Assembly: GCA_903937035.1 (NCBI GenBank)
Contig: CAIZXS010000017.1
Location: 660-64,659, forward strand
Length of the DNA: 64,000 bases
Direction: 5' to 3'
Source: an uncultured bacterium
GTDB lineage: Bacteria; Patescibacteriota; Minisyncoccia; Moranbacterales; UBA2206
This document shows, in pieces, positions 1-64,000 of this stretch. Below the pieces are notes generated by a model. The model saw only the letters and a program-made list of their open reading frames with translations, made no database searches and was not told the DNA's origin. Numbering within the stretch: position 1 is the first letter of the stretch; each line of letters starts with the position of its first letter. A program made the translations under genes and the position numbers.

Positions 1-261
1 AGGACGTGATTTTCCCTCCGCCCAAATTTTCATCCCTTAATTTTGATGAGGATTTAGGCGGAGATAATTAAATAAAGTATTGTCTGAAATCAAAAGTTTA
101 TCTTGCTAAGTCGGGATGAAAACTTCAGATGATGCGTGAACGTTGTGGCGAAATAGATTTTTTATCTTGGTGGTAATTCCGAGTTTTGTGATTTGAATAG
201 GGGCAGGAAATTTGATTCTTAATTTATTTATAAAGGGATTTCGGGGTGTTTTTATATTATA

Positions 262-837
262 TTGCATATGAGAGGATTAATGACCCATGAAGACTATCAA
301 CTGCTTTTGAAGGGAGACTCGGGTAAATATTATGAAGGTCGTTGGGAATATTTTAAAGAAGCTATAGAAATCATTAAAAATAAAGAAGTTAAATCTGTCT
401 TGGAAATAGGTCCTGCTCAAAAACCAATTGTCAAAAATTGTGATGTTATGCTAAAGTCGGAAGATGATATGTGGGGCAGGCCGAAAAATGAATTATTGTA
501 AAAAGAATATTCACATGATGCGACAGAAAAACCTTGGCCGATAAAAGATAAACAATACGATTTACTTATTGCTCTTCAAGTATGGGAACATCTTGATAAT
601 AAACAAAGCAGAGCTTTCCGAGAGGTAATGCGGGTATCAAAAATGGCCATACTTAGTTTTCCATACAGGTGGGACTGTCCAAAAGACAGCAGAAACTTTC
701 CAGCTCATCATATGATAGACAAAGAACTTATTGGCGATTGGACTTTAAATGTTAAGCCAGAAAAGATTATCAAAATTCCAAGGTCTGGCCCAGAAGTTAG
801 CAAGGGGCCAAGAATAATATGTTTTTGGAAGTTTTGA
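262..837 (+). pseudogene. Class I SAM-dependent methyltransferase-like ORF interrupted by a single in-frame TAA at 499-501
   Basis: ORFs 262..501 and 628..837 are in the same frame; the stretch between them (502-627) is open and reads KEYSHDATEKPWPIKDKQYDLLIALQVWEHLDNK, a motif II/III-like methyltransferase sequence. LEIGPAQ upstream resembles motif I. Confidence 0.45.
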
Positions 838-914
838 AAAAATGGAATTCTTCGTCGGTTTAGTGTCTTCTGATCTGAACCACCTAGTTCTAATAAATTA
901 ATATATTATAAAAT

Positions 915-1961
915 ATGCTTATGCAAAACTTTTCAAAAGAAGACTTGGAGCGAGCAGTGGAGGCAAATATCTTCACCAAGGAGCAAGTCGAGATGTTTTT
1001 GAATTCTGCAGAGAAAGACTTGGCAAATCAATCAAGCTTTACTTTTATAAACGTAGCCTATTATTTTGGAGCGATGATTGTGATTTCTGCCATGGGCTGG
1101 TTTATGACCTTGGGCTGGGAAAGTCTTGGAGGATTGGGGATAACGCTAATTGCATTGACCTATGCGATTATTTTTGTGCTGCTTGGACGCTATTTGTGGT
1201 TTGGGAAGAATTTGAAAATTCCTGGCGGACTATTTTTTGTCATGGCAACTTGCATGACTCCACTTGCGGTTTATGGCATTCAAAAGTTTACTGGCATTTG
1301 GCCAGCAGATGCGCCGACAGATTTTCGGGGTTATAATATCTGGATACAGGGAAGCTGGATTATTATGGAACTTGCAACAGTTGCTGTGGGCTTGATAATG
1401 CTAAAATTCGTGAAATTCCCATTTCTCACTGCACCGATTGCTTTTTCACTTTGGTATCTTTCAATGGATAGTGTTCCTCTGCTACTCAGGTCAGCTGAAA
1501 TTGACAATAGATTGGTGTCTGTGTTTTTTGGCCTTGTCATGATAGTTGTTACCTATTTTATTGACAGAAAAACAAAGGATGATTATGCATTTTGGGGCTA
1601 TCTATTTGGCATGTTGACTTTTTGGGGTGGACTGACATTTCTTTTGGATAGTTCTAGCGAATTGAGTAAATTTTCATATTGTCTTTTGAATGTATTTCTT
1701 ATAATAATTTCTGTTTGGCTAGAGCGAAAAGTTTTTATTATCTTCGGGTCGCTGGGAGTTTTTGGATATCTTAGTTATTTGTCATTCACTATTTTTTCTG
1801 GATCGATTCTATTTCCTTTCGTGCTGAGTTTTCTGGGACTGGCAATTATTTTTCTAGCAATTAAGTATCAGAAAAATATGTTTGTGATTAATGAAAAAAT
1901 AAAAAAGCTGATTCCAGCTTCTTTGCTTCGATATCAGCCAAAAAATAGAATTTTAAATTAA
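915..1961 (+). CDS. Polytopic integral membrane protein, function unknown
   Basis: 348 aa ORF with a short soluble N-terminus followed by multiple long hydrophobic segments. Confidence 0.6.
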   Translation: MLMQNFSKEDLERAVEANIFTKEQVEMFLNSAEKDLANQSSFTFINVAYYFGAMIVISAMGWFMTLGWESLGGLGITLIALTYAIIFVLLGRYLWFGKNLKIPGGLFFVMATCMTPLAVYGIQKFTGIWPADAPTDFRGYNIWIQGSWIIMELATVAVGLIMLKFVKFPFLTAPIAFSLWYLSMDSVPLLLRSAEIDNRLVSVFFGLVMIVVTYFIDRKTKDDYAFWGYLFGMLTFWGGLTFLLDSSSELSKFSYCLLNVFLIIISVWLERKVFIIFGSLGVFGYLSYLSFTIFSGSILFPFVLSFLGLAIIFLAIKYQKNMFVINEKIKKLIPASLLRYQPKNRILN

Positions 1962-1980
1962 GCCTTTTAAGAATTTATCT

Positions 1981-2484
1981 ATGTCTGAGATGTCTGAATT
2001 AAAAAGGGAAATTCCTAAAAATAGGATAGAGATTGCTAGGATGAAAAATCGTCGTGGGCAGATTGGAAATCAGGGTTTTACGGCAGAAGGTGTGGAAAAA
2101 ACCCTGCGCGATATAAATGGGAATTTTATTTCTGAAGGTTCTTCGCTCAAGGAGATGCTTGATGTTGTGCGAGATTCTCCAGAAATGCTCCAAGCAACAA
2201 AAAACTATTTAGAAGAAAATCCAATAGAAATTTCCTTACTACCCGATGGCAGTATTCATCTTGGTGATGGTCATCATCGTTCTTTTATTGCTGATCAGAT
2301 TGGAATGACATCGCTTCCATATCAAGAAAGCGGACAAAAAAAAGAAGAGAAGGTGACTGACGCATCCGGAAAGAAGGAATTACCACGTTCGGGGGAAATG
2401 CTTGTTGATAAAGAATATATCCTCAAGAGTGAGGCAGAGACTAAAAAAAGAATAAAGGAGATTGGTATTCAGCTTGGGATTTAA
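1981..2484 (+). CDS. ParB/sulfiredoxin-fold (ParB-like nuclease domain) protein
   Basis: Motif LLPDGSIHLGDGHHRSFIADQIG matches the ParB N-terminal/Srx fold core (G-x-HR). Confidence 0.45.
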   Translation: MSEMSELKREIPKNRIEIARMKNRRGQIGNQGFTAEGVEKTLRDINGNFISEGSSLKEMLDVVRDSPEMLQATKNYLEENPIEISLLPDGSIHLGDGHHRSFIADQIGMTSLPYQESGQKKEEKVTDASGKKELPRSGEMLVDKEYILKSEAETKKRIKEIGIQLGI

Positions 2485-2512
2485 TGCAAAAAACAAGCAA
2501 TATTTTTGCTAT

Positions 2513-4009
2513 TTATAGTAGCCCTTCTTTTTTTAAATACTTCTTTATTTGGCTTTTAGCCAAAGATGTGCGAACAAACTTCAGCCAATCGCGGCTGGGG
2601 TTTTTATGATCCCTGGAAGTGAGGATTTCAATCACCTCGCCATTTTGAATCTTATGGTCCAGTGTGACCATTTTTCCGTTGGATTTAGCCCCGGTGGCAC
2701 GGTTGCCAACTTCTCCATGCACGTGATAGGCAAAGTCGATTGGAGTAGCATCTTCAGGCAGGTCAATGATATCGCCAAGTGGAGTAAAGGCAAAAATATG
2801 ATTTTTAAAAAAATCAATTTTAAGTCCCTCCATAAATTCAGCGTCATTTTTGCCCAATTCATTTTGCCATTCGCGCAATTGGTTGACCCAGACCAATTCT
2901 TTTTCAGGTACGGCATGCTTGCTTTTAAGAAAGAAATTTTTCAATTTTCTTTTATTTTCTGAATAGATCCAGTGTGAGGCGATGCCAAACTCTGCTTCGT
3001 CATCCATTTTTTTGGTGCGGATCTGCACTTCCAGAAAAATCCCTTCAGGACCAAAAATGGTTGTATGAATCGACTGGTAGCCATTTGGTTTTGGTAGTGA
3101 TATGTAGTCCTTGATACGCCCAACAAGCGGACGATATTGCTTATGTACGATGCCAAGCGTCTCATAGCAATTAGCAAGTTCTGGCACAATGATTCGGATA
3201 CCGATTAAATCATAAATCTTGCTGATATCCATATCATGCCGTTTCAGTTTTTGATATAAGCTGTGAATATGTTTGGTTCTGCCAAAGATATTCAAAACAT
3301 TAATTCCTTCTTTGGTTAGTTCTTTTTTGAGCTCACTCACCATTTTGTCAATGTATTTTTTTCGTTGTCCATATTGGTGGGCAACAAGTTTTTCTGTTGT
3401 GATGAAATTATCTCGGTCAAGATATTTGAAAGCCAGATCTTCAAGACGAACTTTAATCTCTCCAATCCCTAATCGATTAGCAATGGGAACAAAAACCTCC
3501 ATTGTTTCAAGAGCAATGCGCTGTTGTTTTTCAGGAGGGAGATATTCTAGTGTTTCCATGTTGTGCAGACGATCGGCAAGCTTGATGAGGACAACGCGAA
3601 TATCTGAAGCCATGGCGAGAAACATTTTGCGTAAATTTTCTAAATAGGTATCTTCCTTTGACCCGCGCAATTTAATTTTTCCCAACTTTGTCACACCATC
3701 AACCATTGTGGCAATTTCCTTGCCAAACTTGTGTTCAAGTTCTTTCAGTGTGACAGGTGTATCCTCGGGTACATCATGCAAAAGTCCTGCTGCAATTGTC
3801 TTGGATCCGAGTCCAATTTTTGCCAAAGTAAGTGCTGCATGCAATGGGTGCTGGATGTAGTCGTCTTTGCCTGACTTGCGTTTTTGTCCCAAGTGGGCTT
3901 TTTCCGCTACTGCATAGGCACCACGAATCAAAGCTTCTTTTTTGAATTCCAAGGTAAATTTGACGTTTCGCAGGACATCTTCAATGGTAATATTTTCTTC
4001 AATAGACAT
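2513..4009 (-). CDS. rel: Bifunctional (p)ppGpp synthetase/hydrolase Rel/SpoT homolog, short form
   Basis: HD hydrolase motif HPLHAALTLAKIGL...LLHDVPEDT; synthetase-domain YQSIHTTIF; TGS-like C-terminus. 498 aa with no ACT-domain tail. Confidence 0.85.
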   Translation of the reverse strand: MSIEENITIEDVLRNVKFTLEFKKEALIRGAYAVAEKAHLGQKRKSGKDDYIQHPLHAALTLAKIGLGSKTIAAGLLHDVPEDTPVTLKELEHKFGKEIATMVDGVTKLGKIKLRGSKEDTYLENLRKMFLAMASDIRVVLIKLADRLHNMETLEYLPPEKQQRIALETMEVFVPIANRLGIGEIKVRLEDLAFKYLDRDNFITTEKLVAHQYGQRKKYIDKMVSELKKELTKEGINVLNIFGRTKHIHSLYQKLKRHDMDISKIYDLIGIRIIVPELANCYETLGIVHKQYRPLVGRIKDYISLPKPNGYQSIHTTIFGPEGIFLEVQIRTKKMDDEAEFGIASHWIYSENKRKLKNFFLKSKHAVPEKELVWVNQLREWQNELGKNDAEFMEGLKIDFFKNHIFAFTPLGDIIDLPEDATPIDFAYHVHGEVGNRATGAKSNGKMVTLDHKIQNGEVIEILTSRDHKNPSRDWLKFVRTSLAKSQIKKYLKKEGLL

Positions 4010-4033
4010 AAATTTATTCCTAAGTATCAGTGA

Positions 4034-6292
4034 CTACTTCTCAAAATTACATTCTTTATTGGAACATTTTGCCTTACCTTTGGCGGCGAAAAGCATAAGA
4101 GAGTTACAGTTTGGGCAATTTTCACCGGTGGGCTTGTTCCAGGCAGAAAAATCACATGCCGGGTAAGCGCTGCAGCCGTAAAATACGCGGCCTTTCTTGG
4201 ATTTTCGTTCGACAATGTCACCTGTTTTGCATTTGGGACATTTGATTCCAGTTTTATTTTCAATGCGTTTGATGCCTTTGCATTCAGGATAGTTGGAGCA
4301 ACCCAAGAAAACTCCGAATTTACCTCTTTTGACTGCCATCTTGGCGCCGCATTTTTCGCAGATTTCTTCAGAAAACTCTTCTTCGATTTTCTTTTCTGCC
4401 CCAGTTTTTTCAGTGTAGCGACAGTTTGGATAATTGGAGCAGGCAATAAATTTTCCAAAGCGTCCAAATTTCATAATGAGATCGCCACCACAATCAGGAC
4501 AGCTTTTATCTAGTTTTTCTTGAAATTCTTCTTTTTTAACATCCTTTGTTTTAGTTTTAAGATTGGCATGAAAAGGTTCATAGAATTCTCTGATGACTGG
4601 TACCCATTTCTTTGCTCCTTCGGCAATTTCATCAAAATCTTTTTCTAGCGTTGCCGTAAAAGCCATGTCAACAATTTTTGGGAAATGAGAAACGAGTGTG
4701 TCGCTAACGAGTGTGCCAATTTCCAGTGGGAATAGGCGCTTTTCTTCATTTTTGTCAACATATTTTCTTTCAATGATTGTGGAAATCGTTGGGGCATAAG
4801 TAGAAGGACGACCAATGCCATTTTCTTCCAAAACTTTGACGAGCGTCGCTTCGTTGTAGCGCGGAGGTTGATTTGTTGTTTTTCCTTCGGTGTTGGCCGA
4901 AACAAGTTCAAGCGCGTCTCCAGCTTCCATTGGGGGAAGCAGTGTGTCAGTCGTCGCGGATTTTTTGTCAGAATAAACCTTCAAGTATCCTTCAAAAGTG
5001 AGGATTGATCCACTAGCGCTAAGCGCATAAATATTTTTGGTTGATTTTTCCGAAGTGGATATATCGACTTTTACAGAATTGAAAACAGCGCATTCCATTT
5101 GAGATGCGATCATTCTATTCCAAATCAATCTATAGAGTTTATATTGTCCCAATTCAAGCTTATCCTTCAACTCTTCGGGAGTTTTTTCTGGATAGGCGGG
5201 CCTGATTGCTTCATGGGCTTCTTGTGCGCCTTTGGATTTGTTCTTGAAATAACGTGGGCTTTTCAGCGCAAAATTAGCGCCATATAATTTTTGAATTGTT
5301 TTTTGCGCAGAAACAAGAGATTCTAGTGAGAGATTAAGACTGTCAGTTCTCATGTATGTGATAAATCCTTGTTCGTAAAGTTTTTGAGCTAGAACCATTG
5401 TCTGTTTTGAGCTGTAGCCCAAACTGCTGATAGCTGATTGTTGCAATGTGGAAGTTGTGAAGGGTGGTGGGGGAGTCTTGGTGGTTTCTCTTTTGGAGAT
5501 GTTTTCTACTTTATATTGGCATTTTTCCAGATCAGAAATTATTTCTAATGCGTCCTTTTCGTTCGATAGAATTGTTTTTTTGATCTTATAATCACCAGCA
5601 AAAAGGTCGAGGGTGATGACCGATTCAATTTTTTTGTCATTCTTCTTGATGAGATCAGCTGGAAACTCAGATTCTTTTTCTCCCGCTTTGGTTTTTAAAA
5701 CTAAATTTATTTTCCAATAATTTTCCGCCTTAAATTTTTCGATCTCTTTTTCTCTTTCGACGATGATGCGAAGAGCCATGGACTGAACGCGACCAGCACT
5801 TAATCCTCGGCGGATTTTTTTCCAGAGAAAGGGTGATAATTCATAACCGACCAAACGATCAAGAATGCGCCTTGCCTGTTGCGCATCGACTAAATTGAGA
5901 TCTAGCTCACGTGGCGTGGCGAGTGCTTTTTCAATCGCGGTCTTGGTGATTTCATGAAAGACGATGCGGGAAATTTTTTCACCTTTAAAGTTTTTATCAA
6001 GTTCAAGCGCTGTAGCAAGGTGCCATGAAATTGCCTCTCCTTCGCGGTCTTCGTCAGTTGCGAGAATCACTCCCGTGGCTTTTTTGGCTAGTTTTTTGAG
6101 TTCATCAACGCGGTCAGCTACTTTATTAGGGATGACATATTGCGGGGCGAAATCATGCTCGATATCAATTCCCATTTCTTTTTGAGGCAAATCGCGGATA
6201 TGACCATAACTAGATTTGACTAGATAGCTTTTATCGAGAAATTTAGTAATAGTCTTGGCTTTAGTTGGCGACTCAACAATAATCAGTTTCAT
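4034..6292 (-). CDS. topA: DNA topoisomerase I
   Basis: N-terminal Toprim MKLIIVESPTKAKTITKFL...YGHIRDLP; several C-terminal C4 zinc ribbons (CxxC...CxxC). Confidence 0.92.
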   Translation of the reverse strand: MKLIIVESPTKAKTITKFLDKSYLVKSSYGHIRDLPQKEMGIDIEHDFAPQYVIPNKVADRVDELKKLAKKATGVILATDEDREGEAISWHLATALELDKNFKGEKISRIVFHEITKTAIEKALATPRELDLNLVDAQQARRILDRLVGYELSPFLWKKIRRGLSAGRVQSMALRIIVEREKEIEKFKAENYWKINLVLKTKAGEKESEFPADLIKKNDKKIESVITLDLFAGDYKIKKTILSNEKDALEIISDLEKCQYKVENISKRETTKTPPPPFTTSTLQQSAISSLGYSSKQTMVLAQKLYEQGFITYMRTDSLNLSLESLVSAQKTIQKLYGANFALKSPRYFKNKSKGAQEAHEAIRPAYPEKTPEELKDKLELGQYKLYRLIWNRMIASQMECAVFNSVKVDISTSEKSTKNIYALSASGSILTFEGYLKVYSDKKSATTDTLLPPMEAGDALELVSANTEGKTTNQPPRYNEATLVKVLEENGIGRPSTYAPTISTIIERKYVDKNEEKRLFPLEIGTLVSDTLVSHFPKIVDMAFTATLEKDFDEIAEGAKKWVPVIREFYEPFHANLKTKTKDVKKEEFQEKLDKSCPDCGGDLIMKFGRFGKFIACSNYPNCRYTEKTGAEKKIEEEFSEEICEKCGAKMAVKRGKFGVFLGCSNYPECKGIKRIENKTGIKCPKCKTGDIVERKSKKGRVFYGCSAYPACDFSAWNKPTGENCPNCNSLMLFAAKGKAKCSNKECNFEK

Positions 6293-6507
6293 AAATTACG
6301 ACGAGGATAAGAATTATATGACTTACGCCTACCCCAAAAACAATCTTTAAAGCGCGTGGTTGCTTAGAGTTTGTTTTTTGCTTATATTAACCCCTAAAAC
6401 CCGGATCAACCTTGGCTATAGAAAAGTTTGTTTTTGGCAAACGTGTAAGTCCTGAATTAAATAACCATTATCTATCATAAACCAAAACTGAATTTTCTCC
6501 AAGTTTT

Positions 6508-6771
6508 TTAGATTGAACCAGCTGCTTTTAAGATGCCGACCACTCCAATGATAACCCAAAATACGTTTAGCAGAGTATAGGCTTTATCTTTTTTTAAAAC
6601 TGAGCACCAAGAGAGTAGGACCGCATCGGTTGTGTTAAATATCCAAACAAACATGAAAGGGCTGGCCGGTCCGAGCCAACTGACCAATGAAAAGCTAGAA
6701 ATACGCATTACGACGCCGACCAGTTCGAAAGTTTTGATGTTTTTACGAACAAATTGGTTGATTGGTTTCAT
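6508..6771 (-). CDS. Small membrane protein, hypothetical
   Basis: 87 aa ORF with two hydrophobic segments between dprA and topA. Confidence 0.35.
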   Translation of the reverse strand: MKPINQFVRKNIKTFELVGVVMRISSFSLVSWLGPASPFMFVWIFNTTDAVLLSWCSVLKKDKAYTLLNVFWVIIGVVGILKAAGSI

Positions 6772-6827
6772 AGGAGTTTAGTTTAATTATTTTTTTAGTA
6801 TGTATATGGTTGCAAAAAATAAATCCC

Positions 6828-7010
6828 AATTGTCATCCTGAGCGAAGCGGAGCGAAGTCGAAGGATCTGCTTTCCATTATCATAAGCCTTGCTATTGAGT
6901 AGAAAACTTTGGGCTGCGGTTGGTAGGTCCTTGTGCCACCGCTAAAGCTAAGGCGACATGCGGTCGGCTTCGTCCTAAATGCAGGACTCCGCTCAGGGCG
7001 ACACTCGTTC
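6828..7010. repeat. Composite hairpin repeat, copy 1 (GTCATCCTGAGCGAAG...GTCGAAGGATCT family); right arm decayed
   Basis: Left arm and loop (TTTCCATTATCATAAGCCTTG) match copy 2 at 21545-21700; right arm partially matches the reverse complement. Confidence 0.6.
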
Positions 7011-8093
7011 TTATTGCAAGAGAATATAGTTTTGTCCACCGAGATTTTTGACCCAGCCTTTAATCTCCATCATGATGAGGGTTGATGAAATTACATGTAC
7101 GGTTAGATTGGCACGTTTGGCGATATTGTCAATATGGAGTGGGACATCACTGAGGACCGAAAGGAGCAGTTCTTCTTCCTTGCTCTCTGGCAACTTGAGT
7201 TTTGTTTTCTTGAGTTCATTGACTTGCGAAAGATTGAATTCTTCCAAGATATCTTGGACGCAGGTGACAATTTTGGCTCCGGATTTAATCAGGTTGTTGG
7301 TGCCAATTGAGGTTGGGGAGAAAATCGATCCGGGAATGGAAAAAACCTCTCGGTTGCTTTCTAGTGCCATCTTCGCGGTAATCAAGGTGCCGCTTTTTTC
7401 ACTAGCTTCGATAATGAGTGTACCAAGAGACATCCCGGCAATAATTCTGTTTCTGGCTGGAAAAGTTATTGTAGTGGCTGGCGTTCCTGGCGTATAGTCG
7501 CTCAGAATCAGTCCGCCACTCGCGATAATTTCTTGGGCAAGTTGAAAATTAGTTCGTGGATAGATACTTTCATCATCAATGCCACTACCTAAAACTGCTA
7601 TGGTTTTTCCTTTAACTTCCAATGCTCCTCTATGCGAAATGGCGTCAATGCCTAGTGCTAGGCCACTAATGATTGCAAAGCCAGCTCTTGCTAGGTCGCG
7701 AGCAAAAGAATTGGCCAGTTGCTCGCCATAAGCAGAATATTTTCTTGATCCAACAATGGAGATGGTTGGAATATTGTTTAGGGCTAATTCTCCGCGAGTA
7801 TATATGATATAGGGTGGGTTGTGAATTTCTTTGAGGAGCTTTGGATAGTCGGGGCTTGTGAATTCAATCAGTTGGATGTTCGCCAGCTCTAGCTTTTCCC
7901 ATTCTTCATCTGGATTGATATCTTGTTTTTTGAAATAAATATTTTCAGGTAATTTGCTATCACCCAATGCTTGCTTGAGAGTTGAGATGTCTGCTTGCCA
8001 GACGTTTTGGGCTGAGCCAAGAGCGCCGAGAAGCGTTCTGATCTTTTGCGAGCCAACGCCTTGAATCTTGTTTAATGCATGAAGATATTTCAT
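7011..8093 (-). CDS. dprA: DNA processing protein DprA/Smf
   Basis: Rossmann-like core IVGSRKYSAYGEQ...GLALGIDAISHRGAL with SAM-like N-terminus and C-terminal winged-helix extension. Start placed at the MKYLHAL methionine (8093); the ORF extends to 8165. Confidence 0.88.
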   Translation of the reverse strand: MKYLHALNKIQGVGSQKIRTLLGALGSAQNVWQADISTLKQALGDSKLPENIYFKKQDINPDEEWEKLELANIQLIEFTSPDYPKLLKEIHNPPYIIYTRGELALNNIPTISIVGSRKYSAYGEQLANSFARDLARAGFAIISGLALGIDAISHRGALEVKGKTIAVLGSGIDDESIYPRTNFQLAQEIIASGGLILSDYTPGTPATTITFPARNRIIAGMSLGTLIIEASEKSGTLITAKMALESNREVFSIPGSIFSPTSIGTNNLIKSGAKIVTCVQDILEEFNLSQVNELKKTKLKLPESKEEELLLSVLSDVPLHIDNIAKRANLTVHVISSTLIMMEIKGWVKNLGGQNYILLQ

Positions 8094-8122
8094 TAGCTTA
8101 CAATAACACAGGGGCTTTGGGC

Positions 8123-8152
8123 TTGACAAATTTATTGAATGTGTGCTAGTAT
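8123..8152 (+). promoter_or_regulatory. Candidate sigma-70 promoter (TTGACA-18-TAGTAT) for the 8193 gene
   Basis: TTGACA at 8123-8128 and TAGTAT at 8147-8152, about 40 nt upstream of the ATG. Confidence 0.4.
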
Positions 8153-8192
8153 TTCTGGAAGTCAAAAATAACTTAATTTAAAGCTTAAAACG

Positions 8193-9254
8193 ATGAATAT
8201 AGACGCGAATTCCAAGAGTAAGTCAAAAGAGAGAGTAGAAAACTCTTTTTTCATTATGGCGGAAAAGATGCTATCTCAGTTGCCTCAGAGAGGGCAAGAT
8301 ATCCTAAAGAAGCGCTTTGGCCTTGTTGACGACTATACAGTTCAAACTCTGGAAAAGATTGGTTCAGATTACAATATTACCAGAGAACGTGTACGCCAAA
8401 TTATTTCTGATGCAAGAAAGAATATTAGCAGTAAAAGTGAGGAAGCGAATTTTCAGGAAGTGGAAAATAGCTTGTTTTTTGCGATTGAGAAAAAATGTGG
8501 TATAATCAAAGAGGAAGATGTCCTCGAAGAGCTTAGTTTGCGTGGATCGCGCCAAGAGGAGAATGCGGTACGGTTTTTAGTAGACTGTTCTCGAAAAATA
8601 TCTGTTATTGCAGAAAAAAATAGAATTGAAAGGTCTTGGGTGGCTTCTCCGGAAGTTTTGACAAAAGTGTCAAAAATATCAAAGGCAGCTCATGAGCTTT
8701 TGGAGAAAAATAAAAAGTTGCTCAGTGATGATGAAATTTCTCAGGAGTTGGTAATGATTTTGGGAGATTTTTCAAAGAAAGAAGTTTTGAGCTATTTGAG
8801 TGTTCTTTTTGGGATTAAGAAAAATAAATTTGGAAAATGGGGCATGCGACATTGGCCGGAAATTAGCCCAAAGGGTAGTCGAGAAAAGATTTATTTGATT
8901 TTAAAGGAAGAAAAGAAGCCTTTGCATTTCACTGGTATTGCGGCGTTGATTGAAAAGCACAAGCTGGGAACGAAAAAAGTGCACCCTCAAACAATTCATA
9001 ATGAATTGATTAAAGACGAAAGGTTCGTATTGATTGGACGAGGAATCTATGCGCTGAGTGAATGGGGCTATTCCGGTGGTGCGGTTAAAGATGTTCTTCG
9101 GACCATTTTGGAAAAAAGTGAAAATCCGCTTGATCGAGAGGAAATTATCAAGAAAGTTTTTCAGGTCAGAAAAGTGAAACGAACAACAATCATGATTAAT
9201 TTGAATAGTAAGCATTTTGAAAAAGTGGGAACTGGATATAGATTGAAGAAATAA
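8193..9254 (+). CDS. DNA-binding protein with sigma-70 region-4-like HTH and C-terminal winged-helix-like domain
   Basis: LPQRGQDILKKRFGLVDDYTVQTLEKIGSDYNITRERVRQIISDARKNI is a textbook sigma region 4.2 signature. No region 2 is present. Confidence 0.55.
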   Translation: MNIDANSKSKSKERVENSFFIMAEKMLSQLPQRGQDILKKRFGLVDDYTVQTLEKIGSDYNITRERVRQIISDARKNISSKSEEANFQEVENSLFFAIEKKCGIIKEEDVLEELSLRGSRQEENAVRFLVDCSRKISVIAEKNRIERSWVASPEVLTKVSKISKAAHELLEKNKKLLSDDEISQELVMILGDFSKKEVLSYLSVLFGIKKNKFGKWGMRHWPEISPKGSREKIYLILKEEKKPLHFTGIAALIEKHKLGTKKVHPQTIHNELIKDERFVLIGRGIYALSEWGYSGGAVKDVLRTILEKSENPLDREEIIKKVFQVRKVKRTTIMINLNSKHFEKVGTGYRLKK

Positions 9255-9317
9255 CATAGCGCTTCAACGTAGGCGGGTCATTGAAAGATTTTCTATATTT
9301 CTAAAATAAAAATTATA

Positions 9318-10595
9318 ATGAATGGTTCTGTTTCTATTTTTTATATTTTAAATAATTTTTGGGGCGTATTCGCGTCTTCTTGGTGGCTAATCTTGCCATG
9401 GCCTGTTTGGTATATCTTTAGGGAAGTTTGGTTTGATTACGTTTCGCATTATGGAGCTGATTGCTGGAACTCGAAATATAAGTGGGCGATGCTTGAGGTG
9501 GTTCCTCCGCGTGAAATTGAAAGAGGGCCCAAGCCAATGGAAGTTTTTTTCACCGGGCTATCAGGAGTCATCTCTACGCATAATAATTTTACTATCTGGC
9601 TGGATGGAGCATTCAGGCAGGATTATTTTGGCTTGGAGCTGGTGGGAGAGGAGGGCAAAGTGCACTATTATATTCGGCTTTTGAAGAAATATCGTAATTT
9701 GGTTGAAGCGCAAATTTATGCACAATATCCTGAAGCGCAGGTTATGGAAGTGGAGGATTACTATCCAAAATTTCCTAAGGTTATTCCGAATAAAAAATGG
9801 GATCTTTGGGGCGCTGACTTTGTTTTTGTAAAGCCCGATCCCTATTATCCTCTTAAAACTTATGATCAATTTGAAGAGAGTATAACGGGTGAAATGATTG
9901 ACCCAATGGCTGCTCTTGTGGAGGTTTTAGGAACATTGGGACCGGGACAGCATATTTGGTTGCAATACGTGATTGTGCCTGTGCAGGAAGGCGAATCAAT
10001 CAAGGGCGGGAAAGTTTTGGCTGATAAATTGAAATTTAGAGCGACGGAGTCGGCAGGTGGAAGATTAATCTCTGATGTTGTTGACGTTCTCTCTAATCTT
10101 TGGGCGGGGCTTTTTGGTCCACCGGAATTTAAAGTGGCTGCTGCCAAAAAAGACGAATTGCCATTGGAGATGCGACTCTCCACAGTGGAGAAAGATATCT
10201 TGAAAGCCGTTGAGGAAAATTTGGGCAAGAATTTTTTCAAAACCAAAATGCGTATGATATATTTGGGTAAGCGAGAAGGTTTTGACAAATCTCACGTGAG
10301 TGCTTTTGTTGGTGCAGTCAAGCAATTTAATGATTTAAATATGAATCAGATCAAGCCGGAGGATATCAGCAAGACCTATGGCCAAATTTTCTTTATAGAT
10401 AGGATTACCAATCTGCGAAAGCGCAAAATTTACGACCGTTATCGCCGAAGAAATATGGACGGAGTCAATCTTATGCTTTCTACGAAAGAACTGGCAACTA
10501 TGTTTCATTTTCCTGATTTGTCAGTTAAGTCTCATGCAATTACTCAGACCACCTCTAAGTTGGGAGCGGCACCTTCAAATTTGCCCATCGACTAA
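9318..10595 (+). CDS. Membrane-anchored protein (single N-terminal TM), hypothetical; likely partner of the downstream ATPase
   Basis: 425 aa ORF with W-rich N-terminal hydrophobic helix; the next gene starts 20 nt downstream. Confidence 0.55.
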   Translation: MNGSVSIFYILNNFWGVFASSWWLILPWPVWYIFREVWFDYVSHYGADCWNSKYKWAMLEVVPPREIERGPKPMEVFFTGLSGVISTHNNFTIWLDGAFRQDYFGLELVGEEGKVHYYIRLLKKYRNLVEAQIYAQYPEAQVMEVEDYYPKFPKVIPNKKWDLWGADFVFVKPDPYYPLKTYDQFEESITGEMIDPMAALVEVLGTLGPGQHIWLQYVIVPVQEGESIKGGKVLADKLKFRATESAGGRLISDVVDVLSNLWAGLFGPPEFKVAAAKKDELPLEMRLSTVEKDILKAVEENLGKNFFKTKMRMIYLGKREGFDKSHVSAFVGAVKQFNDLNMNQIKPEDISKTYGQIFFIDRITNLRKRKIYDRYRRRNMDGVNLMLSTKELATMFHFPDLSVKSHAITQTTSKLGAAPSNLPID

Positions 10596-10614
10596 TTAAT
10601 ACATATACACAAAA

Positions 10615-12525
10615 ATGCCAAATATAAATTTCTTCGCCAAAACCAATTATCGCAATCAAGAAAGAGTCTTTGGAATCAAGGAGGATGATCGCCGTCGTCA
10701 CATGTACATGATCGGAAAGACCGGTATGGGGAAGTCTAATTTATTGGAGAATATGGCAATTCAAGATATCCGCAATGGTAAGGGGGTTTGCGTAGTTGAT
10801 CCGCACGGTGAGTTTGCTGAAAAAATGCTTCGAGCTATTCCGGCCAATCGTATTAATGATGTGGTTTATTTTAATCCATCCGACATTGAGTTTCCGGTTG
10901 CTTTTAATATTTTGGAAGCGGTGGACGAAGACAAAAAAAACTTAGTGGCTTCCGGCATGATGGGTGTGTTCAAGAAAATTTGGCCAGACGTTTGGAGTTC
11001 GCGTATGGAGTATATTTTGAACAATGCAATTCTGGCTCTATTGGATTATCCTGGCTCGACACTTTTGGGAGTAAATCGGATGATGAGCGACAAGGATTAT
11101 CGTAAAAGAGTTTACACAAAAATAAAAGACCCGGTGGTGAAAGCCTTTTGGATCAATGAATTTGATAAGTGGGAGGATAAGTTTAGAAAAGAAGCAGTAG
11201 CCGCAATCCAAAACAAAGTGGGGCAATTCTTATCCTATACTCTTGTGCGCCATATCATTGGTCAACCAAAATCAACGATTGATATGCGTGAGATTATGGA
11301 TAATCAAAAAATCTTGATTGTCAATTTGTCGAAGGGGAGAATTGGAGAGGATGCGATGCGACTTTTGGGTGGAATGATAATCACAAAAATTCAGTTAGCT
11401 GCGATGAGTCGTGTGGATATTCCTGAAGAAGAAAGAAAAGACTTTTATCTCTATGTTGATGAATTCCAAAATTTTGCCACGGAATCTTTTTCTAATATTC
11501 TTTCTGAGGCTAGAAAGTATCGGCTATGCCTAATCCTGGCGCATCAATACATTAATCAGTTAGTTTTTGATGGAAATGCTACAGTGAAGGATGCGATTTT
11601 TGGTAATGTAGGAACATTAGTTTCTTTCCGCGTGGGAGCAGAAGACGCCGAGCATTTGGAAAAAGAATTTGACCCAGTGTTCCTCATGAATGACATTGTT
11701 AATCTTTCTAAGTATGATATATATCTCAAATTAATGATTGATGGTATCGCTGGCGATGCTTTTTCAGCGCGAACATTGCCGCCAGCGGACATCTCAGATA
11801 CGAATGATGGCCAAGAGAAGGTGATTGCTGTTTCGCGGGAGCGTTATGGAAAATCTCGGATTGAGGTGGCAGAGAAAATTGCCCGTTGGAGTGGGATGGA
11901 TGTGGGCATTGGATTTGATGAATTTGATTCAACTAGCAATCAACGAGAGAACACTGTCGTGAGAATGGAAAAGAAGCCAACTGTAGCTGAACAGAGAACT
12001 CCAAGATTGACCCAATCTGTGGTGGCAGAGAGAAGGACGTCGGTGATTGAGAGGCGTCCAGAAGCAGTGGCGCGACCAACAATAGCCAATGTGCTTCCTA
12101 ACAGCACGCCGGTCAAGGAAGCTTTGTCAGCTCAAGTTGTGGAGAAGTCTGTGGAATTATTTGAAGCCATTTGTTCTACTTGCGAAGAAACAATAACGGT
12201 GCCATTTCGTCCTGATCCAAATCGAAAAACTTTTTGCAAAGAGTGTCTGCGAGACTATCAACGTGCACGAGCAAAAATTCAACTTGACCAAATTAGTAAA
12301 AACAATGATAATATGGGTATGCGAAGTTATTCCAAGCCTGTCCCATCTGTTCAATCGCAAGTTGAAAATTCTCAATCGGCCGGACTTGTTGCCAGTGACA
12401 AGATAATTAGTCTTTCTCAAATATCTAATATCGCGCCAAAAAAATTCAAAGCCCCTCGAAAAGCTTTGAATATCGATACAGCAGAAATAAGAAATTTAAT
12501 CAATAAAACTAAAAATAATGGGTGA
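10615..12525 (+). CDS. FtsK/HerA/VirD4-superfamily P-loop ATPase (TraD/VirD4-like T4SS coupling-type protein) with C-terminal zinc ribbon
   Basis: Walker A GKTGMGKS; VVDPHGE; Walker B YLYVDEF followed by ARKYR...LAHQ; C-terminal CSTCEE...CKEC ribbon. Confidence 0.7.
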   Translation: MPNINFFAKTNYRNQERVFGIKEDDRRRHMYMIGKTGMGKSNLLENMAIQDIRNGKGVCVVDPHGEFAEKMLRAIPANRINDVVYFNPSDIEFPVAFNILEAVDEDKKNLVASGMMGVFKKIWPDVWSSRMEYILNNAILALLDYPGSTLLGVNRMMSDKDYRKRVYTKIKDPVVKAFWINEFDKWEDKFRKEAVAAIQNKVGQFLSYTLVRHIIGQPKSTIDMREIMDNQKILIVNLSKGRIGEDAMRLLGGMIITKIQLAAMSRVDIPEEERKDFYLYVDEFQNFATESFSNILSEARKYRLCLILAHQYINQLVFDGNATVKDAIFGNVGTLVSFRVGAEDAEHLEKEFDPVFLMNDIVNLSKYDIYLKLMIDGIAGDAFSARTLPPADISDTNDGQEKVIAVSRERYGKSRIEVAEKIARWSGMDVGIGFDEFDSTSNQRENTVVRMEKKPTVAEQRTPRLTQSVVAERRTSVIERRPEAVARPTIANVLPNSTPVKEALSAQVVEKSVELFEAICSTCEETITVPFRPDPNRKTFCKECLRDYQRARAKIQLDQISKNNDNMGMRSYSKPVPSVQSQVENSQSAGLVASDKIISLSQISNIAPKKFKAPRKALNIDTAEIRNLINKTKNNG

Positions 12526-12690
12526 GTTTAGCCTTCAAAAATTCATAGCGTTGCTATTTGTTTTGGTTATGGGTTTTCTTGTTGCATGGGCTTCTTTTTC
12601 TACTGGGACGGATATTGTTCATAATACGCCAAAATCAAAAATTTTTGATTCCGAAAGAAAGGCGCAGGTTGAGATGCAACGAAAATAACC

Positions 12691-13917
12691 ATGAGTCCAA
12701 AGAGTGTTCTCATTGGAATATCTGGTGGCGTTGATTCTTCTGTTTCTGCTGCGCTACTCAAGGACAAAGGCTATGCTGTCAGCGGAGCCTTTTTGCGTTT
12801 TTGGGAGCCCAAAGGGGCTGATAATAAATCTCTGGCGGATGCAAAAGCTGTTTGTCGTATTTTGGGTATCCCCTTGGAAATCATTGAAGCAAGAGGGGCA
12901 TTTGAGAAAACAGTCATTCAATATTTTCTTCGTGAATATGAGGGAGGCAGAACTCCTAATCCCTGCGTTTTTTGTAATGAAAAAATGAAGTTTAAATTAC
13001 TCTTCGAAACGGCTCAAAAATTAGGAATTGAAATGGTTGCCACTGGACATTATGCCCAGGTCCTGCCTACGTCGAGCCTTCCGCCTTCGTTAAAACTTCG
13101 GCAGGCAAGCATGAAACATGAAACATGTAGCATGAAACCTGCCTACGCCTCCTCCTGCGCTAACCTTCTACGTCAAAGTGGTGGTCAAGAAGCTACGGCG
13201 GATAGAGATGCTCCGGCAGGCAAGCATGGGACAGGCAATGCAGAACAGAAAATGTGTTATAAATTATTTCCCGCGAGTGATAAGAAAAAAGACCAATCAT
13301 ATTTTTTATACCGTTTAAAGCAAGAACAATTGGCGAAAATTATTTTTCCACTTGGCGGATATGAAAAAACTGAGGTGCGAAAATTGGCGGAAAAATTTCA
13401 GTTACCGGTTTTTGATAAAAGTGACTCGCAAGATGTGTGTTTTATGGCGAATGGGAATTTAGAGGGATTTTTAAAAAATAAGATTGTCTTGCAATTTGGG
13501 AAAATTGTTGATACTGGTGGGAATCTGATGGGAGAGCATCGCGGGCTTTCTCTCTATACGATCGGACAAAGAAAGGGGATTGAAATTGGCGGCACGGGAC
13601 CATACTTCGTTGTTTCCAAAAACGTGCAGGAAAATATTTTGGTGGTAACTAATGATATCAATCATCCATTAATAGCTCGAAAAAAAATTGAGTTGGATGA
13701 TGTGGTTTGGGCAAGCGCTTTGATGTCGAATTTTCCAGCCTCTGTTCGAGTGAGGACGCGCTATCATAATCCGCTAATACATGCTACAATAGGGAATATT
13801 AGTGATGGACATTGCCAGTTGGAATTTGATTTGGCGCAAAGAGCAATCGCGCCTGGGCAGTCAGTTGTTTTCTATGGAGAGAGCGAAGAGATCTTGGGTG
13901 GTGGAATAATAAAATAA
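12691..13917 (+). CDS. mnmA: tRNA-specific 2-thiouridylase MnmA carrying an in-frame ~180-nt insertion
   Basis: PP-loop SGGVDSS, ATGHY and KDQSYFLY present. About 59 extra residues separate ATGHY from KDQSYF compared with typical MnmA. Confidence 0.88.
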   Translation: MSPKSVLIGISGGVDSSVSAALLKDKGYAVSGAFLRFWEPKGADNKSLADAKAVCRILGIPLEIIEARGAFEKTVIQYFLREYEGGRTPNPCVFCNEKMKFKLLFETAQKLGIEMVATGHYAQVLPTSSLPPSLKLRQASMKHETCSMKPAYASSCANLLRQSGGQEATADRDAPAGKHGTGNAEQKMCYKLFPASDKKKDQSYFLYRLKQEQLAKIIFPLGGYEKTEVRKLAEKFQLPVFDKSDSQDVCFMANGNLEGFLKNKIVLQFGKIVDTGGNLMGEHRGLSLYTIGQRKGIEIGGTGPYFVVSKNVQENILVVTNDINHPLIARKKIELDDVVWASALMSNFPASVRVRTRYHNPLIHATIGNISDGHCQLEFDLAQRAIAPGQSVVFYGESEEILGGGIIK

Positions 13918-13931
13918 TTTTTTTCAAATTT

Positions 13932-14234
13932 ATGTACATGCAAAATTCTTCGAGAGGTGGTAATGCTGATGATGAGAATAGTGCCGATGTTGCTGCGAAG
14001 GAGAGTCAAAAGAGGCGAGTTCAGATGGAGCTATTAATTTTGGATTCAGATAAGCGAAAATTGGCGAATGAAAAAAGTGTCTTGGAGGCGGAGATTCGAA
14101 AATTAAGGCAAGATGGAGAGCGGATTACTCTAATTACGAATAGTAAAAAAGCGCGTTACGATGTTGTCGTGAGAGAGTCTTCGGAAAAAGAGGAGGAATT
14201 GAAGCGACTTAAAAAGAAATTAAATACACTATAA
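13932..14234 (+). CDS. Small coiled-coil protein, hypothetical
   Basis: 100 aa, charged heptad-like sequence. Confidence 0.4.
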   Translation: MYMQNSSRGGNADDENSADVAAKESQKRRVQMELLILDSDKRKLANEKSVLEAEIRKLRQDGERITLITNSKKARYDVVVRESSEKEEELKRLKKKLNTL

Positions 14235-14252
14235 TTATTAAAAATAAAAAAG

Positions 14253-14513
14253 ATGCTTGAATCAAAATTGAAAGATCTCGCCTTGGAAATTTTGGGCGAC
14301 AAAATTACGGATGAGGAGGAGAAAGTCAAAATCTCTGAAGAGTTGCGCTTGCTTGAGCGCGAGCTTAATGACGATATTTCGCGAGTTTTGCGTGAACTGA
14401 GGAGAGATTTGGACGCGAATGCGCTTAGAAATAAATTTAGTTCTGATGATAGAGATGATATTGTCAAAAAAGTCGGGGAAAACATCAAGCGGTCAGAGTA
14501 CGCAGGAGTTTAA
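14253..14513 (+). CDS. Small coiled-coil protein, hypothetical
   Basis: 86 aa, E/K/R-rich. Confidence 0.4.
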   Translation: MLESKLKDLALEILGDKITDEEEKVKISEELRLLERELNDDISRVLRELRRDLDANALRNKFSSDDRDDIVKKVGENIKRSEYAGV

Positions 14514-14548
14514 TGTTTGCAAGCATAAGTACTAAAAAATGAAAAAAT

Positions 14549-16471
14549 ATGTCAAACGAAAATAATTATTCTGAGGAAATAATCTCCAGCCTCAATGTGA
14601 TTAACAGCGCTATCTCAGATTTGAATCAAAAGATAGAGTTGCAAAATGAAAGAATTTTACGCCTAGAAGGTGTCCAGGAAAAAGTGGCAATTGTTCCGCC
14701 GACCTATGTCGCTCCACCAGCGCCAGCTCCAGTTTCTGTTTCTCAGCCGACCTACCAAAATATTGAATCACAACCGACTTTTCAACCTACCCCTAATCAG
14801 AATTTGCCAGTATCTGAAAAATCCAATCTAGAAGAGAATATTGGTGGTAAGTGGTTTGCGAGAATTGGAATGGCTGCGCTTGTTCTTGGGGTATCTTTTT
14901 TTCTTAAATATGCCTTTGATAATAATTGGATTGGAGAGGCTGGTCGGGTGATGATTGGAATTATTGCCGGAATAGCCTTGCTTGGTCTTGGGGAAAAATT
15001 TATTCGGAAATATTTTGTTTATGGTCAACTTATAAGTGGCGGTGGATTGGCCGTGCTGTATCTTTCTATTTTTGTCGCCTTTGATTCATATCATCTAATT
15101 AGTCAAATCCCGGCTTTTTTGATAATGACACTTATCACGGCTGTTGGAATAGTTTTGAGTATTAGATATGATGCTATTTCACTTGTGATTGTTTCGACTC
15201 TTGGTGGTTTTTTAACACCTTTTCTTGTTTCGACAGGAGAAAATAATGAAGTTGAATTATTTTCCTATATTTTAATCCTGGATTTGGCGATTCTCGCGAT
15301 CTCAATGTTTAAAAAATGGAGATGGTTGAATATCTTGGGTTTTTTTGGCACGGTTCTCGTTTTTCTTTCCTGGTCAGGTAGGTTTTACAATGAAGATGAG
15401 CTGTTTGTGACCATGCTATTTTTGACACTATTTTTTATAACCTATTCTATTTCTTCCTTGGTTTATAATCTTGTCAGAAACGAGAAATCTTCCGGAGTGG
15501 AGCAAACGCTTACGTTAATGGCTGGAGTGATATTCTTTGCTTCAAGCTATGCAATGCTTAACCCTAGCTACCATGTGTTTATGGGTTTTTTTGCTTTGAT
15601 TATGGCAATTTATTATTTTCTTTGGGCTTATCTGGTGCGTGCTATCACTCCAGATGATGAAAATTTGTATAGTTTCCTGGCTTTTTTAACGGTTGGTTTT
15701 ATTACTTTGGCGATTCCTTTGCAATTTGAAGGAAAAATAATTTCGATCGGATGGGCGATTGAAGCGGTGATTATGATTATCTTGGGGATTAAGACAGAAA
15801 AGGTTGCTTTCAAGGCATTTGGAACTTTTATGTTTGGATTGGCTACGATGCGCTTGCTTTTCGTTGATTCAGAGCATGGCAATAAGGATATGGTGCTTTT
15901 AAATGAAGTAATGTTTACCTATTTCATTGTAATCATCTTGGCCTATGCATCGGCATATATTTTTCGATTATTTTCCAGTGATACTGAAGAGAAAAATGAT
16001 TTCTTGGCCACAAAACAATTGATTGCACTATTTTTGATTGCAGCTAATTTCTTGACTGTTTTTTCGCTTAGTCGTGAGATAACCTATAAATATGATCAGG
16101 ACAAGCGTGCCTACCAGTTGCAGGAAGAAAAAAGGTATACTGAAAATGTTAGGACAGGCAAGACTCAAGATAGTTCATATATGTATGAAAAACTTGATAA
16201 GATTGACAGTAAGAGCAGTGTCTCTCTTTCTTTGTTTTGGCTTTTTTATGGAATAATTCTCGTGGTGGTTGGTTTTCTCGCTCGCATCAAAGGTGTGCGG
16301 ATTGGAGGACTCTTGCTTTTCACCTTGGCTATTCTTAAACTATTTTTCTATGATCTTTGGAGCATGGGAACGCTTTATCGCATCATATCTTCGATGAGCT
16401 TGGGTGTGGTACTTCTCACAATTTCATTTGCTTATCAGAAATATAAAGATAAGATTAAAGAAATAATCTAA
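14549..16471 (+). CDS. DUF2339-like multi-pass membrane protein
   Basis: N-terminal coiled-coil, a Pro-rich linker, then about 15 TM helices. Confidence 0.6.
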   Translation: MSNENNYSEEIISSLNVINSAISDLNQKIELQNERILRLEGVQEKVAIVPPTYVAPPAPAPVSVSQPTYQNIESQPTFQPTPNQNLPVSEKSNLEENIGGKWFARIGMAALVLGVSFFLKYAFDNNWIGEAGRVMIGIIAGIALLGLGEKFIRKYFVYGQLISGGGLAVLYLSIFVAFDSYHLISQIPAFLIMTLITAVGIVLSIRYDAISLVIVSTLGGFLTPFLVSTGENNEVELFSYILILDLAILAISMFKKWRWLNILGFFGTVLVFLSWSGRFYNEDELFVTMLFLTLFFITYSISSLVYNLVRNEKSSGVEQTLTLMAGVIFFASSYAMLNPSYHVFMGFFALIMAIYYFLWAYLVRAITPDDENLYSFLAFLTVGFITLAIPLQFEGKIISIGWAIEAVIMIILGIKTEKVAFKAFGTFMFGLATMRLLFVDSEHGNKDMVLLNEVMFTYFIVIILAYASAYIFRLFSSDTEEKNDFLATKQLIALFLIAANFLTVFSLSREITYKYDQDKRAYQLQEEKRYTENVRTGKTQDSSYMYEKLDKIDSKSSVSLSLFWLFYGIILVVVGFLARIKGVRIGGLLLFTLAILKLFFYDLWSMGTLYRIISSMSLGVVLLTISFAYQKYKDKIKEII

Positions 16472-16476
16472 ATAAA

Positions 16477-17730
16477 ATGAAAAAACTATTTATTATATTT
16501 GTAGCAATTTTTCTTTTTTCTGCAACTAGCTGCTTAGCAAATTTTGATATCTCCAAATGGAAATATTATAAAGATATTTCAAGCACCGGAGGAAATCTTT
16601 TGAGAGTAACCTTGGATGATAATGTCTTTTCCAGCTCTACGAAAGATTTATCTGATTTAAGAATTATTGATGGGGAAAATAGAGAAGTGCCATTTAAGCT
16701 TGTTTCAGGCAAAGAAAGTTTCAAAAGCGATCGCGTGCCTGTCAAAATGATTAATAACTCCTATATTCCAGGAGAAAATTCTCAGGTTATTTTGGACCTG
16801 GGAACTTCTGGTAGCCTAGTGAATAATCTGACGGTCAGTACGGTCAGCGAAAATTTTCAAAGAAACGTGAAGGTTTATGGCAGTAATGACATGAGCGCTT
16901 GGAATGTGCTTCGAGATAATGGGTATTTTTATGATTTCACTGACAAGAAGGCTAATTTTAAATCGCAAAACACACAAATTTCATTTCCTGACAGCGCCTA
17001 TCATTATATTAAAATTGAAATCGCAGATGATGGTGGAAAGCCTGTTAAAATCATTTCCGTAGAAACGAACAATACTATCGAAGAAAAAACTCGCGGACAT
17101 GAAAGGCATCCTCAGTTTAAATCAATTGAAAAAACGGATAAAAAAATAACTGAGATGGTTGCTGATTTAGGAGTGAGTGGAATCCCGACTGATAGAATGA
17201 ATATTGAATCAAAAAATGTAAATTTCAATAGAGCAATTTTGATTTACGCGAGCAATGATGAAAATGCAAAGGATTGGGATTATCTTGGCCAAGGCTATGT
17301 TTTTCGCTACAACACTCCAAAATTTACCGGAGAAAATGTCACATTGAGTTTTCCCGAGACCACGAAGCGTTATTTAAAGCTGGAGATAAACAATAAAGAT
17401 GATGTGCCGCTTTCTATTTCCGGACTTAGCTCTTTCTCTGTTTATCGTGAAGTAATTTTTCAGACGAATGTTTCGGAAAAATATCGGCTGTTTTATGGTA
17501 ACGCAAAAGCGGATTATCCTCAATATGACTTGGAAAAATATTTTGAGTATCTTGAGCCTGACAAGGCAATGGAGGCGAAAATAACCAACCAAAGAGATAA
17601 TCCTAGCTATATAGCGGAAAAAGAGCCCGAAAAGCCTTTGACCGAAAGAATTCCCTATCTGCTTTCTGGTATTTTGACACTAACCTCACTATTTTTAATT
17701 TTTCTTGTCTTTAAATTTTTGAAAAAATAA
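16477..17730 (+). CDS. Secreted protein with signal peptide and C-terminal TM anchor (DUF3999-like by context)
   Basis: Signal peptide MKKLFIIFVAIFLFSATSCLA and a C-terminal hydrophobic helix; immediately follows the DUF2339-like gene. The DUF assignment is inference. Confidence 0.5.
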   Translation: MKKLFIIFVAIFLFSATSCLANFDISKWKYYKDISSTGGNLLRVTLDDNVFSSSTKDLSDLRIIDGENREVPFKLVSGKESFKSDRVPVKMINNSYIPGENSQVILDLGTSGSLVNNLTVSTVSENFQRNVKVYGSNDMSAWNVLRDNGYFYDFTDKKANFKSQNTQISFPDSAYHYIKIEIADDGGKPVKIISVETNNTIEEKTRGHERHPQFKSIEKTDKKITEMVADLGVSGIPTDRMNIESKNVNFNRAILIYASNDENAKDWDYLGQGYVFRYNTPKFTGENVTLSFPETTKRYLKLEINNKDDVPLSISGLSSFSVYREVIFQTNVSEKYRLFYGNAKADYPQYDLEKYFEYLEPDKAMEAKITNQRDNPSYIAEKEPEKPLTERIPYLLSGILTLTSLFLIFLVFKFLKK

Positions 17731-17799
17731 TTCAGACCCCGGTTTGACTGCCTGTTTAAAGCATTATACAATTCAATGTAGATTGAATTTAAATTTGTA

Positions 17800-19662
17800 A
17801 TGTCAAAAATTATGTTAACTGCGAAAGAACTGCGCCAAAAATATCTCGATTTTTTCAAGAGCAAGGAGCACGCCATTATTCCTTCTGCGCCATTGGTGCC
17901 GGAAAATGATCCGACGACACTTTTCACTGGTTCCGGGATGCAGCCAATGATCACATATCTCATGGGAGAAAGTCATCCTCTTGGGAAGCGCATTGCTGAC
18001 AGTCAAAAGAGTTTCCGTTCAGGCGACATTGAGGATGTGGGCGACAATCGTCACACGACATTTTTTGAGATGCTTGGTAATTGGTCGCTGGGAGATTATT
18101 TCAAAAAGGATCAGATTACTTGGATGTTTGAGTTTCTTACAAAAGAGATTGGGCTCGATCAGAAGAATTTGTATGTGACAGTTTTCCGTGGTGATGAAAG
18201 TCTTAATATCCCACGTGATGACGAGTCAGTTGGAATTTGGAAAGAATTATTCAAGGGTGTCGGAATCGAAGCACAGGATGTCAATTTTGCCGAACGTGAT
18301 GGAATGCAAGATGGCAGAATTTTCTATTATCCAGTGGAAAAAAACTGGTGGAGTCGGGCAGGCGTGCCGGCTAATATGCCGATTGGTGAACCGGGCGGAC
18401 CGGACAGTGAAATGTTTTGGGATTTTGGAGTAGAGCGAGGGATTCATGAAGAATCAGCTTGGAAGGATGAGCCCTGCCATGTCAATTGCGATTGTGGGAG
18501 ATTTATGGAAATCGGCAATAATGTGTTTATGGAATATCTCAAGACCGAGAAAGGCTTTGAGTTTTTGAAACAAAAAAATGTTGACTTTGGTGGTGGGCTA
18601 GAAAGAATTCTTGCGGCATTGAACAATGACCCAGATATTTTTCTCACGGATATTTTTGAGAAAGCTAAGGCAGAAATTGAAAAATTGTCTGGCAAAAAAT
18701 ATGCGGACAACAAAGAAGCATATCGAGTTATTTTAGATCACTTGCGTGCAGCGACATTTCTTATTGGCGACGGTGTTTTGCCAAGCAATAAAGATCAGGG
18801 CTACTTTGTCCGGCGGCTTATCCGCCGCGCAGTGCGCTTCGCACATAAATTAGGAATTGAGAATAATTTCTGCGGAGATGTGGCGAAGATTTTTATTGAG
18901 GATTATAAAAGTGAATATGCTAATCTTGAAACAGATCAAGAAATGATTGTTGCGGAACTAGGAAAGGAAGAAAATAAATTTAGAGAGACACTGGAAAAGG
19001 GCCTTAAAGAATTTGAGAAGTATATACAGATAGATGGAAAGGTTATTTTCAATCTTTATACAACCTATGGGTTTCCCAAAGAATTGATTGCGGAAGAAGC
19101 AAAAGAACGTGGAGTAGAAGTTACAACAGAAAATTGGCAAGAATTTGAAGAACTATTTAAAAAGCATCAAGACCTTTCCCGTACTGCAGCCGAAGGAAAA
19201 TTCAAAGGAGGACTGGCTGATTATAGTGAAAAAACAACTCAGTTTCACACGATTGCTCATCTGATGCTTGCAGGACTGCGAAAAGTTTTAGGAGAAAATG
19301 TTCATCAAAAAGGCTCAAACATCAATGGCGAACGAATTCGTTTTGATTTTTCGCATCCGGACAAAATGACCGATGAACAGAAAAAAGCCGTAGAGGAGTT
19401 TGTGAATGAGGCAATTGAATCCAAGACAGAAGTGGCAATGGAAGAAATGACGCCGGAAGAAGCCAAAAATGCCGGCGCAGAAGGCGAGTTTGGGCATAAA
19501 TATGGCGATCGAGTGAAAGTCTATTCCGTCGGAGAGTATTCCCGCGAAATCTGTGGTGGACCGCACATCAAAAATACAGCTGAAATTCAAGGCAAATTTA
19601 GAATCCAAAAAGAAGAAAGTTCTTCGGCGGGAGTGCGCCGGATTAAGGCGGTGGTGGAATAG
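17800..19662 (+). CDS. alaS: Alanyl-tRNA synthetase, compact form (catalytic, tRNA-recognition and editing domains, no C-Ala)
   Basis: N-terminus ELRQKYLDFFKSKEHAIIPSAPLVPENDPTTLFTGSGMQP; editing motifs HTIAHLM and CGGPH. Confidence 0.85.
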   Translation: MSKIMLTAKELRQKYLDFFKSKEHAIIPSAPLVPENDPTTLFTGSGMQPMITYLMGESHPLGKRIADSQKSFRSGDIEDVGDNRHTTFFEMLGNWSLGDYFKKDQITWMFEFLTKEIGLDQKNLYVTVFRGDESLNIPRDDESVGIWKELFKGVGIEAQDVNFAERDGMQDGRIFYYPVEKNWWSRAGVPANMPIGEPGGPDSEMFWDFGVERGIHEESAWKDEPCHVNCDCGRFMEIGNNVFMEYLKTEKGFEFLKQKNVDFGGGLERILAALNNDPDIFLTDIFEKAKAEIEKLSGKKYADNKEAYRVILDHLRAATFLIGDGVLPSNKDQGYFVRRLIRRAVRFAHKLGIENNFCGDVAKIFIEDYKSEYANLETDQEMIVAELGKEENKFRETLEKGLKEFEKYIQIDGKVIFNLYTTYGFPKELIAEEAKERGVEVTTENWQEFEELFKKHQDLSRTAAEGKFKGGLADYSEKTTQFHTIAHLMLAGLRKVLGENVHQKGSNINGERIRFDFSHPDKMTDEQKKAVEEFVNEAIESKTEVAMEEMTPEEAKNAGAEGEFGHKYGDRVKVYSVGEYSREICGGPHIKNTAEIQGKFRIQKEESSSAGVRRIKAVVE

Positions 19663-19716
19663 AAACAGTGGACAGTAATCAGTGAGCAGGAGTCAGTAAG
19701 GGTGCAGGATGCCTTA

Positions 19717-19744
19717 TTGACAAAGTATTGCGATATGCTAATAT
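19717..19744 (+). promoter_or_regulatory. Candidate sigma-70 promoter (TTGACA-16-TAATAT) inside the alaS 3' spacer
   Basis: Consensus hexamers. Together with the terminator at 19909-19933 they delimit a ~170-nt unit. Confidence 0.3.
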
Positions 19745-19908
19745 TTTGGTATAAATAACACCTCAAGTTTTATGAGTCTAAATCGTCAAGTCAAAACTAA
19801 TAATTGGTCTTCATGCTCCGGATCCGGGTCCCGACTTTTTGTTGGCGAATTTTGGCTTGAAGCGAAGAGGAGAATAGTGCAATAAATTATCCTTCGAAAT
19901 AAACCAAA

Positions 19909-19933
19909 ACCCGCCAACGTGGCGGTTTTTTTA
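19909..19933 (+). terminator. Rho-independent terminator
   Basis: CCGCCAACGTGGCGG hairpin followed by T7. Confidence 0.7.
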
Positions 19934-19982
19934 TTTTGTTCTTTGATTTTTTTAATGAATCTTAAGCATAGGAGGTAGCAAA

Positions 19983-20213
19983 ATGATTATTATTCACATC
20001 ACGAGAGAAATTGGTTATGTTCTCGTCCATGGGGCGAATGGGAGTGAAGGGCTGATTAGAGAGCTTTTTCATCAGCAGGATGTTGAAGATGAAATTGTTC
20101 GAAAATCAATTGAAAGTGGATATCTTTCTCATGAGCGCTTGGAAGAATATCTGTCTGATATGATTCGAGATATTCTGTCAATCGAGGAAAAGGTAAAGGT
20201 AAATGTTTATTGA
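19983..20213 (+). CDS. Small hypothetical protein (76 aa)
   Basis: Strong RBS GGAGG 8 nt upstream; bracketed by terminators. Confidence 0.45.
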   Translation: MIIIHITREIGYVLVHGANGSEGLIRELFHQQDVEDEIVRKSIESGYLSHERLEEYLSDMIRDILSIEEKVKVNVY

Positions 20214-20226
20214 TTCATTGAGGAAT

Positions 20227-20267
20227 AGGGCTAGAACGTCAAAGACGCGCTAGCCCTGTCTTTTTTC
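20227..20267 (+). terminator. Rho-independent terminator
   Basis: AGGGCTAG...CTAGCCCT 8-bp stem followed by T6. Confidence 0.7.
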
Positions 20268-20330
20268 TTGCAATCAGCTTGTTTTAGTGCTAAATTTAGG
20301 TGGTAAGCTAATTTATATTAGAGCAATTTT

Positions 20331-21542
20331 ATGTCAAAAGTGCTGAAAGACAAAAAACTAATTGATGAATTTTTGGAGCGGGGGGTGGAGGCGATTTATC
20401 CTTCAAAGGAAGCGTTTCGCAAAAAATTAATGTCAGGTGAACGACTGAAAATTTATCAAGGTTTTGATCCAACCGGACCATATTTACATGTTGGGCATGC
20501 TATGGGTGTTCGGGCCTTGGGAATTCTCCAGAAGCTGGGGCACGAGGTGATTTTTTTAGTTGGCGACTACACGGCGAAAGTGGGGGACCCGGACAAAGAT
20601 ACAACCAGAAAAATGCTCACCGATGAGGAGATCGAGAGCAACATGTCAGGCTGGAAAAAACAAGCTTCACAGCTCATTGATTTTGGCGGAGAAAATCCAG
20701 TGCGATTTGAGCGAAATTATAAGTGGCTTTCGAAACTTAAATTGAATGACCTTATTAAACTTATGTCGAGCATTACGGTGCAACGGATGCTGGAACGTGA
20801 TATGTTCGAACGAAGGATTGCAGAAGGCGATCCGATCCGCCTACATGAATTTATCTATCCTTTGATGCAAGGCTATGACGGCGTAGCAATGGAAGTGGAT
20901 ATGGAGATTGGTGGAACGGACCAGACTTTTAACATGCTCGTCGGGCGCGATTTGATCAAAAGTTATCTTGGCAAAGAAAAATTTGTGCGTACGAACAAAA
21001 TGATGGACGCGCCGGATGGACGGACAATGAGCAAAACTAAAGGTAATGGAATCAATTTGGCGGACAGTCCGGAAGATATGTTTGGCAAAGCCATGTCTTA
21101 TTCTGACCAGCACATTTTGCCCGGTTTCGAGCTTTTGACATCAGTTTCTATGAAAGAAATTGAAAAAATGAAATTGGCAATGGAGACTGGCGAAAATCCA
21201 ATGATTTTCAAAAAGAAAATGGCCTATGAAATTGTAAAAACGATCAAGGGCGAAGAATCGGCACAAGCGGCACAGGAATATTTTCAGAAGATTCATTCAG
21301 AAAAAGGTACGCCTGATGAAGTTGCTGAAATCTTGATTTCAGCAGGTGAGTCGCTTATTGACGTGCTTGTTAAAAACGATTTAGCGACGAGTAAAACCGA
21401 TGCCAGAAGAAAAGTTGACCAAGGTGGGATAAAGGTGGATAATGACGTAATGCGCGATTGGCAGTTGAAATTGGACAAAAGCTTTAATGGAAAGATTTTG
21501 AAAGCGGGGAAGCGAGAGTTTAGGAAGATGAAAATTAGCTAA
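20331..21542 (+). CDS. tyrS: Tyrosyl-tRNA synthetase
   Basis: HIGH-type motif YLHVGHA; KMSKS-like TMSKT; C-terminal S4 domain. Confidence 0.85.
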   Translation: MSKVLKDKKLIDEFLERGVEAIYPSKEAFRKKLMSGERLKIYQGFDPTGPYLHVGHAMGVRALGILQKLGHEVIFLVGDYTAKVGDPDKDTTRKMLTDEEIESNMSGWKKQASQLIDFGGENPVRFERNYKWLSKLKLNDLIKLMSSITVQRMLERDMFERRIAEGDPIRLHEFIYPLMQGYDGVAMEVDMEIGGTDQTFNMLVGRDLIKSYLGKEKFVRTNKMMDAPDGRTMSKTKGNGINLADSPEDMFGKAMSYSDQHILPGFELLTSVSMKEIEKMKLAMETGENPMIFKKKMAYEIVKTIKGEESAQAAQEYFQKIHSEKGTPDEVAEILISAGESLIDVLVKNDLATSKTDARRKVDQGGIKVDNDVMRDWQLKLDKSFNGKILKAGKREFRKMKIS

Positions 21543-21544
21543 TT

Positions 21545-21700
21545 TTTTCGTGTCATCCTGAGCGAAGTCCGTACTCGGACGCAGTCGAAGGATCTATTTT
21601 CCATAATCCAAGGCTATGAATAATTCACAAAGTCTACGATAATAGTGAACAGATCCTTCGACTCCGATCCACTTCGCTCAGGATGACAATTGCGTTGGTT
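21545..21700. repeat. Composite hairpin repeat, copy 2 (most intact)
   Basis: 17-bp outer stem GTCATCCTGAGCGAAGT/ACTTCGCTCAGGATGAC; 12-bp inner stem GTCGAAGGATCT/AGATCCTTCGAC. Confidence 0.8.
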
Positions 21701-21890
21701 TTGCTGGGTTATTTTGAGAATAGCACTTGCGAAATGAGAGTGTAGCAAATCGGTCCAAAATTCCTGGGCCCAGCAATAGTTGGCAAGGAAGCAAGAGTTA
21801 GGGTCGGCCGAACTTACCCGTGCATTTCTCATTTCGCAACCCTATTTCTAAAAGATTAAAAATCAGCCTTATTAAAAAATAATATACCTT

Positions 21891-24527
21891 ATGTCAATCC
21901 TAAAAAAAATATTCGGTTCGAATGAAAGAGAGATTGGAAAGCTAAAGCCATTGGTGGAAAAAATCAATGCGCTAGAAGAGCAGATGGTCAAATTGTCTGA
22001 TGATCAGTTGCGCTCAAAAACAGTTGAGTTTAAAAAAAGAATCGCCGAAAAAGAGACGCTCGATGCGCTTTTGCCGGAAGCTTTCGCGGTTGTGCGGGAA
22101 ACGGTGAAGCGAGTAGATGGAAAGCGGCTGTTTGATGTGCAGATGATGGGTGGTATCGTTCTTCACAATGGAAAAATTGCTGAGATGAAAACTGGCGAAG
22201 GAAAAACTCACACTTCACTTCTTCCAATGTATCTCAATGCGCTCACTGGCAAAGGCGTTCATCTGGTGACCGTGAATGATTATTTGGCTAGACGTGACTG
22301 TAATTGGATGGGTGGGATTTTATATTTCTTGGGAATTTCGACGGCTTGTATCATTCATGATGCGTCATATATTTATCAACCAAAAGTGGAGGATGATGAT
22401 GAGGTGAGCGTAGAGATGGAAAACTTGGTGCCAATAGCACGCCGTGAAGCCTATGCCGCTGACATTACCTATGGTACGAACAATGAATTTGGTTTTGATT
22501 ATCTGCGCGACAATATGGTGCCGACCTTGGAGCACATGGCTCAGCGCGATTTGAATTATGTGATTGTGGATGAAGTGGACTCAATTTTGATTGACGAAGC
22601 TAGAACTCCGCTCATCATTTCTGCAGCGGACAGTGAATCGACAAAAATGTATGAGCAGTTTGCGACGCTTGTCCCGAGATTGAAGAGAGAAGATGATTAT
22701 ACTGTTGAAGAAAAAACTAAATCGGTAACTATCACAGAAAGCGGAATTGCAAAGATTGAATCGTGGCTCAATGTTGGAAACATCTATGAAGCAGGGAAAA
22801 TTACCTATGTGCATCACTTGGAACAAGCATTGAAAGCCCAGGTTATTTTTCAATTGGATCGGGACTATGTCGTGAAAGATGGTGAGGTGATTATTGTGGA
22901 TGACTTCACGGGGCGCCTCATGCCTGGACGACGTTATAGCGAAGGGTTGCATCAAGCGATTGAAGCGAAAGAGCATGTGCGGGTGCAAAAAGAATCGAAG
23001 ACTCTTGCGACCATTACGTTCCAGAATTATTTTCGGATGTATAATAAAATTTCTGGTATGACTGGAACTGCGTCGACTTCAGCAGAAGAATTTTTCAAAG
23101 TGTATAAGATGGATGTGACGGAAATTCCCACTAATCGTCCGGCTATTCGCAAGGATATTCCCGATGTTGTTTATAAGTCAGAAAAGGGGAAATTTAATGC
23201 GATTGTGGAAAAAATCAAAGAAGTGAATAAGCTTGGCCAGCCAATTTTAGTTGGAACAATTGCGGTGGAAAAATCTGAATATCTCAGTACTTTGCTTTTG
23301 AAATCTGGTGTTCCGCACGAGGTGCTTAATGCGAAAAATCATGAACGTGAAGCGCAGATTGTGGCTAAAGCGGGACATGTCGGTTCGGTGACGATTGCGA
23401 CTAATATGGCAGGTCGTGGAACTGACATCAAGCTTGGCGAAGGCGCGCGTGAGCTCGGAGGACTCTTTATTTTGGGAACAGAGCGGCATGAGGCGCGGCG
23501 CATTGACAATCAGCTCCGCGGTCGGGCGGGACGACAGGGGGACCCTGGTGCTTCGCAGTTTTTTGTTTCTTTGGAGGATGAGTTGATGCGTCGTTTTGGC
23601 GGAGATAATCTCATTAGTCTCATGACAAAACTTGGCCTTCCTGAAGATCAGCCGATTCAAAATCCGATCATATCGAGAACCATTGAAAATGCACAATCGA
23701 AAATTGAAGGTTTTAATTTCGATATCAGAAAGCATATTTTGGATTACGATGACGTGATGAATAAGCAACGTGAAATACTATACAAAAAAAGACGCGCCGT
23801 TCTCGAAGCAACCAATATCAAGCCTGAGATTATGGATAATATTCGCGATGAGATTGAAGGAGCAGTTTCTTCAAGCCTCACCGCCGAAGATGGCAATCTG
23901 GAGGTTGAAAAAATTGCGGAAAATATTCATGGTATGATGGTACTTTCTCCTGACGTGCAAGTTAAGCTCAAAGAAATAGTTGAAGATAGAAATAAAAATA
24001 CTGCAGAACTTATTGGCGCTGCGACGGAATATCTGGCTGGTTTTGCTAAAGAGGTTTATAATCGCAAGGAGAAGGAATTGGGGGAAGCAAATATGCGCTC
24101 GATTGAAAAAAGCATAGCACTTCAAACAATTGATGTGATGTGGATGAGTCATCTTGACGAAATTGATTATCTGCGCGAAGGCATCGGTCTTCGTGGCTAT
24201 GGCCAACGTGACCCATTAGTGGAATACAAACGAGAAGCGTTTTCGATGTTTTCCTATTTGATGGAAAATATCAAATCGACCATTACCCATACAATCTTTC
24301 GCGTTTCGGCTGCGCCAGTAGAAGTGGAAAGAACTATCCCAGAAAAAAATCTTAATTTTAGCGGAGCGGAGGAGTCGGAGTCATTTGCTTCGGCGCGAGA
24401 AATTCAAGATGGTGAGGTTCGTGAAGCACCAAAGCAAAAACCAATTATTAATGATGACAAGATTGGTCGAAATGATGCCTGCCCTTGCGGATCAGGGAAA
24501 AAATATAAGAAGTGTTGCGGCAAATAA
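21891..24527 (+). CDS. secA: Preprotein translocase ATPase SecA
   Basis: Length and DEAD-like motor motifs consistent with SecA; C-terminal zinc finger CPCGSGKKYKKCCG. Confidence 0.95.
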   Translation: MSILKKIFGSNEREIGKLKPLVEKINALEEQMVKLSDDQLRSKTVEFKKRIAEKETLDALLPEAFAVVRETVKRVDGKRLFDVQMMGGIVLHNGKIAEMKTGEGKTHTSLLPMYLNALTGKGVHLVTVNDYLARRDCNWMGGILYFLGISTACIIHDASYIYQPKVEDDDEVSVEMENLVPIARREAYAADITYGTNNEFGFDYLRDNMVPTLEHMAQRDLNYVIVDEVDSILIDEARTPLIISAADSESTKMYEQFATLVPRLKREDDYTVEEKTKSVTITESGIAKIESWLNVGNIYEAGKITYVHHLEQALKAQVIFQLDRDYVVKDGEVIIVDDFTGRLMPGRRYSEGLHQAIEAKEHVRVQKESKTLATITFQNYFRMYNKISGMTGTASTSAEEFFKVYKMDVTEIPTNRPAIRKDIPDVVYKSEKGKFNAIVEKIKEVNKLGQPILVGTIAVEKSEYLSTLLLKSGVPHEVLNAKNHEREAQIVAKAGHVGSVTIATNMAGRGTDIKLGEGARELGGLFILGTERHEARRIDNQLRGRAGRQGDPGASQFFVSLEDELMRRFGGDNLISLMTKLGLPEDQPIQNPIISRTIENAQSKIEGFNFDIRKHILDYDDVMNKQREILYKKRRAVLEATNIKPEIMDNIRDEIEGAVSSSLTAEDGNLEVEKIAENIHGMMVLSPDVQVKLKEIVEDRNKNTAELIGAATEYLAGFAKEVYNRKEKELGEANMRSIEKSIALQTIDVMWMSHLDEIDYLREGIGLRGYGQRDPLVEYKREAFSMFSYLMENIKSTITHTIFRVSAAPVEVERTIPEKNLNFSGAEESESFASAREIQDGEVREAPKQKPIINDDKIGRNDACPCGSGKKYKKCCGK

Positions 24528-24579
24528 GAAGTTGAGCGAAGCGAAATCCGCCTTGGGCGGATGTTGCGTAAAATAGTTC

Positions 24580-25047
24580 ATGAAACAACCAAAATTCAAA
24601 CCAAAGCCAGGTCAAGTTGATTTCACCAATGCGCGGTGGGCGCCGGTGATGAATTGCGTTTTGAAATATCAAGGAAAAATTCTGATCGTGCAAAGGAGTA
24701 AAGGGTTGAATTTCTATCCTGAATATTGGAACGGTATTTCTGGATTTTTGGATGATGCGAAAAGTTTAAAGCAGAAAATTCAGGAAGAGCTAAAGGAAGA
24801 GTTGGGAATAGCAAAAAGCAAAATTGCCAAGATTCAGTTGGGTGAGATATTCGACCAAGAAGAGTCGAAATATGGCAAAACTTGGATTGTTCATCCGGTC
24901 TTGGTGGAGGTGACGACAGACAAACTCAGACTTGACTGGGAGGCAAAGAATTATGAGTGGGTTAAATTATGCGAAATTAAAGGATTAAAGCTTTTGCCAG
25001 GATTTTTGGAGGTTTTGAAAAAGTTAGAAAAGTGGATTGCCAAATAA
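24580..25047 (+). CDS. NUDIX family hydrolase (divergent Nudix box)
   Basis: GFLDDAKSLKQKIQEELKEELGI is a degenerate Nudix box. Confidence 0.5.
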   Translation: MKQPKFKPKPGQVDFTNARWAPVMNCVLKYQGKILIVQRSKGLNFYPEYWNGISGFLDDAKSLKQKIQEELKEELGIAKSKIAKIQLGEIFDQEESKYGKTWIVHPVLVEVTTDKLRLDWEAKNYEWVKLCEIKGLKLLPGFLEVLKKLEKWIAK

Positions 25048-25058
25048 GAAATACTAAA

Positions 25059-25484
25059 ATGGAAAATAAGCGACAACTAATCGTGGTTATCGCCCTTATC
25101 AAAGACGAAAACGGGAATACTCTACTACAAAAACGGGTGGATGCTATGATTCCTAGTGCGGATGGAAAATGGGAATTTCCTGGTGGGAGAATTGATTATG
25201 GGGAATCGCCAGAAGATGCTATAAAAAGAGAGTGTGGGGAGGAAATTGGCTGTGAAATTGAAGTGGAGGGATTGCTTCCGTTGGTGCAATCGACGATATG
25301 GAAAAGAGCTGATGGAGATAGTCAACACGTTTTGGTTTTTTGTTATCGGGCGAGACTTAAAAAAGGAACGCCAAGTCCGCTAGATAAAAAGGTCTCTGAA
25401 GTTAGATGGTTTTCGAGTGAAGAGATTGTCGAGCTAAATACCTTAAGTGGAATCAAGGAGCTTATTGAATTATCAAATAAATAA
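25059..25484 (+). CDS. NUDIX hydrolase
   Basis: Canonical Nudix box GGRIDYGESPEDAIKRECGEEIG. Start set at the MENKRQ methionine; the ORF extends to 25032. Confidence 0.75.
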   Translation: MENKRQLIVVIALIKDENGNTLLQKRVDAMIPSADGKWEFPGGRIDYGESPEDAIKRECGEEIGCEIEVEGLLPLVQSTIWKRADGDSQHVLVFCYRARLKKGTPSPLDKKVSEVRWFSSEEIVELNTLSGIKELIELSNK

Positions 25485-25487
25485 CAA

Positions 25488-25958
25488 ATGTATAAAATTT
25501 TTAGTTTTGAAAAATCCATTGGAGCAGTAGTTTTCCGGCGAGAAGGCGAGAAAGTTAAATATTTGCTTTTGCGTTATCCCGGTGGTCATTGGGGATTCAT
25601 CAAGGGTCATGGTGAAAATGATGAAACTGACGAGGAAACATTGCGCCGAGAGGCAACCGAAGAAACGGGTTTGACTAACTTGATAATTAAGCCGGGTTTT
25701 TTGGGTCAAGAAAAATATTATTATACAGCGAAAAATGAGGAAAAAGAAAAAAGATTGAAGGCTGAGAGGGGCTGGATGATTTTCAAAAAAGTCTTATATT
25801 ATTTAGCTGAGACGGATCAGGCAAAAATCCTATTATCGCATGAGCACAGGGATTATATTTGGATGGAGTATCATCAGGCGATAAATCGCGTGAGCAATAG
25901 TAACTCGAAAAAAGTGCTCGAAAAAGCTAATAAATTTTTGATTGAAAATGGTGGGTAA
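25488..25958 (+). CDS. NUDIX hydrolase
   Basis: Nudix box GHGENDETDEETLRREATEETGL. Confidence 0.75.
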   Translation: MYKIFSFEKSIGAVVFRREGEKVKYLLLRYPGGHWGFIKGHGENDETDEETLRREATEETGLTNLIIKPGFLGQEKYYYTAKNEEKEKRLKAERGWMIFKKVLYYLAETDQAKILLSHEHRDYIWMEYHQAINRVSNSNSKKVLEKANKFLIENGG

Positions 25959-26003
25959 TAGGGTGCTATTGCCAAATTATCAGTTTCAGGTAGAATAGAA
26001 TTT

Positions 26004-27686
26004 ATGAATAGTCGACAAAAACTCAGATTGAAATTTTCCCTTGTGATTGTCCTTGCAATCCTAGCGGGACTCATAGCTTATCCTCAGGCGGTATCGAAAA
26101 TACCTCGTCTTTTTGGTATTTTGGATAAACCTAAGGTTAATCTGGGATTGGATTTGCAAGGCGGAATTCATCTGGAGTATAAGGCTGATACAAGCAAGGT
26201 GGACAGCGCTCAGGTGGGGGACGCTATGCAAGCCGTGCAAGATGTCATTGAGCGCCGTGTTAATGCTTTCGGAGTGGCGGAGCCTGTAGTCTATACGACA
26301 AAATCTGGAGGAGAACAGCGCTTAGTTGTGGAGCTCGCTGGCGTGAAGGATATTAATGAGGCCAAGAAAATGATTAGTGAAACTCCATTTTTGGAATTCA
26401 AGGAGGAGAAAATGACTGAGCCGGAAAAAATTCCCGAGGAAATCATCACTAGTGCTAATGAAAAAAGCAAAGCAAAAGCGGAAGATATTTTAAAAAAGGC
26501 TTTGGCGGGAGAAGATTTTGCCGTTCTAGCGAAAGATAATAGCCAGGATCCTGGATCGAAAGATAATGGGGGTGTTTATGATTTTCAAAAAAAAGGTTCA
26601 TTTGTGCCTGAATATGAAGCGGTGATTTTTGATGAAAATGTTAAAAATGACGAGGTGTATTCGAAATTAGTGGAAACTCAATTTGGTTGGCATATTATTA
26701 AAAAAATTGAAATCAAAGGAGATGGGGACGATCGTGAATTCAAGAGCGCACATATTTTAATTTCCAAAATGACGCAACCACAGCCACAGATGGATTTTGC
26801 CTCAACGGGACTTTCTGGCAAGAATCTGAAAAGTGCTAGCGTGCAGTTTAAAAGCCAGGGCCTTTCTGAGCCGGAAGTTTCTTTGAAATTCGACGACGAA
26901 GGCACAAAACTTTTTGCGGATATTACCAAAAAGAACATTGGGAAACGTGTAGCGATATATCTAGATGGAGAAATTATTACCGCGCCAACCGTGCAGAGTG
27001 AAATATTAAATGGTGAAGCCGTTGTTACGGGAAATTATACCGTCGAAGAGGCGAAGACTTTAGTTAAGAGACTAAACGAAGGTGCATTGCCAGTGCCTAT
27101 CAGCTTGGTGAGTCAGCAGTCAGTTGAAGCAACTCTTGGCCAGGTTTCGCTTGAAAAGAGTTTGAAGGCAGGAATGATTGGCTTGCTTCTTGTGATTATT
27201 TTCATGCTCATCTATTATCGCTTTTTGGGATTGATTGCTTCTGTGGCACTCCTTATTTATTCAGCTTTAATGATTAGCATCTTCAAGTTATCTGGTTTTA
27301 CACCATGGCAGATTACACTTACTCTTCCAGGAATCGCAGGGTTTGTGCTTTCGATTGGAATGGCGGTAGATGCGAATATTTTAATTTTCGAGCGGACCAA
27401 AGAAGAGGTGCGCAAAGGTCGCAATATTTTGAGTGCAATCGAGGAAGGTTTTAAGCGCGCTTGGACTTCGATTCTGGATGGCAATATGTCATCCATTATT
27501 ACGGCTTTAATTTTGGTAGAAATGGGAACAGGATTTGTGAAAGGTTTTGCAGTTACGCTTATCATTGGAGTGCTTGCCTCAATGTTCACGGCAGTTGTCA
27601 TCACAAGAACAATTTTGCGCTTTATTTTAGGGCCGTGGATTGAAAACAGAATGTGGTTAGTGGGCGCTAAGAAAAATGAATCATAA
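26004..27686 (+). CDS. secD: Protein translocase subunit SecD with a parvulin-type PPIase domain inserted in the periplasmic P1 domain
   Basis: SecD N-terminus LGLDLQGGIHLEY and C-terminal TM bundle. Between them, DFAVLAKDNSQDPGSKDNGGVYDF...FGWHIIK is a PpiC/parvulin signature. Confidence 0.8.
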   Translation: MNSRQKLRLKFSLVIVLAILAGLIAYPQAVSKIPRLFGILDKPKVNLGLDLQGGIHLEYKADTSKVDSAQVGDAMQAVQDVIERRVNAFGVAEPVVYTTKSGGEQRLVVELAGVKDINEAKKMISETPFLEFKEEKMTEPEKIPEEIITSANEKSKAKAEDILKKALAGEDFAVLAKDNSQDPGSKDNGGVYDFQKKGSFVPEYEAVIFDENVKNDEVYSKLVETQFGWHIIKKIEIKGDGDDREFKSAHILISKMTQPQPQMDFASTGLSGKNLKSASVQFKSQGLSEPEVSLKFDDEGTKLFADITKKNIGKRVAIYLDGEIITAPTVQSEILNGEAVVTGNYTVEEAKTLVKRLNEGALPVPISLVSQQSVEATLGQVSLEKSLKAGMIGLLLVIIFMLIYYRFLGLIASVALLIYSALMISIFKLSGFTPWQITLTLPGIAGFVLSIGMAVDANILIFERTKEEVRKGRNILSAIEEGFKRAWTSILDGNMSSIITALILVEMGTGFVKGFAVTLIIGVLASMFTAVVITRTILRFILGPWIENRMWLVGAKKNES

Positions 27687-28587
27687 AAAAATGCTTAATA
27701 TCATTTCCAAAACCAAATACGCCTATATTTTCTCTATCACGCTAACAGTGCTTTGCATTGGTGCGCTCTTTACTTGGGGATTAAAATACGGGATTGATTT
27801 TACGGGGGGAACTTTAATAGAGGTAAAATTTGAAAACAGTCTTCCAGCTAATCAGGAGCTAGAAGATGTTTTAAAAGATTTAAATCTCAAAAGTCTCACT
27901 TTGCAATCGACCGGGAATAATTCTGTACTCATTCGCTATGCTTCTGAAGATGATAAAATCAACCAAACTGTTCTGGAAGCTTTGTTGAAGAAATATCCAG
28001 AATCGAAAAATTTGCGAACAGATTATGCTAATGCCTCAGTTTCAAGCGAGCTGAAAACCAAATCCCTAATGGCGATTTTTTGGGCAGTGGCAGGCATTAT
28101 GGCCTATATCGCTTGGGCTTTCCGGCGTGTGTCGCACCCAGTGGCATCCTGGAAATATGGCGCAGGAGCTGTGGTCGCGCTCCTTCACGATATTCTCATT
28201 ACGGTGGGAGCTTTTTCGGTTTTAGGTCATTTTTGGGGTGTTGAGGTGGGCGTGCCATTCGTGGCGGCGCTTCTCACTATTTTAGGCTTCTCAGTTCATG
28301 ATACGATTGTGGTTTATGATCGCACGCGAGAAAATCTGCAAAGAAGTTCAGCTAAGGAGAAATTCCCTGAAATCGTCAATCGTAGTCTCAATGAAACTCT
28401 AGTTCGCTCAATCAACACCTCACTCACCGTGATTATAACGCTGCTTGCAATCTATATTTTCGGCGGAGAATCAATTAAACATTTTTCTTTGGCGCTACTG
28501 ATTGGAATAACTTTCGGAACCTATTCATCGATTTTTATTGCTTCAGCGCTACTTGTGACAAGTTATAATTTACAAATTAAAAAGTAA
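27676..28587 (+). CDS. secF: Protein translocase subunit SecF
   Basis: GIDFTGGTLIEVKF plus six TM helices. Confidence 0.88.
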   Translation: MNHKKMLNIISKTKYAYIFSITLTVLCIGALFTWGLKYGIDFTGGTLIEVKFENSLPANQELEDVLKDLNLKSLTLQSTGNNSVLIRYASEDDKINQTVLEALLKKYPESKNLRTDYANASVSSELKTKSLMAIFWAVAGIMAYIAWAFRRVSHPVASWKYGAGAVVALLHDILITVGAFSVLGHFWGVEVGVPFVAALLTILGFSVHDTIVVYDRTRENLQRSSAKEKFPEIVNRSLNETLVRSINTSLTVIITLLAIYIFGGESIKHFSLALLIGITFGTYSSIFIASALLVTSYNLQIKK

Positions 28588-28616
28588 CATCTCAAAATTA
28601 AAAACAATTTTGAGAT

Positions 28617-28940
28617 TTGCATTTTTCATTTACTATGTGGAACCCATTTAAAAAAAATACCGGAACAAACGATGATCAAAGCTCTGGCGTTGTAAAAGCT
28701 GCTTCTGCGAAAGTTGATGATAAGAAAAAGGAAGATGATTCGCCGAAAATGAATATGCTTCAGCGATTGGCAATGAAAAGAATGGAGCGGATGAGCCCGC
28801 AGGAAAAGGCCAAAATGATGCAGGAGGTATTGAAACCTGAGAATAAGGATAAATTGCTCGGTGCAATGGAGATGATGCGAAAGAGTGGACAGATAACACA
28901 GGAGCAATATGATATGGCAAAGCAAAAAATGGACATATAA
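28617..28940 (+). CDS. Hypothetical charged protein
   Basis: 107 aa, K/E/M-rich. Confidence 0.35.
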   Translation: MHFSFTMWNPFKKNTGTNDDQSSGVVKAASAKVDDKKKEDDSPKMNMLQRLAMKRMERMSPQEKAKMMQEVLKPENKDKLLGAMEMMRKSGQITQEQYDMAKQKMDI

Positions 28941-29234
28941 TTTTGATATATTTTGTCGCCCCTAGCTATTGGACCGGGGCGATAGTTCCTTTATTTCAAG
29001 TATCAACCTTTAACGATAGGAGTTTGCGCAATGAAATTAATTAGCGACACGCAGAGTTGTCTTTCAAGCGGGGGTAAGAAAGTGACTTGGTTGGGGATAT
29101 TCGGCTCTTTGGTAATTCCTTCTTACCATGTCAAGACAATTTGGGGCATCATTCTTATCGTCTCGGCATGCGTACTTCTCTTTCTTTTGCCGCCAGAGGA
29201 GTATCTCTGTGATAAATAACTTTGAACTTGAAAC

Positions 29235-29268
29235 AGGCGTTGGATTTTAAATCAACGCCTATTATTTT
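29235..29268 (+). terminator. Rho-independent terminator
   Basis: AGGCGTTG...CAACGCCT hairpin followed by ATTATTTT. Confidence 0.6.
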
Positions 29269-29301
29269 GACTTTTTTAGGCTTTGAAGCTAGAATAAGAC
29301 T

Positions 29302-30333
29302 ATGTTGAAAACGAAAATAGAAGAGATTAAAAAGCAGGTTTTGGAGGAAATTACGAAAGTCGGTAATAGTGACGCGCTTTTTGATTTGGAGAAAAAATAT
29401 TTGGGACGAAAAAGCGAGTTTGTGGGGTTTTTGAAAAATCTGAAAAACCTGGCACCGGAAGAACGAAAACAAATTGGCGAACTAGCCAATAAAACTAAGC
29501 TAGAAATCCTCGACATTATCAATGGAAAAAAAGCTGATTTGTCCAAAACCGGATCAAACGCAGAAAAAGAAAAAATTGACGTGACTATCTCCGGCAAGAA
29601 ACGTGGTGTGGGACACCTCAATCCGATTTCCATAGTACGCCGTGACATCGAAGATATTTTCACTGGCATGGGATTTGAAATTGCCGATGGACCGGAAATT
29701 GAAACTGAGTTCTATAATTTTGATGCATTGAATATGCCAGCTGATCATCCGGCACGTGACATTCAAGACACTTTTTGGTTGAAAAATAAAAAAGGCAAAG
29801 AAAGCCTAGCAATGCGTTCTCAGACCTCAGCCGTGCAAGCGAAGTATATGGAAAAGCACAAACCACCCTTGCGGATAATTGTTCCAGGGAAGTGTTTTCG
29901 TCGAGAAGCAACTGACACGACACACGATCATACATTTTATCAGTTTGAGGCATTGGTGGTGGGGGAAAATATTAATGTTGGACACCTGAAGCAAGTAGCA
30001 GAAGACTTTTTTTCACAATTTTTTGGGCAGGAAATAAAAGTACGTTTGCGACCGAGCTATTTTCCTTTCACGGAACCCAGCTTTGAATTTGATATTTCTT
30101 GCACTGTTTGTGGTGGGAAAGGATGCCGAGCTTGCAAATATAATAAATGGCTGGAACTTGGTGGCGCCGGAATGGTTAACCAAAATGTTTTTGAAGCGGT
30201 CGGCTATAAACGCAATCAATACACTGGCTTTGCTTGGGGCTTTGGATTGGAACGTCTCGCAATGATGAAATATAAGATTGATGATTGCCGGCTTTTTCAC
30301 TCGGGGGATTTGCGGTTTATTAGGCAATTTTAG
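29302..30333 (+). CDS. pheS: Phenylalanyl-tRNA synthetase alpha subunit
   Basis: Class II motifs FRLRPSYFPFTEPSFEFDI and GFAWGFGLERLAM. Confidence 0.92.
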   Translation: MLKTKIEEIKKQVLEEITKVGNSDALFDLEKKYLGRKSEFVGFLKNLKNLAPEERKQIGELANKTKLEILDIINGKKADLSKTGSNAEKEKIDVTISGKKRGVGHLNPISIVRRDIEDIFTGMGFEIADGPEIETEFYNFDALNMPADHPARDIQDTFWLKNKKGKESLAMRSQTSAVQAKYMEKHKPPLRIIVPGKCFRREATDTTHDHTFYQFEALVVGENINVGHLKQVAEDFFSQFFGQEIKVRLRPSYFPFTEPSFEFDISCTVCGGKGCRACKYNKWLELGGAGMVNQNVFEAVGYKRNQYTGFAWGFGLERLAMMKYKIDDCRLFHSGDLRFIRQF

Positions 30334-30349
30334 TGATCTCTACGAATTA

Positions 30350-30379
30350 CCTGCCTACTCTGCCTACCGGCAGGCGAAT
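30350..30379. repeat. GC-rich palindromic motif CCTGCCTAC-TCTGCCTACCGGCAGGCGAAT in the pheS-pheT spacer
   Basis: Same CTGCCTAC/GGCAGGC unit as in mnmA, the pseudo-tRNA-Tyr D-loop and repeat R6. Confidence 0.7.
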
Positions 30380-30411
30380 TAATACGAATGTGCGAATGAT
30401 TTTTTAATAAT

Positions 30412-32832
30412 ATGCGTTATTCATTTGGTTGGTTACAAGAATTAAGCGGAACAAAACTATCTCCTGAAAAAGCGGCGGAGCTTTTGACGATGCATTCGTT
30501 TGAGATTGAAGGTTTGGAGAAAAACAATAATAATTTTGATGGTGTGGTGGTGGGTGAAATATTGGAAATCACAAAGCATCCAAACGCTGATAAATTACAG
30601 ATCGCAATCGTAGAGACGCATTGCAACGCGTCTGTACAAAAATTGCAAATCGTCTGCGGCGCGCCAAATATTGCGGTTGGTCAAAAAGTGCCAGTAGCCT
30701 TAGTTGGGACGACATTGCCGGGGGATTTTACAATCAAAGAGGCTGAAATCCGCGGAGTGAAATCTTTTGGTATGCTTTGCGCGGAGGATGAGCTAGGCTT
30801 AGGCAAAGATCATGCGGGAATTTTAATCCTCGATAAAAAGGCGAAAGTGGGTGAGTTGGCGGCAAAATATTTAGGCGGAACAGATGATAGTGTTTTGGAA
30901 ATTAAAGTCTTGCCGGATCGCGCGCATGATATTTTGAGTCATGTTGGTGTGGCAAGAGAATTGGCTGTTTTGGAAAAAAGGAAGTTCTCCGCCCAAGGTG
31001 GATCCGCCTCAGGCGGAGCCTATGCTTTTGACGAGCTGATTTTACCAACAAAAAAAAACCAAAAACTGAAAGTGGAAATTAAAGATAAGGATTTGTGCAG
31101 GAGATACATTGGCGCGGTGATGGAAAATATTGTCATTAAAGAATCGCCACAATGGCTGAAAGACAGATTAGAAATTTGTGGTCTGCGGCCGATTAATAAT
31201 GTAGTAGATGCGACGAATTATGTAATGCTCGAGTTGGGACAGCCTCTGCATGCTTTTGATCGCGATTTAATTCAAGATGCTAATAAAAAATGTCAGATAG
31301 TGGTTCGCGGGGCTGTAAAAGATGAAAAAATGACACTTCTGGATGGTACTGAAATTGAACTATCGGAAAATAATCTTCTCATTACAAACGGCAAAACTCC
31401 TTTGGCACTTGCGGGGATTATGGGTGGAAAAGAGTCTGGAATAAATGAAAATACCAAAACGATTGTGCTTGAGGCGGCTAGCTTTGACGCGGTGAATATC
31501 AGAAGAACGCGAACGGCACTGGGACTGAACACTGATTCGTCTTATCGTTTTGAAAAAGATCTTGATCCTAATTTGACTGAAAAAGCGATGGTGCGCATTA
31601 TTGATATCTTGGAACATATTGCCGATGGAAATGTTGAGGGAATTGTGGATATTTATCCAAAGAAAATTAGTTCTTGGACAGTGAAGCTAGATTTGGAATA
31701 TGCTAATCAGCTCTTGGGGGAGAAAGTGCCGGAAAAAGAAATTTTAAATATTCTCAGTTTACTTGGAATTAAAGTGCAAAAGAAGAAGCTACTTGAGTGC
31801 CAAATTCCAACTTATCGCCTAGACTTGCGAACACAGGAAGATTTGATTGAAGATATCGGACGTGTTTGGGGTTATGAAAAAATTGCTCCGCGACCGATGG
31901 TGGCGGAAGTTTTGCCGGCAAAATTGAATGAGCAAGTTTTCTTTGAAAGAAAAATGCAAGATGTGCTCACAGGCCTCGGATTTGATGAAATGTATAATTA
32001 TTCTTTCTATAGTGCGGACGATTTGAGAAAAACCGGTCTTAGCGCGAGTGATCATTTGCAATTGGCCAATCCGATGAATCCCGATCAGGAATTTGTGCGG
32101 GCGTACATGGTGCCAAATATTTTGAAAAATGTGCGAGAAAATCTCAAGAATTTTTCATGCATTAGTATTTTTGAAATCGGCAAATGTTATCTGCTTAAAA
32201 ATAGTGAGCCTATCGAAGAGTGTAATTTGATTTTGGCAAAAGTGCTCGAGAAAGATTCTAATTTAGAAACATTTTATGGTTTGAAAGGCACGATGGAAGA
32301 TTTGCTTGAAGCGCTTAATATTAAAAATGTTCAATTTTTAGAAATTGAAAAACCTGGGACAATCTTAAATCCAGGAAGAACGGCGAAAATTAGTGTGGGC
32401 GGAAAAGTCGTCGGCTTTATTGGCGAAGTCAATCAAGCAGTGCTCGCGAGCTATAAAATCTCTAAGCGTCTAGCGGTGGCAGAAATAAACCTAGAAGTGT
32501 TGCGCCTCCTTCGCCAAGGCTCCGGCGGGCCGAAGAAAAATATTTTAGAGTATAAGCCAATCAATAAATTCCCAGTCGTTTCTCGTGATATTTCAATGAT
32601 TGTTCCGAAAGAAATTAAATATGCTGAGATTGTTGCATTGGCTAAGAAAAATGGCGGAGAATTAATCGATAATATTTTATTATTTGATCGTTTTGAAGCC
32701 AAAAATAGTATGGCGATCAGGATTGAAATGAGCGCGAAAGACCGAACATTGGAAGGTGCTGAGATTGATGCAGCGATGGAAAAAATCGTTTCCAGTTTGA
32801 AAGATGATTTAAGGGTTGAAGTGAGGAAGTGA
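30412..32832 (+). CDS. pheT: Phenylalanyl-tRNA synthetase beta subunit
   Basis: N-terminus MRYSFGWLQEL; tRNA-binding, B3/4, B5 and FDX-ACB architecture by length and similarity. Confidence 0.9.
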   Translation: MRYSFGWLQELSGTKLSPEKAAELLTMHSFEIEGLEKNNNNFDGVVVGEILEITKHPNADKLQIAIVETHCNASVQKLQIVCGAPNIAVGQKVPVALVGTTLPGDFTIKEAEIRGVKSFGMLCAEDELGLGKDHAGILILDKKAKVGELAAKYLGGTDDSVLEIKVLPDRAHDILSHVGVARELAVLEKRKFSAQGGSASGGAYAFDELILPTKKNQKLKVEIKDKDLCRRYIGAVMENIVIKESPQWLKDRLEICGLRPINNVVDATNYVMLELGQPLHAFDRDLIQDANKKCQIVVRGAVKDEKMTLLDGTEIELSENNLLITNGKTPLALAGIMGGKESGINENTKTIVLEAASFDAVNIRRTRTALGLNTDSSYRFEKDLDPNLTEKAMVRIIDILEHIADGNVEGIVDIYPKKISSWTVKLDLEYANQLLGEKVPEKEILNILSLLGIKVQKKKLLECQIPTYRLDLRTQEDLIEDIGRVWGYEKIAPRPMVAEVLPAKLNEQVFFERKMQDVLTGLGFDEMYNYSFYSADDLRKTGLSASDHLQLANPMNPDQEFVRAYMVPNILKNVRENLKNFSCISIFEIGKCYLLKNSEPIEECNLILAKVLEKDSNLETFYGLKGTMEDLLEALNIKNVQFLEIEKPGTILNPGRTAKISVGGKVVGFIGEVNQAVLASYKISKRLAVAEINLEVLRLLRQGSGGPKKNILEYKPINKFPVVSRDISMIVPKEIKYAEIVALAKKNGGELIDNILLFDRFEAKNSMAIRIEMSAKDRTLEGAEIDAAMEKIVSSLKDDLRVEVRK

Positions 32833-32864
32833 AAAAATAAACATCAAACGAGGGGAGGTATAAA

Positions 32865-33125
32865 ATGACGACTAGTTCTTTGGATGTACGTGGTTATTTG
32901 GATGAATCTATTGGCAAGTACACACCACTTCAGGGTAATATTTGTAAAAGCGAATGCTGTAATGGGAAAGTTGTCAAGGAAGTGCTGGGTATTTATCGGG
33001 GAGAATTTAAATATTCTATCCCAACTTGTCAAAATTGTGGAAGGCTATATTTTTTGGCAGAAAATGTTTCCACAAAAGGAAAAGAGGACTTTGTAGATAA
33101 AGTAAATCAACCTTTTACTGTTTAG
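32865..33125 (+). CDS. Small zinc-ribbon protein
   Basis: CKSECC...CQNCG; strong RBS AGGGGAGG. Confidence 0.45.
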   Translation: MTTSSLDVRGYLDESIGKYTPLQGNICKSECCNGKVVKEVLGIYRGEFKYSIPTCQNCGRLYFLAENVSTKGKEDFVDKVNQPFTV

Positions 33126-33198
33126 TCATGTTTGGAGTGATGCTTGAATCCGAGCTCACTCCAAAATTTATAAAAAAAGAATTTTTAAATATACATCA

Positions 33199-35829
33199 AT
33201 GCAAGAAATTCCAAAAACCTACGAACCCCAAAAATACGAAGACAAGATTTATTCGTTATGGGAAAAATCCGGAAAATTTAATCCGGATAATTTGAAGTTG
33301 CCAAAAAACGCTAAACCGTACACGATTATTCTTCCGCCACCGAACATTACGGACAAACTGCATCTTGGACACGCTTCGATTATTGCAATTGAAGATTTAT
33401 TGATTCGCTTTCATCGCATGAAAGGTTTTCGGGCGCTCTATTTGCCTGGAACTGACCATGCTTCAATTGCTACGCAAAATGTGGTGGAAAAAAAGCTGCT
33501 GAAAGATCAGGGGCTAACTCGCCATGATTTGGGACGGGAAAAATTTTTGGAAGAAGTTTGGAAATTTTTGCGTGTGACTCAAGCGACGATCTTGAAACAA
33601 GCACGCAAGATGGGCGGGTCTTTTGATTGGTCGCGCGAAGCTTTCACACTAGACGCCCAGAGGAAAAAAGCCGTGACCAAAATGTTTTTGGATATGCACG
33701 CGGAAGGTTTGGTTTATCGCGGGAAAAGAATTGTCAATTGGTGCCCACGTTGTAAATCAACTTTGGCGGATGACGAAGTGGAATATAATGAAGAAATCGG
33801 AAAACTGTATTGGATCAGATATGGACCATTTGTTTTGGCAACTTCACGACCAGAAACAAAACTTGGTGATACGGCCGTGGCAGTCTATCCCGGCGATAAG
33901 CGTTATGCGAAAATGGTCGGGAAGAAATATATGATTCCCGGAGTTTTGGGAGAATTTGAAATCACAGTTGTGGCTGACAAGGCGGTGGATCCAAAATTTG
34001 GCAGTGGCGCAATCAAAGTCACTCCGGCGCATGATTTTACAGACTATGCGATTTCTCAAAAACATAATATTGCCTTGAAACAAATCATTGATGAAGATGG
34101 AAAAATGATGTCAAATTGTGGCAAATATGCCGGAATGACCACGCTAGAGGCAAGAAAAGCGATCGTGGCTGATATGGAAAAGATGGGGTTTATTGATCAC
34201 GTTGAAGATGGCTACAAGCATAATTTAGCAACCTGCTATCGATGCGGAGCAACGATCGAACCAATCCCTTCCGAGCAATGGTTTTTGGCGGTGGACAAAA
34301 AACTCAAACGCCTAGGAGGAAAATCGCTCAAAGAAAAGGCGCTCGAAGTGGCAAAAAATGGAAAGATCAAATTTTACCCTTTTCGCTTTACGAAGCGCTA
34401 CATTGATTGGATGACAAATTTGCATGACTGGTGTATTTCTCGCCAAATTTGGTTTGGGCATGAGTTTCCAGTTTGGTACAGAGACAGTAATCAGAAATCA
34501 GTGAGCAGCGAACAGCAGAAGGAGATTTATGTTGGTGAAAAAGCGCCGAAAGGTAAGGGTTGGGTGAGGGACCCGGATACTTTTGATACTTGGTTTTCTT
34601 CGGGAATGTGGAGTTTTTCGACACTGGGCTGGCCCGATAATTATAAAAATAATAAAAAAACAGGGGATTTGGCGAAGTTTCATCCTACACAGGTATTGGA
34701 AACTGGTTATGAAATTTTGACTTTGTGGGTTTCGCGGATGATTATGATGTCACTTTTTGCGCTTGGTGAAATTCCCTTTGAGAATGTTTATTTGCACGGA
34801 ATGGTCTTGGATCAATTTGGCAAAAAGATGTCGAAATCAAAGGGCAATGGAATCGATCCGATGGATATGATCGAAAAATTTGGAACCGATGCAGTGAGAC
34901 TTTCACTGCTCATTGGCTCTGCTCCGGGAAATGATATGCGCTTGTCGGAAGAGAAAATTGCTAGTTACAGAAATTTTGTCACCAAACTTTGGAATATCTA
35001 TCGCTATTGCGTTCACGCTGATGGTAAGTTTTTATTGATTGAGAAAATAAGCCAGAAAGATTTGAAGTCACTTTCTGATAGGTGGATTGTCAGTGAGCTC
35101 AATAGGCTAATTGAAGCGGTTACCGATAATTTGAATGAATATAAATTCTCGTTAGCAGGAGAGATGCTTGAGAAATTTATTTGGAATGATTTTGCGTCGT
35201 GGTACCTTGAAATAAATAAGCTGGAAAATAATTCGAAAGTGCTTGGCTATGTTTTAGATAAAATCTTGAAGCTGTCGCATCCTTTTGCTCCTTTTATCAC
35301 CGAAAAGATTTGGCAGGATATGTATGAGGGTAAATGCATTTTAATGGTCGAAAAATGGCCAGTGGCGGACAAAAAACTGATTGACAAAAAAGCTCAGATG
35401 GAGTTTGATAGCCTCAGGCAGGTTGTGAGTAAGATTAGGAATACCCGCGCTAGCTATCACATTGATCCAGGCAAAACGATTCAAGTTTTTGCTAAAAAGG
35501 CAGAAAATAAAGAAGTATTGGAAAAGCTGGCGCGGATAAAAATTGACATTGTTTCGAAAATTGATACTAATGGAATTGTGGTCGCTGGAAAAAAAATCAA
35601 GCTGACTTTGGCGATTTCCGACCTGGTGGACATAGAAAAAGAGAAAGCAAGATTGGGAAAGGAGATTGCTAATCTGGAGGGATTAATCGTGAAGACCGGA
35701 GCGCTGCTCGGTAATAAGAATTTTGTAAAAAGTGCACCAAAAGAGATTATTTTGGTGAATCAAGCGAAATTGAAAGAATATGGCGATAAGCTGAAAATTC
35801 AGCAAGAGCTTTTTGAAAACTTGAGATAA
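33199..35829 (+). CDS. valS: Valyl-tRNA synthetase
   Basis: HIGH motif PPPNITDKLHLGHA; KMSKS motif KMSKSKGN; C-terminal coiled-coil. Confidence 0.93.
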   Translation: MQEIPKTYEPQKYEDKIYSLWEKSGKFNPDNLKLPKNAKPYTIILPPPNITDKLHLGHASIIAIEDLLIRFHRMKGFRALYLPGTDHASIATQNVVEKKLLKDQGLTRHDLGREKFLEEVWKFLRVTQATILKQARKMGGSFDWSREAFTLDAQRKKAVTKMFLDMHAEGLVYRGKRIVNWCPRCKSTLADDEVEYNEEIGKLYWIRYGPFVLATSRPETKLGDTAVAVYPGDKRYAKMVGKKYMIPGVLGEFEITVVADKAVDPKFGSGAIKVTPAHDFTDYAISQKHNIALKQIIDEDGKMMSNCGKYAGMTTLEARKAIVADMEKMGFIDHVEDGYKHNLATCYRCGATIEPIPSEQWFLAVDKKLKRLGGKSLKEKALEVAKNGKIKFYPFRFTKRYIDWMTNLHDWCISRQIWFGHEFPVWYRDSNQKSVSSEQQKEIYVGEKAPKGKGWVRDPDTFDTWFSSGMWSFSTLGWPDNYKNNKKTGDLAKFHPTQVLETGYEILTLWVSRMIMMSLFALGEIPFENVYLHGMVLDQFGKKMSKSKGNGIDPMDMIEKFGTDAVRLSLLIGSAPGNDMRLSEEKIASYRNFVTKLWNIYRYCVHADGKFLLIEKISQKDLKSLSDRWIVSELNRLIEAVTDNLNEYKFSLAGEMLEKFIWNDFASWYLEINKLENNSKVLGYVLDKILKLSHPFAPFITEKIWQDMYEGKCILMVEKWPVADKKLIDKKAQMEFDSLRQVVSKIRNTRASYHIDPGKTIQVFAKKAENKEVLEKLARIKIDIVSKIDTNGIVVAGKKIKLTLAISDLVDIEKEKARLGKEIANLEGLIVKTGALLGNKNFVKSAPKEIILVNQAKLKEYGDKLKIQQELFENLR

Positions 35830-35859
35830 ATGTTCTTTTGAGCGGAAGAGGGGTCGTGA

Positions 35860-36189
35860 ATGAGCAAAAATGGTAGCAAGAATAATAATAAGAAGCCGGA
35901 AAATGGGAGAAAAATGACTCGTCATCATTTGCTTCCAGCTAGTCGGGGAGGGCTAACGGACCAGTATAATATTGTGACTATCCCGAGAAGGTATCATGAG
36001 AGTTGGCACATTTTTTTCGGAAATCTTACTCCACAAGAGGCGATTCAGTTTTTGAATGCTATTTTTCTTGGAGAAGGAAGGAAACAGCGTAGAAAAAAAT
36101 GGACGATGGAGAGTTTGTATGAGTTGCAGCTGACAATTCAAAAGCAGACGATTAGTATCGAAAAAAAGCAAAAAAAGAAGAAACAATAG
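35860..36189 (+). CDS. Small basic HNH-nuclease-fold protein
   Basis: RHHLLPASRGG...YNIVTIPRRYHESWH fits the HNH betabeta-alpha core (HH...N...H) without Cys knuckles. Confidence 0.5.
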   Translation: MSKNGSKNNNKKPENGRKMTRHHLLPASRGGLTDQYNIVTIPRRYHESWHIFFGNLTPQEAIQFLNAIFLGEGRKQRRKKWTMESLYELQLTIQKQTISIEKKQKKKKQ

Positions 36190-36211
36190 ACTTGTCGAGT
36201 ATATGTGAAAT

Positions 36212-36245
36212 AGCGGTGAGGCCAATGCTGAATCGCTATTTTTTG
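36212..36245 (+). terminator. Candidate terminator
   Basis: ATAGCG...CGCTAT stem followed by TTTTTT. Confidence 0.4.
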
Positions 36246-36251
36246 TCCCTA

Positions 36252-36280
36252 TTGACAAGAAATCGAAAACTCGCTAATAT
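36252..36280 (+). promoter_or_regulatory. Candidate sigma-70 promoter (TTGACA-17-TAATAT) for the infA-rpmJ-rpsM-rpsK-rpsD-rpoA-rplQ operon, with a ~200-nt leader
   Basis: Consensus hexamers with 17-nt spacing. Confidence 0.5.
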
Positions 36281-36486
36281 AGTTAAAGACATTGAAAAAC
36301 TGAATACAAAGTCTGCTTAGGCAGATTTTAAGTCCAAATAGAGGGAAAACTCAGAACTCATGAACTTGGACCATCTCATTCTCTCGAAGGGTAATCACTA
36401 AAAGCTAAATAAGCTTTTGGTTTTGACGCTTTGAGAAATTCCGTCTATTTTTTTATTTCTGTTTTATTTAATGTCAAAATTATTTT

Positions 36487-36708
36487 ATGGCACAAGACAA
36501 AGAAATAGTTAAATTAGAGGGTGTGGTTGTTGAGCTTTTGCCCAGTGCAACGTTCAAAGTTAAGTTGCCCAATGGTCATGAGATTTTCGCCTATATTTCC
36601 GGAAAAATGCGCGTAAACTATATTCGCCTGATTCCCGGAGATCGAGTGCTGGTTGAAATGAGCCCATATGACCTAACTAAGGGGCGAGTAGTGCAGCGGC
36701 TTAAATAA
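36487..36708 (+). CDS. infA: Translation initiation factor IF-1
   Basis: S1-like sequence [16 protein letters not shown]...[12 protein letters not shown]. Confidence 0.95.
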
Positions 36709-36725
36709 AAATTTGTAAAAAATAT

Positions 36726-36839
36726 ATGAAAGTTAAGGCATCAGTTAGAAAAATTTGTGATAAGTGCAAGACCGTTAAAAGAAAGGGTGTGCTCTTTGTG
36801 ATTTGTTCTAATCCCAAGCACAAACAACGTCAAGGCTAG
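36726..36839 (+). CDS. rpmJ: 50S ribosomal protein L36
   Basis: [37 protein letters not shown]; below the 60-aa cutoff of the ORF track, found by eye. Confidence 0.9.
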
Positions 36840-36875
36840 TTGGAAACTTTTTAATTAGTAGCAAGAATTATCAAT

Positions 36876-37262
36876 ATGTTAAGAATCGCTGGAGTAAATA
36901 TTCCTGATAATAAAAGAATCGAGATTTCACTCACCTATATATACGGAGTAGGTAAAAATACTTCTTCGGATATTTTGGCTGAGCTTAAAATTGATAAAGA
37001 TAAGAGAACTAAGGATTTGACCGAAGAGGAACAAAACAGTATTCGTAGTTATGTGGAAAAGAAAATTAAGATCGAAGGAGATTTAAAGTTAGAAGTGCGA
37101 GACAATGTAAAGCGTCTAAAGGAAGTCGGCTGTTACCGTGGAACAAGACACCAAAGAGGTCTTCCCGTACGTGGACAGAGAACCAAGACCAATAATCGTA
37201 CTGTTCGAGGTAATGTTCGAAGAACAATGGGGTCTGGTAGAGTGAAGACGGAAAAGACCTAG
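36876..37262 (+). CDS. rpsM: 30S ribosomal protein S13
   Basis: [26 protein letters not shown]. Confidence 0.95.
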
Positions 37263-37310
37263 AGTTAGCGATTAAGCGAGTATTTAAAGATTAGCTATAA
37301 GTATATTTTT

Positions 37311-37796
37311 ATGACGAATGATACACAGCAAAAAAAGGCAGAAGAAGTAGTCGCTCCAAAGGCGGAGATTTCTGATGCAGCGATTCTTTCCACTCTTTCT
37401 GGTGAAGAAGTGAAATTGGAGCTTAAGAAAGTCAAGAAAGCCAAAAAACAAGTATTGAAAGGCCGAGCAACAGTAAAATGTTCTTATAATAATACGATTG
37501 TTAATATTTCTGATAGTGAAGGCGGAGTTCTTGGGTGGTGTTCATCAGGACTCTTAGGGTTCAAAGGTGCAAAAAAAGCCACTCCCTACGCTGCAACTCA
37601 AGTCGTGGCTAATGTTAGTGAAAAGGTTAGAAAATATGGCGTTAAAGAATTGGAAGTGTTTGTTCGTGGAGTAGGGTCTGGGCGAGAAGCTTCAATCCGC
37701 GCACTGGCAAACAATGGCTTTGAAATTACTATGATTAAAGATACAACGCCAATTCCTCATAATGGTTGTCGTGCCAAGAAACCTCGTCGAGTTTAA
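37311..37796 (+). CDS. rpsK: 30S ribosomal protein S11 with ~35-aa N-terminal extension
   Basis: SYNNTIVNISD...GFKGAKKATPYAAT...VRGVGSGRE. Confidence 0.93.
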   Translation: MTNDTQQKKAEEVVAPKAEISDAAILSTLSGEEVKLELKKVKKAKKQVLKGRATVKCSYNNTIVNISDSEGGVLGWCSSGLLGFKGAKKATPYAATQVVANVSEKVRKYGVKELEVFVRGVGSGREASIRALANNGFEITMIKDTTPIPHNGCRAKKPRRV

Positions 37797-37835
37797 TTTT
37801 AGTTTTTGTATAAATTATTTATTTAGAAAGAGCAT

Positions 37836-38471
37836 ATGGCTAGAGATACTCAAGCACAATGTCGAAAATGTCGAAGAGCAATGGAGAAACTTTTCCTAAA
37901 AGGTGACCGTTGTAACGGTCCAAAATGTGGAATGATTAAACGCGCCTATATTCCTGGAGTGCACGGCAAAAAAATGTCTCGTGGTAACCGCAGTGAATAT
38001 GGTATCCAGTTGGCTGCCAAACAAAAGATTAAGCGCATTTATGGAGTTTTGGAAAAGCAATTTAGAAAACACTTTAGTGATGTTAAGGGTAAAAAAGGTG
38101 TGACCGGAGATCTATTACTTATTCGTTTGGAGACAAGATTGGATAATGTTGTATATCGTCTCGGCTTTGGCGCTTCACGTGCTCAATCCCGTCAACTTGT
38201 TAATCATGGACTTATCGCAGTTAATGGTCGCAAGGTTTCCATTCCATCCTACGAGGTGAAAGTTGGACAGACAATTAGCATTAAAGCTGGGAAAGAGCAG
38301 AAAAATTATTTCAAAAATATTGACCAAGCACTAAAAAATAAGCAAGATTTCCCAAGCTGGATGATATTTGATTCAGCAAAAATTGAAGGGAAAATTGTTA
38401 GTCTTCCAACTCGTGAAGAGATTGGTACTAATGTTGATGCTCAGGTTGTGGTTGAGTATTACTCACGATAA
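37836..38471 (+). CDS. rpsD: 30S ribosomal protein S4
   Basis: CRKCRR...LETRLDNVVYRLGF...S4 domain. Confidence 0.93.
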   Translation: MARDTQAQCRKCRRAMEKLFLKGDRCNGPKCGMIKRAYIPGVHGKKMSRGNRSEYGIQLAAKQKIKRIYGVLEKQFRKHFSDVKGKKGVTGDLLLIRLETRLDNVVYRLGFGASRAQSRQLVNHGLIAVNGRKVSIPSYEVKVGQTISIKAGKEQKNYFKNIDQALKNKQDFPSWMIFDSAKIEGKIVSLPTREEIGTNVDAQVVVEYYSR

Positions 38472-38544
38472 TTAAAATATGGGAGAGCGTGTGTCTAAGA
38501 AACATACGTTATATTTCCCCTAATTATTAAAATTTTATAAACAA

Positions 38545-39513
38545 ATGCAAGCAATAACACTTCCTCAAAAACCTAAATACGTTCCAATCGATGAAAAGAC
38601 TGGTCTTTTTGAAATCGATGGTTGTTATCCTGGCTATGGAACGACCGTAGGTAATGCTCTTAGACGTGTGCTTCTTTCGTCTCTTCCAGGCTCTGCTATT
38701 ACTTCTGTTAAAATCAAGGGTGTAAAGCATGAGTTTTCTACTATTCCTAATGTTTTAGAGGATGTGATTCAGATCGTTTTAAACTTGAAGCAAGTTCGCT
38801 TGAAATCTCATAAGGATGAGCCAGTGACAGTCACACTGAGTGTTAGAGGGGAAAGGGTGATCACAGCTGGAATGATTAAGTGTCCAACTGATGTCGAAGT
38901 TATTACAAAAGATGCTCCAATCGCTACTATTACCAATGCTAAGGGTGAATTTGATATGGAAATGGAAGTGGAAAATGGGATTGGTTATGTTCCAGTTGAT
39001 CAGCAAATTAGAGACAAGAAAGAAGTGGGCATGATTGCTCTTGACGCAATTTATACTCCGATTCGTCGAGTGAACTATACCATTGAAAATATGCGCGTGG
39101 GGAAAAGAACTGATTTCGAAAAGATCAAATTGGAAGTGGCAACTGATGGTAGCATTTCTCCAAAAGAGGCTTTTTCGCAGGCAGTTAAAATTCTTAGTGA
39201 TCAATTTTCAGTTCTAACTTCAATTAAAGAAGTAGAAGAAGTAGTTGAGGAGGAAGTGGTTGAGGCTCCAATTGAAGCGGAGGTGACTGAGGTGGTTGCG
39301 GAGGATGTGACTAAGACAGAGGTTGCTGCGCTTAAGAATCTTTCTACCCGGACTTTGAATGTTTTGGAAAAGGCCAATATTGCAACTGTTGCTGATATCG
39401 TAAAACTTACTGAGGTGCAAGTTGGAGAATTAGAAGGTATGGGAGCAAAAGGAATCAAAGAGATCAAGAAAGCAATTGGAGACTTTGGAATTAATCTCAA
39501 AAAAGAAGACTAA
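38545..39513 (+). CDS. rpoA: DNA-directed RNA polymerase alpha subunit
   Basis: N-terminal domain GYGTTVGNALRRVLLSSLPG; C-terminal helix-hairpin-helix domain. Confidence 0.95.
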   Translation: MQAITLPQKPKYVPIDEKTGLFEIDGCYPGYGTTVGNALRRVLLSSLPGSAITSVKIKGVKHEFSTIPNVLEDVIQIVLNLKQVRLKSHKDEPVTVTLSVRGERVITAGMIKCPTDVEVITKDAPIATITNAKGEFDMEMEVENGIGYVPVDQQIRDKKEVGMIALDAIYTPIRRVNYTIENMRVGKRTDFEKIKLEVATDGSISPKEAFSQAVKILSDQFSVLTSIKEVEEVVEEEVVEAPIEAEVTEVVAEDVTKTEVAALKNLSTRTLNVLEKANIATVADIVKLTEVQVGELEGMGAKGIKEIKKAIGDFGINLKKED

Positions 39514-39539
39514 TATTTCCGTTTTTTAAGTAAAATATT

Positions 39540-39905
39540 ATGCGACATCAAAATAAGGGAAGAGAATTAGGCAGAGAGCGAAGTCAAAGAAAAGCGTTAT
39601 TCAGAACAATGCTTGGCAGTTTGATTATGCAAGAAAAGATTGAGACTACCGAGGCAAAGGCTAAGGAACTGAAAGGCAAAATTGATCGCTTGATTAACAA
39701 AGCTAAAAAGGGGAAAGACCCAGTGCGCAAATTAGCGATTATTCGAGATCTCAAAAAATATATCCCAGCTATGGCAATGAAAAAAGTGACTGGTGAGTTT
39801 TTGGATAAATTTGAAAAAAGAAGTAGCGGTTATACTAGAATAATTAAATTAGCGCCAAGAAAAAGCGATTCAGCAAGAATTGCGATTATCGAATTCGTAT
39901 ACTAA
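39540..39905 (+). CDS. rplQ: 50S ribosomal protein L17
   Basis: MRHQNKGRELGR...LFRTM. Confidence 0.93.
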   Translation: MRHQNKGRELGRERSQRKALFRTMLGSLIMQEKIETTEAKAKELKGKIDRLINKAKKGKDPVRKLAIIRDLKKYIPAMAMKKVTGEFLDKFEKRSSGYTRIIKLAPRKSDSARIAIIEFVY

Positions 39906-39909
39906 ATTT

Positions 39910-40302
39910 ATGATTACCAGAAAATATCATCTTTTTGATGCAACAGATAAAACGCCAGGAAGAATGTCAACTGAAATTGCCCGAATTTTACGTGGGAAAA
40001 ATAAGGTTGATTTTACACCACATATCGACGGAGGGGATTTCGTGGTTGTAATTAATTCTGACAATGTCAAGATTGCTTATGGCAAGGGAGACAAAAAAAT
40101 CTATTACCGCTTTTCCGGTTATCCTGGAGGAATCACTGCAACTAAACTGAAAGATCAAATTGAGAAGGATTCAAGAAAAGTTATCAAAGATGCTGTTTAT
40201 GGAATGCTTTGCAAGAACAAACTGCGAGACAAAATGATGAAGAGACTTCTCATCTACACTGACGCAACACACAAGCACACTATTGACGGAACAACTAACT
40301 AA
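39910..40302 (+). CDS. rplM: 50S ribosomal protein L13
   Basis: DATDKTPGRMSTEIARILRGKNKVDFTPH; start set at the MITRKY methionine. Confidence 0.9.
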   Translation: MITRKYHLFDATDKTPGRMSTEIARILRGKNKVDFTPHIDGGDFVVVINSDNVKIAYGKGDKKIYYRFSGYPGGITATKLKDQIEKDSRKVIKDAVYGMLCKNKLRDKMMKRLLIYTDATHKHTIDGTTN

Positions 40303-40318
40303 TACCTATTTTTAAACC

Positions 40319-40771
40319 ATGATGGACAAGAAAAAAGTTAAAATTGAAAAAGCAACGCCGGAAGTAAAGGCCGAAGCAGGCAGATATTTCTATGCAGTCG
40401 GAAAAAGAAAAACCGCCATTGCTCAGGTGCGCATCTATCCAACGGACACACCAGCTGACACGCTGGTCAATGATAAGAAATTGGAGCTCTATTTTTCTGT
40501 CCAACGTTTCGCTGATGTAGTGAAATCTGCCCTAACTTCTGTTGGACTTTCAGAGAAATTTAATATTACCGTGAAAGTGACTGGAGGCGGAATCAACGCC
40601 CAGGCCGAAGCAATTCGTTTGGGAATTTCGAGAGCGCTGATTAAGTTTGATGAGAGCTTGCGCAAGGTTTTGAAAGCAGAAGGCTTTTTGACTCGAGACG
40701 CGAGAGTGGTAGAAAGAAAGAAACCGGGACTCAAGAAAGCCCGCAAATCTCCACAGTGGGCTAAACGTTAG
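40319..40771 (+). CDS. rpsI: 30S ribosomal protein S9
   Basis: GKRKTAIAQVRIYP...GGGINAQAEAIRLGISRAL...KKPGLKKARK. Confidence 0.93.
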   Translation: MMDKKKVKIEKATPEVKAEAGRYFYAVGKRKTAIAQVRIYPTDTPADTLVNDKKLELYFSVQRFADVVKSALTSVGLSEKFNITVKVTGGGINAQAEAIRLGISRALIKFDESLRKVLKAEGFLTRDARVVERKKPGLKKARKSPQWAKR

Positions 40772-40839
40772 GCTTTTATATTATATTTTGTATTTATTCA
40801 GAAACGAGCTATATGCTCGTTTCTTTTTAATTATTTTTT

Positions 40840-40990
40840 TCTGTCATTCTGAGCGCAGCGCAGCGGAGTCGAAGAATCTGCTATAGGTTATTGTAAGTTT
40901 TATTATATTACAGAAAACTTGAGGTGATGGGTAGCAGATCCTTTGACTGCGTCCGAGTGTAGTTCTACTAAAACACGTTGAACGTACCGA
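40840..40990. repeat. Composite hairpin repeat, copy 3 (decayed)
   Basis: GTCATTCTGAGCGCAGC...GTCGAAGAATCTGCTA with partial reverse-complement right arm TAGCAGATCCTTTGAC...TGCGTCCGAG. Confidence 0.55.
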
Positions 40991-41141
40991 ATAATTTGCC
41001 AAGGCGGCCTAAGGAGGTAGGGAGCCATTGGCAAAAAGGGATTTCGAAATGTATCTACACAATACACTAGAAATCCCTTTTAATGTTGCAAAAAAAGCCC
41101 AAAGCATTCCTGCCCGAGCTTTTTTAAAAGTATTGTAAAAA

Positions 41142-41429
41142 CTATTTCTTCAATTTCTTCTTCGAAACCACTTTCTTGGTTTCGGCTTTTGGTTTTCGAA
41201 TTCTTTCCTTCTTTGTCTTTGGAGCAGCTTTTTTTTCGGCGATTTTCTTGAAACGGTCGACGCGACCAGCGGTGTCCATTGATTTCTTCTTGCCGGTGTA
41301 GAATGGGTGGCAAGCAGCGCAGATTTCTACCTTCATTTCTTTAACGGTAGACCCTGCCTCGATAATATTACCGCAAGCACAAATAATCTTGGCGTCTGGG
41401 AAATATTTAGGATGGATGTCTTTTTTCAT
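41142..41429 (-). CDS. rpmE: 50S ribosomal protein L31 with Lys-rich C-terminal tail
   Basis: MKKDIHPKY...CACGN...[11 protein letters not shown]. Confidence 0.9.
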
Positions 41430-41557
41430 AAATTTCGTTGATTTTGGTTTTCATGAGTTGGAAATAAGGCTTAAATAAGGCCTGATTATAAGTACCCTGA
41501 AAACGCTAAATTTAGACTATTAATAACGCTAGGTAAATTTAGCACGCTTTCTAGAAA

Positions 41558-41586
41558 TTGACAAGTGGAGCGAGAGCTGATATAGT
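41558..41586 (+). promoter_or_regulatory. Candidate sigma-70 promoter (TTGACA-17-TATAGT) giving a ~165-nt rpsB leader
   Basis: Consensus hexamers; a long 5' UTR precedes rpsB as in autoregulated rpsB-tsf operons. Confidence 0.5.
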
Positions 41587-41751
41587 AGCTAGGTACAAAA
41601 ACTCATATTTTCCGAGCATTGTCCTGCCCTAGGACGCATACGGACTGGGGATTAAGATGCTGGTTTTAAAAGCAATTTTGAAATCAACGGAAAATAGCGG
41701 AAGCGTTTCTCACTTTTCTGAGAAGCGTATAATAATTAAAGGAATAATAAT

Positions 41752-42579
41752 ATGGAAGAGAAAAATGTTTCAGTTCCGACCGGGACTGAAAATGAAAAAG
41801 CGGCGGAAACTGTAGCCGATTGTTTTTCGGATTTCGATTTTTCAAAAATGGAAATCAGTATAGAAGAGATGTTCAAAAATGGCGTACATTTTGGACATCA
41901 TAAATCAAGAAAAAATCCCAAGATGGACGATTTCATTTTTGGTGTAAAAAATGGTATCAACATTCTTGATTTGCAAAAGACAGCTCAGATGCTAAAAGAA
42001 GCTTTGACTTTTATTGAAAAAGTTATTGCGAGCGGACAGAAAATTCTTTTTGTAGGAACAAAGAAGCAAGCCAAGAAAATTGTTGAGGCTGCGGCGAAAA
42101 GATGTGACATGCCCTATGTGACGGAGCGTTGGCTTGGTGGAACATTCACAAATTATTCCGCTATTTCTGGACGGACAAGATATCTTCGTGACGGACAAGA
42201 CAAGATGGAAAAAGGAGAATACGGGAAATATACCAAGTTTGAACAAATGAAGTTTGCTGAAGAGTTGGAGCGCTTGGAGACGAAAATGGGTGGAATAAAG
42301 CATATGGACAGATTGCCTGGTGCTATATTTGTGACTGGTGTTGTTGAAGATAATTTAGCAATCAAGGAGGCTAGGATCAAGAACATTCCTGTGATTGCGC
42401 TGGCTGACTCCAACATTGATCCGCGCGATATTGATTACATCATACCCGCTAATGAAGACGCCGTTTCTTCGCTTAAGATCCTGATGGCCTATGTTATCAA
42501 AGCTGTGCTTTCTGCTAAACAAAAAGTAGTAGCAGACAAAGCAGCGTTAGATAAAGCTGCAGCTGAGGTGAAAAATTAG
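41752..42579 (+). CDS. rpsB: 30S ribosomal protein S2
   Basis: FKNGVHFGHHKSRKNPKM...; true start may be the internal M at 41848. Confidence 0.92.
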   Translation: MEEKNVSVPTGTENEKAAETVADCFSDFDFSKMEISIEEMFKNGVHFGHHKSRKNPKMDDFIFGVKNGINILDLQKTAQMLKEALTFIEKVIASGQKILFVGTKKQAKKIVEAAAKRCDMPYVTERWLGGTFTNYSAISGRTRYLRDGQDKMEKGEYGKYTKFEQMKFAEELERLETKMGGIKHMDRLPGAIFVTGVVEDNLAIKEARIKNIPVIALADSNIDPRDIDYIIPANEDAVSSLKILMAYVIKAVLSAKQKVVADKAALDKAAAEVKN

Positions 42580-42600
42580 TAAATATTTTCTAAAAAAAAT

Positions 42601-43185
42601 ATGTCAAATCTAGAACAAATAAAAAAAATTAGAGAAATGCTTGGTTCAGGTATCGTGGAAACAAAAAAAGCCTTGGATGAAGCGGGTGGAGATGAGGAAA
42701 AGGCGATTGAGATTATTCGTAAGCGTGGGCAATTGAAGGCAGCAAAGAAGTCTGACCGTGAGGCTGGCGAAGGTGTTGTAGTATCTTACATTCATCCGAA
42801 TAATAAATTGGGTGCAATCGTGAAGCTTTATTGCGAGAGTGATTTCGTTGCTAGAAATACTGAATTTTTGGAATTAGCTAAAGATATCGCAATGCACATT
42901 TGCGCGATGAATCCGCAATATGTGAAACCAGAAGATGTTCCAGTTGCAACGCTTGAGAAAGAGAAAGAAATTTGGCAAGAGCAATTGAAGGCTGAGAATA
43001 AGCCAGCTGAAATTATGGCAAAAATTCTTGAGGGCAAAGAAAAAAAGTTCCGTGAAGAATTAGCCTTACTTACTCAAAGCTACGTCAAAAATCCAGACCA
43101 AACTGTTGAGGCGCTGATTACAGAAAAGATTGCCAAGATTGGAGAGAATATTCGCGTGGGAGGATTTACTCGAATGGAGTTATAA
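42601..43185 (+). CDS. tsf: Elongation factor Ts (short form)
   Basis: UBA-like N-terminus IKKIREMLGSGIVETKKALDEAGGDEEKAIE; dimerisation core. Confidence 0.92.
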   Translation: MSNLEQIKKIREMLGSGIVETKKALDEAGGDEEKAIEIIRKRGQLKAAKKSDREAGEGVVVSYIHPNNKLGAIVKLYCESDFVARNTEFLELAKDIAMHICAMNPQYVKPEDVPVATLEKEKEIWQEQLKAENKPAEIMAKILEGKEKKFREELALLTQSYVKNPDQTVEALITEKIAKIGENIRVGGFTRMEL

Positions 43186-43205
43186 AATAATAGGCTCGAA
43201 ATACA

Positions 43206-43979
43206 ATGAATGTTTTAGTAAAGATATATTCCTGGGAGAGTCCACGATTGTGCGCGAGTGAGATTAGGCTCAAAGCCGGAGATCGCGTAGTTGTGAATTG
43301 TGAGCATTTCAATGAAATGGGAGTTGTTGAGGCTGATGGAAAAGAGAATTGTCCAAAGGAGAAAGAACAGATTTTAAGACTTGCAACTACTCGAGATAAG
43401 GAGGCGTATGCTGCAAAGGAAATTGAAAAAGAGGAAGCCTTGGATTTTTGCAAGAGCGAACTTAAAAAACTGGGATTGGCAATGAAAGCGATTGATGCAA
43501 GGATTAGTCTTGATGGAAAGCAAATAATTTTCATTTTCACGTCAGATGGTAGGGTTGATTTTCGTGAGTTAGTAAAGAATCTCTCTCTGAAATTCAAAAA
43601 GGTAATCAGAATGCAGCAGATCGGTTCTCGTGATGAAGCAAGAAAGTTAGGTGATTGTGGTGTGTGTGGAAGAGCGATGTGTTGCATTAAGGCGAAAAAT
43701 AACATTCCTAGTATTACGACAGATATGGCGAGAGTTCAACAAATAGCACACAGAGGGACTGAGCGAATTTCTGGAGCTTGTGGGAGACTGATGTGTTGTT
43801 TAGCATATGAAGCACAAAGTTACAGAGAGATGCTCGTGGGAATGCCAGAAGCCTATAGTGCGATTAGCACAGTTGAGGGTGAGGGCACGGTTATAGAGAT
43901 AAATGCGATTACGCAGGAAATTAAGGTTAAACTGAAGAGTGGAAAATATCTGACAATGAAGAAGGATCAGATCAAATAA
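43206..43979 (+). CDS. yaaT: PSP1 C-terminal domain protein (YaaT/RicT-like)
   Basis: Paired Cys motifs CGVCGRAMCC and CGRLMCC typical of the PSP1 domain. Confidence 0.8.
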   Translation: MNVLVKIYSWESPRLCASEIRLKAGDRVVVNCEHFNEMGVVEADGKENCPKEKEQILRLATTRDKEAYAAKEIEKEEALDFCKSELKKLGLAMKAIDARISLDGKQIIFIFTSDGRVDFRELVKNLSLKFKKVIRMQQIGSRDEARKLGDCGVCGRAMCCIKAKNNIPSITTDMARVQQIAHRGTERISGACGRLMCCLAYEAQSYREMLVGMPEAYSAISTVEGEGTVIEINAITQEIKVKLKSGKYLTMKKDQIK

Positions 43980-43997
43980 AATAAAATTATTCAATTT

Positions 43998-44780
43998 ATG
44001 TTATATTCAATTATTCCACCAATTTTAGTGATTTTGAGCGTTATTGGAATAATTATTTTTTTGGTCAAGAAGGCCCCGGAAATTAATCGTCTGGAGAGAG
44101 AAGAGAAGATGGAAAAGGAAAGGGAGTTTCGAGCAGCGTCAGGTGGCTCTGGTAATTTTTCCGATAGAGGTGTAGCTGAATCAAGAGTATCTTCAAAAAT
44201 AAAGCAAGGTTCATTGGTTTTTCTGGAAAAGTTGGTCAAGCGTTTTCGAATTATTTTTTTGAAGTTAGAGAATACGCTGAAAACTTGGGGTGAGGGAATC
44301 AGAAAAAAAAGGGATTCTAAGTCAGGCAGTGATGTCTTGAACGCAGAGCTCCAATCAAGGACTGATCAATTTGAAGAAGAAATGACTAAGCCAAAAGAGA
44401 ATGAAGCCTTGGATGGTATTGTTGATAAGACGGGACGGTACAATCCGGAAAAACGAAATATTCGTGAAAGATTAGGATTGAGGCAGGTGGCCAGACAAGA
44501 GGAGGTGGAGGAGAAGTTTTTTCGACCATTTGTCAGCGATCATGTTGTTGTTCCCAAAAGAAGGCGAGAGACAAAGAGTCGCCTAGAGGAATTGCTAATA
44601 GAGAGGATTGCTGCAAATCCAAAAGATATCGAGGCTTATGAAAGATTGGGAGAATATTATCTAGAAGTGAAAAACTTGGAACATTCCAAAGAATGCTTTA
44701 AGCAGGTACTGAGATTGAACCCGACAAATAAGAATGCAAGGTATAAAATAAGAAAACTGGAAAAAATCCTGGGAAGCTGA
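43998..44780 (+). CDS. Membrane-anchored TPR-repeat protein
   Basis: N-terminal TM helix; C-terminal TPR consensus AYERLGEYYLEVKNLEHSKECFKQVLRLNP. Confidence 0.55.
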   Translation: MLYSIIPPILVILSVIGIIIFLVKKAPEINRLEREEKMEKEREFRAASGGSGNFSDRGVAESRVSSKIKQGSLVFLEKLVKRFRIIFLKLENTLKTWGEGIRKKRDSKSGSDVLNAELQSRTDQFEEEMTKPKENEALDGIVDKTGRYNPEKRNIRERLGLRQVARQEEVEEKFFRPFVSDHVVVPKRRRETKSRLEELLIERIAANPKDIEAYERLGEYYLEVKNLEHSKECFKQVLRLNPTNKNARYKIRKLEKILGS

Positions 44781-44866
44781 TAGAATAGTATGGTATGAAA
44801 AATAGTGTCCGCCTGCAACGTTTTATCGACAATGCGGGCAAGCCAGAAGTGGCGCTATTGATGTGG

Positions 44867-45014
44867 TGTATTGCCGAAGTAGCGGAGTGGCAGAGCAACA
44901 GTTTGGTAAATAGTTGCGCTATCAAGGTTTGAAAACAAAATGTATTGCCGAAGTAGCGGAGTGGCAGAGCAACAGTTTGGTAAATAGTTGCGCTATCAAG
45001 GTTTGAAAACAAAA
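44867..45014 (+). repeat. Tandem direct repeat, 2 x 74 bp, each a degenerate copy of the 5' ~50 nt of tRNA-Thr(UGU) plus its leader
   Basis: The unit TGTATTGCCGAAGTAGCGGAGTGGCAGAGCAACAGTTTGGTAAATAGTTGCGCTATCAAGGTTTGAAAACAAAA occurs twice; a third copy runs into the real tRNA. Confidence 0.85.
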
Positions 45015-45020
45015 TGTATT

Positions 45021-45092
45021 GCCGAAGTAGCTCAATGGCAGAGCAACTGTTTTGTAAACAGTAGGTTATCGGTTCAACTCCGATCTTCGGCT
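45021..45092 (+). tRNA. tRNA-Thr (anticodon TGT)
   Basis: Acceptor GCCGAAG/CTTCGGC; anticodon loop TTTGTAA; T-loop TTCAACT; CCA not encoded. Confidence 0.85.
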
Positions 45093-45119
45093 CAAAAAAA
45101 TGAAAATAAAGGAAATAGT

Positions 45120-45203
45120 GGGTCTGTGGCGGAGCAGTCCCTGCCTACCGGCAGGCAGGAATCTCAGCTGAATGTAAATCAGCCGATCTCGTATCTACGC
45201 AGG
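45120..45203 (+). pseudogene. tRNA-Tyr pseudocopy: 5' two-thirds retained with a palindrome inserted in the D-loop; T-arm and acceptor 3' strand missing
   Basis: GGGTCTGTGGCGGAG...AATCTCAGCTGAATGTAAATCAGCCGATCTCGTATCTACGCAGG aligns to the intact tRNA-Tyr; CCTGCCTACCGGCAGGCAGG inserted at 45139-45159. Confidence 0.75.
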
Positions 45204-45257
45204 CGCGTCCCTCACCAATTTTGAACAATTAAAATATTTAGGGTAGAAGAAGCACAT

Positions 45258-45341
45258 GGGTCGGTGGCGGAGTGGTCAATCGCAGCTGACTGTAAATCAG
45301 CCGATCTCGTATCTACGCAGGTTCGAACCCTGCCCGGCCCA
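45258..45341 (+). tRNA. tRNA-Tyr (anticodon GTA), type II with long variable arm
   Basis: Acceptor GGGTCGG/CCGGCCC (one T.G pair); anticodon loop CTGTAAA; T-arm GCAGG-TTCGAAC-CCTGC. Confidence 0.85.
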
Positions 45342-45403
45342 CAAGGATACCCTAGTTCGAAATTGGTGAGGGATGAAAACCCTGCCCGGCCCATATCATT
45401 CAT

Positions 45404-45476
45404 GCCGTTGTAGCTCAGTCGGTAGAGCATTTCCATGGTAAGGAAAAGGTCTCCGGTCCGATTCCGGACAACGGCT
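45404..45476 (+). tRNA. tRNA-Thr (anticodon GGT)
   Basis: Acceptor GCCGTTG/CAACGGC; anticodon loop ATGGTAA; T-loop TCCGATT. Confidence 0.85.
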
Positions 45477-45531
45477 CACAGAATTATTGAAGAGAAAGTT
45501 TAATTAAGTTAAATTATTTTTTTATACCATT

Positions 45532-45687
45532 ATGTCACGAGAAAACTTAGCAAAGCTGAAATGCTTGGAATGCGCCAACATTAATTATTTCACAACCAGA
45601 AATAAGAAAAAACTGAAGGAAAAATTGGAAATGAAAAAACATTGTCCAAAATGCAAAAAACATACATTGCATAAGGAGATGAAGTAG
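45532..45687 (+). CDS. rpmG: 50S ribosomal protein L33
   Basis: [51 protein letters not shown]; below the ORF-track cutoff, found by eye. Confidence 0.85.
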
Positions 45688-45761
45688 GGTTTAGAGCAAA
45701 GTTCTCCGTCCTTGCGAACGATAGCGGGCTTGCCCGCCGAAGTCCGCTGTGGCGGACGCAG

Positions 45762-45832
45762 GCGGGATTCGTACAGTGGTAGTACGGGAGTCTCCAAAAC
45801 TTCTAACGTAGGTTCGATTCCTACATCCCGTG
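45762..45832 (+). tRNA. tRNA-Trp (anticodon CCA); G1.U72 wobble in acceptor stem
   Basis: Acceptor GCGGGAT/ATCCCGT; anticodon loop CTCCAAA; T-arm GTAGG-TTCGATT-CCTAC. Confidence 0.7.
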
Positions 45833-45855
45833 CACTTGAGAATAGAACCAACTTG

Positions 45856-45880
45856 AGGCTTGGATAAGGCCTCTTTTTGG
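45856..45880 (+). terminator. Hairpin plus T-run downstream of tRNA-Trp (prototype of the hairpin in the island repeats)
   Basis: GAGGCTTGGATAAGGCCTC followed by TTTTT. Confidence 0.55.
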
Positions 45881-45976
45881 TTCTAATTTTTTTAGAAAAA
45901 TATAAAACCCCGAATTTATGGGGTTTTGGTTTTGGTAGATATTCGCGAACGAACTCGCAAATATCTACCATTAAGG

Positions 45977-48451
45977 TTACCAGTCGTATAGTTCGAGGAA
46001 TTCCTCGAACGCTTTTTTAAAGGTTCTTTTTTCCACTTCTTTCCGTCCGACTTTACCCATGGTCTGGAGCATCTCTTTGTCCAGGGCGATAGCCGCGATG
46101 ATCTGGTCGCGCAGAGCATAGACACTCAATCCTTCGACGATAAAACCATCAAAGCCATGGCGGACATTTTCTTTTGGTCCGCCGATGTCAGTGACAATGA
46201 TTGGTAGGCCACAGGCATGGGATTCCAGGACGACATTGCCGAATGTATCTTTGGTCGAAGGAAAGACGAATAGGTCTGCTTTCTGGTAGCACTGAACCAA
46301 TTCTGCTCCCTCGAGATAGCCGGTAAATTCTACGGGGAAGCCACGGAGTTTTTTTTCCATTTTTTCCCGATAAGGACCATCGCCGACGACGATTAATTTG
46401 ATGTTGCTGCGGTTGAGTAGCTTAAATGCGTCAACTAAGATGGGCAGGTCTTTGTCTGAACTGATTCGGCCGACGTAGAGCAAGCGGAAGATTCCATCAT
46501 CTGGTTTTGGTCCTGGCTGGAAACGCTCCGTGTCGACACCTTTGGGGACGAGAACGATTTTTTCCGGTGGGACGGCGTTACGGATCAAGTCATCTCGGAA
46601 ATACAGTGACGGCACAAAAATCTTGTCACAATAACGATAAAACCAGCGGAGATATTTCCACATCGCATCTTCAGCCATCGGTTCTTCAGTGTAGGTACGG
46701 ATATATTGTGGCAGGGCGGTGTGATGGGTGATGTAGAGCGGAACCTTGAAGATAGTGGAGAGGCCGAGGCCGAACAGTCCCATACTGGCTGGCGTCGCTA
46801 CATGGATGTGAGTGAAATCTTGTTGGTAAAAATATTCCAGCATTTCAAGCATCGGTGGCCAGATCATCTTTACTTCCGGGTAAAATGGCAAGTCGCAGGA
46901 GGCGACAGGCGGGAAAACTTTTTCACCCCATTGACTTTCTTGGTTATCGCAGATAATTAGTTTATAATCGAGTGCCAGCTCTTCCGCTAGTATCTGCATT
47001 TGTTGTAGATTACGCGACACACCGTTCATTGCATGAAAGGTGTCAGTCAGATGAGCGACTCTCAATTTTTTCAATTCATACCCTGGTTTTTCCAATATTT
47101 CCGCGGCTAATTTTCTGGCGCCTAACCGAGTGTCATGAAAGATAAAATAGGCCAGATAAAATCCGATTGGAAAGACGCTGGCGAGGACGGCCAACGATAG
47201 GACACTTCGCATAATTTCAAAAATATCGCCTTTTTTGTTTGCTTCAACGATGTGATTGATGATATGCCGGATGCTTTCGTCCAGGACGCTAGAGAAAAGC
47301 TCGAACCATCCTTTGGAATGGTTCGGTTGCTTGCTATCTGATTTATCCTCGGCTACTTTTGTCAGGATGCTTATCAGCACTGATTGAAAATCGGAACTGT
47401 CTACTTGTTGGCTACCGAAAAAAGTTTTTGCTTTTACGAAAAGTGATTTCAGGAAGCGTTTATGACCGTTACTCTGGTCGAGAAAAGTATCAATTATTTG
47501 CAGTGCCTCGTTGTAGGGAATGATCTCTTCTAGAGCAGTTGAATGTTTGATCTTTTGATAGAGGATGCTGTAGAGATCCTGAGCCATATCCATCGGCACC
47601 GAACCTTGGCCGATAATCTCGATTTTTTCCGGTGAGGAAAAAATGTCAGCGATAGTTTTACCGGGGTGCCAAGTATAAACTTTCGCCCCTTTTAGTCCGG
47701 AGTGGTCATCACTGCCACCGATAAAAAACTTTTTCAGTGGATTGGTGAGTGCGTCTTTGATTCCAAACTTTTGGGCGATGGCTTCCAGTTGATCGCCTGA
47801 GACTTCTCTGACTACTTTCCGGACGAGCTGATTAAACTCTTCGCTTCGTGCGCCGTTAATCTCAAAAAAATCAAACAGTACCAAAAGTTGCCGAACATGG
47901 TCAGCGGTCAAAAGATTGTTGACCGAATAAAGCGGGTGTGCCAGTGCGTGATTGATCTTCTCAGTACGTAAATAGCGAACTAGGCCGTAGATGTTGAAGC
48001 GCAGTTCGATGGTCTTGTGGTACTGTGCGACAGTGATCTCGTAGACTAATACATGGACTTTGCAGCCATCGAGAAAGTGTCCGGTAATCTCAGCGCAGAG
48101 CGGACAAAATAGACCGGCTGCATTTAGATCCAGACAACCCTGAATCTCATTATGATCAGTCAGGGCAATTTCACTCATTCCTTTCTCTTTTAATTTTCTG
48201 TAGTAATCCTTTGGATCCACCAGTGATTCAGGATAAAATGGGAATTTGTGCCTGACCCAATTGGTTGGTTCTGTCGAATGTCGCGAATGTCCGTGCAGAT
48301 CAATCAGTATTCCTACTTGATCTGATCCTAACTCTTTTATCGTCATTCCTATCCTCCTTGTTTCGGGTTGTGATTTTGTTGGTAAGGGGCCGTTTCTCCT
48401 TATGCTTGAAGTGTAGCTAAGGGAAGCGGAATGGTCAAATTTATCAAGCAA
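45977..48451 (-). CDS. Fusion protein: N-terminal PHP phosphoesterase domain plus C-terminal family-1 (GT4-type) glycosyltransferase
   Basis: PHP motifs DLHGHSRHS...TDHN...GGSDDHS; GT-B C-terminal domain with E-x7-E-like region FPSTKDTFGNVVLESHACGLP. True start may be the internal M at ~48346. Confidence 0.75.
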   Translation of the reverse strand: MLDKFDHSASLSYTSSIRRNGPLPTKSQPETRRIGMTIKELGSDQVGILIDLHGHSRHSTEPTNWVRHKFPFYPESLVDPKDYYRKLKEKGMSEIALTDHNEIQGCLDLNAAGLFCPLCAEITGHFLDGCKVHVLVYEITVAQYHKTIELRFNIYGLVRYLRTEKINHALAHPLYSVNNLLTADHVRQLLVLFDFFEINGARSEEFNQLVRKVVREVSGDQLEAIAQKFGIKDALTNPLKKFFIGGSDDHSGLKGAKVYTWHPGKTIADIFSSPEKIEIIGQGSVPMDMAQDLYSILYQKIKHSTALEEIIPYNEALQIIDTFLDQSNGHKRFLKSLFVKAKTFFGSQQVDSSDFQSVLISILTKVAEDKSDSKQPNHSKGWFELFSSVLDESIRHIINHIVEANKKGDIFEIMRSVLSLAVLASVFPIGFYLAYFIFHDTRLGARKLAAEILEKPGYELKKLRVAHLTDTFHAMNGVSRNLQQMQILAEELALDYKLIICDNQESQWGEKVFPPVASCDLPFYPEVKMIWPPMLEMLEYFYQQDFTHIHVATPASMGLFGLGLSTIFKVPLYITHHTALPQYIRTYTEEPMAEDAMWKYLRWFYRYCDKIFVPSLYFRDDLIRNAVPPEKIVLVPKGVDTERFQPGPKPDDGIFRLLYVGRISSDKDLPILVDAFKLLNRSNIKLIVVGDGPYREKMEKKLRGFPVEFTGYLEGAELVQCYQKADLFVFPSTKDTFGNVVLESHACGLPIIVTDIGGPKENVRHGFDGFIVEGLSVYALRDQIIAAIALDKEMLQTMGKVGRKEVEKRTFKKAFEEFLELYDW

Positions 48452-48673
48452 TAAAAATAATTGCTTTGAATAAAAGCAAAATTAATAGTTTTATTATTTT
48501 TTTACGTCTTTTTCTTTTGGCTGTTCCAACTTATCTAGTATAGCAGATATTGATAATCAAGGCTCAACTTGAACAATCTTCACGTCTATGCTACGTTTAA
48601 GCAGTTCATTGACAAATAGGAGTGGTGAAAATAAGCCTGGAAACATCAGATCAACAATAAAAAGGAGGCTGGG

Positions 48674-49210
48674 ATGAAACAAGTCCGAAGAATTATGATC
48701 TTTTACGCTTTTTTGATCATGACCAATATTGGCATCTTCGGATATGAATATTGGATCGTCAGGATGTCTTTTGGTCAGACCATCCTGGCTAGGTGTGTCA
48801 CTTTGGTGACGGACGTGTTTGAGGCAATCTTTTTTATCGACTCACAATTTTTGAAAAGGATCTCATTGGCTATCATCAGGAAACTGCCCGTAAAGATTGT
48901 CTGGAGCTGGTTGGAAAGCGGTTTACGCTTAGCGCTCATTGGACCGACGGTCTATCTGGTCAAGATGATTATACTGAATATTTTTCTGTTATTTCGGAGT
49001 TTCAACATCAATCCAATCAAGACAGAAAAAGTTCTATTCGCCTATTGTATTTCATTGGTGCTTTCTTTCTGTTGGGGAGCAGCCTTTGATCTTTTTCTGG
49101 AAGATTGGGCCAATAAATTTCTTTGTTTTTTACGGACAAAACTGTCCAGAGAGAAGAAATCTCAATGTGGGAAGGGAAATGAACTATGTGCAAAAAAAGT
49201 GAATGGTTAG
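48674..49210 (+). CDS. Four-TM membrane protein, overlaps the sigma-factor gene start
   Basis: 178 aa hydrophobic ORF; 25-nt overlap with the downstream sigma gene suggests co-transcription. Confidence 0.45.
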   Translation: MKQVRRIMIFYAFLIMTNIGIFGYEYWIVRMSFGQTILARCVTLVTDVFEAIFFIDSQFLKRISLAIIRKLPVKIVWSWLESGLRLALIGPTVYLVKMIILNIFLLFRSFNINPIKTEKVLFAYCISLVLSFCWGAAFDLFLEDWANKFLCFLRTKLSREKKSQCGKGNELCAKKVNG

Positions 49211-50061
49211 AAAATGATATAACCCAGGCGTATCTTCGCGAGGTTAAAAGTAGCCCCTTGCTCTCCCGAGAAGAAGAAGTTGAATTGGCAAAAAGAATCG
49301 AACTAGGAGATGAGCAAGCGCTTAAGCTGTTTATCCAGTCGAATCTTCGGCTAGTTATTCGTTTCGCCAAAATCTATTCACGCTACAACAAGCATGTGCA
49401 ATTGCTTGATTGCATTCAAGAAGGCAATATTGGGCTGATGCAAGCAGTGAAAGGATTCGATTGGCGGCTAGGTTATAAATTTTCCACTTACGCTACTGAT
49501 TGGATTCGCCAAGGAATTATGAAAGCCACTATATCTGACAATGGGGCGATCCATCTTCCATCTGAAGTGGGAGAGGCCATAATAAAGCTTAGAAAGACGG
49601 AAAGTGAGCTGTTGAGAATCTTGGTTCGGCAGCCATCAATAGAAGAGATTGCGGAGCGAATGGGTATCTCGCAAGAGGAAGTTTTAATGTTAATTAGGAA
49701 GATGCGGAGAGCGAAATCTTTGAACGATCCAATGTCTGATGAAGATGATGCTGTGGAATTTGGGGATATGCAGCCAGACAAGGCGAGCTGTTCTGTTGAA
49801 GATCTTGTCATTAACAAGGAGCTTGGGGAAAAAATTTCACAGGCGATGGATGCTCTGACTGAAGAAGAAAGGCAAATTTTTTTGCTTATGGTAAGCGGAG
49901 ATCTCTTTATAAAAGAGATTGCAGAAAAGCTTTGCCTGAGGCCGGAAAAAATCAGGCAGATCTATAGTGTTGCTATTAGAAAGTTAAGGGAAGTAAAAGA
50001 ACTCAAACCATACCGAAATACTGTTTCCAAGATTAAAATGGATAAATGCCGTAAAAAATAG
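49186..50061 (+). CDS. Sigma-70 family RNA polymerase sigma factor (regions 1.2, 2, 3, 4; not ECF)
   Basis: Region 2 LVIRFAKIYS...LLDCIQEGNIGLMQAVKGFDWRLGYKFSTYATDWIRQGI; region 4 HTH EIAEKLCLRPEKIRQIYSVAIRKLRE. Confidence 0.85.
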   Translation: MCKKSEWLENDITQAYLREVKSSPLLSREEEVELAKRIELGDEQALKLFIQSNLRLVIRFAKIYSRYNKHVQLLDCIQEGNIGLMQAVKGFDWRLGYKFSTYATDWIRQGIMKATISDNGAIHLPSEVGEAIIKLRKTESELLRILVRQPSIEEIAERMGISQEEVLMLIRKMRRAKSLNDPMSDEDDAVEFGDMQPDKASCSVEDLVINKELGEKISQAMDALTEEERQIFLLMVSGDLFIKEIAEKLCLRPEKIRQIYSVAIRKLREVKELKPYRNTVSKIKMDKCRKK

Positions 50062-50104
50062 AAGAACTCTGGACGCAATGCGTTCAGGGTTCTTTTCTTT
50101 TTGC

Positions 50105-50279
50105 ATAGTGAGTGACACGGTGGGGTAATTTATATTTGCGGACTTAAATCAGGGATATGAATATATTCCTTTCTACTCATAAAAATAGTTCTAACGTCCT
50201 TCACTATCCCGTGCATGACACAAAAAGAGGCTTATTTAAGCCTGTTTTTTGATAGGGCAGTGGGAAGTTAGAACTTTTT
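50105..50279 (+). repeat. Island repeat R1: degenerate tRNA-Trp copy (50151-50215), hairpin (50222-50250), GGGCAGTGGGAAGTTAGAAC box
   Basis: Segment ATAAAAATAGTTCTAACGTCCTTCACTATCCCGTGCA against tRNA-Trp CAAAACTTCTAACGT...ATCCCGTGCA; about 175 bp shared with R3. Confidence 0.8.
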
Positions 50280-50290
50280 GAAAAGTTGTA

Positions 50291-50318
50291 TTGACTGTTT
50301 TTCTTAATATGGTATACT
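50291..50318 (+). promoter_or_regulatory. Sigma-70 promoter TTGACT-16-TGGTATACT for fic-1
   Basis: Near-consensus -35 and extended -10, 33 nt upstream of the ATG. Confidence 0.55.
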
Positions 50319-50351
50319 GCCAATAAAGAGCTAAACCATATTAAAAAACAT

Positions 50352-51296
50352 ATGCAATATTTAGATGAAAAAATTCAAAAGAGAATTGATGACAAATTAG
50401 CATTGTTAAATTCCTTTCGACCACTTCCGATCAGTTCTGTCAGAAAACTCAAAGAACAATTTAAGATAGAAATGACCTATAATTCGAATGCGATTGAAGG
50501 AAATAGTCTAACACTTAAGGAAACCTATCTTGTTATCAACGAAGGACTGACCATTAAAGGCAAGCCGTTAAAAGATCATCTTGAGGCTAAAAATCATCAA
50601 GAAGCCTTAGAATACCTGTATGATTTAGTGGAAAAGGATAAAAAGAATACTTTTTCAGAAAACTTGATTCGTTCACTTAATCAGATAGTGCAGCAAAATA
50701 TTGATAAAGAGTGGGCGGGAAGATATCGAAATAGTGGGGTGATTATCGGTGGTGCCGACCACAGACCACCGGAAGCATTGGAGATTCCAAAGCTTATGCG
50801 AGATCTTGTTGGGTGGGTTGGGAGTAATAATAAAAAAATGCATCCGGTGGACTTGGCAAGCATAGTTCATCACAAGCTTGTTTTTATTCATCCTTTTTTT
50901 GATGGCAATGGTAGAACATCAAGATTAGTTATGAATATTCTTTTAATGCAATCGGGTTTGCCGTTGGTAATTGTTTTGAAAAATGACCGAAAAAAATACT
51001 ATCAAACTTTATCATTTGCAGATAAGGGGGACTACGTGCCTTTTGTAAATTTCATTGCTCGTGCAGTTGAAAGAACATTGGATATCTATCTGAAAATACT
51101 TTCACCGAGCAAAAAAGGCAATGAAAAATATATTTCTCTTGCTGATTTGGCCAAAGAGTCGAAATTTACAGAAAAATATCTCAATCTTCTGGCGCGCAGT
51201 GGAAAATTGGAAGCCCACAAAGAAGGACGTAATTGGATTACGTCCAAAGATGCGCTTAAAAGATACATGGATAGTCGAGAAAGGGTGAGGAAATAA
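50352..51296 (+). CDS. Fic/DOC family protein, class II (intramolecular inhibitory motif) with C-terminal winged-helix
   Basis: Active site HPFFDGNGRTSR; N-terminal SNAIEGN matches (S/T)xxxE(G/N). Confidence 0.88.
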   Translation: MQYLDEKIQKRIDDKLALLNSFRPLPISSVRKLKEQFKIEMTYNSNAIEGNSLTLKETYLVINEGLTIKGKPLKDHLEAKNHQEALEYLYDLVEKDKKNTFSENLIRSLNQIVQQNIDKEWAGRYRNSGVIIGGADHRPPEALEIPKLMRDLVGWVGSNNKKMHPVDLASIVHHKLVFIHPFFDGNGRTSRLVMNILLMQSGLPLVIVLKNDRKKYYQTLSFADKGDYVPFVNFIARAVERTLDIYLKILSPSKKGNEKYISLADLAKESKFTEKYLNLLARSGKLEAHKEGRNWITSKDALKRYMDSRERVRK

Positions 51297-51358
51297 AAAC
51301 CAGCCCAGAAAAAGTTACCTACCGGCTAAAAAAGAATTGGCTCACCCCAAATTCAAGT

Positions 51359-51473
51359 CTGGAATATAAATATACTCTTTCCTTTTCATAAAAATAATTC
51401 TAACGTCCTTTACTACGGCGTGCACTTGAGAATATAACCAAAATTGAGGCTTATTTAAGCCTCAATTTTGGTT
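51359..51473 (+). repeat. Island repeat R2: degenerate tRNA-Trp copy (51359-51424) plus perfect 15-bp-stem hairpin (51436-51473); closest to the native tRNA-Trp 3' flank
   Basis: GTGCACTTGAGAATATAACCAAAATTGAGGCTTATTTAAGCCTC against the native flank GTGCACTTGAGAATAGAACCAACTTGAGGCTTGGATAAGGCCTC at 45825-45873. Confidence 0.85.
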
Positions 51474-51540
51474 ATAATAGTTAGTATTGCATATAAAAAG
51501 TGGTTAATTTATCTTATTTTATCACAATATTAACGATATA

Positions 51541-51581
51541 TTGACAATAATACGTTAATACTGTATACTTAATGTATAATA
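51541..51581 (+). promoter_or_regulatory. Sigma-70 promoter TTGACA-17-TATACT (plus downstream TATAAT) for fic-2
   Basis: Consensus hexamers. Confidence 0.55.
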
Positions 51582-51594
51582 TTAACTAAAAAAT

Positions 51595-52494
51595 ATGCCA
51601 ATTACAAATCCGATTAAAAAGCGCATTGGGGCACTAAAAAGTGAATATGACAAGCTTCGCAAAGGAAAAGAGTCCCTGCTGGTTTTACTTGATGAGGCTG
51701 AAATTCCAGAGAGTGTTTATAATTCTAATGCTATTGAAAATTCAACGCTGACATTAAAAGAAACTGAAAAAATTCTCTTGGAAATGGAGGTTTCTCGCGA
51801 TGTGAGTGTGCGGGAAGTTTATGAGGCAAAAAATTTATCTAGAGTTATTAATTATATCCGAGATAAATCCAAAGAAAAAGAGATTGATAAGGAATTAATT
51901 TTGTTACTTCATCAAATGCTAATTGGTGGAATCAATGATGAATTTGCTGGGAGATTTAGAAGTGCAGGTGAGTATGTGCGAGTTGGGACACACGTGGCTC
52001 CAGCTCCAGAAAAAGTTGCCGCGATGATTGAAGATCTATTAAACTATTATACCAATAATTTAGATAAATATTTTTTAGATAAAATTGCCAAATTTCATCT
52101 GGATTTCGAAACAATACATCCTTTTTGTGATGGTAATGGAAGAATTGGTAGAGTTCTTTTGAATTATCAATTTTTGAGACTTGGACTCCCAATGATAATT
52201 ATTCGTGATAAAGAAAAAGCGCAATACTATAAATCATTTGGCGATTATCGTTATCAAGAAAATTCAAAGACAATGGAAAAGGTTTTAGCACTTGCACTCA
52301 CGGAATCACTGCACAAAAGAATCGCATATCTAAAAGGTGAGGAAATTATTAAATTGTCTGAATATGCAAAAAAGAATGAGCAATCAGTGCATGCACTCCT
52401 GAATGCTGCTAGAAGACAAAATATTCCCGCTTTCAGAGAAAAAGGTGTTTGGAAAATTGGTGTGTTATTTGCATATAATAATAAACAGACGTAG
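51595..52494 (+). CDS. Fic/DOC family protein, class II, second tandem copy
   Basis: Active site HPFCDGNGRIGR; inhibitory motif SNAIENS. Confidence 0.88.
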   Translation: MPITNPIKKRIGALKSEYDKLRKGKESLLVLLDEAEIPESVYNSNAIENSTLTLKETEKILLEMEVSRDVSVREVYEAKNLSRVINYIRDKSKEKEIDKELILLLHQMLIGGINDEFAGRFRSAGEYVRVGTHVAPAPEKVAAMIEDLLNYYTNNLDKYFLDKIAKFHLDFETIHPFCDGNGRIGRVLLNYQFLRLGLPMIIIRDKEKAQYYKSFGDYRYQENSKTMEKVLALALTESLHKRIAYLKGEEIIKLSEYAKKNEQSVHALLNAARRQNIPAFREKGVWKIGVLFAYNNKQT

Positions 52495-52680
52495 CTGATG
52501 GGCATTACTCGGTAGTTTACGGACTGGATAATGAAAATATCTATCTTCAAAATCCAGAGACTGGTGGTTCGCGAAAGCTAGATAAAGAAGATTTTATGAC
52601 AGTTTGGTTTGATTTCACTGGAAAGTATATCAATGCCGATGAATTGATAATTAGCCAAATCATTGCAATTTATCGCTAAT
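52485..52680 (+). pseudogene. 3' remnant of a C39-like (papain-fold) peptidase gene, no start codon
   Basis: Open frame reads DGHYSVVYGLDNENIYLQNPETGGSRKLDKEDFMTVWFDFTG, typical of the C-terminus of Peptidase_C39-like domains. It abuts the upstream arm of repeat R3. Confidence 0.5.
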
Positions 52681-52684
52681 AATA

Positions 52685-52853
52685 TAGCGAGTGACACTCT
52701 GGGGTGGTTATGTTTTTAAACCAAAATCGGGAATATAAATATGTTCTTTCCTCTGCATAAAAATAGTTCTAACGTTTCGGACTATGACGTGCAGACATAA
52801 AAAAGAGGCTTTGATTGGTCTCTTTTTTGGTGGGGCAGTGGGAAGTTAGAACT
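52685..52853 (+). repeat. Island repeat R3: degenerate tRNA-Trp copy (52728-52793), hairpin, GGGCAGTGGGAAGTTAGAAC box
   Basis: Collinear with R1 over ~170 bp. Confidence 0.8.
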
Positions 52854-52854
52854 G

Positions 52855-52863
52855 TGCTATAAT
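52855..52863 (+). promoter_or_regulatory. Extended -10 element TGCTATAAT
   Basis: Consensus extended -10, 27 nt upstream of the ATG at 52890. Confidence 0.45.
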
Positions 52864-52889
52864 ATTGATATAAATTTATCTTTAAAAAT

Positions 52890-53687
52890 ATGAGCAAAAA
52901 AATCGCCTTTGGCGTAATTGGTGTTCTTGGTTTTTTAAAAATCATCTTGTTAATTATTACGGGCAGTATTTTCGGTATTGTTTATTGTTCAACATGGCTG
53001 GCTTGGTTTTTGCTAATCATATTTGCAATATTTATTTGGTTTTTTTATGGTTTCGCTTTTAAAACTCTTTATTCTTGGAAATTTATAATAATTTTCTTGG
53101 TAACAATTACAGCTATCATCTGTGTAATCGGTTTTTTTACTCATGCGATAAGATTTGGAAGTGATACAGGCGTACCAAATAATTTATCCAGCTCTGATGC
53201 TAAATTAAAAAAAGTTAACAGCGCTAATGATGTGGTATTAGTTGATTGCACTGCCACTAAAGATGCTAAAATTGAAAAAGTAGCAGGTTGGAATACTTAT
53301 CTATATCCAGCAAAAAAAACTAGTCCCATGCCGGATCCTGATAAGAAGATGGATCTGCAGGAATCATATTCATTAGCTAAATTGTTAAACAAAACAGAAG
53401 AAGGTAATGTTTATTATAAGGTTGAGCTAATAAATAGGGGTTATATACCCAGAGAAACCAAGAAGATTCTTGAGATTTGTAATGAAGATAATAAAACGAC
53501 AGAATATAACACTACCGTTACCACTAAGGATGGCGGTGCTTCGGAAAATGTTGTTGCCTCTGTCGGAAGCATCTTTTCATATTTTGTTCCTAGTAAAACT
53601 GGAAAATATCGTATTGATGCTTGGCTTTTTGCTAATGGGAAATGGATACTCACTGATAGGATTGAGCAGATAAATATTGTTGATTAG
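52890..53687 (+). CDS. Membrane protein with three N-terminal TM helices and a soluble C-terminal domain, hypothetical
   Basis: 265 aa; hydrophobic N-terminal third. Confidence 0.55.
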   Translation: MSKKIAFGVIGVLGFLKIILLIITGSIFGIVYCSTWLAWFLLIIFAIFIWFFYGFAFKTLYSWKFIIIFLVTITAIICVIGFFTHAIRFGSDTGVPNNLSSSDAKLKKVNSANDVVLVDCTATKDAKIEKVAGWNTYLYPAKKTSPMPDPDKKMDLQESYSLAKLLNKTEEGNVYYKVELINRGYIPRETKKILEICNEDNKTTEYNTTVTTKDGGASENVVASVGSIFSYFVPSKTGKYRIDAWLFANGKWILTDRIEQINIVD

Positions 53688-53745
53688 GAGTACATAGAAA
53701 AATAGTTTATTAATGTGAAAATGTATATAGCTAAATATTTAAAGA

Positions 53746-55104
53746 TTGAATCCAGATATTATGCGTAAAATTATAATTATTCTCATAATACTATTATTGA
53801 ATTTGAGTTTAATTTTACCAGCATTGGCCGAGGAAAAAATTTTTCCACAATCGGATTTTTTTCTCTATCTGGGAATTAGAAATGCGGCAGCTGGAATAGG
53901 TCCTGGTAAAATTGAAAAGATTTTATTTAGTTCGTCTCATGTAGACATGCGGGCTGGTAAAATAACTGCTGATCGGAATATTCCAATTAATTTTACACAA
54001 GGAGTTGAGGATGTCAGTGGCAATGCTCACTTAAGAATGGATGGGGATTATGACAAGAGTGATGGCAGGCTCTCTGGTTATTTTTCTATTGTCTCCAATG
54101 TGAAAGTTGTCTGGCACGGGGCTTTTGACAGCAATACGGATTGGGTGGAAACGATTAACGGATCGTTTAGTGGCCAGGTTGTCGATGAAAAGGTGATTAT
54201 ACGCTACAATGGAAAATCCAGCACAGAATCACATGAAGGAATGGCAGACGGCAAAGTAAGGAATAGATCTGAAGTCAATGACTATACTTCAGTTGTTGCT
54301 TGGCGTATGAATGACTACAAAGCACCAGAAGTACCAGTAGTGTCAGAAATTGATAAGGAATTTTTAGACAAAGACGGAAAGCCAGTTGATTCGCGGGCAC
54401 GCTTTGGATCACGAGATGGGCAGGTGGAAATTCATATTCCAGGTGAGCCGGAGGACGTATGGCACATTGCTACTCCAATAACAGTCATACCATATGGCGC
54501 TAGAATCAAGACAGATGACGATAGCGAGGCGATTATTTCCTTTCCTGATCATACGATATTTAAAATGAAACCAGAATCGACGATAATAATATCTAAGCCA
54601 CCAACAGATAATGATAGTAAATGGAAATTAGTAGCCGGAAATATTTGGGTTAATGTAAAAAAAGTGTTGAAAGATGGAACTATGGAGATTGATGTAAATC
54701 AGGCAGTGGCTGGAAAGAAGGGCACGACATTTGTTGCCTCGCAAATAGGAGACAACTCAGTATTCAAGGTTATTGAAGGCGAGATGTTTATCAAGGCCAA
54801 AAATAGTGACGAAACTGCCGATATTGTTGGTGGTCAACAAGCGACGATTGATAGCACTGGTAGGATAGTAAAAGAAAACTTTGATATTATTGCCGAGCAA
54901 GATACTTGGGATAAATCGGAAAAAGTTGATTTTGCAATGTTGGAAAAAGCCTTGCCGGCAGAAAGCACAGCGGAATTAGTGATTCAAGGTTCTCGTGATG
55001 ATAAACCTAAAAATAAAAACATTTTCTATATAATTGGCGGGTTGATTTTGATTGGCGGAATTTTTGTAGGTTTTTTTAAAAGAAAAAAAGTAAATATAAG
55101 TTAA
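53746..55104 (+). CDS. Secreted/anchored FecR-domain protein (signal peptide and C-terminal TM)
   Basis: FecR-like beta-rich segment ISFPDHTIFKMKPESTIII...VAGNIWVNVKK...AVAGKKGTTFVASQ...VIEGEMFI. Confidence 0.6.
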   Translation: MNPDIMRKIIIILIILLLNLSLILPALAEEKIFPQSDFFLYLGIRNAAAGIGPGKIEKILFSSSHVDMRAGKITADRNIPINFTQGVEDVSGNAHLRMDGDYDKSDGRLSGYFSIVSNVKVVWHGAFDSNTDWVETINGSFSGQVVDEKVIIRYNGKSSTESHEGMADGKVRNRSEVNDYTSVVAWRMNDYKAPEVPVVSEIDKEFLDKDGKPVDSRARFGSRDGQVEIHIPGEPEDVWHIATPITVIPYGARIKTDDDSEAIISFPDHTIFKMKPESTIIISKPPTDNDSKWKLVAGNIWVNVKKVLKDGTMEIDVNQAVAGKKGTTFVASQIGDNSVFKVIEGEMFIKAKNSDETADIVGGQQATIDSTGRIVKENFDIIAEQDTWDKSEKVDFAMLEKALPAESTAELVIQGSRDDKPKNKNIFYIIGGLILIGGIFVGFFKRKKVNIS

Positions 55105-55201
55105 TTAACCAAATCTACCATCGTAGCAGAAAGGCTTGGAATATAAACATCTTGGCTATTTTCTTGAAATAAATTTTTAACGTCCCTTATTATCCCGTGC
55201 A
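55105..55201 (+). repeat. Island repeat R4: TAATTAACCAAAT box at the stop codon plus degenerate tRNA-Trp copy (55138-55201)
   Basis: GGAATATAAACAT...TTTTTAACGTCCCTTATTATCCCGTGCA. Confidence 0.75.
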
Positions 55202-55253
55202 GATTAGAAAATTCAAAAATTCAAAAGCCAGCTGATACGAGGATGGTTTTTTG

Positions 55254-55262
55254 TGGTATAAT
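55254..55262 (+). promoter_or_regulatory. Extended -10 element TGGTATAAT
   Basis: 44 nt upstream of the ATG at 55306. Confidence 0.4.
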
Positions 55263-55305
55263 GAAATAGTAAAAATTCTTTTTTAAAAAGTAAAATAGAA
55301 AAATA

Positions 55306-56805
55306 ATGAAAAATAAGACATCGATAGTTGCCGCTCTTTTTTTAGCGGTAATGATTTTTATGGGCCTGAAAATTGATATGGCACGGGCAGGCGATCCTTT
55401 TGCTGCTTCTTTCGTAACTCCTCCAACTCCAGTAGACCTCTCTACTATTGATGGCACATCTGCAGAAATATCAGTTTCAACGAACAAGTCCGCTCAACAC
55501 TATGTTTTGAATAATTTTGATAATTCACTGATTGGCTGGTGGAGAGGGGAAGGTGACGCATTGGATGCTTCAGGGAATGGAAATGATGGGACGTTAATCG
55601 GGGGCGCGACTTATGCCACCGGAAAGTTTGGGCAAGCTTTCAGTTTGGATGGCGAGGATGACTATATTGATATGGAAAGTTCTTCAAGTTTGAATTTGCA
55701 ACATAGCTTTACAATGTCTGCTTGGGTTAAAACCGATACTATTTTTATAGGGACTCAAAGAATTCTTGGAAGAGTAGGGGCGCCCATTGGCGAAGACTTA
55801 GGTGGTGATGGATATGGCTGGGGGATAGTGGGGAATCAACTTAGATTTACAACATTTAACAAGCAGGATTACGACAGTACACTTGCAGATATCAATCCTG
55901 ATACGTGGTATCACTTGGCGATTGTTTTCGATTCAAATAATGCTGTTAGTTTCTATGTGGATGGCGAATATCTTGAAACTATTGCCGGATATGAGTCTGG
56001 GGATGATGTTTCGGAGGCAAATTTTACAATAGGTAATACTACATATTTCCAAGAACCGTGGAGTGGCTCTATTGACGATGTCGCTATTTTTGACAGAGTT
56101 TTATCGGAAGGCGAGATTAGTTCGCTATATAATGCTTTTGCAACTCAATACGATAACACTTTTACTGGTTTGGCTCGTGGTGAGCACACAACTCAAGCGC
56201 ACGCCGTTGATTTAGATGGAAATAAAGCTTCAACTGAAGAAAGGACGTTTACTGTTGGAGAGGAATCCGAAGCTGTCGAAGAAGAAGCGCAAAAAGCCCA
56301 CATTGATTCCTGGGAGTATTCTTTATTTACTGACCAAAGTTCATGTCCAGAAAAACTAAAACTTGAAATCAAGGGCAAACATTTCAAAGCGAATGCTAAA
56401 GTTAAGATTGGTAACAAAAAAGCCGCAGTGGTAGACAAAAAATCCAGCAAAAAACTAGTTGCCAGTTTTTGTATCGACAAGCTTCTTGATAATAAGCCAG
56501 GAACAAAACGCACAGTGAGTGTCAAAAATCCTGATACTGACACCGAAAAAGCGGACAAAAAGATTGATCTTTCTGTCCTCACCGGATTCAGTAATAACAA
56601 TATTCCACAAGGCAATTCTGAATGGGTCAAAAACATTCAAAGCGCTCTAGTGAAGCTGGGTTATCTTGATAGCCAATATGTAACCGGAGTTTATGGACCA
56701 ATCACTACCAAAGCTGTCAAAAAATTTCAAGCAGACAATGGCATAGAACAAACAGGTACGGTGGGACCGATCACGAAAGCTAAGCTCGTAGAGAAGGTGA
56801 AATAG
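55306..56805 (+). CDS. Secreted LamG/concanavalin-A-like lectin domain protein with C-terminal peptidoglycan-binding domain
   Basis: Signal peptide; LamG-type motifs FTMSAWVKTD...WYHLAIVFD...FYVDGEY...GSIDDVAIFDRVLSEGEI; PG_binding_1-like VKNIQSALVKLGYL...GVYGPITTKAVKKFQADNGIEQTG. Confidence 0.75.
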   Translation: MKNKTSIVAALFLAVMIFMGLKIDMARAGDPFAASFVTPPTPVDLSTIDGTSAEISVSTNKSAQHYVLNNFDNSLIGWWRGEGDALDASGNGNDGTLIGGATYATGKFGQAFSLDGEDDYIDMESSSSLNLQHSFTMSAWVKTDTIFIGTQRILGRVGAPIGEDLGGDGYGWGIVGNQLRFTTFNKQDYDSTLADINPDTWYHLAIVFDSNNAVSFYVDGEYLETIAGYESGDDVSEANFTIGNTTYFQEPWSGSIDDVAIFDRVLSEGEISSLYNAFATQYDNTFTGLARGEHTTQAHAVDLDGNKASTEERTFTVGEESEAVEEEAQKAHIDSWEYSLFTDQSSCPEKLKLEIKGKHFKANAKVKIGNKKAAVVDKKSSKKLVASFCIDKLLDNKPGTKRTVSVKNPDTDTEKADKKIDLSVLTGFSNNNIPQGNSEWVKNIQSALVKLGYLDSQYVTGVYGPITTKAVKKFQADNGIEQTGTVGPITKAKLVEKVK

Positions 56806-56925
56806 GACTAATTAACCAAATTCACCGCTGTGGGAAAGAGATCTGGAATATAAACATGCTTCTTTTTGTTCGTCTTAGCTACCCGTGCAATCAAAAAACA
56901 AGGCTTATATAGAGCCTTATTTGAG
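56806..56925 (+). repeat. Island repeat R5: TAATTAACCAAAT box, shortened tRNA-Trp-like copy (56845-56889), hairpin (56900-56918)
   Basis: GGAATATAAACAT...CTTAGCTACCCGTGCA. Confidence 0.7.
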
Positions 56926-56980
56926 TGTCAGCGGTATTGACAAAATAGTAAATGAAGTATATGCTAATTAGTTAATGATA

Positions 56981-57008
56981 GGTCTTTGACAATTTACGAA
57001 GAAATGCA
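56981..57008 (+). promoter_or_regulatory. Shared 26-28-nt box GGTCTTTGACAATTTAYGARAAATG upstream of histidine-kinase gene 1 (second copy at 60712-60737)
   Basis: Near-identical sequence containing TTGACA precedes both hybrid kinase genes. Confidence 0.5.
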
Positions 57009-57317
57009 AGTAAAAAGGAGGTGAGAAGCTTGAAGGTTGATTTTATTCGGTTGTTTCTGAGACTTTGTTGTCTGGGATTCATCTTGGGCAGATTCAAAAA
57101 AAGAGAATTAAGGAATGGGCGGGAACGAGGTTTCGTGACCGCGGTTTGTCCTCGGCCAGCAGGCCGCTGGATCATGGGAAATGATTTTCTTTATGAATCT
57201 GAACGGGCCATCTCGAAAGAAATTAAAAAAGGAGACTGGGTTGTCTACTTTGGTTATCGTTCGTCTTCTGGATGGAAGGCGAGGTTGGTTGCAAAAATAT
57301 TTTGAAAGGAGGAAGTT

Positions 57318-60077
57318 ATGAACAAGAAAGAGATGCTTGGAAATATTGAAGCACGGTTTGCGTTTAGTATTCAGATGAGAGAAAGTCAGGAGAGATGCAG
57401 TGCAATTTTTGACCAGTCTCCGATAGCGATAGAGTTTTACGATGCCGCTGGCGGTTTGGTTGCAGTAAATAGGGCCTGTCTTGATTTGTTCGGTGTGGTG
57501 AATGAGGCCGAGGTCCTTGGATTCAAGATGTTTGAAGACCCTAACATTACTGATGAGGTAAAAACAAGACTGTTGAATAAGGAAATAGTAAGGTTTGCGG
57601 TTGACTTCAGCTTTGATAAAGTGAAACAACTGAAGCTTTATGAAACCACCCATTCAGGGATAAAGACACTGGATTGGTGTATTTCACCGCTCATAGAAGA
57701 AAGTTTGTTAATAGGGTATGTTATGCACATACAGGATATCACCGAACGTAAGCTGGCAGAGGAAGCAGTTCGAAAAAGCGAAGAAAACTATCGACTTATC
57801 GCCGACAATACCGGTGACGTTATTACGGTACTGAATATGGACTTGCAATTCACCTATATCAGTCCGTCAGTTTTTCAGCTGAGCGGATTTACGGTTGAAG
57901 AAGTTTTAAATAAGTCCGTTGATCAGATAGTAACAGCCGGTTCATTGTCGGTATTTGTTAAGAATTTCGAAGAGGAGCTGGTATTGGAAGCTTCTGGAAA
58001 TGCGAACCCTCAAAGAATTCGTACAATTGAAGTGGAGGAGTATCGAAAAGACGGTTCCTTATTCTGGATGGAGATAAATTTGTCATTCATACGCAATCAG
58101 GAAGGGATGCCCTTGGGGGTAATTGCAGTTATCCGTGATGTTTCTAGCCGCAAGAAAACAGAAATAGCATTACATAGGAGTGAAGAAATGTATCGGTTGA
58201 TAGCCGATAATATGGCTGATGTCATCTCAATCATAGATTTGAATTTAAGGTTCACGTATGTCAGTCCTTCTATTTCTCGCCTTTACGGAATTCCAGCTGA
58301 AGAGCTGATGAATCAGCCTATTGATAAACTAATAACTCCTAAATCCATGAAGCATGTGCTATCAATTTTCGAGAAAGAAATAGCATTGGAGGCGCTAGGA
58401 ACGGCAGATCCTCAAAGGATCACCACGTTGGAGTTAGAGCATTATTGGAAAGATGCTACCCCTTTGTTTTGGATGGAAGTCAGTTCGTCCTTTTTACGTG
58501 ACCAGGACAAGAAAGTTATGGGAATGATTGCGGTGAGCCGTGACATCACAGAGCGCAAGCAGACGGATGAAACTCTGCTGAAAGAGCGCGAACGTCTCAA
58601 GGGTGTCATAGAAGGTACTAATGTCGGGATCTGGGAATGGAATGTCCAGACCGGGGAAGTAGTTTTTAATGATCGTTGGGCTGAAATCATTGGGTACAGC
58701 TTGGATGAAATTTCTCCAGTATCGATTGAGACTTGGACGAAATACGCTCATCCTGACGATGTGGAGAGCAGTGGTGCGTTGCTTGAAAAGCATTTCCGTG
58801 GCGAGATTGGCTATTATGAGTTCGATTCTCGTATGAAACATAAAGACGGAAATTGGATCTGGGTTCTGGATAGAGGAAAGGTGGCATCCTGGACAGAAGA
58901 TGGGAAGCCACTGATGATGATGGGGACGCATCAAGACATCACTGAACGCAAAAGGATGCGAAAGGCATTGATTGAGGCGGAACGCCTTAGCGCCATTGGA
59001 GAGCTTTCATCGGGCGTGGCGCATGACTTCAATAATGCCCTGGAGGTGATAAATGGAAATTTGGAAATGGCATTGTTTGTTCCAAATATTCCTCAGGAAG
59101 TCACAGAGTTGATCAAGCGTTCCAGAAAAAGTGCGAATGATGCGGCAGCTCGTATTCGACAACTGCAACGTTTCACGAAAAAAGAGCAGCATAGCGAATA
59201 TCAACCGCTTGATCTCAATGTGGTTCTGGATGAAGCAATTCTTCAGACCAGACCGCTCTGGAAGGATATGGCGGAAAAAAAGGGACTGCAAATTTCTTTC
59301 CAAAGAACCCATGGAAAGATAAGACATGTCGATGGAGACTTGGGAGAGATCGGTAGTGCTTTCCATAATCTCATCAAAAATGCTATTGAAGCTATGCCTA
59401 TTGGCGGTGTGATTAATATTGAAACAGGAATGATTGGTGAAAAAGTCTTTGTCAGGATTGGAGATGCCGGGATAGGGATGGATGATGAAATTAAAAAAAG
59501 AATTTTTCAACCATTTTTTTCAACCAAAGGGCTCGAGCCAGGACGAGGACTCGGAATGAGTGCCGTTGCCTCTATTGTCAGCGATCATGGCGGAGTGGTT
59601 TATGTCAAAGAAACGATTGTCGGAAAAGGCACAACGATTGAAATGTTGCTTCCCGTTGGAACGTTAAGAGCGATAGAGGTAAAAATCATCGAACCGAGTG
59701 TTCAAAAAGACCTTATCCGCGTGCTCTGGGTGGATGATGAAGAAGCCATTAGGACATTGGGACGGATGTATATGGAAAAATTAGGTTATTTTTCCGACAT
59801 AGCCAATGGAGGACTGGAAGCGCTAGAGCTCTTGCGGAATAATCATTATGATCTGGTCATCAGTGACATTGGAATGCCAGGGATGGATGGCTGGCAGTTA
59901 GCGGAGGCGATAAAAAATACGCACCCTGAAGTGAAGGTTGTGATTGTCTCTGGCTGGGGATCAGAGGCTGGCACTGATAAGAAGATCAGATATGGCGTCA
60001 GTCATATCTTAGGAAAGCCCACAAGCATGAATAAACTAAAAGAGATGATTGGAGCGGTGTTTCAATCAAAAATGTAA
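57318..60077 (+). CDS. Hybrid sensor histidine kinase (multiple PAS, HisKA, HATPase_c, C-terminal receiver)
   Basis: HisKA H-box LSSGVAHDFNNAL; ATPase G-boxes; receiver VLWVDDEEAI...DLVISDIGMPGMDG. RBS GGAGG before the ATG. Confidence 0.88.
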   Translation: MNKKEMLGNIEARFAFSIQMRESQERCSAIFDQSPIAIEFYDAAGGLVAVNRACLDLFGVVNEAEVLGFKMFEDPNITDEVKTRLLNKEIVRFAVDFSFDKVKQLKLYETTHSGIKTLDWCISPLIEESLLIGYVMHIQDITERKLAEEAVRKSEENYRLIADNTGDVITVLNMDLQFTYISPSVFQLSGFTVEEVLNKSVDQIVTAGSLSVFVKNFEEELVLEASGNANPQRIRTIEVEEYRKDGSLFWMEINLSFIRNQEGMPLGVIAVIRDVSSRKKTEIALHRSEEMYRLIADNMADVISIIDLNLRFTYVSPSISRLYGIPAEELMNQPIDKLITPKSMKHVLSIFEKEIALEALGTADPQRITTLELEHYWKDATPLFWMEVSSSFLRDQDKKVMGMIAVSRDITERKQTDETLLKERERLKGVIEGTNVGIWEWNVQTGEVVFNDRWAEIIGYSLDEISPVSIETWTKYAHPDDVESSGALLEKHFRGEIGYYEFDSRMKHKDGNWIWVLDRGKVASWTEDGKPLMMMGTHQDITERKRMRKALIEAERLSAIGELSSGVAHDFNNALEVINGNLEMALFVPNIPQEVTELIKRSRKSANDAAARIRQLQRFTKKEQHSEYQPLDLNVVLDEAILQTRPLWKDMAEKKGLQISFQRTHGKIRHVDGDLGEIGSAFHNLIKNAIEAMPIGGVINIETGMIGEKVFVRIGDAGIGMDDEIKKRIFQPFFSTKGLEPGRGLGMSAVASIVSDHGGVVYVKETIVGKGTTIEMLLPVGTLRAIEVKIIEPSVQKDLIRVLWVDDEEAIRTLGRMYMEKLGYFSDIANGGLEALELLRNNHYDLVISDIGMPGMDGWQLAEAIKNTHPEVKVVIVSGWGSEAGTDKKIRYGVSHILGKPTSMNKLKEMIGAVFQSKM

Positions 60078-60092
60078 CTGTTTTTCAAACAC

Positions 60093-60124
60093 CCTGGTGT
60101 CATAATTGATGCCAGGGTTTTTTA
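60093..60124 (+). terminator. Rho-independent terminator
   Basis: CCCTGG...CCAGGG hairpin followed by T7. Confidence 0.7.
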
Positions 60125-60158
60125 TTCGCGAATAATGATGAGAGGGGGCGTTTTTCTA

Positions 60159-60197
60159 TATAAAAATAGTTCTAACCTGCCTACTGGCAGACAGGCG
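60159..60197 (+). repeat. Island repeat R6 (partial): tRNA-Trp-like ATAAAAATAGTTCTAAC fused to the palindromic motif CCTGCCTACTGGCAGACAGGCG
   Basis: The two repeat families are joined at one site. Confidence 0.7.
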
Positions 60198-60233
60198 TTC
60201 CTTTCTAAAAAAACGTTAACCTATTTTACTACG

Positions 60234-60533
60234 ATGCGCATTGATGACGATGCTAAACTGGTTAAATTTTCAGAAATGTTGATTGAGAAAGGATCTGGTT
60301 TTACTTCCGGTGGAAATGATTTTGATGGTGGAATGTTAACCGGTTTTGGCTTTAAAACCGAAAGTTACAATATGATGAGTGGTGCTCGCGAAGGCAATAT
60401 TGAAGAGCAATCTAATTTGTTCGGAAAAAAGTTTGAGTATAAGTTTGATTGCAAGGAAATTCGGGCAAAAATTGAAGAAATAGCCAAGGCATCCGGGTAT
60501 GAGTTTGAATATCAGATTTTGCCAGTAAAATAA
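60234..60533 (+). CDS. Small hypothetical protein; start placed at the internal Met because the upstream ORF part is translated repeat
   Basis: The ORF track starts at 60135, but residues 9-22 are encoded by repeat R6. Confidence 0.4.
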   Translation: MRIDDDAKLVKFSEMLIEKGSGFTSGGNDFDGGMLTGFGFKTESYNMMSGAREGNIEEQSNLFGKKFEYKFDCKEIRAKIEEIAKASGYEFEYQILPVK

Positions 60534-60588
60534 CCGAGTTAAGTCGGTGGGCGTAAATCGCTTTATTTCTGTGGCATGTATCAAAGCT

Positions 60589-60614
60589 AAAGGCTCATTC
60601 GAGCCTTTTTTTGA
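60589..60614 (+). terminator. Rho-independent terminator
   Basis: AGGCTC-ATTC-GAGCCT hairpin followed by T7. Confidence 0.65.
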
Positions 60615-60711
60615 TAGTGGATATAAATTTAAATCGGTGCTATGATTCACCAAATAGCAGGGATTGACGATGGTTATAAATAACTAGCAACCCATTAAGT
60701 AAGCTATTTAT

Positions 60712-60737
60712 GGTCTTTGACAATTTATGAGAAATGA
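60712..60737 (+). promoter_or_regulatory. Second copy of the GGTCTTTGACAATTTATGAGAAATG box, upstream of histidine-kinase gene 2
   Basis: See feature at 56981. Confidence 0.5.
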
Positions 60738-60834
60738 ACTTAAGAAGTGAATTGATAAAAACATCTAAAAACGTTGTAACTAAAATGGCCGCAAGTTCCA
60801 AAGGAATGAAGCGGTGAAAAACGGAGGTAGTAGC

Positions 60835-62763
60835 ATGCCAGTGAATATTGCAGATTATTTGAGTGGGATTATTGAAAGCATAGGGATTCCGTTATTTGTT
60901 TTTGATCTTGACGGAACATTTCAGTTTATCAACGAATCATTTAGTGACATTTTCGGTAAAACATGTGGGGAGGTGATTGGGAGAAAATCTCACGATATTT
61001 TTCCCGAAGCAGAGGCGAAGAAAATTAAGAAGGCGGTTTGTGCAGTTTTTGCAACTGGCCAGAGATGTGTCGTTGAGATTGATATGGAAGTTGGTCAAAA
61101 AAAGACAACCTTTTACAGAATAATCATCAGCCCCATTGAGAATATGAGAGGGTCGGTTGTTTTTGTCAGCTGCGTTGCAGTTGAAGATACGGAGCATAGG
61201 CAAGTCTTGGAGGCGCTACGGGAGAGCGAGAAGCGGTTTATGGATGTGGTTTATGCATCGGGCGATGCTATTCTGCTTATCTGCGATAACGAGTTTGTAG
61301 ATTGTAATGAGGCGGCTGTTCGGATGTTGAGGTATACAACGAAAGGGGAATTTTTACGAACTCATCCTTCGGAATTGTCGCCACTAGTACAGTCCGATGG
61401 GAGACCTTCCCATGAGAAAGCCGATCAGTTGATGAAATGTGCTTTTGAGAAAGGTTTTAAACGTTTTGAGTGGACACATCTGCGCGCTAACGGAGAAGAA
61501 TTTCCGGTCGAAGTTTCACTAACGCCGATTGTCAGAGATGGGAAGCGAATGCTTTATTGGGTCTGGCGTGACATAACTGAAAGTAAAAAAGCGGAGGAGA
61601 GAAGTGCGTGCCTTCAACGTCAATTGGTGCAAGCTCAAAAAATGGAAGCGATTGGAACGTTGGCCAGTGGTATTGCTCATGATTTCAATAACATGCTATA
61701 TCCCATTTCTGGCCATGCCGAAATGCTTCTGGATGATTTAATGCTGGGAGATTCCAATAGAGAAGGTGTGGAAGTGATATATAAAAGCGCATTAAGAGCG
61801 ACAGAATTGATTAAGCAGATATTGGCTTTTTCGCGCCAAGAGAAAAGTGAGCTGAAAATGATGAGGCTGCAACCCATAATAAAGGAATCAATGAAATTGA
61901 TTCGAGCGACTATCCCAACGACCATTTCCATAACACAACAGATAGATTCTGATTGCGGCACAATAAACGCAGACCCAACGCAGATTCATCAGATCATTAT
62001 GAATCTCGCAACAAACGCTTTTCATGCTATGGAAGAGCAGCAAGAGGGGGAGCTTAATGTAGGTCTTAAGGAAATAGAACTGGACACGGATGATTTAAAC
62101 TATCCCAATATGTTGCCTGGCCCTTATGTTTGTTTGACCGTTGCTGATAATGGCATGGGAATGGCAAAGGATATTGTAGATAGAATCTTCGATCCCTTTT
62201 TTACAACGAAAGAAAAGGGCAAGGGGACTGGAATGGGTTTATCTGTTGTTCATGGGATCGTGAAAAGTATGAATGGCGAAATTCAGGTATATAGCGAATT
62301 GGTAGGGGGAACTGAATTTCGTGTTTATTTGCCTATCGTCGAAGATGTTTCAGGGGAGAAGGGTCTCGATTTAAAAGAAGATTTGCCCTATGGAGGTGAG
62401 AGAATTCTTCTTGTTGATGATGAGGAGGCTATTATTAATATGGGGAAACAAATGCTCAGGCGTCTTGGGTATTCTGTTTCCACGCGTTCCAGTGGAATTG
62501 AGGCTCTTGAAGCATTCAGGGCTGATCCGGATAGGTTTGATTTGGTCGTAACAGATATGGCAATGCCAAAAATGGCTGGGACTAGACTGGCTCTTGAATT
62601 GATTAAAATTCGGCCGAATATTCCTGTTTTGCTTTGTACCGGTTTTAGCGAAGGTATTACAGATGATATGATCGAATCATTGGGAATTAAGGGTCTTCTG
62701 AACAAGCCGATATTAAAAAAAGACCTGGCTCGAAAGATCCGAGAGGTGTTGGACGGAAAGTAA
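60835..62763 (+). CDS. Hybrid sensor histidine kinase (2 PAS, HisKA, HATPase_c, receiver)
   Basis: H-box [13 protein letters not shown]; receiver [10 protein letters not shown]...[13 protein letters not shown] at 60835 follows GGAGG; the ORF track begins at GTG 60814. Confidence 0.88.
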
Positions 62764-63011
62764 TTACTTTTTTCAGACTTTCCTGGATAAAGAAAGCGCG
62801 GGTATCGGCATAACTGTTGATACCCGTTTTATTTTGCCGAATTTGTCGTGGGGTTAATTCATATTTTGTTGTATATTGAATGTTGATTGGTTAAATTGAC
62901 ATTTCAGCCAGAAGGTGAAATGATAGGCACATAATAGCAGCTTTTTGACAATCTGAAATTATAGACTGAAGAATTTCTAGCATTTTACAAAGAAAGGGAG
63001 AAAACTGAATC

Positions 63012-64000
63012 ATGGACGAAAAAAAACTGGAAGGCGTGTTATTTTTCAAGGGGCTTGGAAATTCGTTGCTTGCAACTGAGACGATGGATGTGCTGAAGGA
63101 ATATCTTGGGCATAGGCCGTTCGTTAGTCACGTCAATTATGGGCGTTTTGGGGATGGGGAGCTTGATGACAGCTTCTCTGATTACGCTGCAATTAAGGGA
63201 AAGAACATTGTTTTTTTTGAATGCTTGAAGGACGAAAGTGTTATGTTGCGTTTCTTGCAATTGTGCTGGGCGGCGAAGCATCAGTATGGAGCAGCGCGGA
63301 TTATTGCCGTGCTCAGCTTTATGCATTACCGTCGTCAGGACAGGGAGGAACACATTCACGAGATTTGGCGCAATAAGTGGCTTGCAAAGCAGATGGCTTT
63401 CAGCGGGGTGAGTCATGTCATACTGGCTACGCCACACTCAGAGCAAACCGGATTGAATTTTGAGCAGGAGGGGGTGGTATTTCGAGCAGTAGACTTGTCC
63501 GATTTATTTGCCAGTAGGCTCAGACCACTTCTTCACCCTAAGTTAAAAAGTGGGAAAAAGGTTTGGATTTATGCTCCTGATGAAGGCTCGATTATACGAG
63601 CTATTGGGTTGGCGAGGCGCCTTGAATTGAAGGTACTGTTCAGCCTTAAGAATCGGGGATTTAATAATCAGATTGAATTGGCTGAAATGGATCTCCAAAA
63701 GATCGAAGGAATTAAGGAGCAATTTTCCTTTTTTTCTGATTTGGAATATGCCACGGCAGAGCTTGTGGACGAATCTGTCATCGTTATGGTTGAAGATGAA
63801 CTTGATTCTGGCACAACAGCGCACAAGCAAGCCGAACAACTCAGACGGTATGGTGCGGAAGAAATTCATATGGTTTTTACGCATGCAGTTTGTACGGATC
63901 CATGGAGACGGCGATTGTTTGATGTTAATAATCCTTTCTCACAGGTAATTGTGTGCAATACTGTTCCACGTGGGGAAGAGAAGCGCACTGGCGGTAAGGT
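63012..64000 (+). CDS. prs: Ribose-phosphate pyrophosphokinase-like protein (PRPP synthetase family), 3' end outside window
   Basis: N-terminal domain pattern GRFGDGE...ARIIAVLSFMHYRRQDR; PRPP-binding loop VIVMVEDELDSGTTA. Frame stays open to the window end. Confidence 0.7.
   Translation, partial: MDEKKLEGVLFFKGLGNSLLATETMDVLKEYLGHRPFVSHVNYGRFGDGELDDSFSDYAAIKGKNIVFFECLKDESVMLRFLQLCWAAKHQYGAARIIAVLSFMHYRRQDREEHIHEIWRNKWLAKQMAFSGVSHVILATPHSEQTGLNFEQEGVVFRAVDLSDLFASRLRPLLHPKLKSGKKVWIYAPDEGSIIRAIGLARRLELKVLFSLKNRGFNNQIELAEMDLQKIEGIKEQFSFFSDLEYATAELVDESVIVMVEDELDSGTTAHKQAEQLRRYGAEEIHMVFTHAVCTDPWRRRLFDVNNPFSQVIVCNTVPRGEEKRTGGK

Follow-up and report, generated by a model that had tools for sequence, protein, structure and literature searches.

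Why should the genes behind a tRNA-Trp gene be separated by copies of one repeated sequence, all on the strand of the tRNA, and what are these repeats? In the 64,000-nucleotide stretch analyzed here (the window), units roughly 100–180 bases long lie between the genes downstream of tRNA-Trp, an arrangement that looks like an integrase-less, integron-like stacking of accessory genes. All seven copies fall inside 10.5 kb and none in the other 53 kb of the window, and the distance from unit to unit (445–2918 nt) is cassette-sized. The tRNA gene lies where an earlier, sequence-only reading had put it, and the region is laid out as follows.

45762–45833, plus strand: tRNA-Trp(CCA), head of the array (ARAGORN; Rfam tRNA model, 61.6 bits); its last bases, ATCCCGTGCA at 45825–45834, are the shared core.
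45834–45890, plus strand: tRNA 3′ flank with a long terminator hairpin (TAGAACCAAC..GAGGCTT..AAGGCCTC..TTGGTTCTA), termed the 'type 2' flank (sequence, inverted repeat I13, terminator scan).
45977–50061: first segment, tRNA to R1 (ORFs, Pfam), with a GT4/PHP glycosyltransferase (45977–48451, minus strand), a 178-aa protein of no assigned family (48674–49210) and a sigma-70-family factor (49186–50061).
50105–50275, plus strand: R1, a complete unit (repeat, profile, folding and alignment analyses; inverted repeat I11), with 5′ extension ATAGTGAG..GTGGGGTAA (50105–50145), module (50146–50205; AGTTCTAAC at 50187–50195), core ATCCCGTGCA (50206–50215), terminator hairpin (50228–50243) and GGGCAGTGGGAAGTTAGAACT (50255–50275).
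50352–51296, plus strand: cassette gene, Fic/DOC protein 1 (ORF, Pfam); promoter-like TTGACT-16-TATACT ahead of it at 50291–50318.
51355–51478, plus strand: R2 (alignment to the tRNA region; inverted repeat I2), with module (51355–51415), core-like CGGCGTGCA (51416–51424) and a duplicate of the tRNA-Trp flank ('type 2') with its hairpin (51425–51478).
51595–52494, plus strand: cassette gene, Fic/DOC protein 2 (Pfam); promoter-like TTGACA-17-TATACT ahead of it at 51541–51569.
52684–52853, plus strand: R3, a complete unit of R1 architecture (repeat D2, 146 nt, 74% to R1; profile; alignment), with its core decayed to TATGACGTGCA (52783–52793) and GTTAGAACT at 52845–52853.
52890–55104, plus strand: cassette genes between R3 and R4 (ORFs, Pfam), a 265-aa protein of no assigned family (52890–53687) and a FecR-domain protein (53746–55104).
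55102–55201, plus strand: R4 (repeats D1, D12; profile), an alternative 5′ extension TAATTAACCAAATCT.. from the stop codon, then the module and core ATCCCGTGCA (55192–55201).
55306–56805, plus strand: cassette gene, LamG-like and peptidoglycan-binding domain protein (ORF, Pfam).
56809–56922, plus strand: R5 (repeat D12; profile E = 1.6e-15), TAATTAACCAAATTC extension and module, core TACCCGTGCA (56880–56889), hairpin (56896–56922).
57021–60077, plus strand: cassette genes after R5 (ORFs, Pfam), a small ORF (57021–57305) and a PAS hybrid histidine kinase (57318–60077).
60150–60241, plus strand: R6, degenerate (profile E = 0.01), ATAAAAATAGTTCTAACC, an insertion of ~40 nt, then ..TTTTACTACGATGCGCA.
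About 60530–60640, plus strand: R7, an internally deleted unit (aligned to R1, R3 and a copy with a similar deletion at locus L028).
60835–62763, plus strand: PAS hybrid histidine kinase, the last same-strand gene (Pfam), followed by an ordinary terminator without a unit and then by housekeeping genes.

The repeats are real: R1–R5 are clear, R6 is degenerate and R7, with its internal deletion, is added here. The same-strand family described earlier at these sites was confirmed by a 70-nt repeat with four copies of 66–80% mutual identity, all on the same strand, by the family profile (E = 1e-15 to 1e-29 for R1–R5 and 0.01–0.02 for R6) and by the 19-mer ATAAAAATAGTTCTAACGT, which occurs four times against 0.04 expected. 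Placement of six repeats in spacers is correct for R1–R5, while R6 sits inside a called 132-aa ORF. TAATTAACCAAAT begins at the FecR-like gene's stop codon in R4 (55102), as had been proposed for both R4 and R5, but 4 nt past the LamG gene stop in R5 (56809). The TTAATTAACCAAATCT extension of R4 is also found in loci L095 and L029. A 19-nt internal deletion has removed the ATAAAAATAGTTCTAACGT word from the R5 module, and R7 has lost the central module but still has its 5′ extension and, at the other end, core plus terminator (terminator at 60589–60608, with a TGCTATGAT -10-like box downstream).

Each repeat joins an A+T-rich module (...GGAATATAAATAT...CATAAAAATAGTTCTAACGTCC..AC.A) to the final 8–10 nt of tRNA-Trp (ATCCCGTGCA), and a terminator hairpin usually completes it. 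A complete unit such as R1 or R3 is about 170–235 bp long and consists of a 'P arm' (the conserved 5′ extension and the module, with 3′ end ..AAAATAGTTCTAACGTCC..AC.A), a core that exactly matches the final 8–12 nt of the target tRNA gene and often a 'P-prime arm' (terminator hairpin and GGCAGTGGGAAGTTAGAAC). This anatomy does not fit the initial description of the repeats as degenerate tRNA-Trp copies conserved from the anticodon loop onward, and we rejected decay from a whole tRNA: only the 8–10 nt of ATCCCGTGCA, plus the 3′ flank in R2, are tRNA-derived, and the rest is a separate conserved module. The resemblance of TTCTAACGT to the anticodon stem and variable loop is a feature of that module, which also stands beside tRNA-His- and tRNA-Gln-type tails; of the 12 tRNA-Trp genes heading such arrays, 11 lack the match. 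Neither a T arm nor a cloverleaf was found in the repeats, and the repeat body alone has no significant similarity to the tRNA (E = 3.2).

The module is present in about 90 further copies (92 in 90 scanned loci, window copies not included), with at least one copy in 59 loci, and is full-length in 13 of 26 genome matches and about 55 of 64 metagenome matches, in a locus sample that was found by an exact module word and is therefore biased to well-kept copies. The genomes bearing it are uncultured and mostly Patescibacteria, although the true taxonomic breadth is uncertain because the labels of three MAGs (Bdellovibrionales, Gammaproteobacteria and Udaeobacter) may be binning errors. Placement is exclusively downstream of Trp, His or Gln tRNAs on the same strand (24 of the 24 loci with the cognate tRNA in view; 12 Trp including the window, 11 His and 1 Gln), and the 3′ tail of the unit follows the local tRNA, being CCGTGC for Trp, GGCACCC(CA) for His and CCCAGC for Gln. 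The longest string common to tail and tRNA averages 7.2 nt for the unit's own tRNA versus 4.3 nt for tRNAs of other types. Outside the search word, conservation of the module between genomes is 71%, versus 72% for the tRNA-Trp gene, so the module is not in neutral decay, and each window copy has its nearest relative in another genome rather than within the window.

These comparisons bear on whether the repeats are passive scars, that is, pseudo-tRNA or attR remnants of classical integrase-bearing tRNA-Trp islands reduced to cargo. Tandem integrations that leave partial tRNAs in islands are well documented, as in tycheposons (bioRxiv 10.1101/2020.12.28.424599), and decay is visible in R3, R5, R6 and R7, with further tRNA pseudogenes adjoining. 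However, such scars would not be expected to share a non-tRNA module, conserved at the level of a tRNA gene, in so many genomes and at three different tRNAs, or to recur every 0.4–2.9 kb. No recombinase is encoded in the window, as noted earlier, and the search that had been suggested beyond it found none in a further 10 kb; about 360 ORFs neighboring other arrays included no integrase or integrase remnant, and no match to the unit was found in a phage, plasmid or viral contig. We therefore regard simple scars of classical islands as very improbable.

Hardly more probable, in our estimation, is an element acting in RNA, whether as a module of 3′-UTRs or terminators, as the gene of a small RNA or as a tRNA-like signal for processing; it would punctuate transcripts, and its tail would be functional mimicry of a tRNA end. 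Consistent with such a role, a same-strand ORF precedes the unit in 58 of 69 cases, with its stop codon a median 84 nt ahead of the TTCTAAC word, a terminator hairpin follows most units, and the 5′ extension ATAGTGAG both resembles a -10 box and has stop codons. This extension is G-rich and could also pair with the C-rich tail, but this pairing is barely above that of shuffled sequence and is not core-type-specific. RNAalifold gave no consensus structure over 78 copies, Rfam gave no match at E ≤ 10, the copies in L066 and L098 are among those without a terminator, and the copying extends to flanks past the tRNA end. The gene next upstream lies on the opposite strand, antisense to the unit, in 11 of these 69 cases, indicating that units are oriented with the tRNA rather than with their cargo.

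The flanks and breakpoints bear on how the arrays may have arisen. Within the window, R2 and its flank match the 3′ part of tRNA-Trp and its terminator at 70 of 94 positions (E = 4e-10), as the sequence-only reading had seen, and in L087 the tRNA flank is duplicated behind a unit with 99 of 104 identities. The 'type 2' flank also lies 3′ of tRNA-Trp in L028, L107 and L115, and both flank types occur behind real tRNAs and behind units, which is expected if the sequence 3′ of the core is exchanged. Loci L066 and L098 are 97.8% identical over gene, module and tail and diverge directly after GGCACCCAGC, while L082 and L099 carry one cassette behind different units. Fic and Schlafen cargo recurs across different arrays, and the Fic/DOC protein 2 gene has 78.7% DNA identity to the Fic cassette of L095.

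We consider it somewhat better than an even chance that each repeat is an att-type recombination site left at the edge of a small integrase-less gene cassette. On our best reading the sites are attP/attR-like and the cassettes entered one after another at the 3′ end of the tRNA through a trans-acting recombinase; the att-type interpretation offered earlier is retained to this extent, based on the one-directional array from the tRNA, the tails that track it, the flank duplication and the breakpoints at the tail. The cassette would be a circle made up of core, flank, promoter, gene and P arm, and its core would recombine with either the tRNA-Trp 3′ end or the core of an existing array unit. The tRNA would remain intact, and P arm plus core would form the downstream boundary of the cassette. 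Repeated integrations would stack cassettes behind the tRNA in a single orientation, and older units would decay, as may have happened to the R3 core, R5, R6 and R7. The recombinase would be encoded elsewhere and is probably a host tyrosine-type enzyme. From these arrangements we infer mobility, the recombination event and its site-specific mechanism, the circular intermediate, and the enzyme and its kind.

Counting against serial integration, the window tRNA-Trp shares its 'type 2' flank with R2, which a series with the newest cassette next to the tRNA does not predict, so that flank exchange between sites is needed. Neither an excised circle, an empty site nor a clean within-species presence/absence polymorphism was observed, and the fetched metagenome loci, among which only whole-fetched contigs could show one, had no terminal direct repeat. 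That no recombinase was found in the window, in the 10 kb beyond it or among the roughly 360 ORFs beside other arrays counts against this reading too. As to the genes themselves, those of the first segment (GT4 and sigma factor) and part of the cargo at other loci (TrpRS-like and polyprenyl synthase) resemble ordinary chromosomal genes, which also counts against cassette origin.

Flank exchange might instead be homology-driven, with the unit and the tRNA end plus terminator serving as portable homology. RecA-type recombination between units would then insert, exchange or remove cassettes acquired by natural transformation, without a dedicated site-specific enzyme. Such bacteria commonly have competence genes, and DprA is encoded in the window; the lack of a recombinase anywhere near the arrays, the long duplicated stretches (104 nt in L087, about 90 nt in R2) and the mixing of flank types among sites all fit. 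We nevertheless think this unlikely, since it leaves unexplained the tRNA-gene-level conservation of ~60–100 nt of non-coding sequence across divergent genomes, the strict orientation and tRNA 3′-end anchoring, and the breakpoint exactly at the tail, and perfect-identity runs between copies are short (about 20 nt).

Of slightly lower probability is true integron chemistry, in which the unit would be an attC-like site folding as single-stranded DNA, AGTTCTAACGTCC pairing with GGAAGTTAGAACT around core and hairpin, with an IntI-like enzyme encoded elsewhere; the array would then be a CALIN, an attC cluster without integrase. R1 DNA does fold as a bulged hairpin with a 9-bp closing stem (z = -6.4) that is kept in R3, and the array is one-directional and cassette-sized. 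About 12 of 74 copies have the arm GTTAGAAC at +65 to +73 nt, and 17 of 74 have it at any downstream position; in the upstream control it is present in 1 of 69. A single base separates TTCTAAC and GTTAGAA from the respective integron consensus, RYYYAAC and GTTRRRY. However, the downstream arm is missing in most copies and is also found 3′ of real tRNAs, with nothing there to pair with, and units of other core types do not conserve the inner pairing, as read from the L070 and L077 sequences. It is the primary sequence that is conserved, reaching ~100 nt beyond the supposed attC on its upstream side; neither intI nor attI was found, and the cassettes have their own promoters and terminators.

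As a system, the arrays nonetheless resemble sedentary chromosomal integrons and CALINs in their one-directional cassettes of one to few genes, each closed by a recombination-site repeat, in cargo rich in toxin, defense and accessory genes (Fic, AbiEii, NUDIX, R-M and Schlafen) and in the imperfect hairpin closed by GTT..AAC-type inverted repeats in some units. They differ in lacking Pc as well as intI and attI, in being anchored on a tRNA gene, and in sites that contain the host tRNA 3′ end. Islands built by tandem tRNA-targeting elements, such as those of Prochlorococcus tycheposons (bioRxiv 10.1101/2020.12.28.424599) or CIME/ICE accretion, likewise have an intact tRNA at one end, internal partial tRNA repeats, decayed remnants and a model in which newcomers displace older elements from the tRNA. 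Unlike them, no element here has an integrase or replication module, the closely spaced units have a tRNA-derived part of only about 8–12 nt, and the same conserved arm of ~100 nt stands at every site, whether Trp, His or Gln. MITE, REP and Correia-type repeats are also short, non-coding and intergenic and can supply terminators or promoters, whereas the present units are clustered, in single orientation and tied to a tRNA gene, without defining terminal inverted repeats or target-site duplications. The pdif modules of Acinetobacter plasmids and IMEX elements are mobilized by host XerC/XerD, and are thus comparable as small recombinase-less modules with short conserved boundary sites and a host enzyme in trans; in our units no dif-like 11-6-11 site is recognizable, and the target is a chromosomal tRNA 3′ end rather than dif on a plasmid.

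The higher G+C of the region judged by eye was not borne out (0.3985 versus 0.3978 upstream), and the tetranucleotide comparison that had been proposed found usage only slightly atypical. Near-consensus promoters had been described after each repeat; sigma-70-like sites are not enriched in the region (33 found versus 38 expected), but its three best sites lie just past R1, R2 and R5.

The tRNA-Trp gene of the window is the last member of a cluster consisting of tRNA-Thr, tRNA-Tyr, tRNA-Thr and a short rpmG gene (ribosomal protein L33, 51 codons, 45532-45687, between tRNA-Thr(GGT) and tRNA-Trp). The plus strand holds nearly all of the genes that follow:

45762-45833, plus strand, tRNA-Trp(CCA), called by ARAGORN and the Rfam tRNA model
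downstream of tRNA-Trp, minus strand, GT4/PHP glycosyltransferase, from gene calls and Pfam
downstream of tRNA-Trp, plus strand, 178-aa protein without known function and a sigma-70-family factor
downstream of tRNA-Trp, plus strand, two Fic genes
downstream of tRNA-Trp, plus strand, 265-aa protein without known function and a FecR-domain protein
downstream of tRNA-Trp, plus strand, LamG/peptidoglycan-binding protein
downstream of tRNA-Trp, plus strand, two PAS hybrid kinases

Only an ordinary terminator follows the last kinase. In bacteria secE-nusG commonly lies 3' of tRNA-Trp; this pair is missing from the 28 kb after the tRNA-Trp of the window. The G+C content of the region, thought by eye to be elevated, is identical to that of its surroundings (0.3985 inside vs 0.3978 outside), although its tetranucleotide usage is slightly atypical.

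The intergenic repeats of this region (R1 to R7, all on the strand of the tRNA) are genuine. A repeat finder returned four 70-nt copies with 66-80% identity at 50146, 51355, 52724 and 55132, along with a 146-nt repeat common to R1 and R3 and a 49-nt repeat common to R4 and R5. A profile built from R1-R5 recovers these five at E = 1e-15 to 1e-29 and R6 weakly (E = 0.01-0.02), and its sole further match in the rest of the 64 kb is the tRNA-Trp 3' region (E = 1e-4). R7 (~60530-60640) consists of the outer parts of the unit, its middle having been lost; a similarly deleted copy is known from another genome. No copies were found in positions 1-45 kb or in the 10 kb past the window.

The sequence-only reading regarded these repeats as degenerate copies of the whole tRNA-Trp gene. 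This does not hold for the repeat body, whose 70-nt profile matches the tRNA at E = 3.2, and the alignment proposed there was not recovered when R0-R6 were aligned with MAFFT. The repeats have no T arm and neither ARAGORN nor the Rfam tRNA model calls anything at them, so that a pseudo-tRNA, i.e., a decayed whole tRNA-Trp, is ruled out. The block TTCTAACGT, assigned to the anticodon loop in that reading, is a 9-mer that also stands in the window's own tRNA and is missing in 11 of the 12 array-heading tRNA-Trp genes; in most of those elsewhere the longest match is 5-6 nt, and the block is unchanged in arrays behind tRNA-His. What stands of the tRNA likeness is confined to the 3' end: R1 and R4 reproduce the final ten bases, ATCCCGTGCA, without a mismatch, and the 3' side of R2 is a copy of the tRNA-Trp flank with its hairpin terminator (70/94 identities, E = 4e-10).

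To determine the distribution of the unit, which comprises an A+T-rich module with an optional 5' extension, a tail and often a terminator hairpin, we scanned genomes (one per species) for the exact word ATAAAAATARTTCTAACGT and metagenomes for AAAATAGTTCTAACGTCC. The genome scan gave 26 matches. In 13 of these the module is complete, covering every one of the ~70 profile positions (E down to 3e-19). Patescibacteria MAGs predominate (Moranbacteria, Paceibacterota and the Parcubacteria group); other taxon labels, which may be binning errors, are borne by three MAGs. The metagenome scan gave 64 loci, with the module in ~55. Altogether the 90 scanned loci hold 92 copies, with at least one in 59 loci; a locus often has two to five of them, which share a strand and are spaced 445-2918 nt apart. 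The extended consensus has an optional 5' extension, ATAGTGAGC..CAC.GTGGGGTAA.. or alternatively TTAATTAACCAAATCT.., followed by the module AAATCAGGAATATAAATATAC.TC.TTT.T.TTCATAAAAATAGTTCTAACGTCC.T.AC.A and a variable tail. Searches of the literature by topic and by sequence word found no description of such a unit.

Between genomes the module, with the search word excluded, is 71% conserved, compared to 72% for the tRNA-Trp gene, and each copy in the window has its nearest relative in another locus (83-86% identity vs 72-78% within the window). Both observations argue against a recent local duplication. They also argue against the units being neutral, passive scars, the explanation which we rank last of four alternatives, even though R6 and R7 have a decayed appearance. 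As the copies all lie on one strand and are clustered behind a tRNA, a dispersed repeat of the MITE or REP type was rejected. An attP of phage or plasmid origin was likewise rejected, since blastn of the unit gave no match among 72,556 plasmids or 50,697 phages and the family profile rejected all 27 word matches in IMG/VR.

At every locus that shows a tRNA-Trp, tRNA-His or tRNA-Gln gene, that gene is upstream of the units and on their strand. There are 12 loci anchored at tRNA-Trp (the window included), 11 at tRNA-His and one at tRNA-Gln, and the tail changes with the tRNA: ..CCCGTGC(A/T) for tRNA-Trp, ..GGCACCC(CA) for tRNA-His and ..CCCAGCCA for tRNA-Gln. The longest string common to a tail and its cognate tRNA end averages 7.2 nt, vs 4.3 nt for tRNAs of the other types. 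In a tRNA-His locus, L087, a unit is followed, 1.7 kb downstream of the gene, by a copy of the tRNA-His end together with 95 nt of flank, identical at 99 of 104 positions. As in tRNA-targeting integrative islands, tycheposon-like or with classical attL and attR, an intact tRNA stands at one end and its 3' segment is directly repeated in the insert (ATCCCGTGCA in R1 and R4, the flank in R2, and L087). Two types of flank, a terminator plus GGCAGTGGGAAGTTAGAAC (type 1) and a long hairpin, TAGAACC..GGTTCTA (type 2), occur both behind real tRNA-Trp genes and behind units, as is predicted by exchange at the core, the tRNA-derived end of the unit.

Comparison of loci points to exchange at the unit. 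Two loci, L066 and L098, are 97.8% identical from a gene through the module to the end of the tail GGCACCCAGC, and diverge from the first base past the tail, each continuing into a different promoter and gene. A cassette common to L082 and L099 (88% identical) lies behind different units, and one Fic cassette in the window has 78.7% identity to a counterpart in L095, where the neighbours differ. A block that directly follows tRNA-Trp in L063 is found in L054 behind a unit and an extra NUDIX gene. Different arrays share Fic, NUDIX and Schlafen/AlbA genes as recurrent cargo, and the cargo seen also includes restriction-modification and Abi proteins, sensors and small metabolic operons. Homology-driven exchange, in which the similarity of the units would itself direct recombination between them, ranks first among the alternatives; it does not account for the conservation of the module or for the sharp divergence at the end of the tail. 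The mobility of the cassettes we infer from this comparative anatomy.

An element acting at the level of RNA ranks third. By eye there appeared to be covariation in two helices, one of long range in which GTGGGGTA of the 5' extension would pair with TACCCCGT of the tail, the other a GGAATAT/ATATTCC hairpin; both failed testing. RNAalifold predicted 0 pairs from 78 copies, the duplex of 5' extension and tail (-10 kcal/mol cognate vs -7.6 shuffled) was marginally better than shuffled sequence and showed no specificity by core type, and Rfam 15 gave no match at the repeats at E <= 10. On these results a structured RNA, a riboswitch and a tRNA-like fold were rejected. An ECF or sigma-54 promoter was considered for GGAAT..AAC..CGT, the spacings of which, by eye, fit neither consensus. 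The units are mostly situated behind an ORF on the same strand, yet the adjacent gene runs antisense to the unit 11 times out of 69, so that the orientation of the unit tracks the tRNA and not the cargo. Based on the failed RNA tests, this orientation and the copying of sequence beyond the tRNA end, which has no tRNA role, we read the unit as a DNA site.

True single-strand recombination of the attC type, second in our ranking, was considered in view of how some units fold. An attC site is an imperfect palindrome (R''/L''...L'/R') with RYYYAAC and GTTRRRY boxes and extrahelical bases. As single-stranded DNA, R1 and R3 form a closing stem of 9-13 bp, AGTTCTAAC(GTCC) with (GGAA)GTTAGAACT, that has a TT bulge. 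In a minority of complete units (R1 and R3 in the window) the word GGAAGTTAGAACT, an inverted copy of AGTTCTAACGTCC in the module, lies ~70 nt downstream; it is found there in ~12 of 74 copies and at any downstream position in 17 of 74, vs 1 of 69 in the upstream control. This second-arm arrangement folds like a bulged attC-type hairpin (z = -6.4). The same word also occurs behind real tRNAs, there without a pairing partner, and for this reason we take it as part of a P-prime arm (the terminator hairpin and the conserved word downstream) and not as proof of a folded site. Two further likenesses, of AAAATAGTTCTAAC to what we take to be the TnsB-binding repeats of Tn7 and of GGAATATAAATAT to what is presumably the Bacillus dif site, were rejected, as orientation and the second half-site do not fit.

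A search of the window, of the next 10 kb and of ~360 ORFs in the neighbourhood of other arrays found no recombinase of any recognizable class. This agrees with the sequence-only reading as regards the window. No tyrosine recombinase is among the genes called there or in the 10 kb that follow, and none was found near 59 other arrays. Integrase, excisionase and replication genes or their remnants were sought with Pfam and PHROGs on ~65 ORFs and with motif regular expressions and clustering of recurrent families on 359 ORFs, and none encoded by the element was detected. With no recombinase near the arrays, the enzyme would have to act in trans. Circular forms, detectable solely in contigs fetched whole, were sought as terminal direct repeats in the fetched metagenome loci, where there were none. 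Immediately upstream of tRNA-Trp, four array loci encode a conserved ~200-aa protein with a weak N-terminal match to HTH_23:

L018 1247-1837, ~200-aa HTH_23-type protein
L030 3697-4305, ~200-aa HTH_23-type protein
L093 1828-2481, ~200-aa HTH_23-type protein
L115 2303-2953, ~200-aa HTH_23-type protein

We rejected this protein as the recombinase because it is missing from the window and has no recognizable catalytic domain.

The sequences would be accounted for most economically if cassettes without an integrase of their own had inserted serially, and in one orientation, into the 3' end of a tRNA gene. Their site would be built like an attP: a conserved P arm (the 5' extension and module), then a core that equals the end of the tRNA, then a flank that is either variable or P-prime. 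Through recombination with the tRNA, or with the core of a resident unit, cassettes would become stacked and might also be excised or shuffled, and older sites would decay. The sequence-only reading came close to this account in proposing serial integration at the tRNA, and departs from it in the origin of the repeats.

Arrays of this kind belong to neither of the known classes that they most resemble. They share tandem accretion at a tRNA with tycheposons and tRNA islands, but differ from these in having no integrase. They also share features with integrons and with CALINs, which by definition need no intI; unlike integrons, they have no intI, attI or Pc. Whereas integron cassettes are mostly promoterless and expressed from Pc, here the units are followed by terminator hairpins, and the strongest sigma-70-like sites come after R1, R2 and R5.

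We tentatively suggest, while rating the odds at rather worse than even, that this is a distinct gene-capture system of Patescibacteria-like bacteria, an analogue of the integron made of unrelated parts. In such a system a conserved ~100-nt arm, together with the 8-12 nt that end a tRNA gene (for Trp, His, Gln and perhaps further amino acids), would form the recombination site of integrase-less cassettes, which a chromosomal, possibly new recombinase would stack and shuffle behind the tRNA, with exchange between lineages. Bacteria of the candidate phyla radiation are ultra-small and host-dependent, with tiny genomes and few recognized mobile elements, and to our knowledge the mechanism by which they gain or swap accessory genes is largely unknown. 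If the suggestion is correct, the conserved, sequence-defined cassette boundary at tRNA genes would mark the flexible gene pool directly in metagenomes and would point to a trans-acting recombinase whose core, the 3' end of the tRNA, is programmable. Genetic work in these organisms, for which there are currently no genetic tools, could then use it as a natural landing pad. Even on the more modest reading, that these are remnants of serial integration, gene flux in these genomes has its main hotspots at the tRNA-Trp and tRNA-His loci.

Several further features were noted in the window and other loci. Upstream of the real tRNA-Thr(TGT) gene (45021-45093), 44867-45014 holds two exact tandem 74-nt copies of a leader and approximately the 5' two-thirds of that tRNA, with 88% identity to it over 48 nt and divergence thereafter. 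ARAGORN did not call these copies, which look like decayed tandem tRNA-Thr pseudogenes. A pseudo-tRNA-Tyr (45120-45226) precedes the real tRNA-Tyr (45258-45342), to which 44 nt of it (45160-45203) are 95% identical, and a second copy of the tRNA-Tyr 3' end, CCCTGCCCGGCCCA, lies downstream of the real gene at 45380-45393 (region 45355-45393). The real gene is bracketed by an 18-nt inverted repeat (CCCTCACCAATTTTGAAC at 45209-45226 and GTTCGAAATTGGTGAGGG at 45355-45372), an arrangement suggestive of an insertion that split an old tRNA-Tyr and brought its own replacement.

Between the second Fic gene and R3, an open stretch at 52495-52680 resembles the C-terminal fragment of a lost gene (..NPETGGSRKLDKEDFMTVWFDFTGKYINADELIISQIIAIYR*) and is possibly a decayed cassette gene. 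An 8.3-kb assembly (record cBCg0bDP, sample ERZ1426737) has the Fic-to-FecR genes as in the window and departs from it ~220 nt into the LamG gene (55306-55530), continuing into a minus-strand response regulator. The break is away from any repeat and reflects either a strain rearrangement or a chimeric assembly. Similarly, L087 switches abruptly to G+C-rich sequence (2826-3361) past its third unit, which is degenerate; either the array ends here or the assembly is chimeric at this point.

NUDIX genes are among the most frequent cargo in other arrays (L015, L018, L054, L061 and L095), and three tandem NUDIX hydrolase genes are located at 24580-25958, in the core part of the window. In a Moranbacteria genome (L029 4894-5862; L107 10770-11738) a class I aminoacyl-tRNA synthetase gene of the Trp/Tyr type, with tRNA-Trp upstream, has a unit on either side; array cargo thus extends beyond obviously accessory genes. 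Adjoining dprA, 8193-12525 encodes a protein with sigma-70 region 4 and HARE-HTH, a DUF8128 protein and a TrwB/VirD4-like coupling ATPase with a zinc ribbon, which may constitute a DNA-uptake or transfer apparatus and could bear on how cassettes travel.
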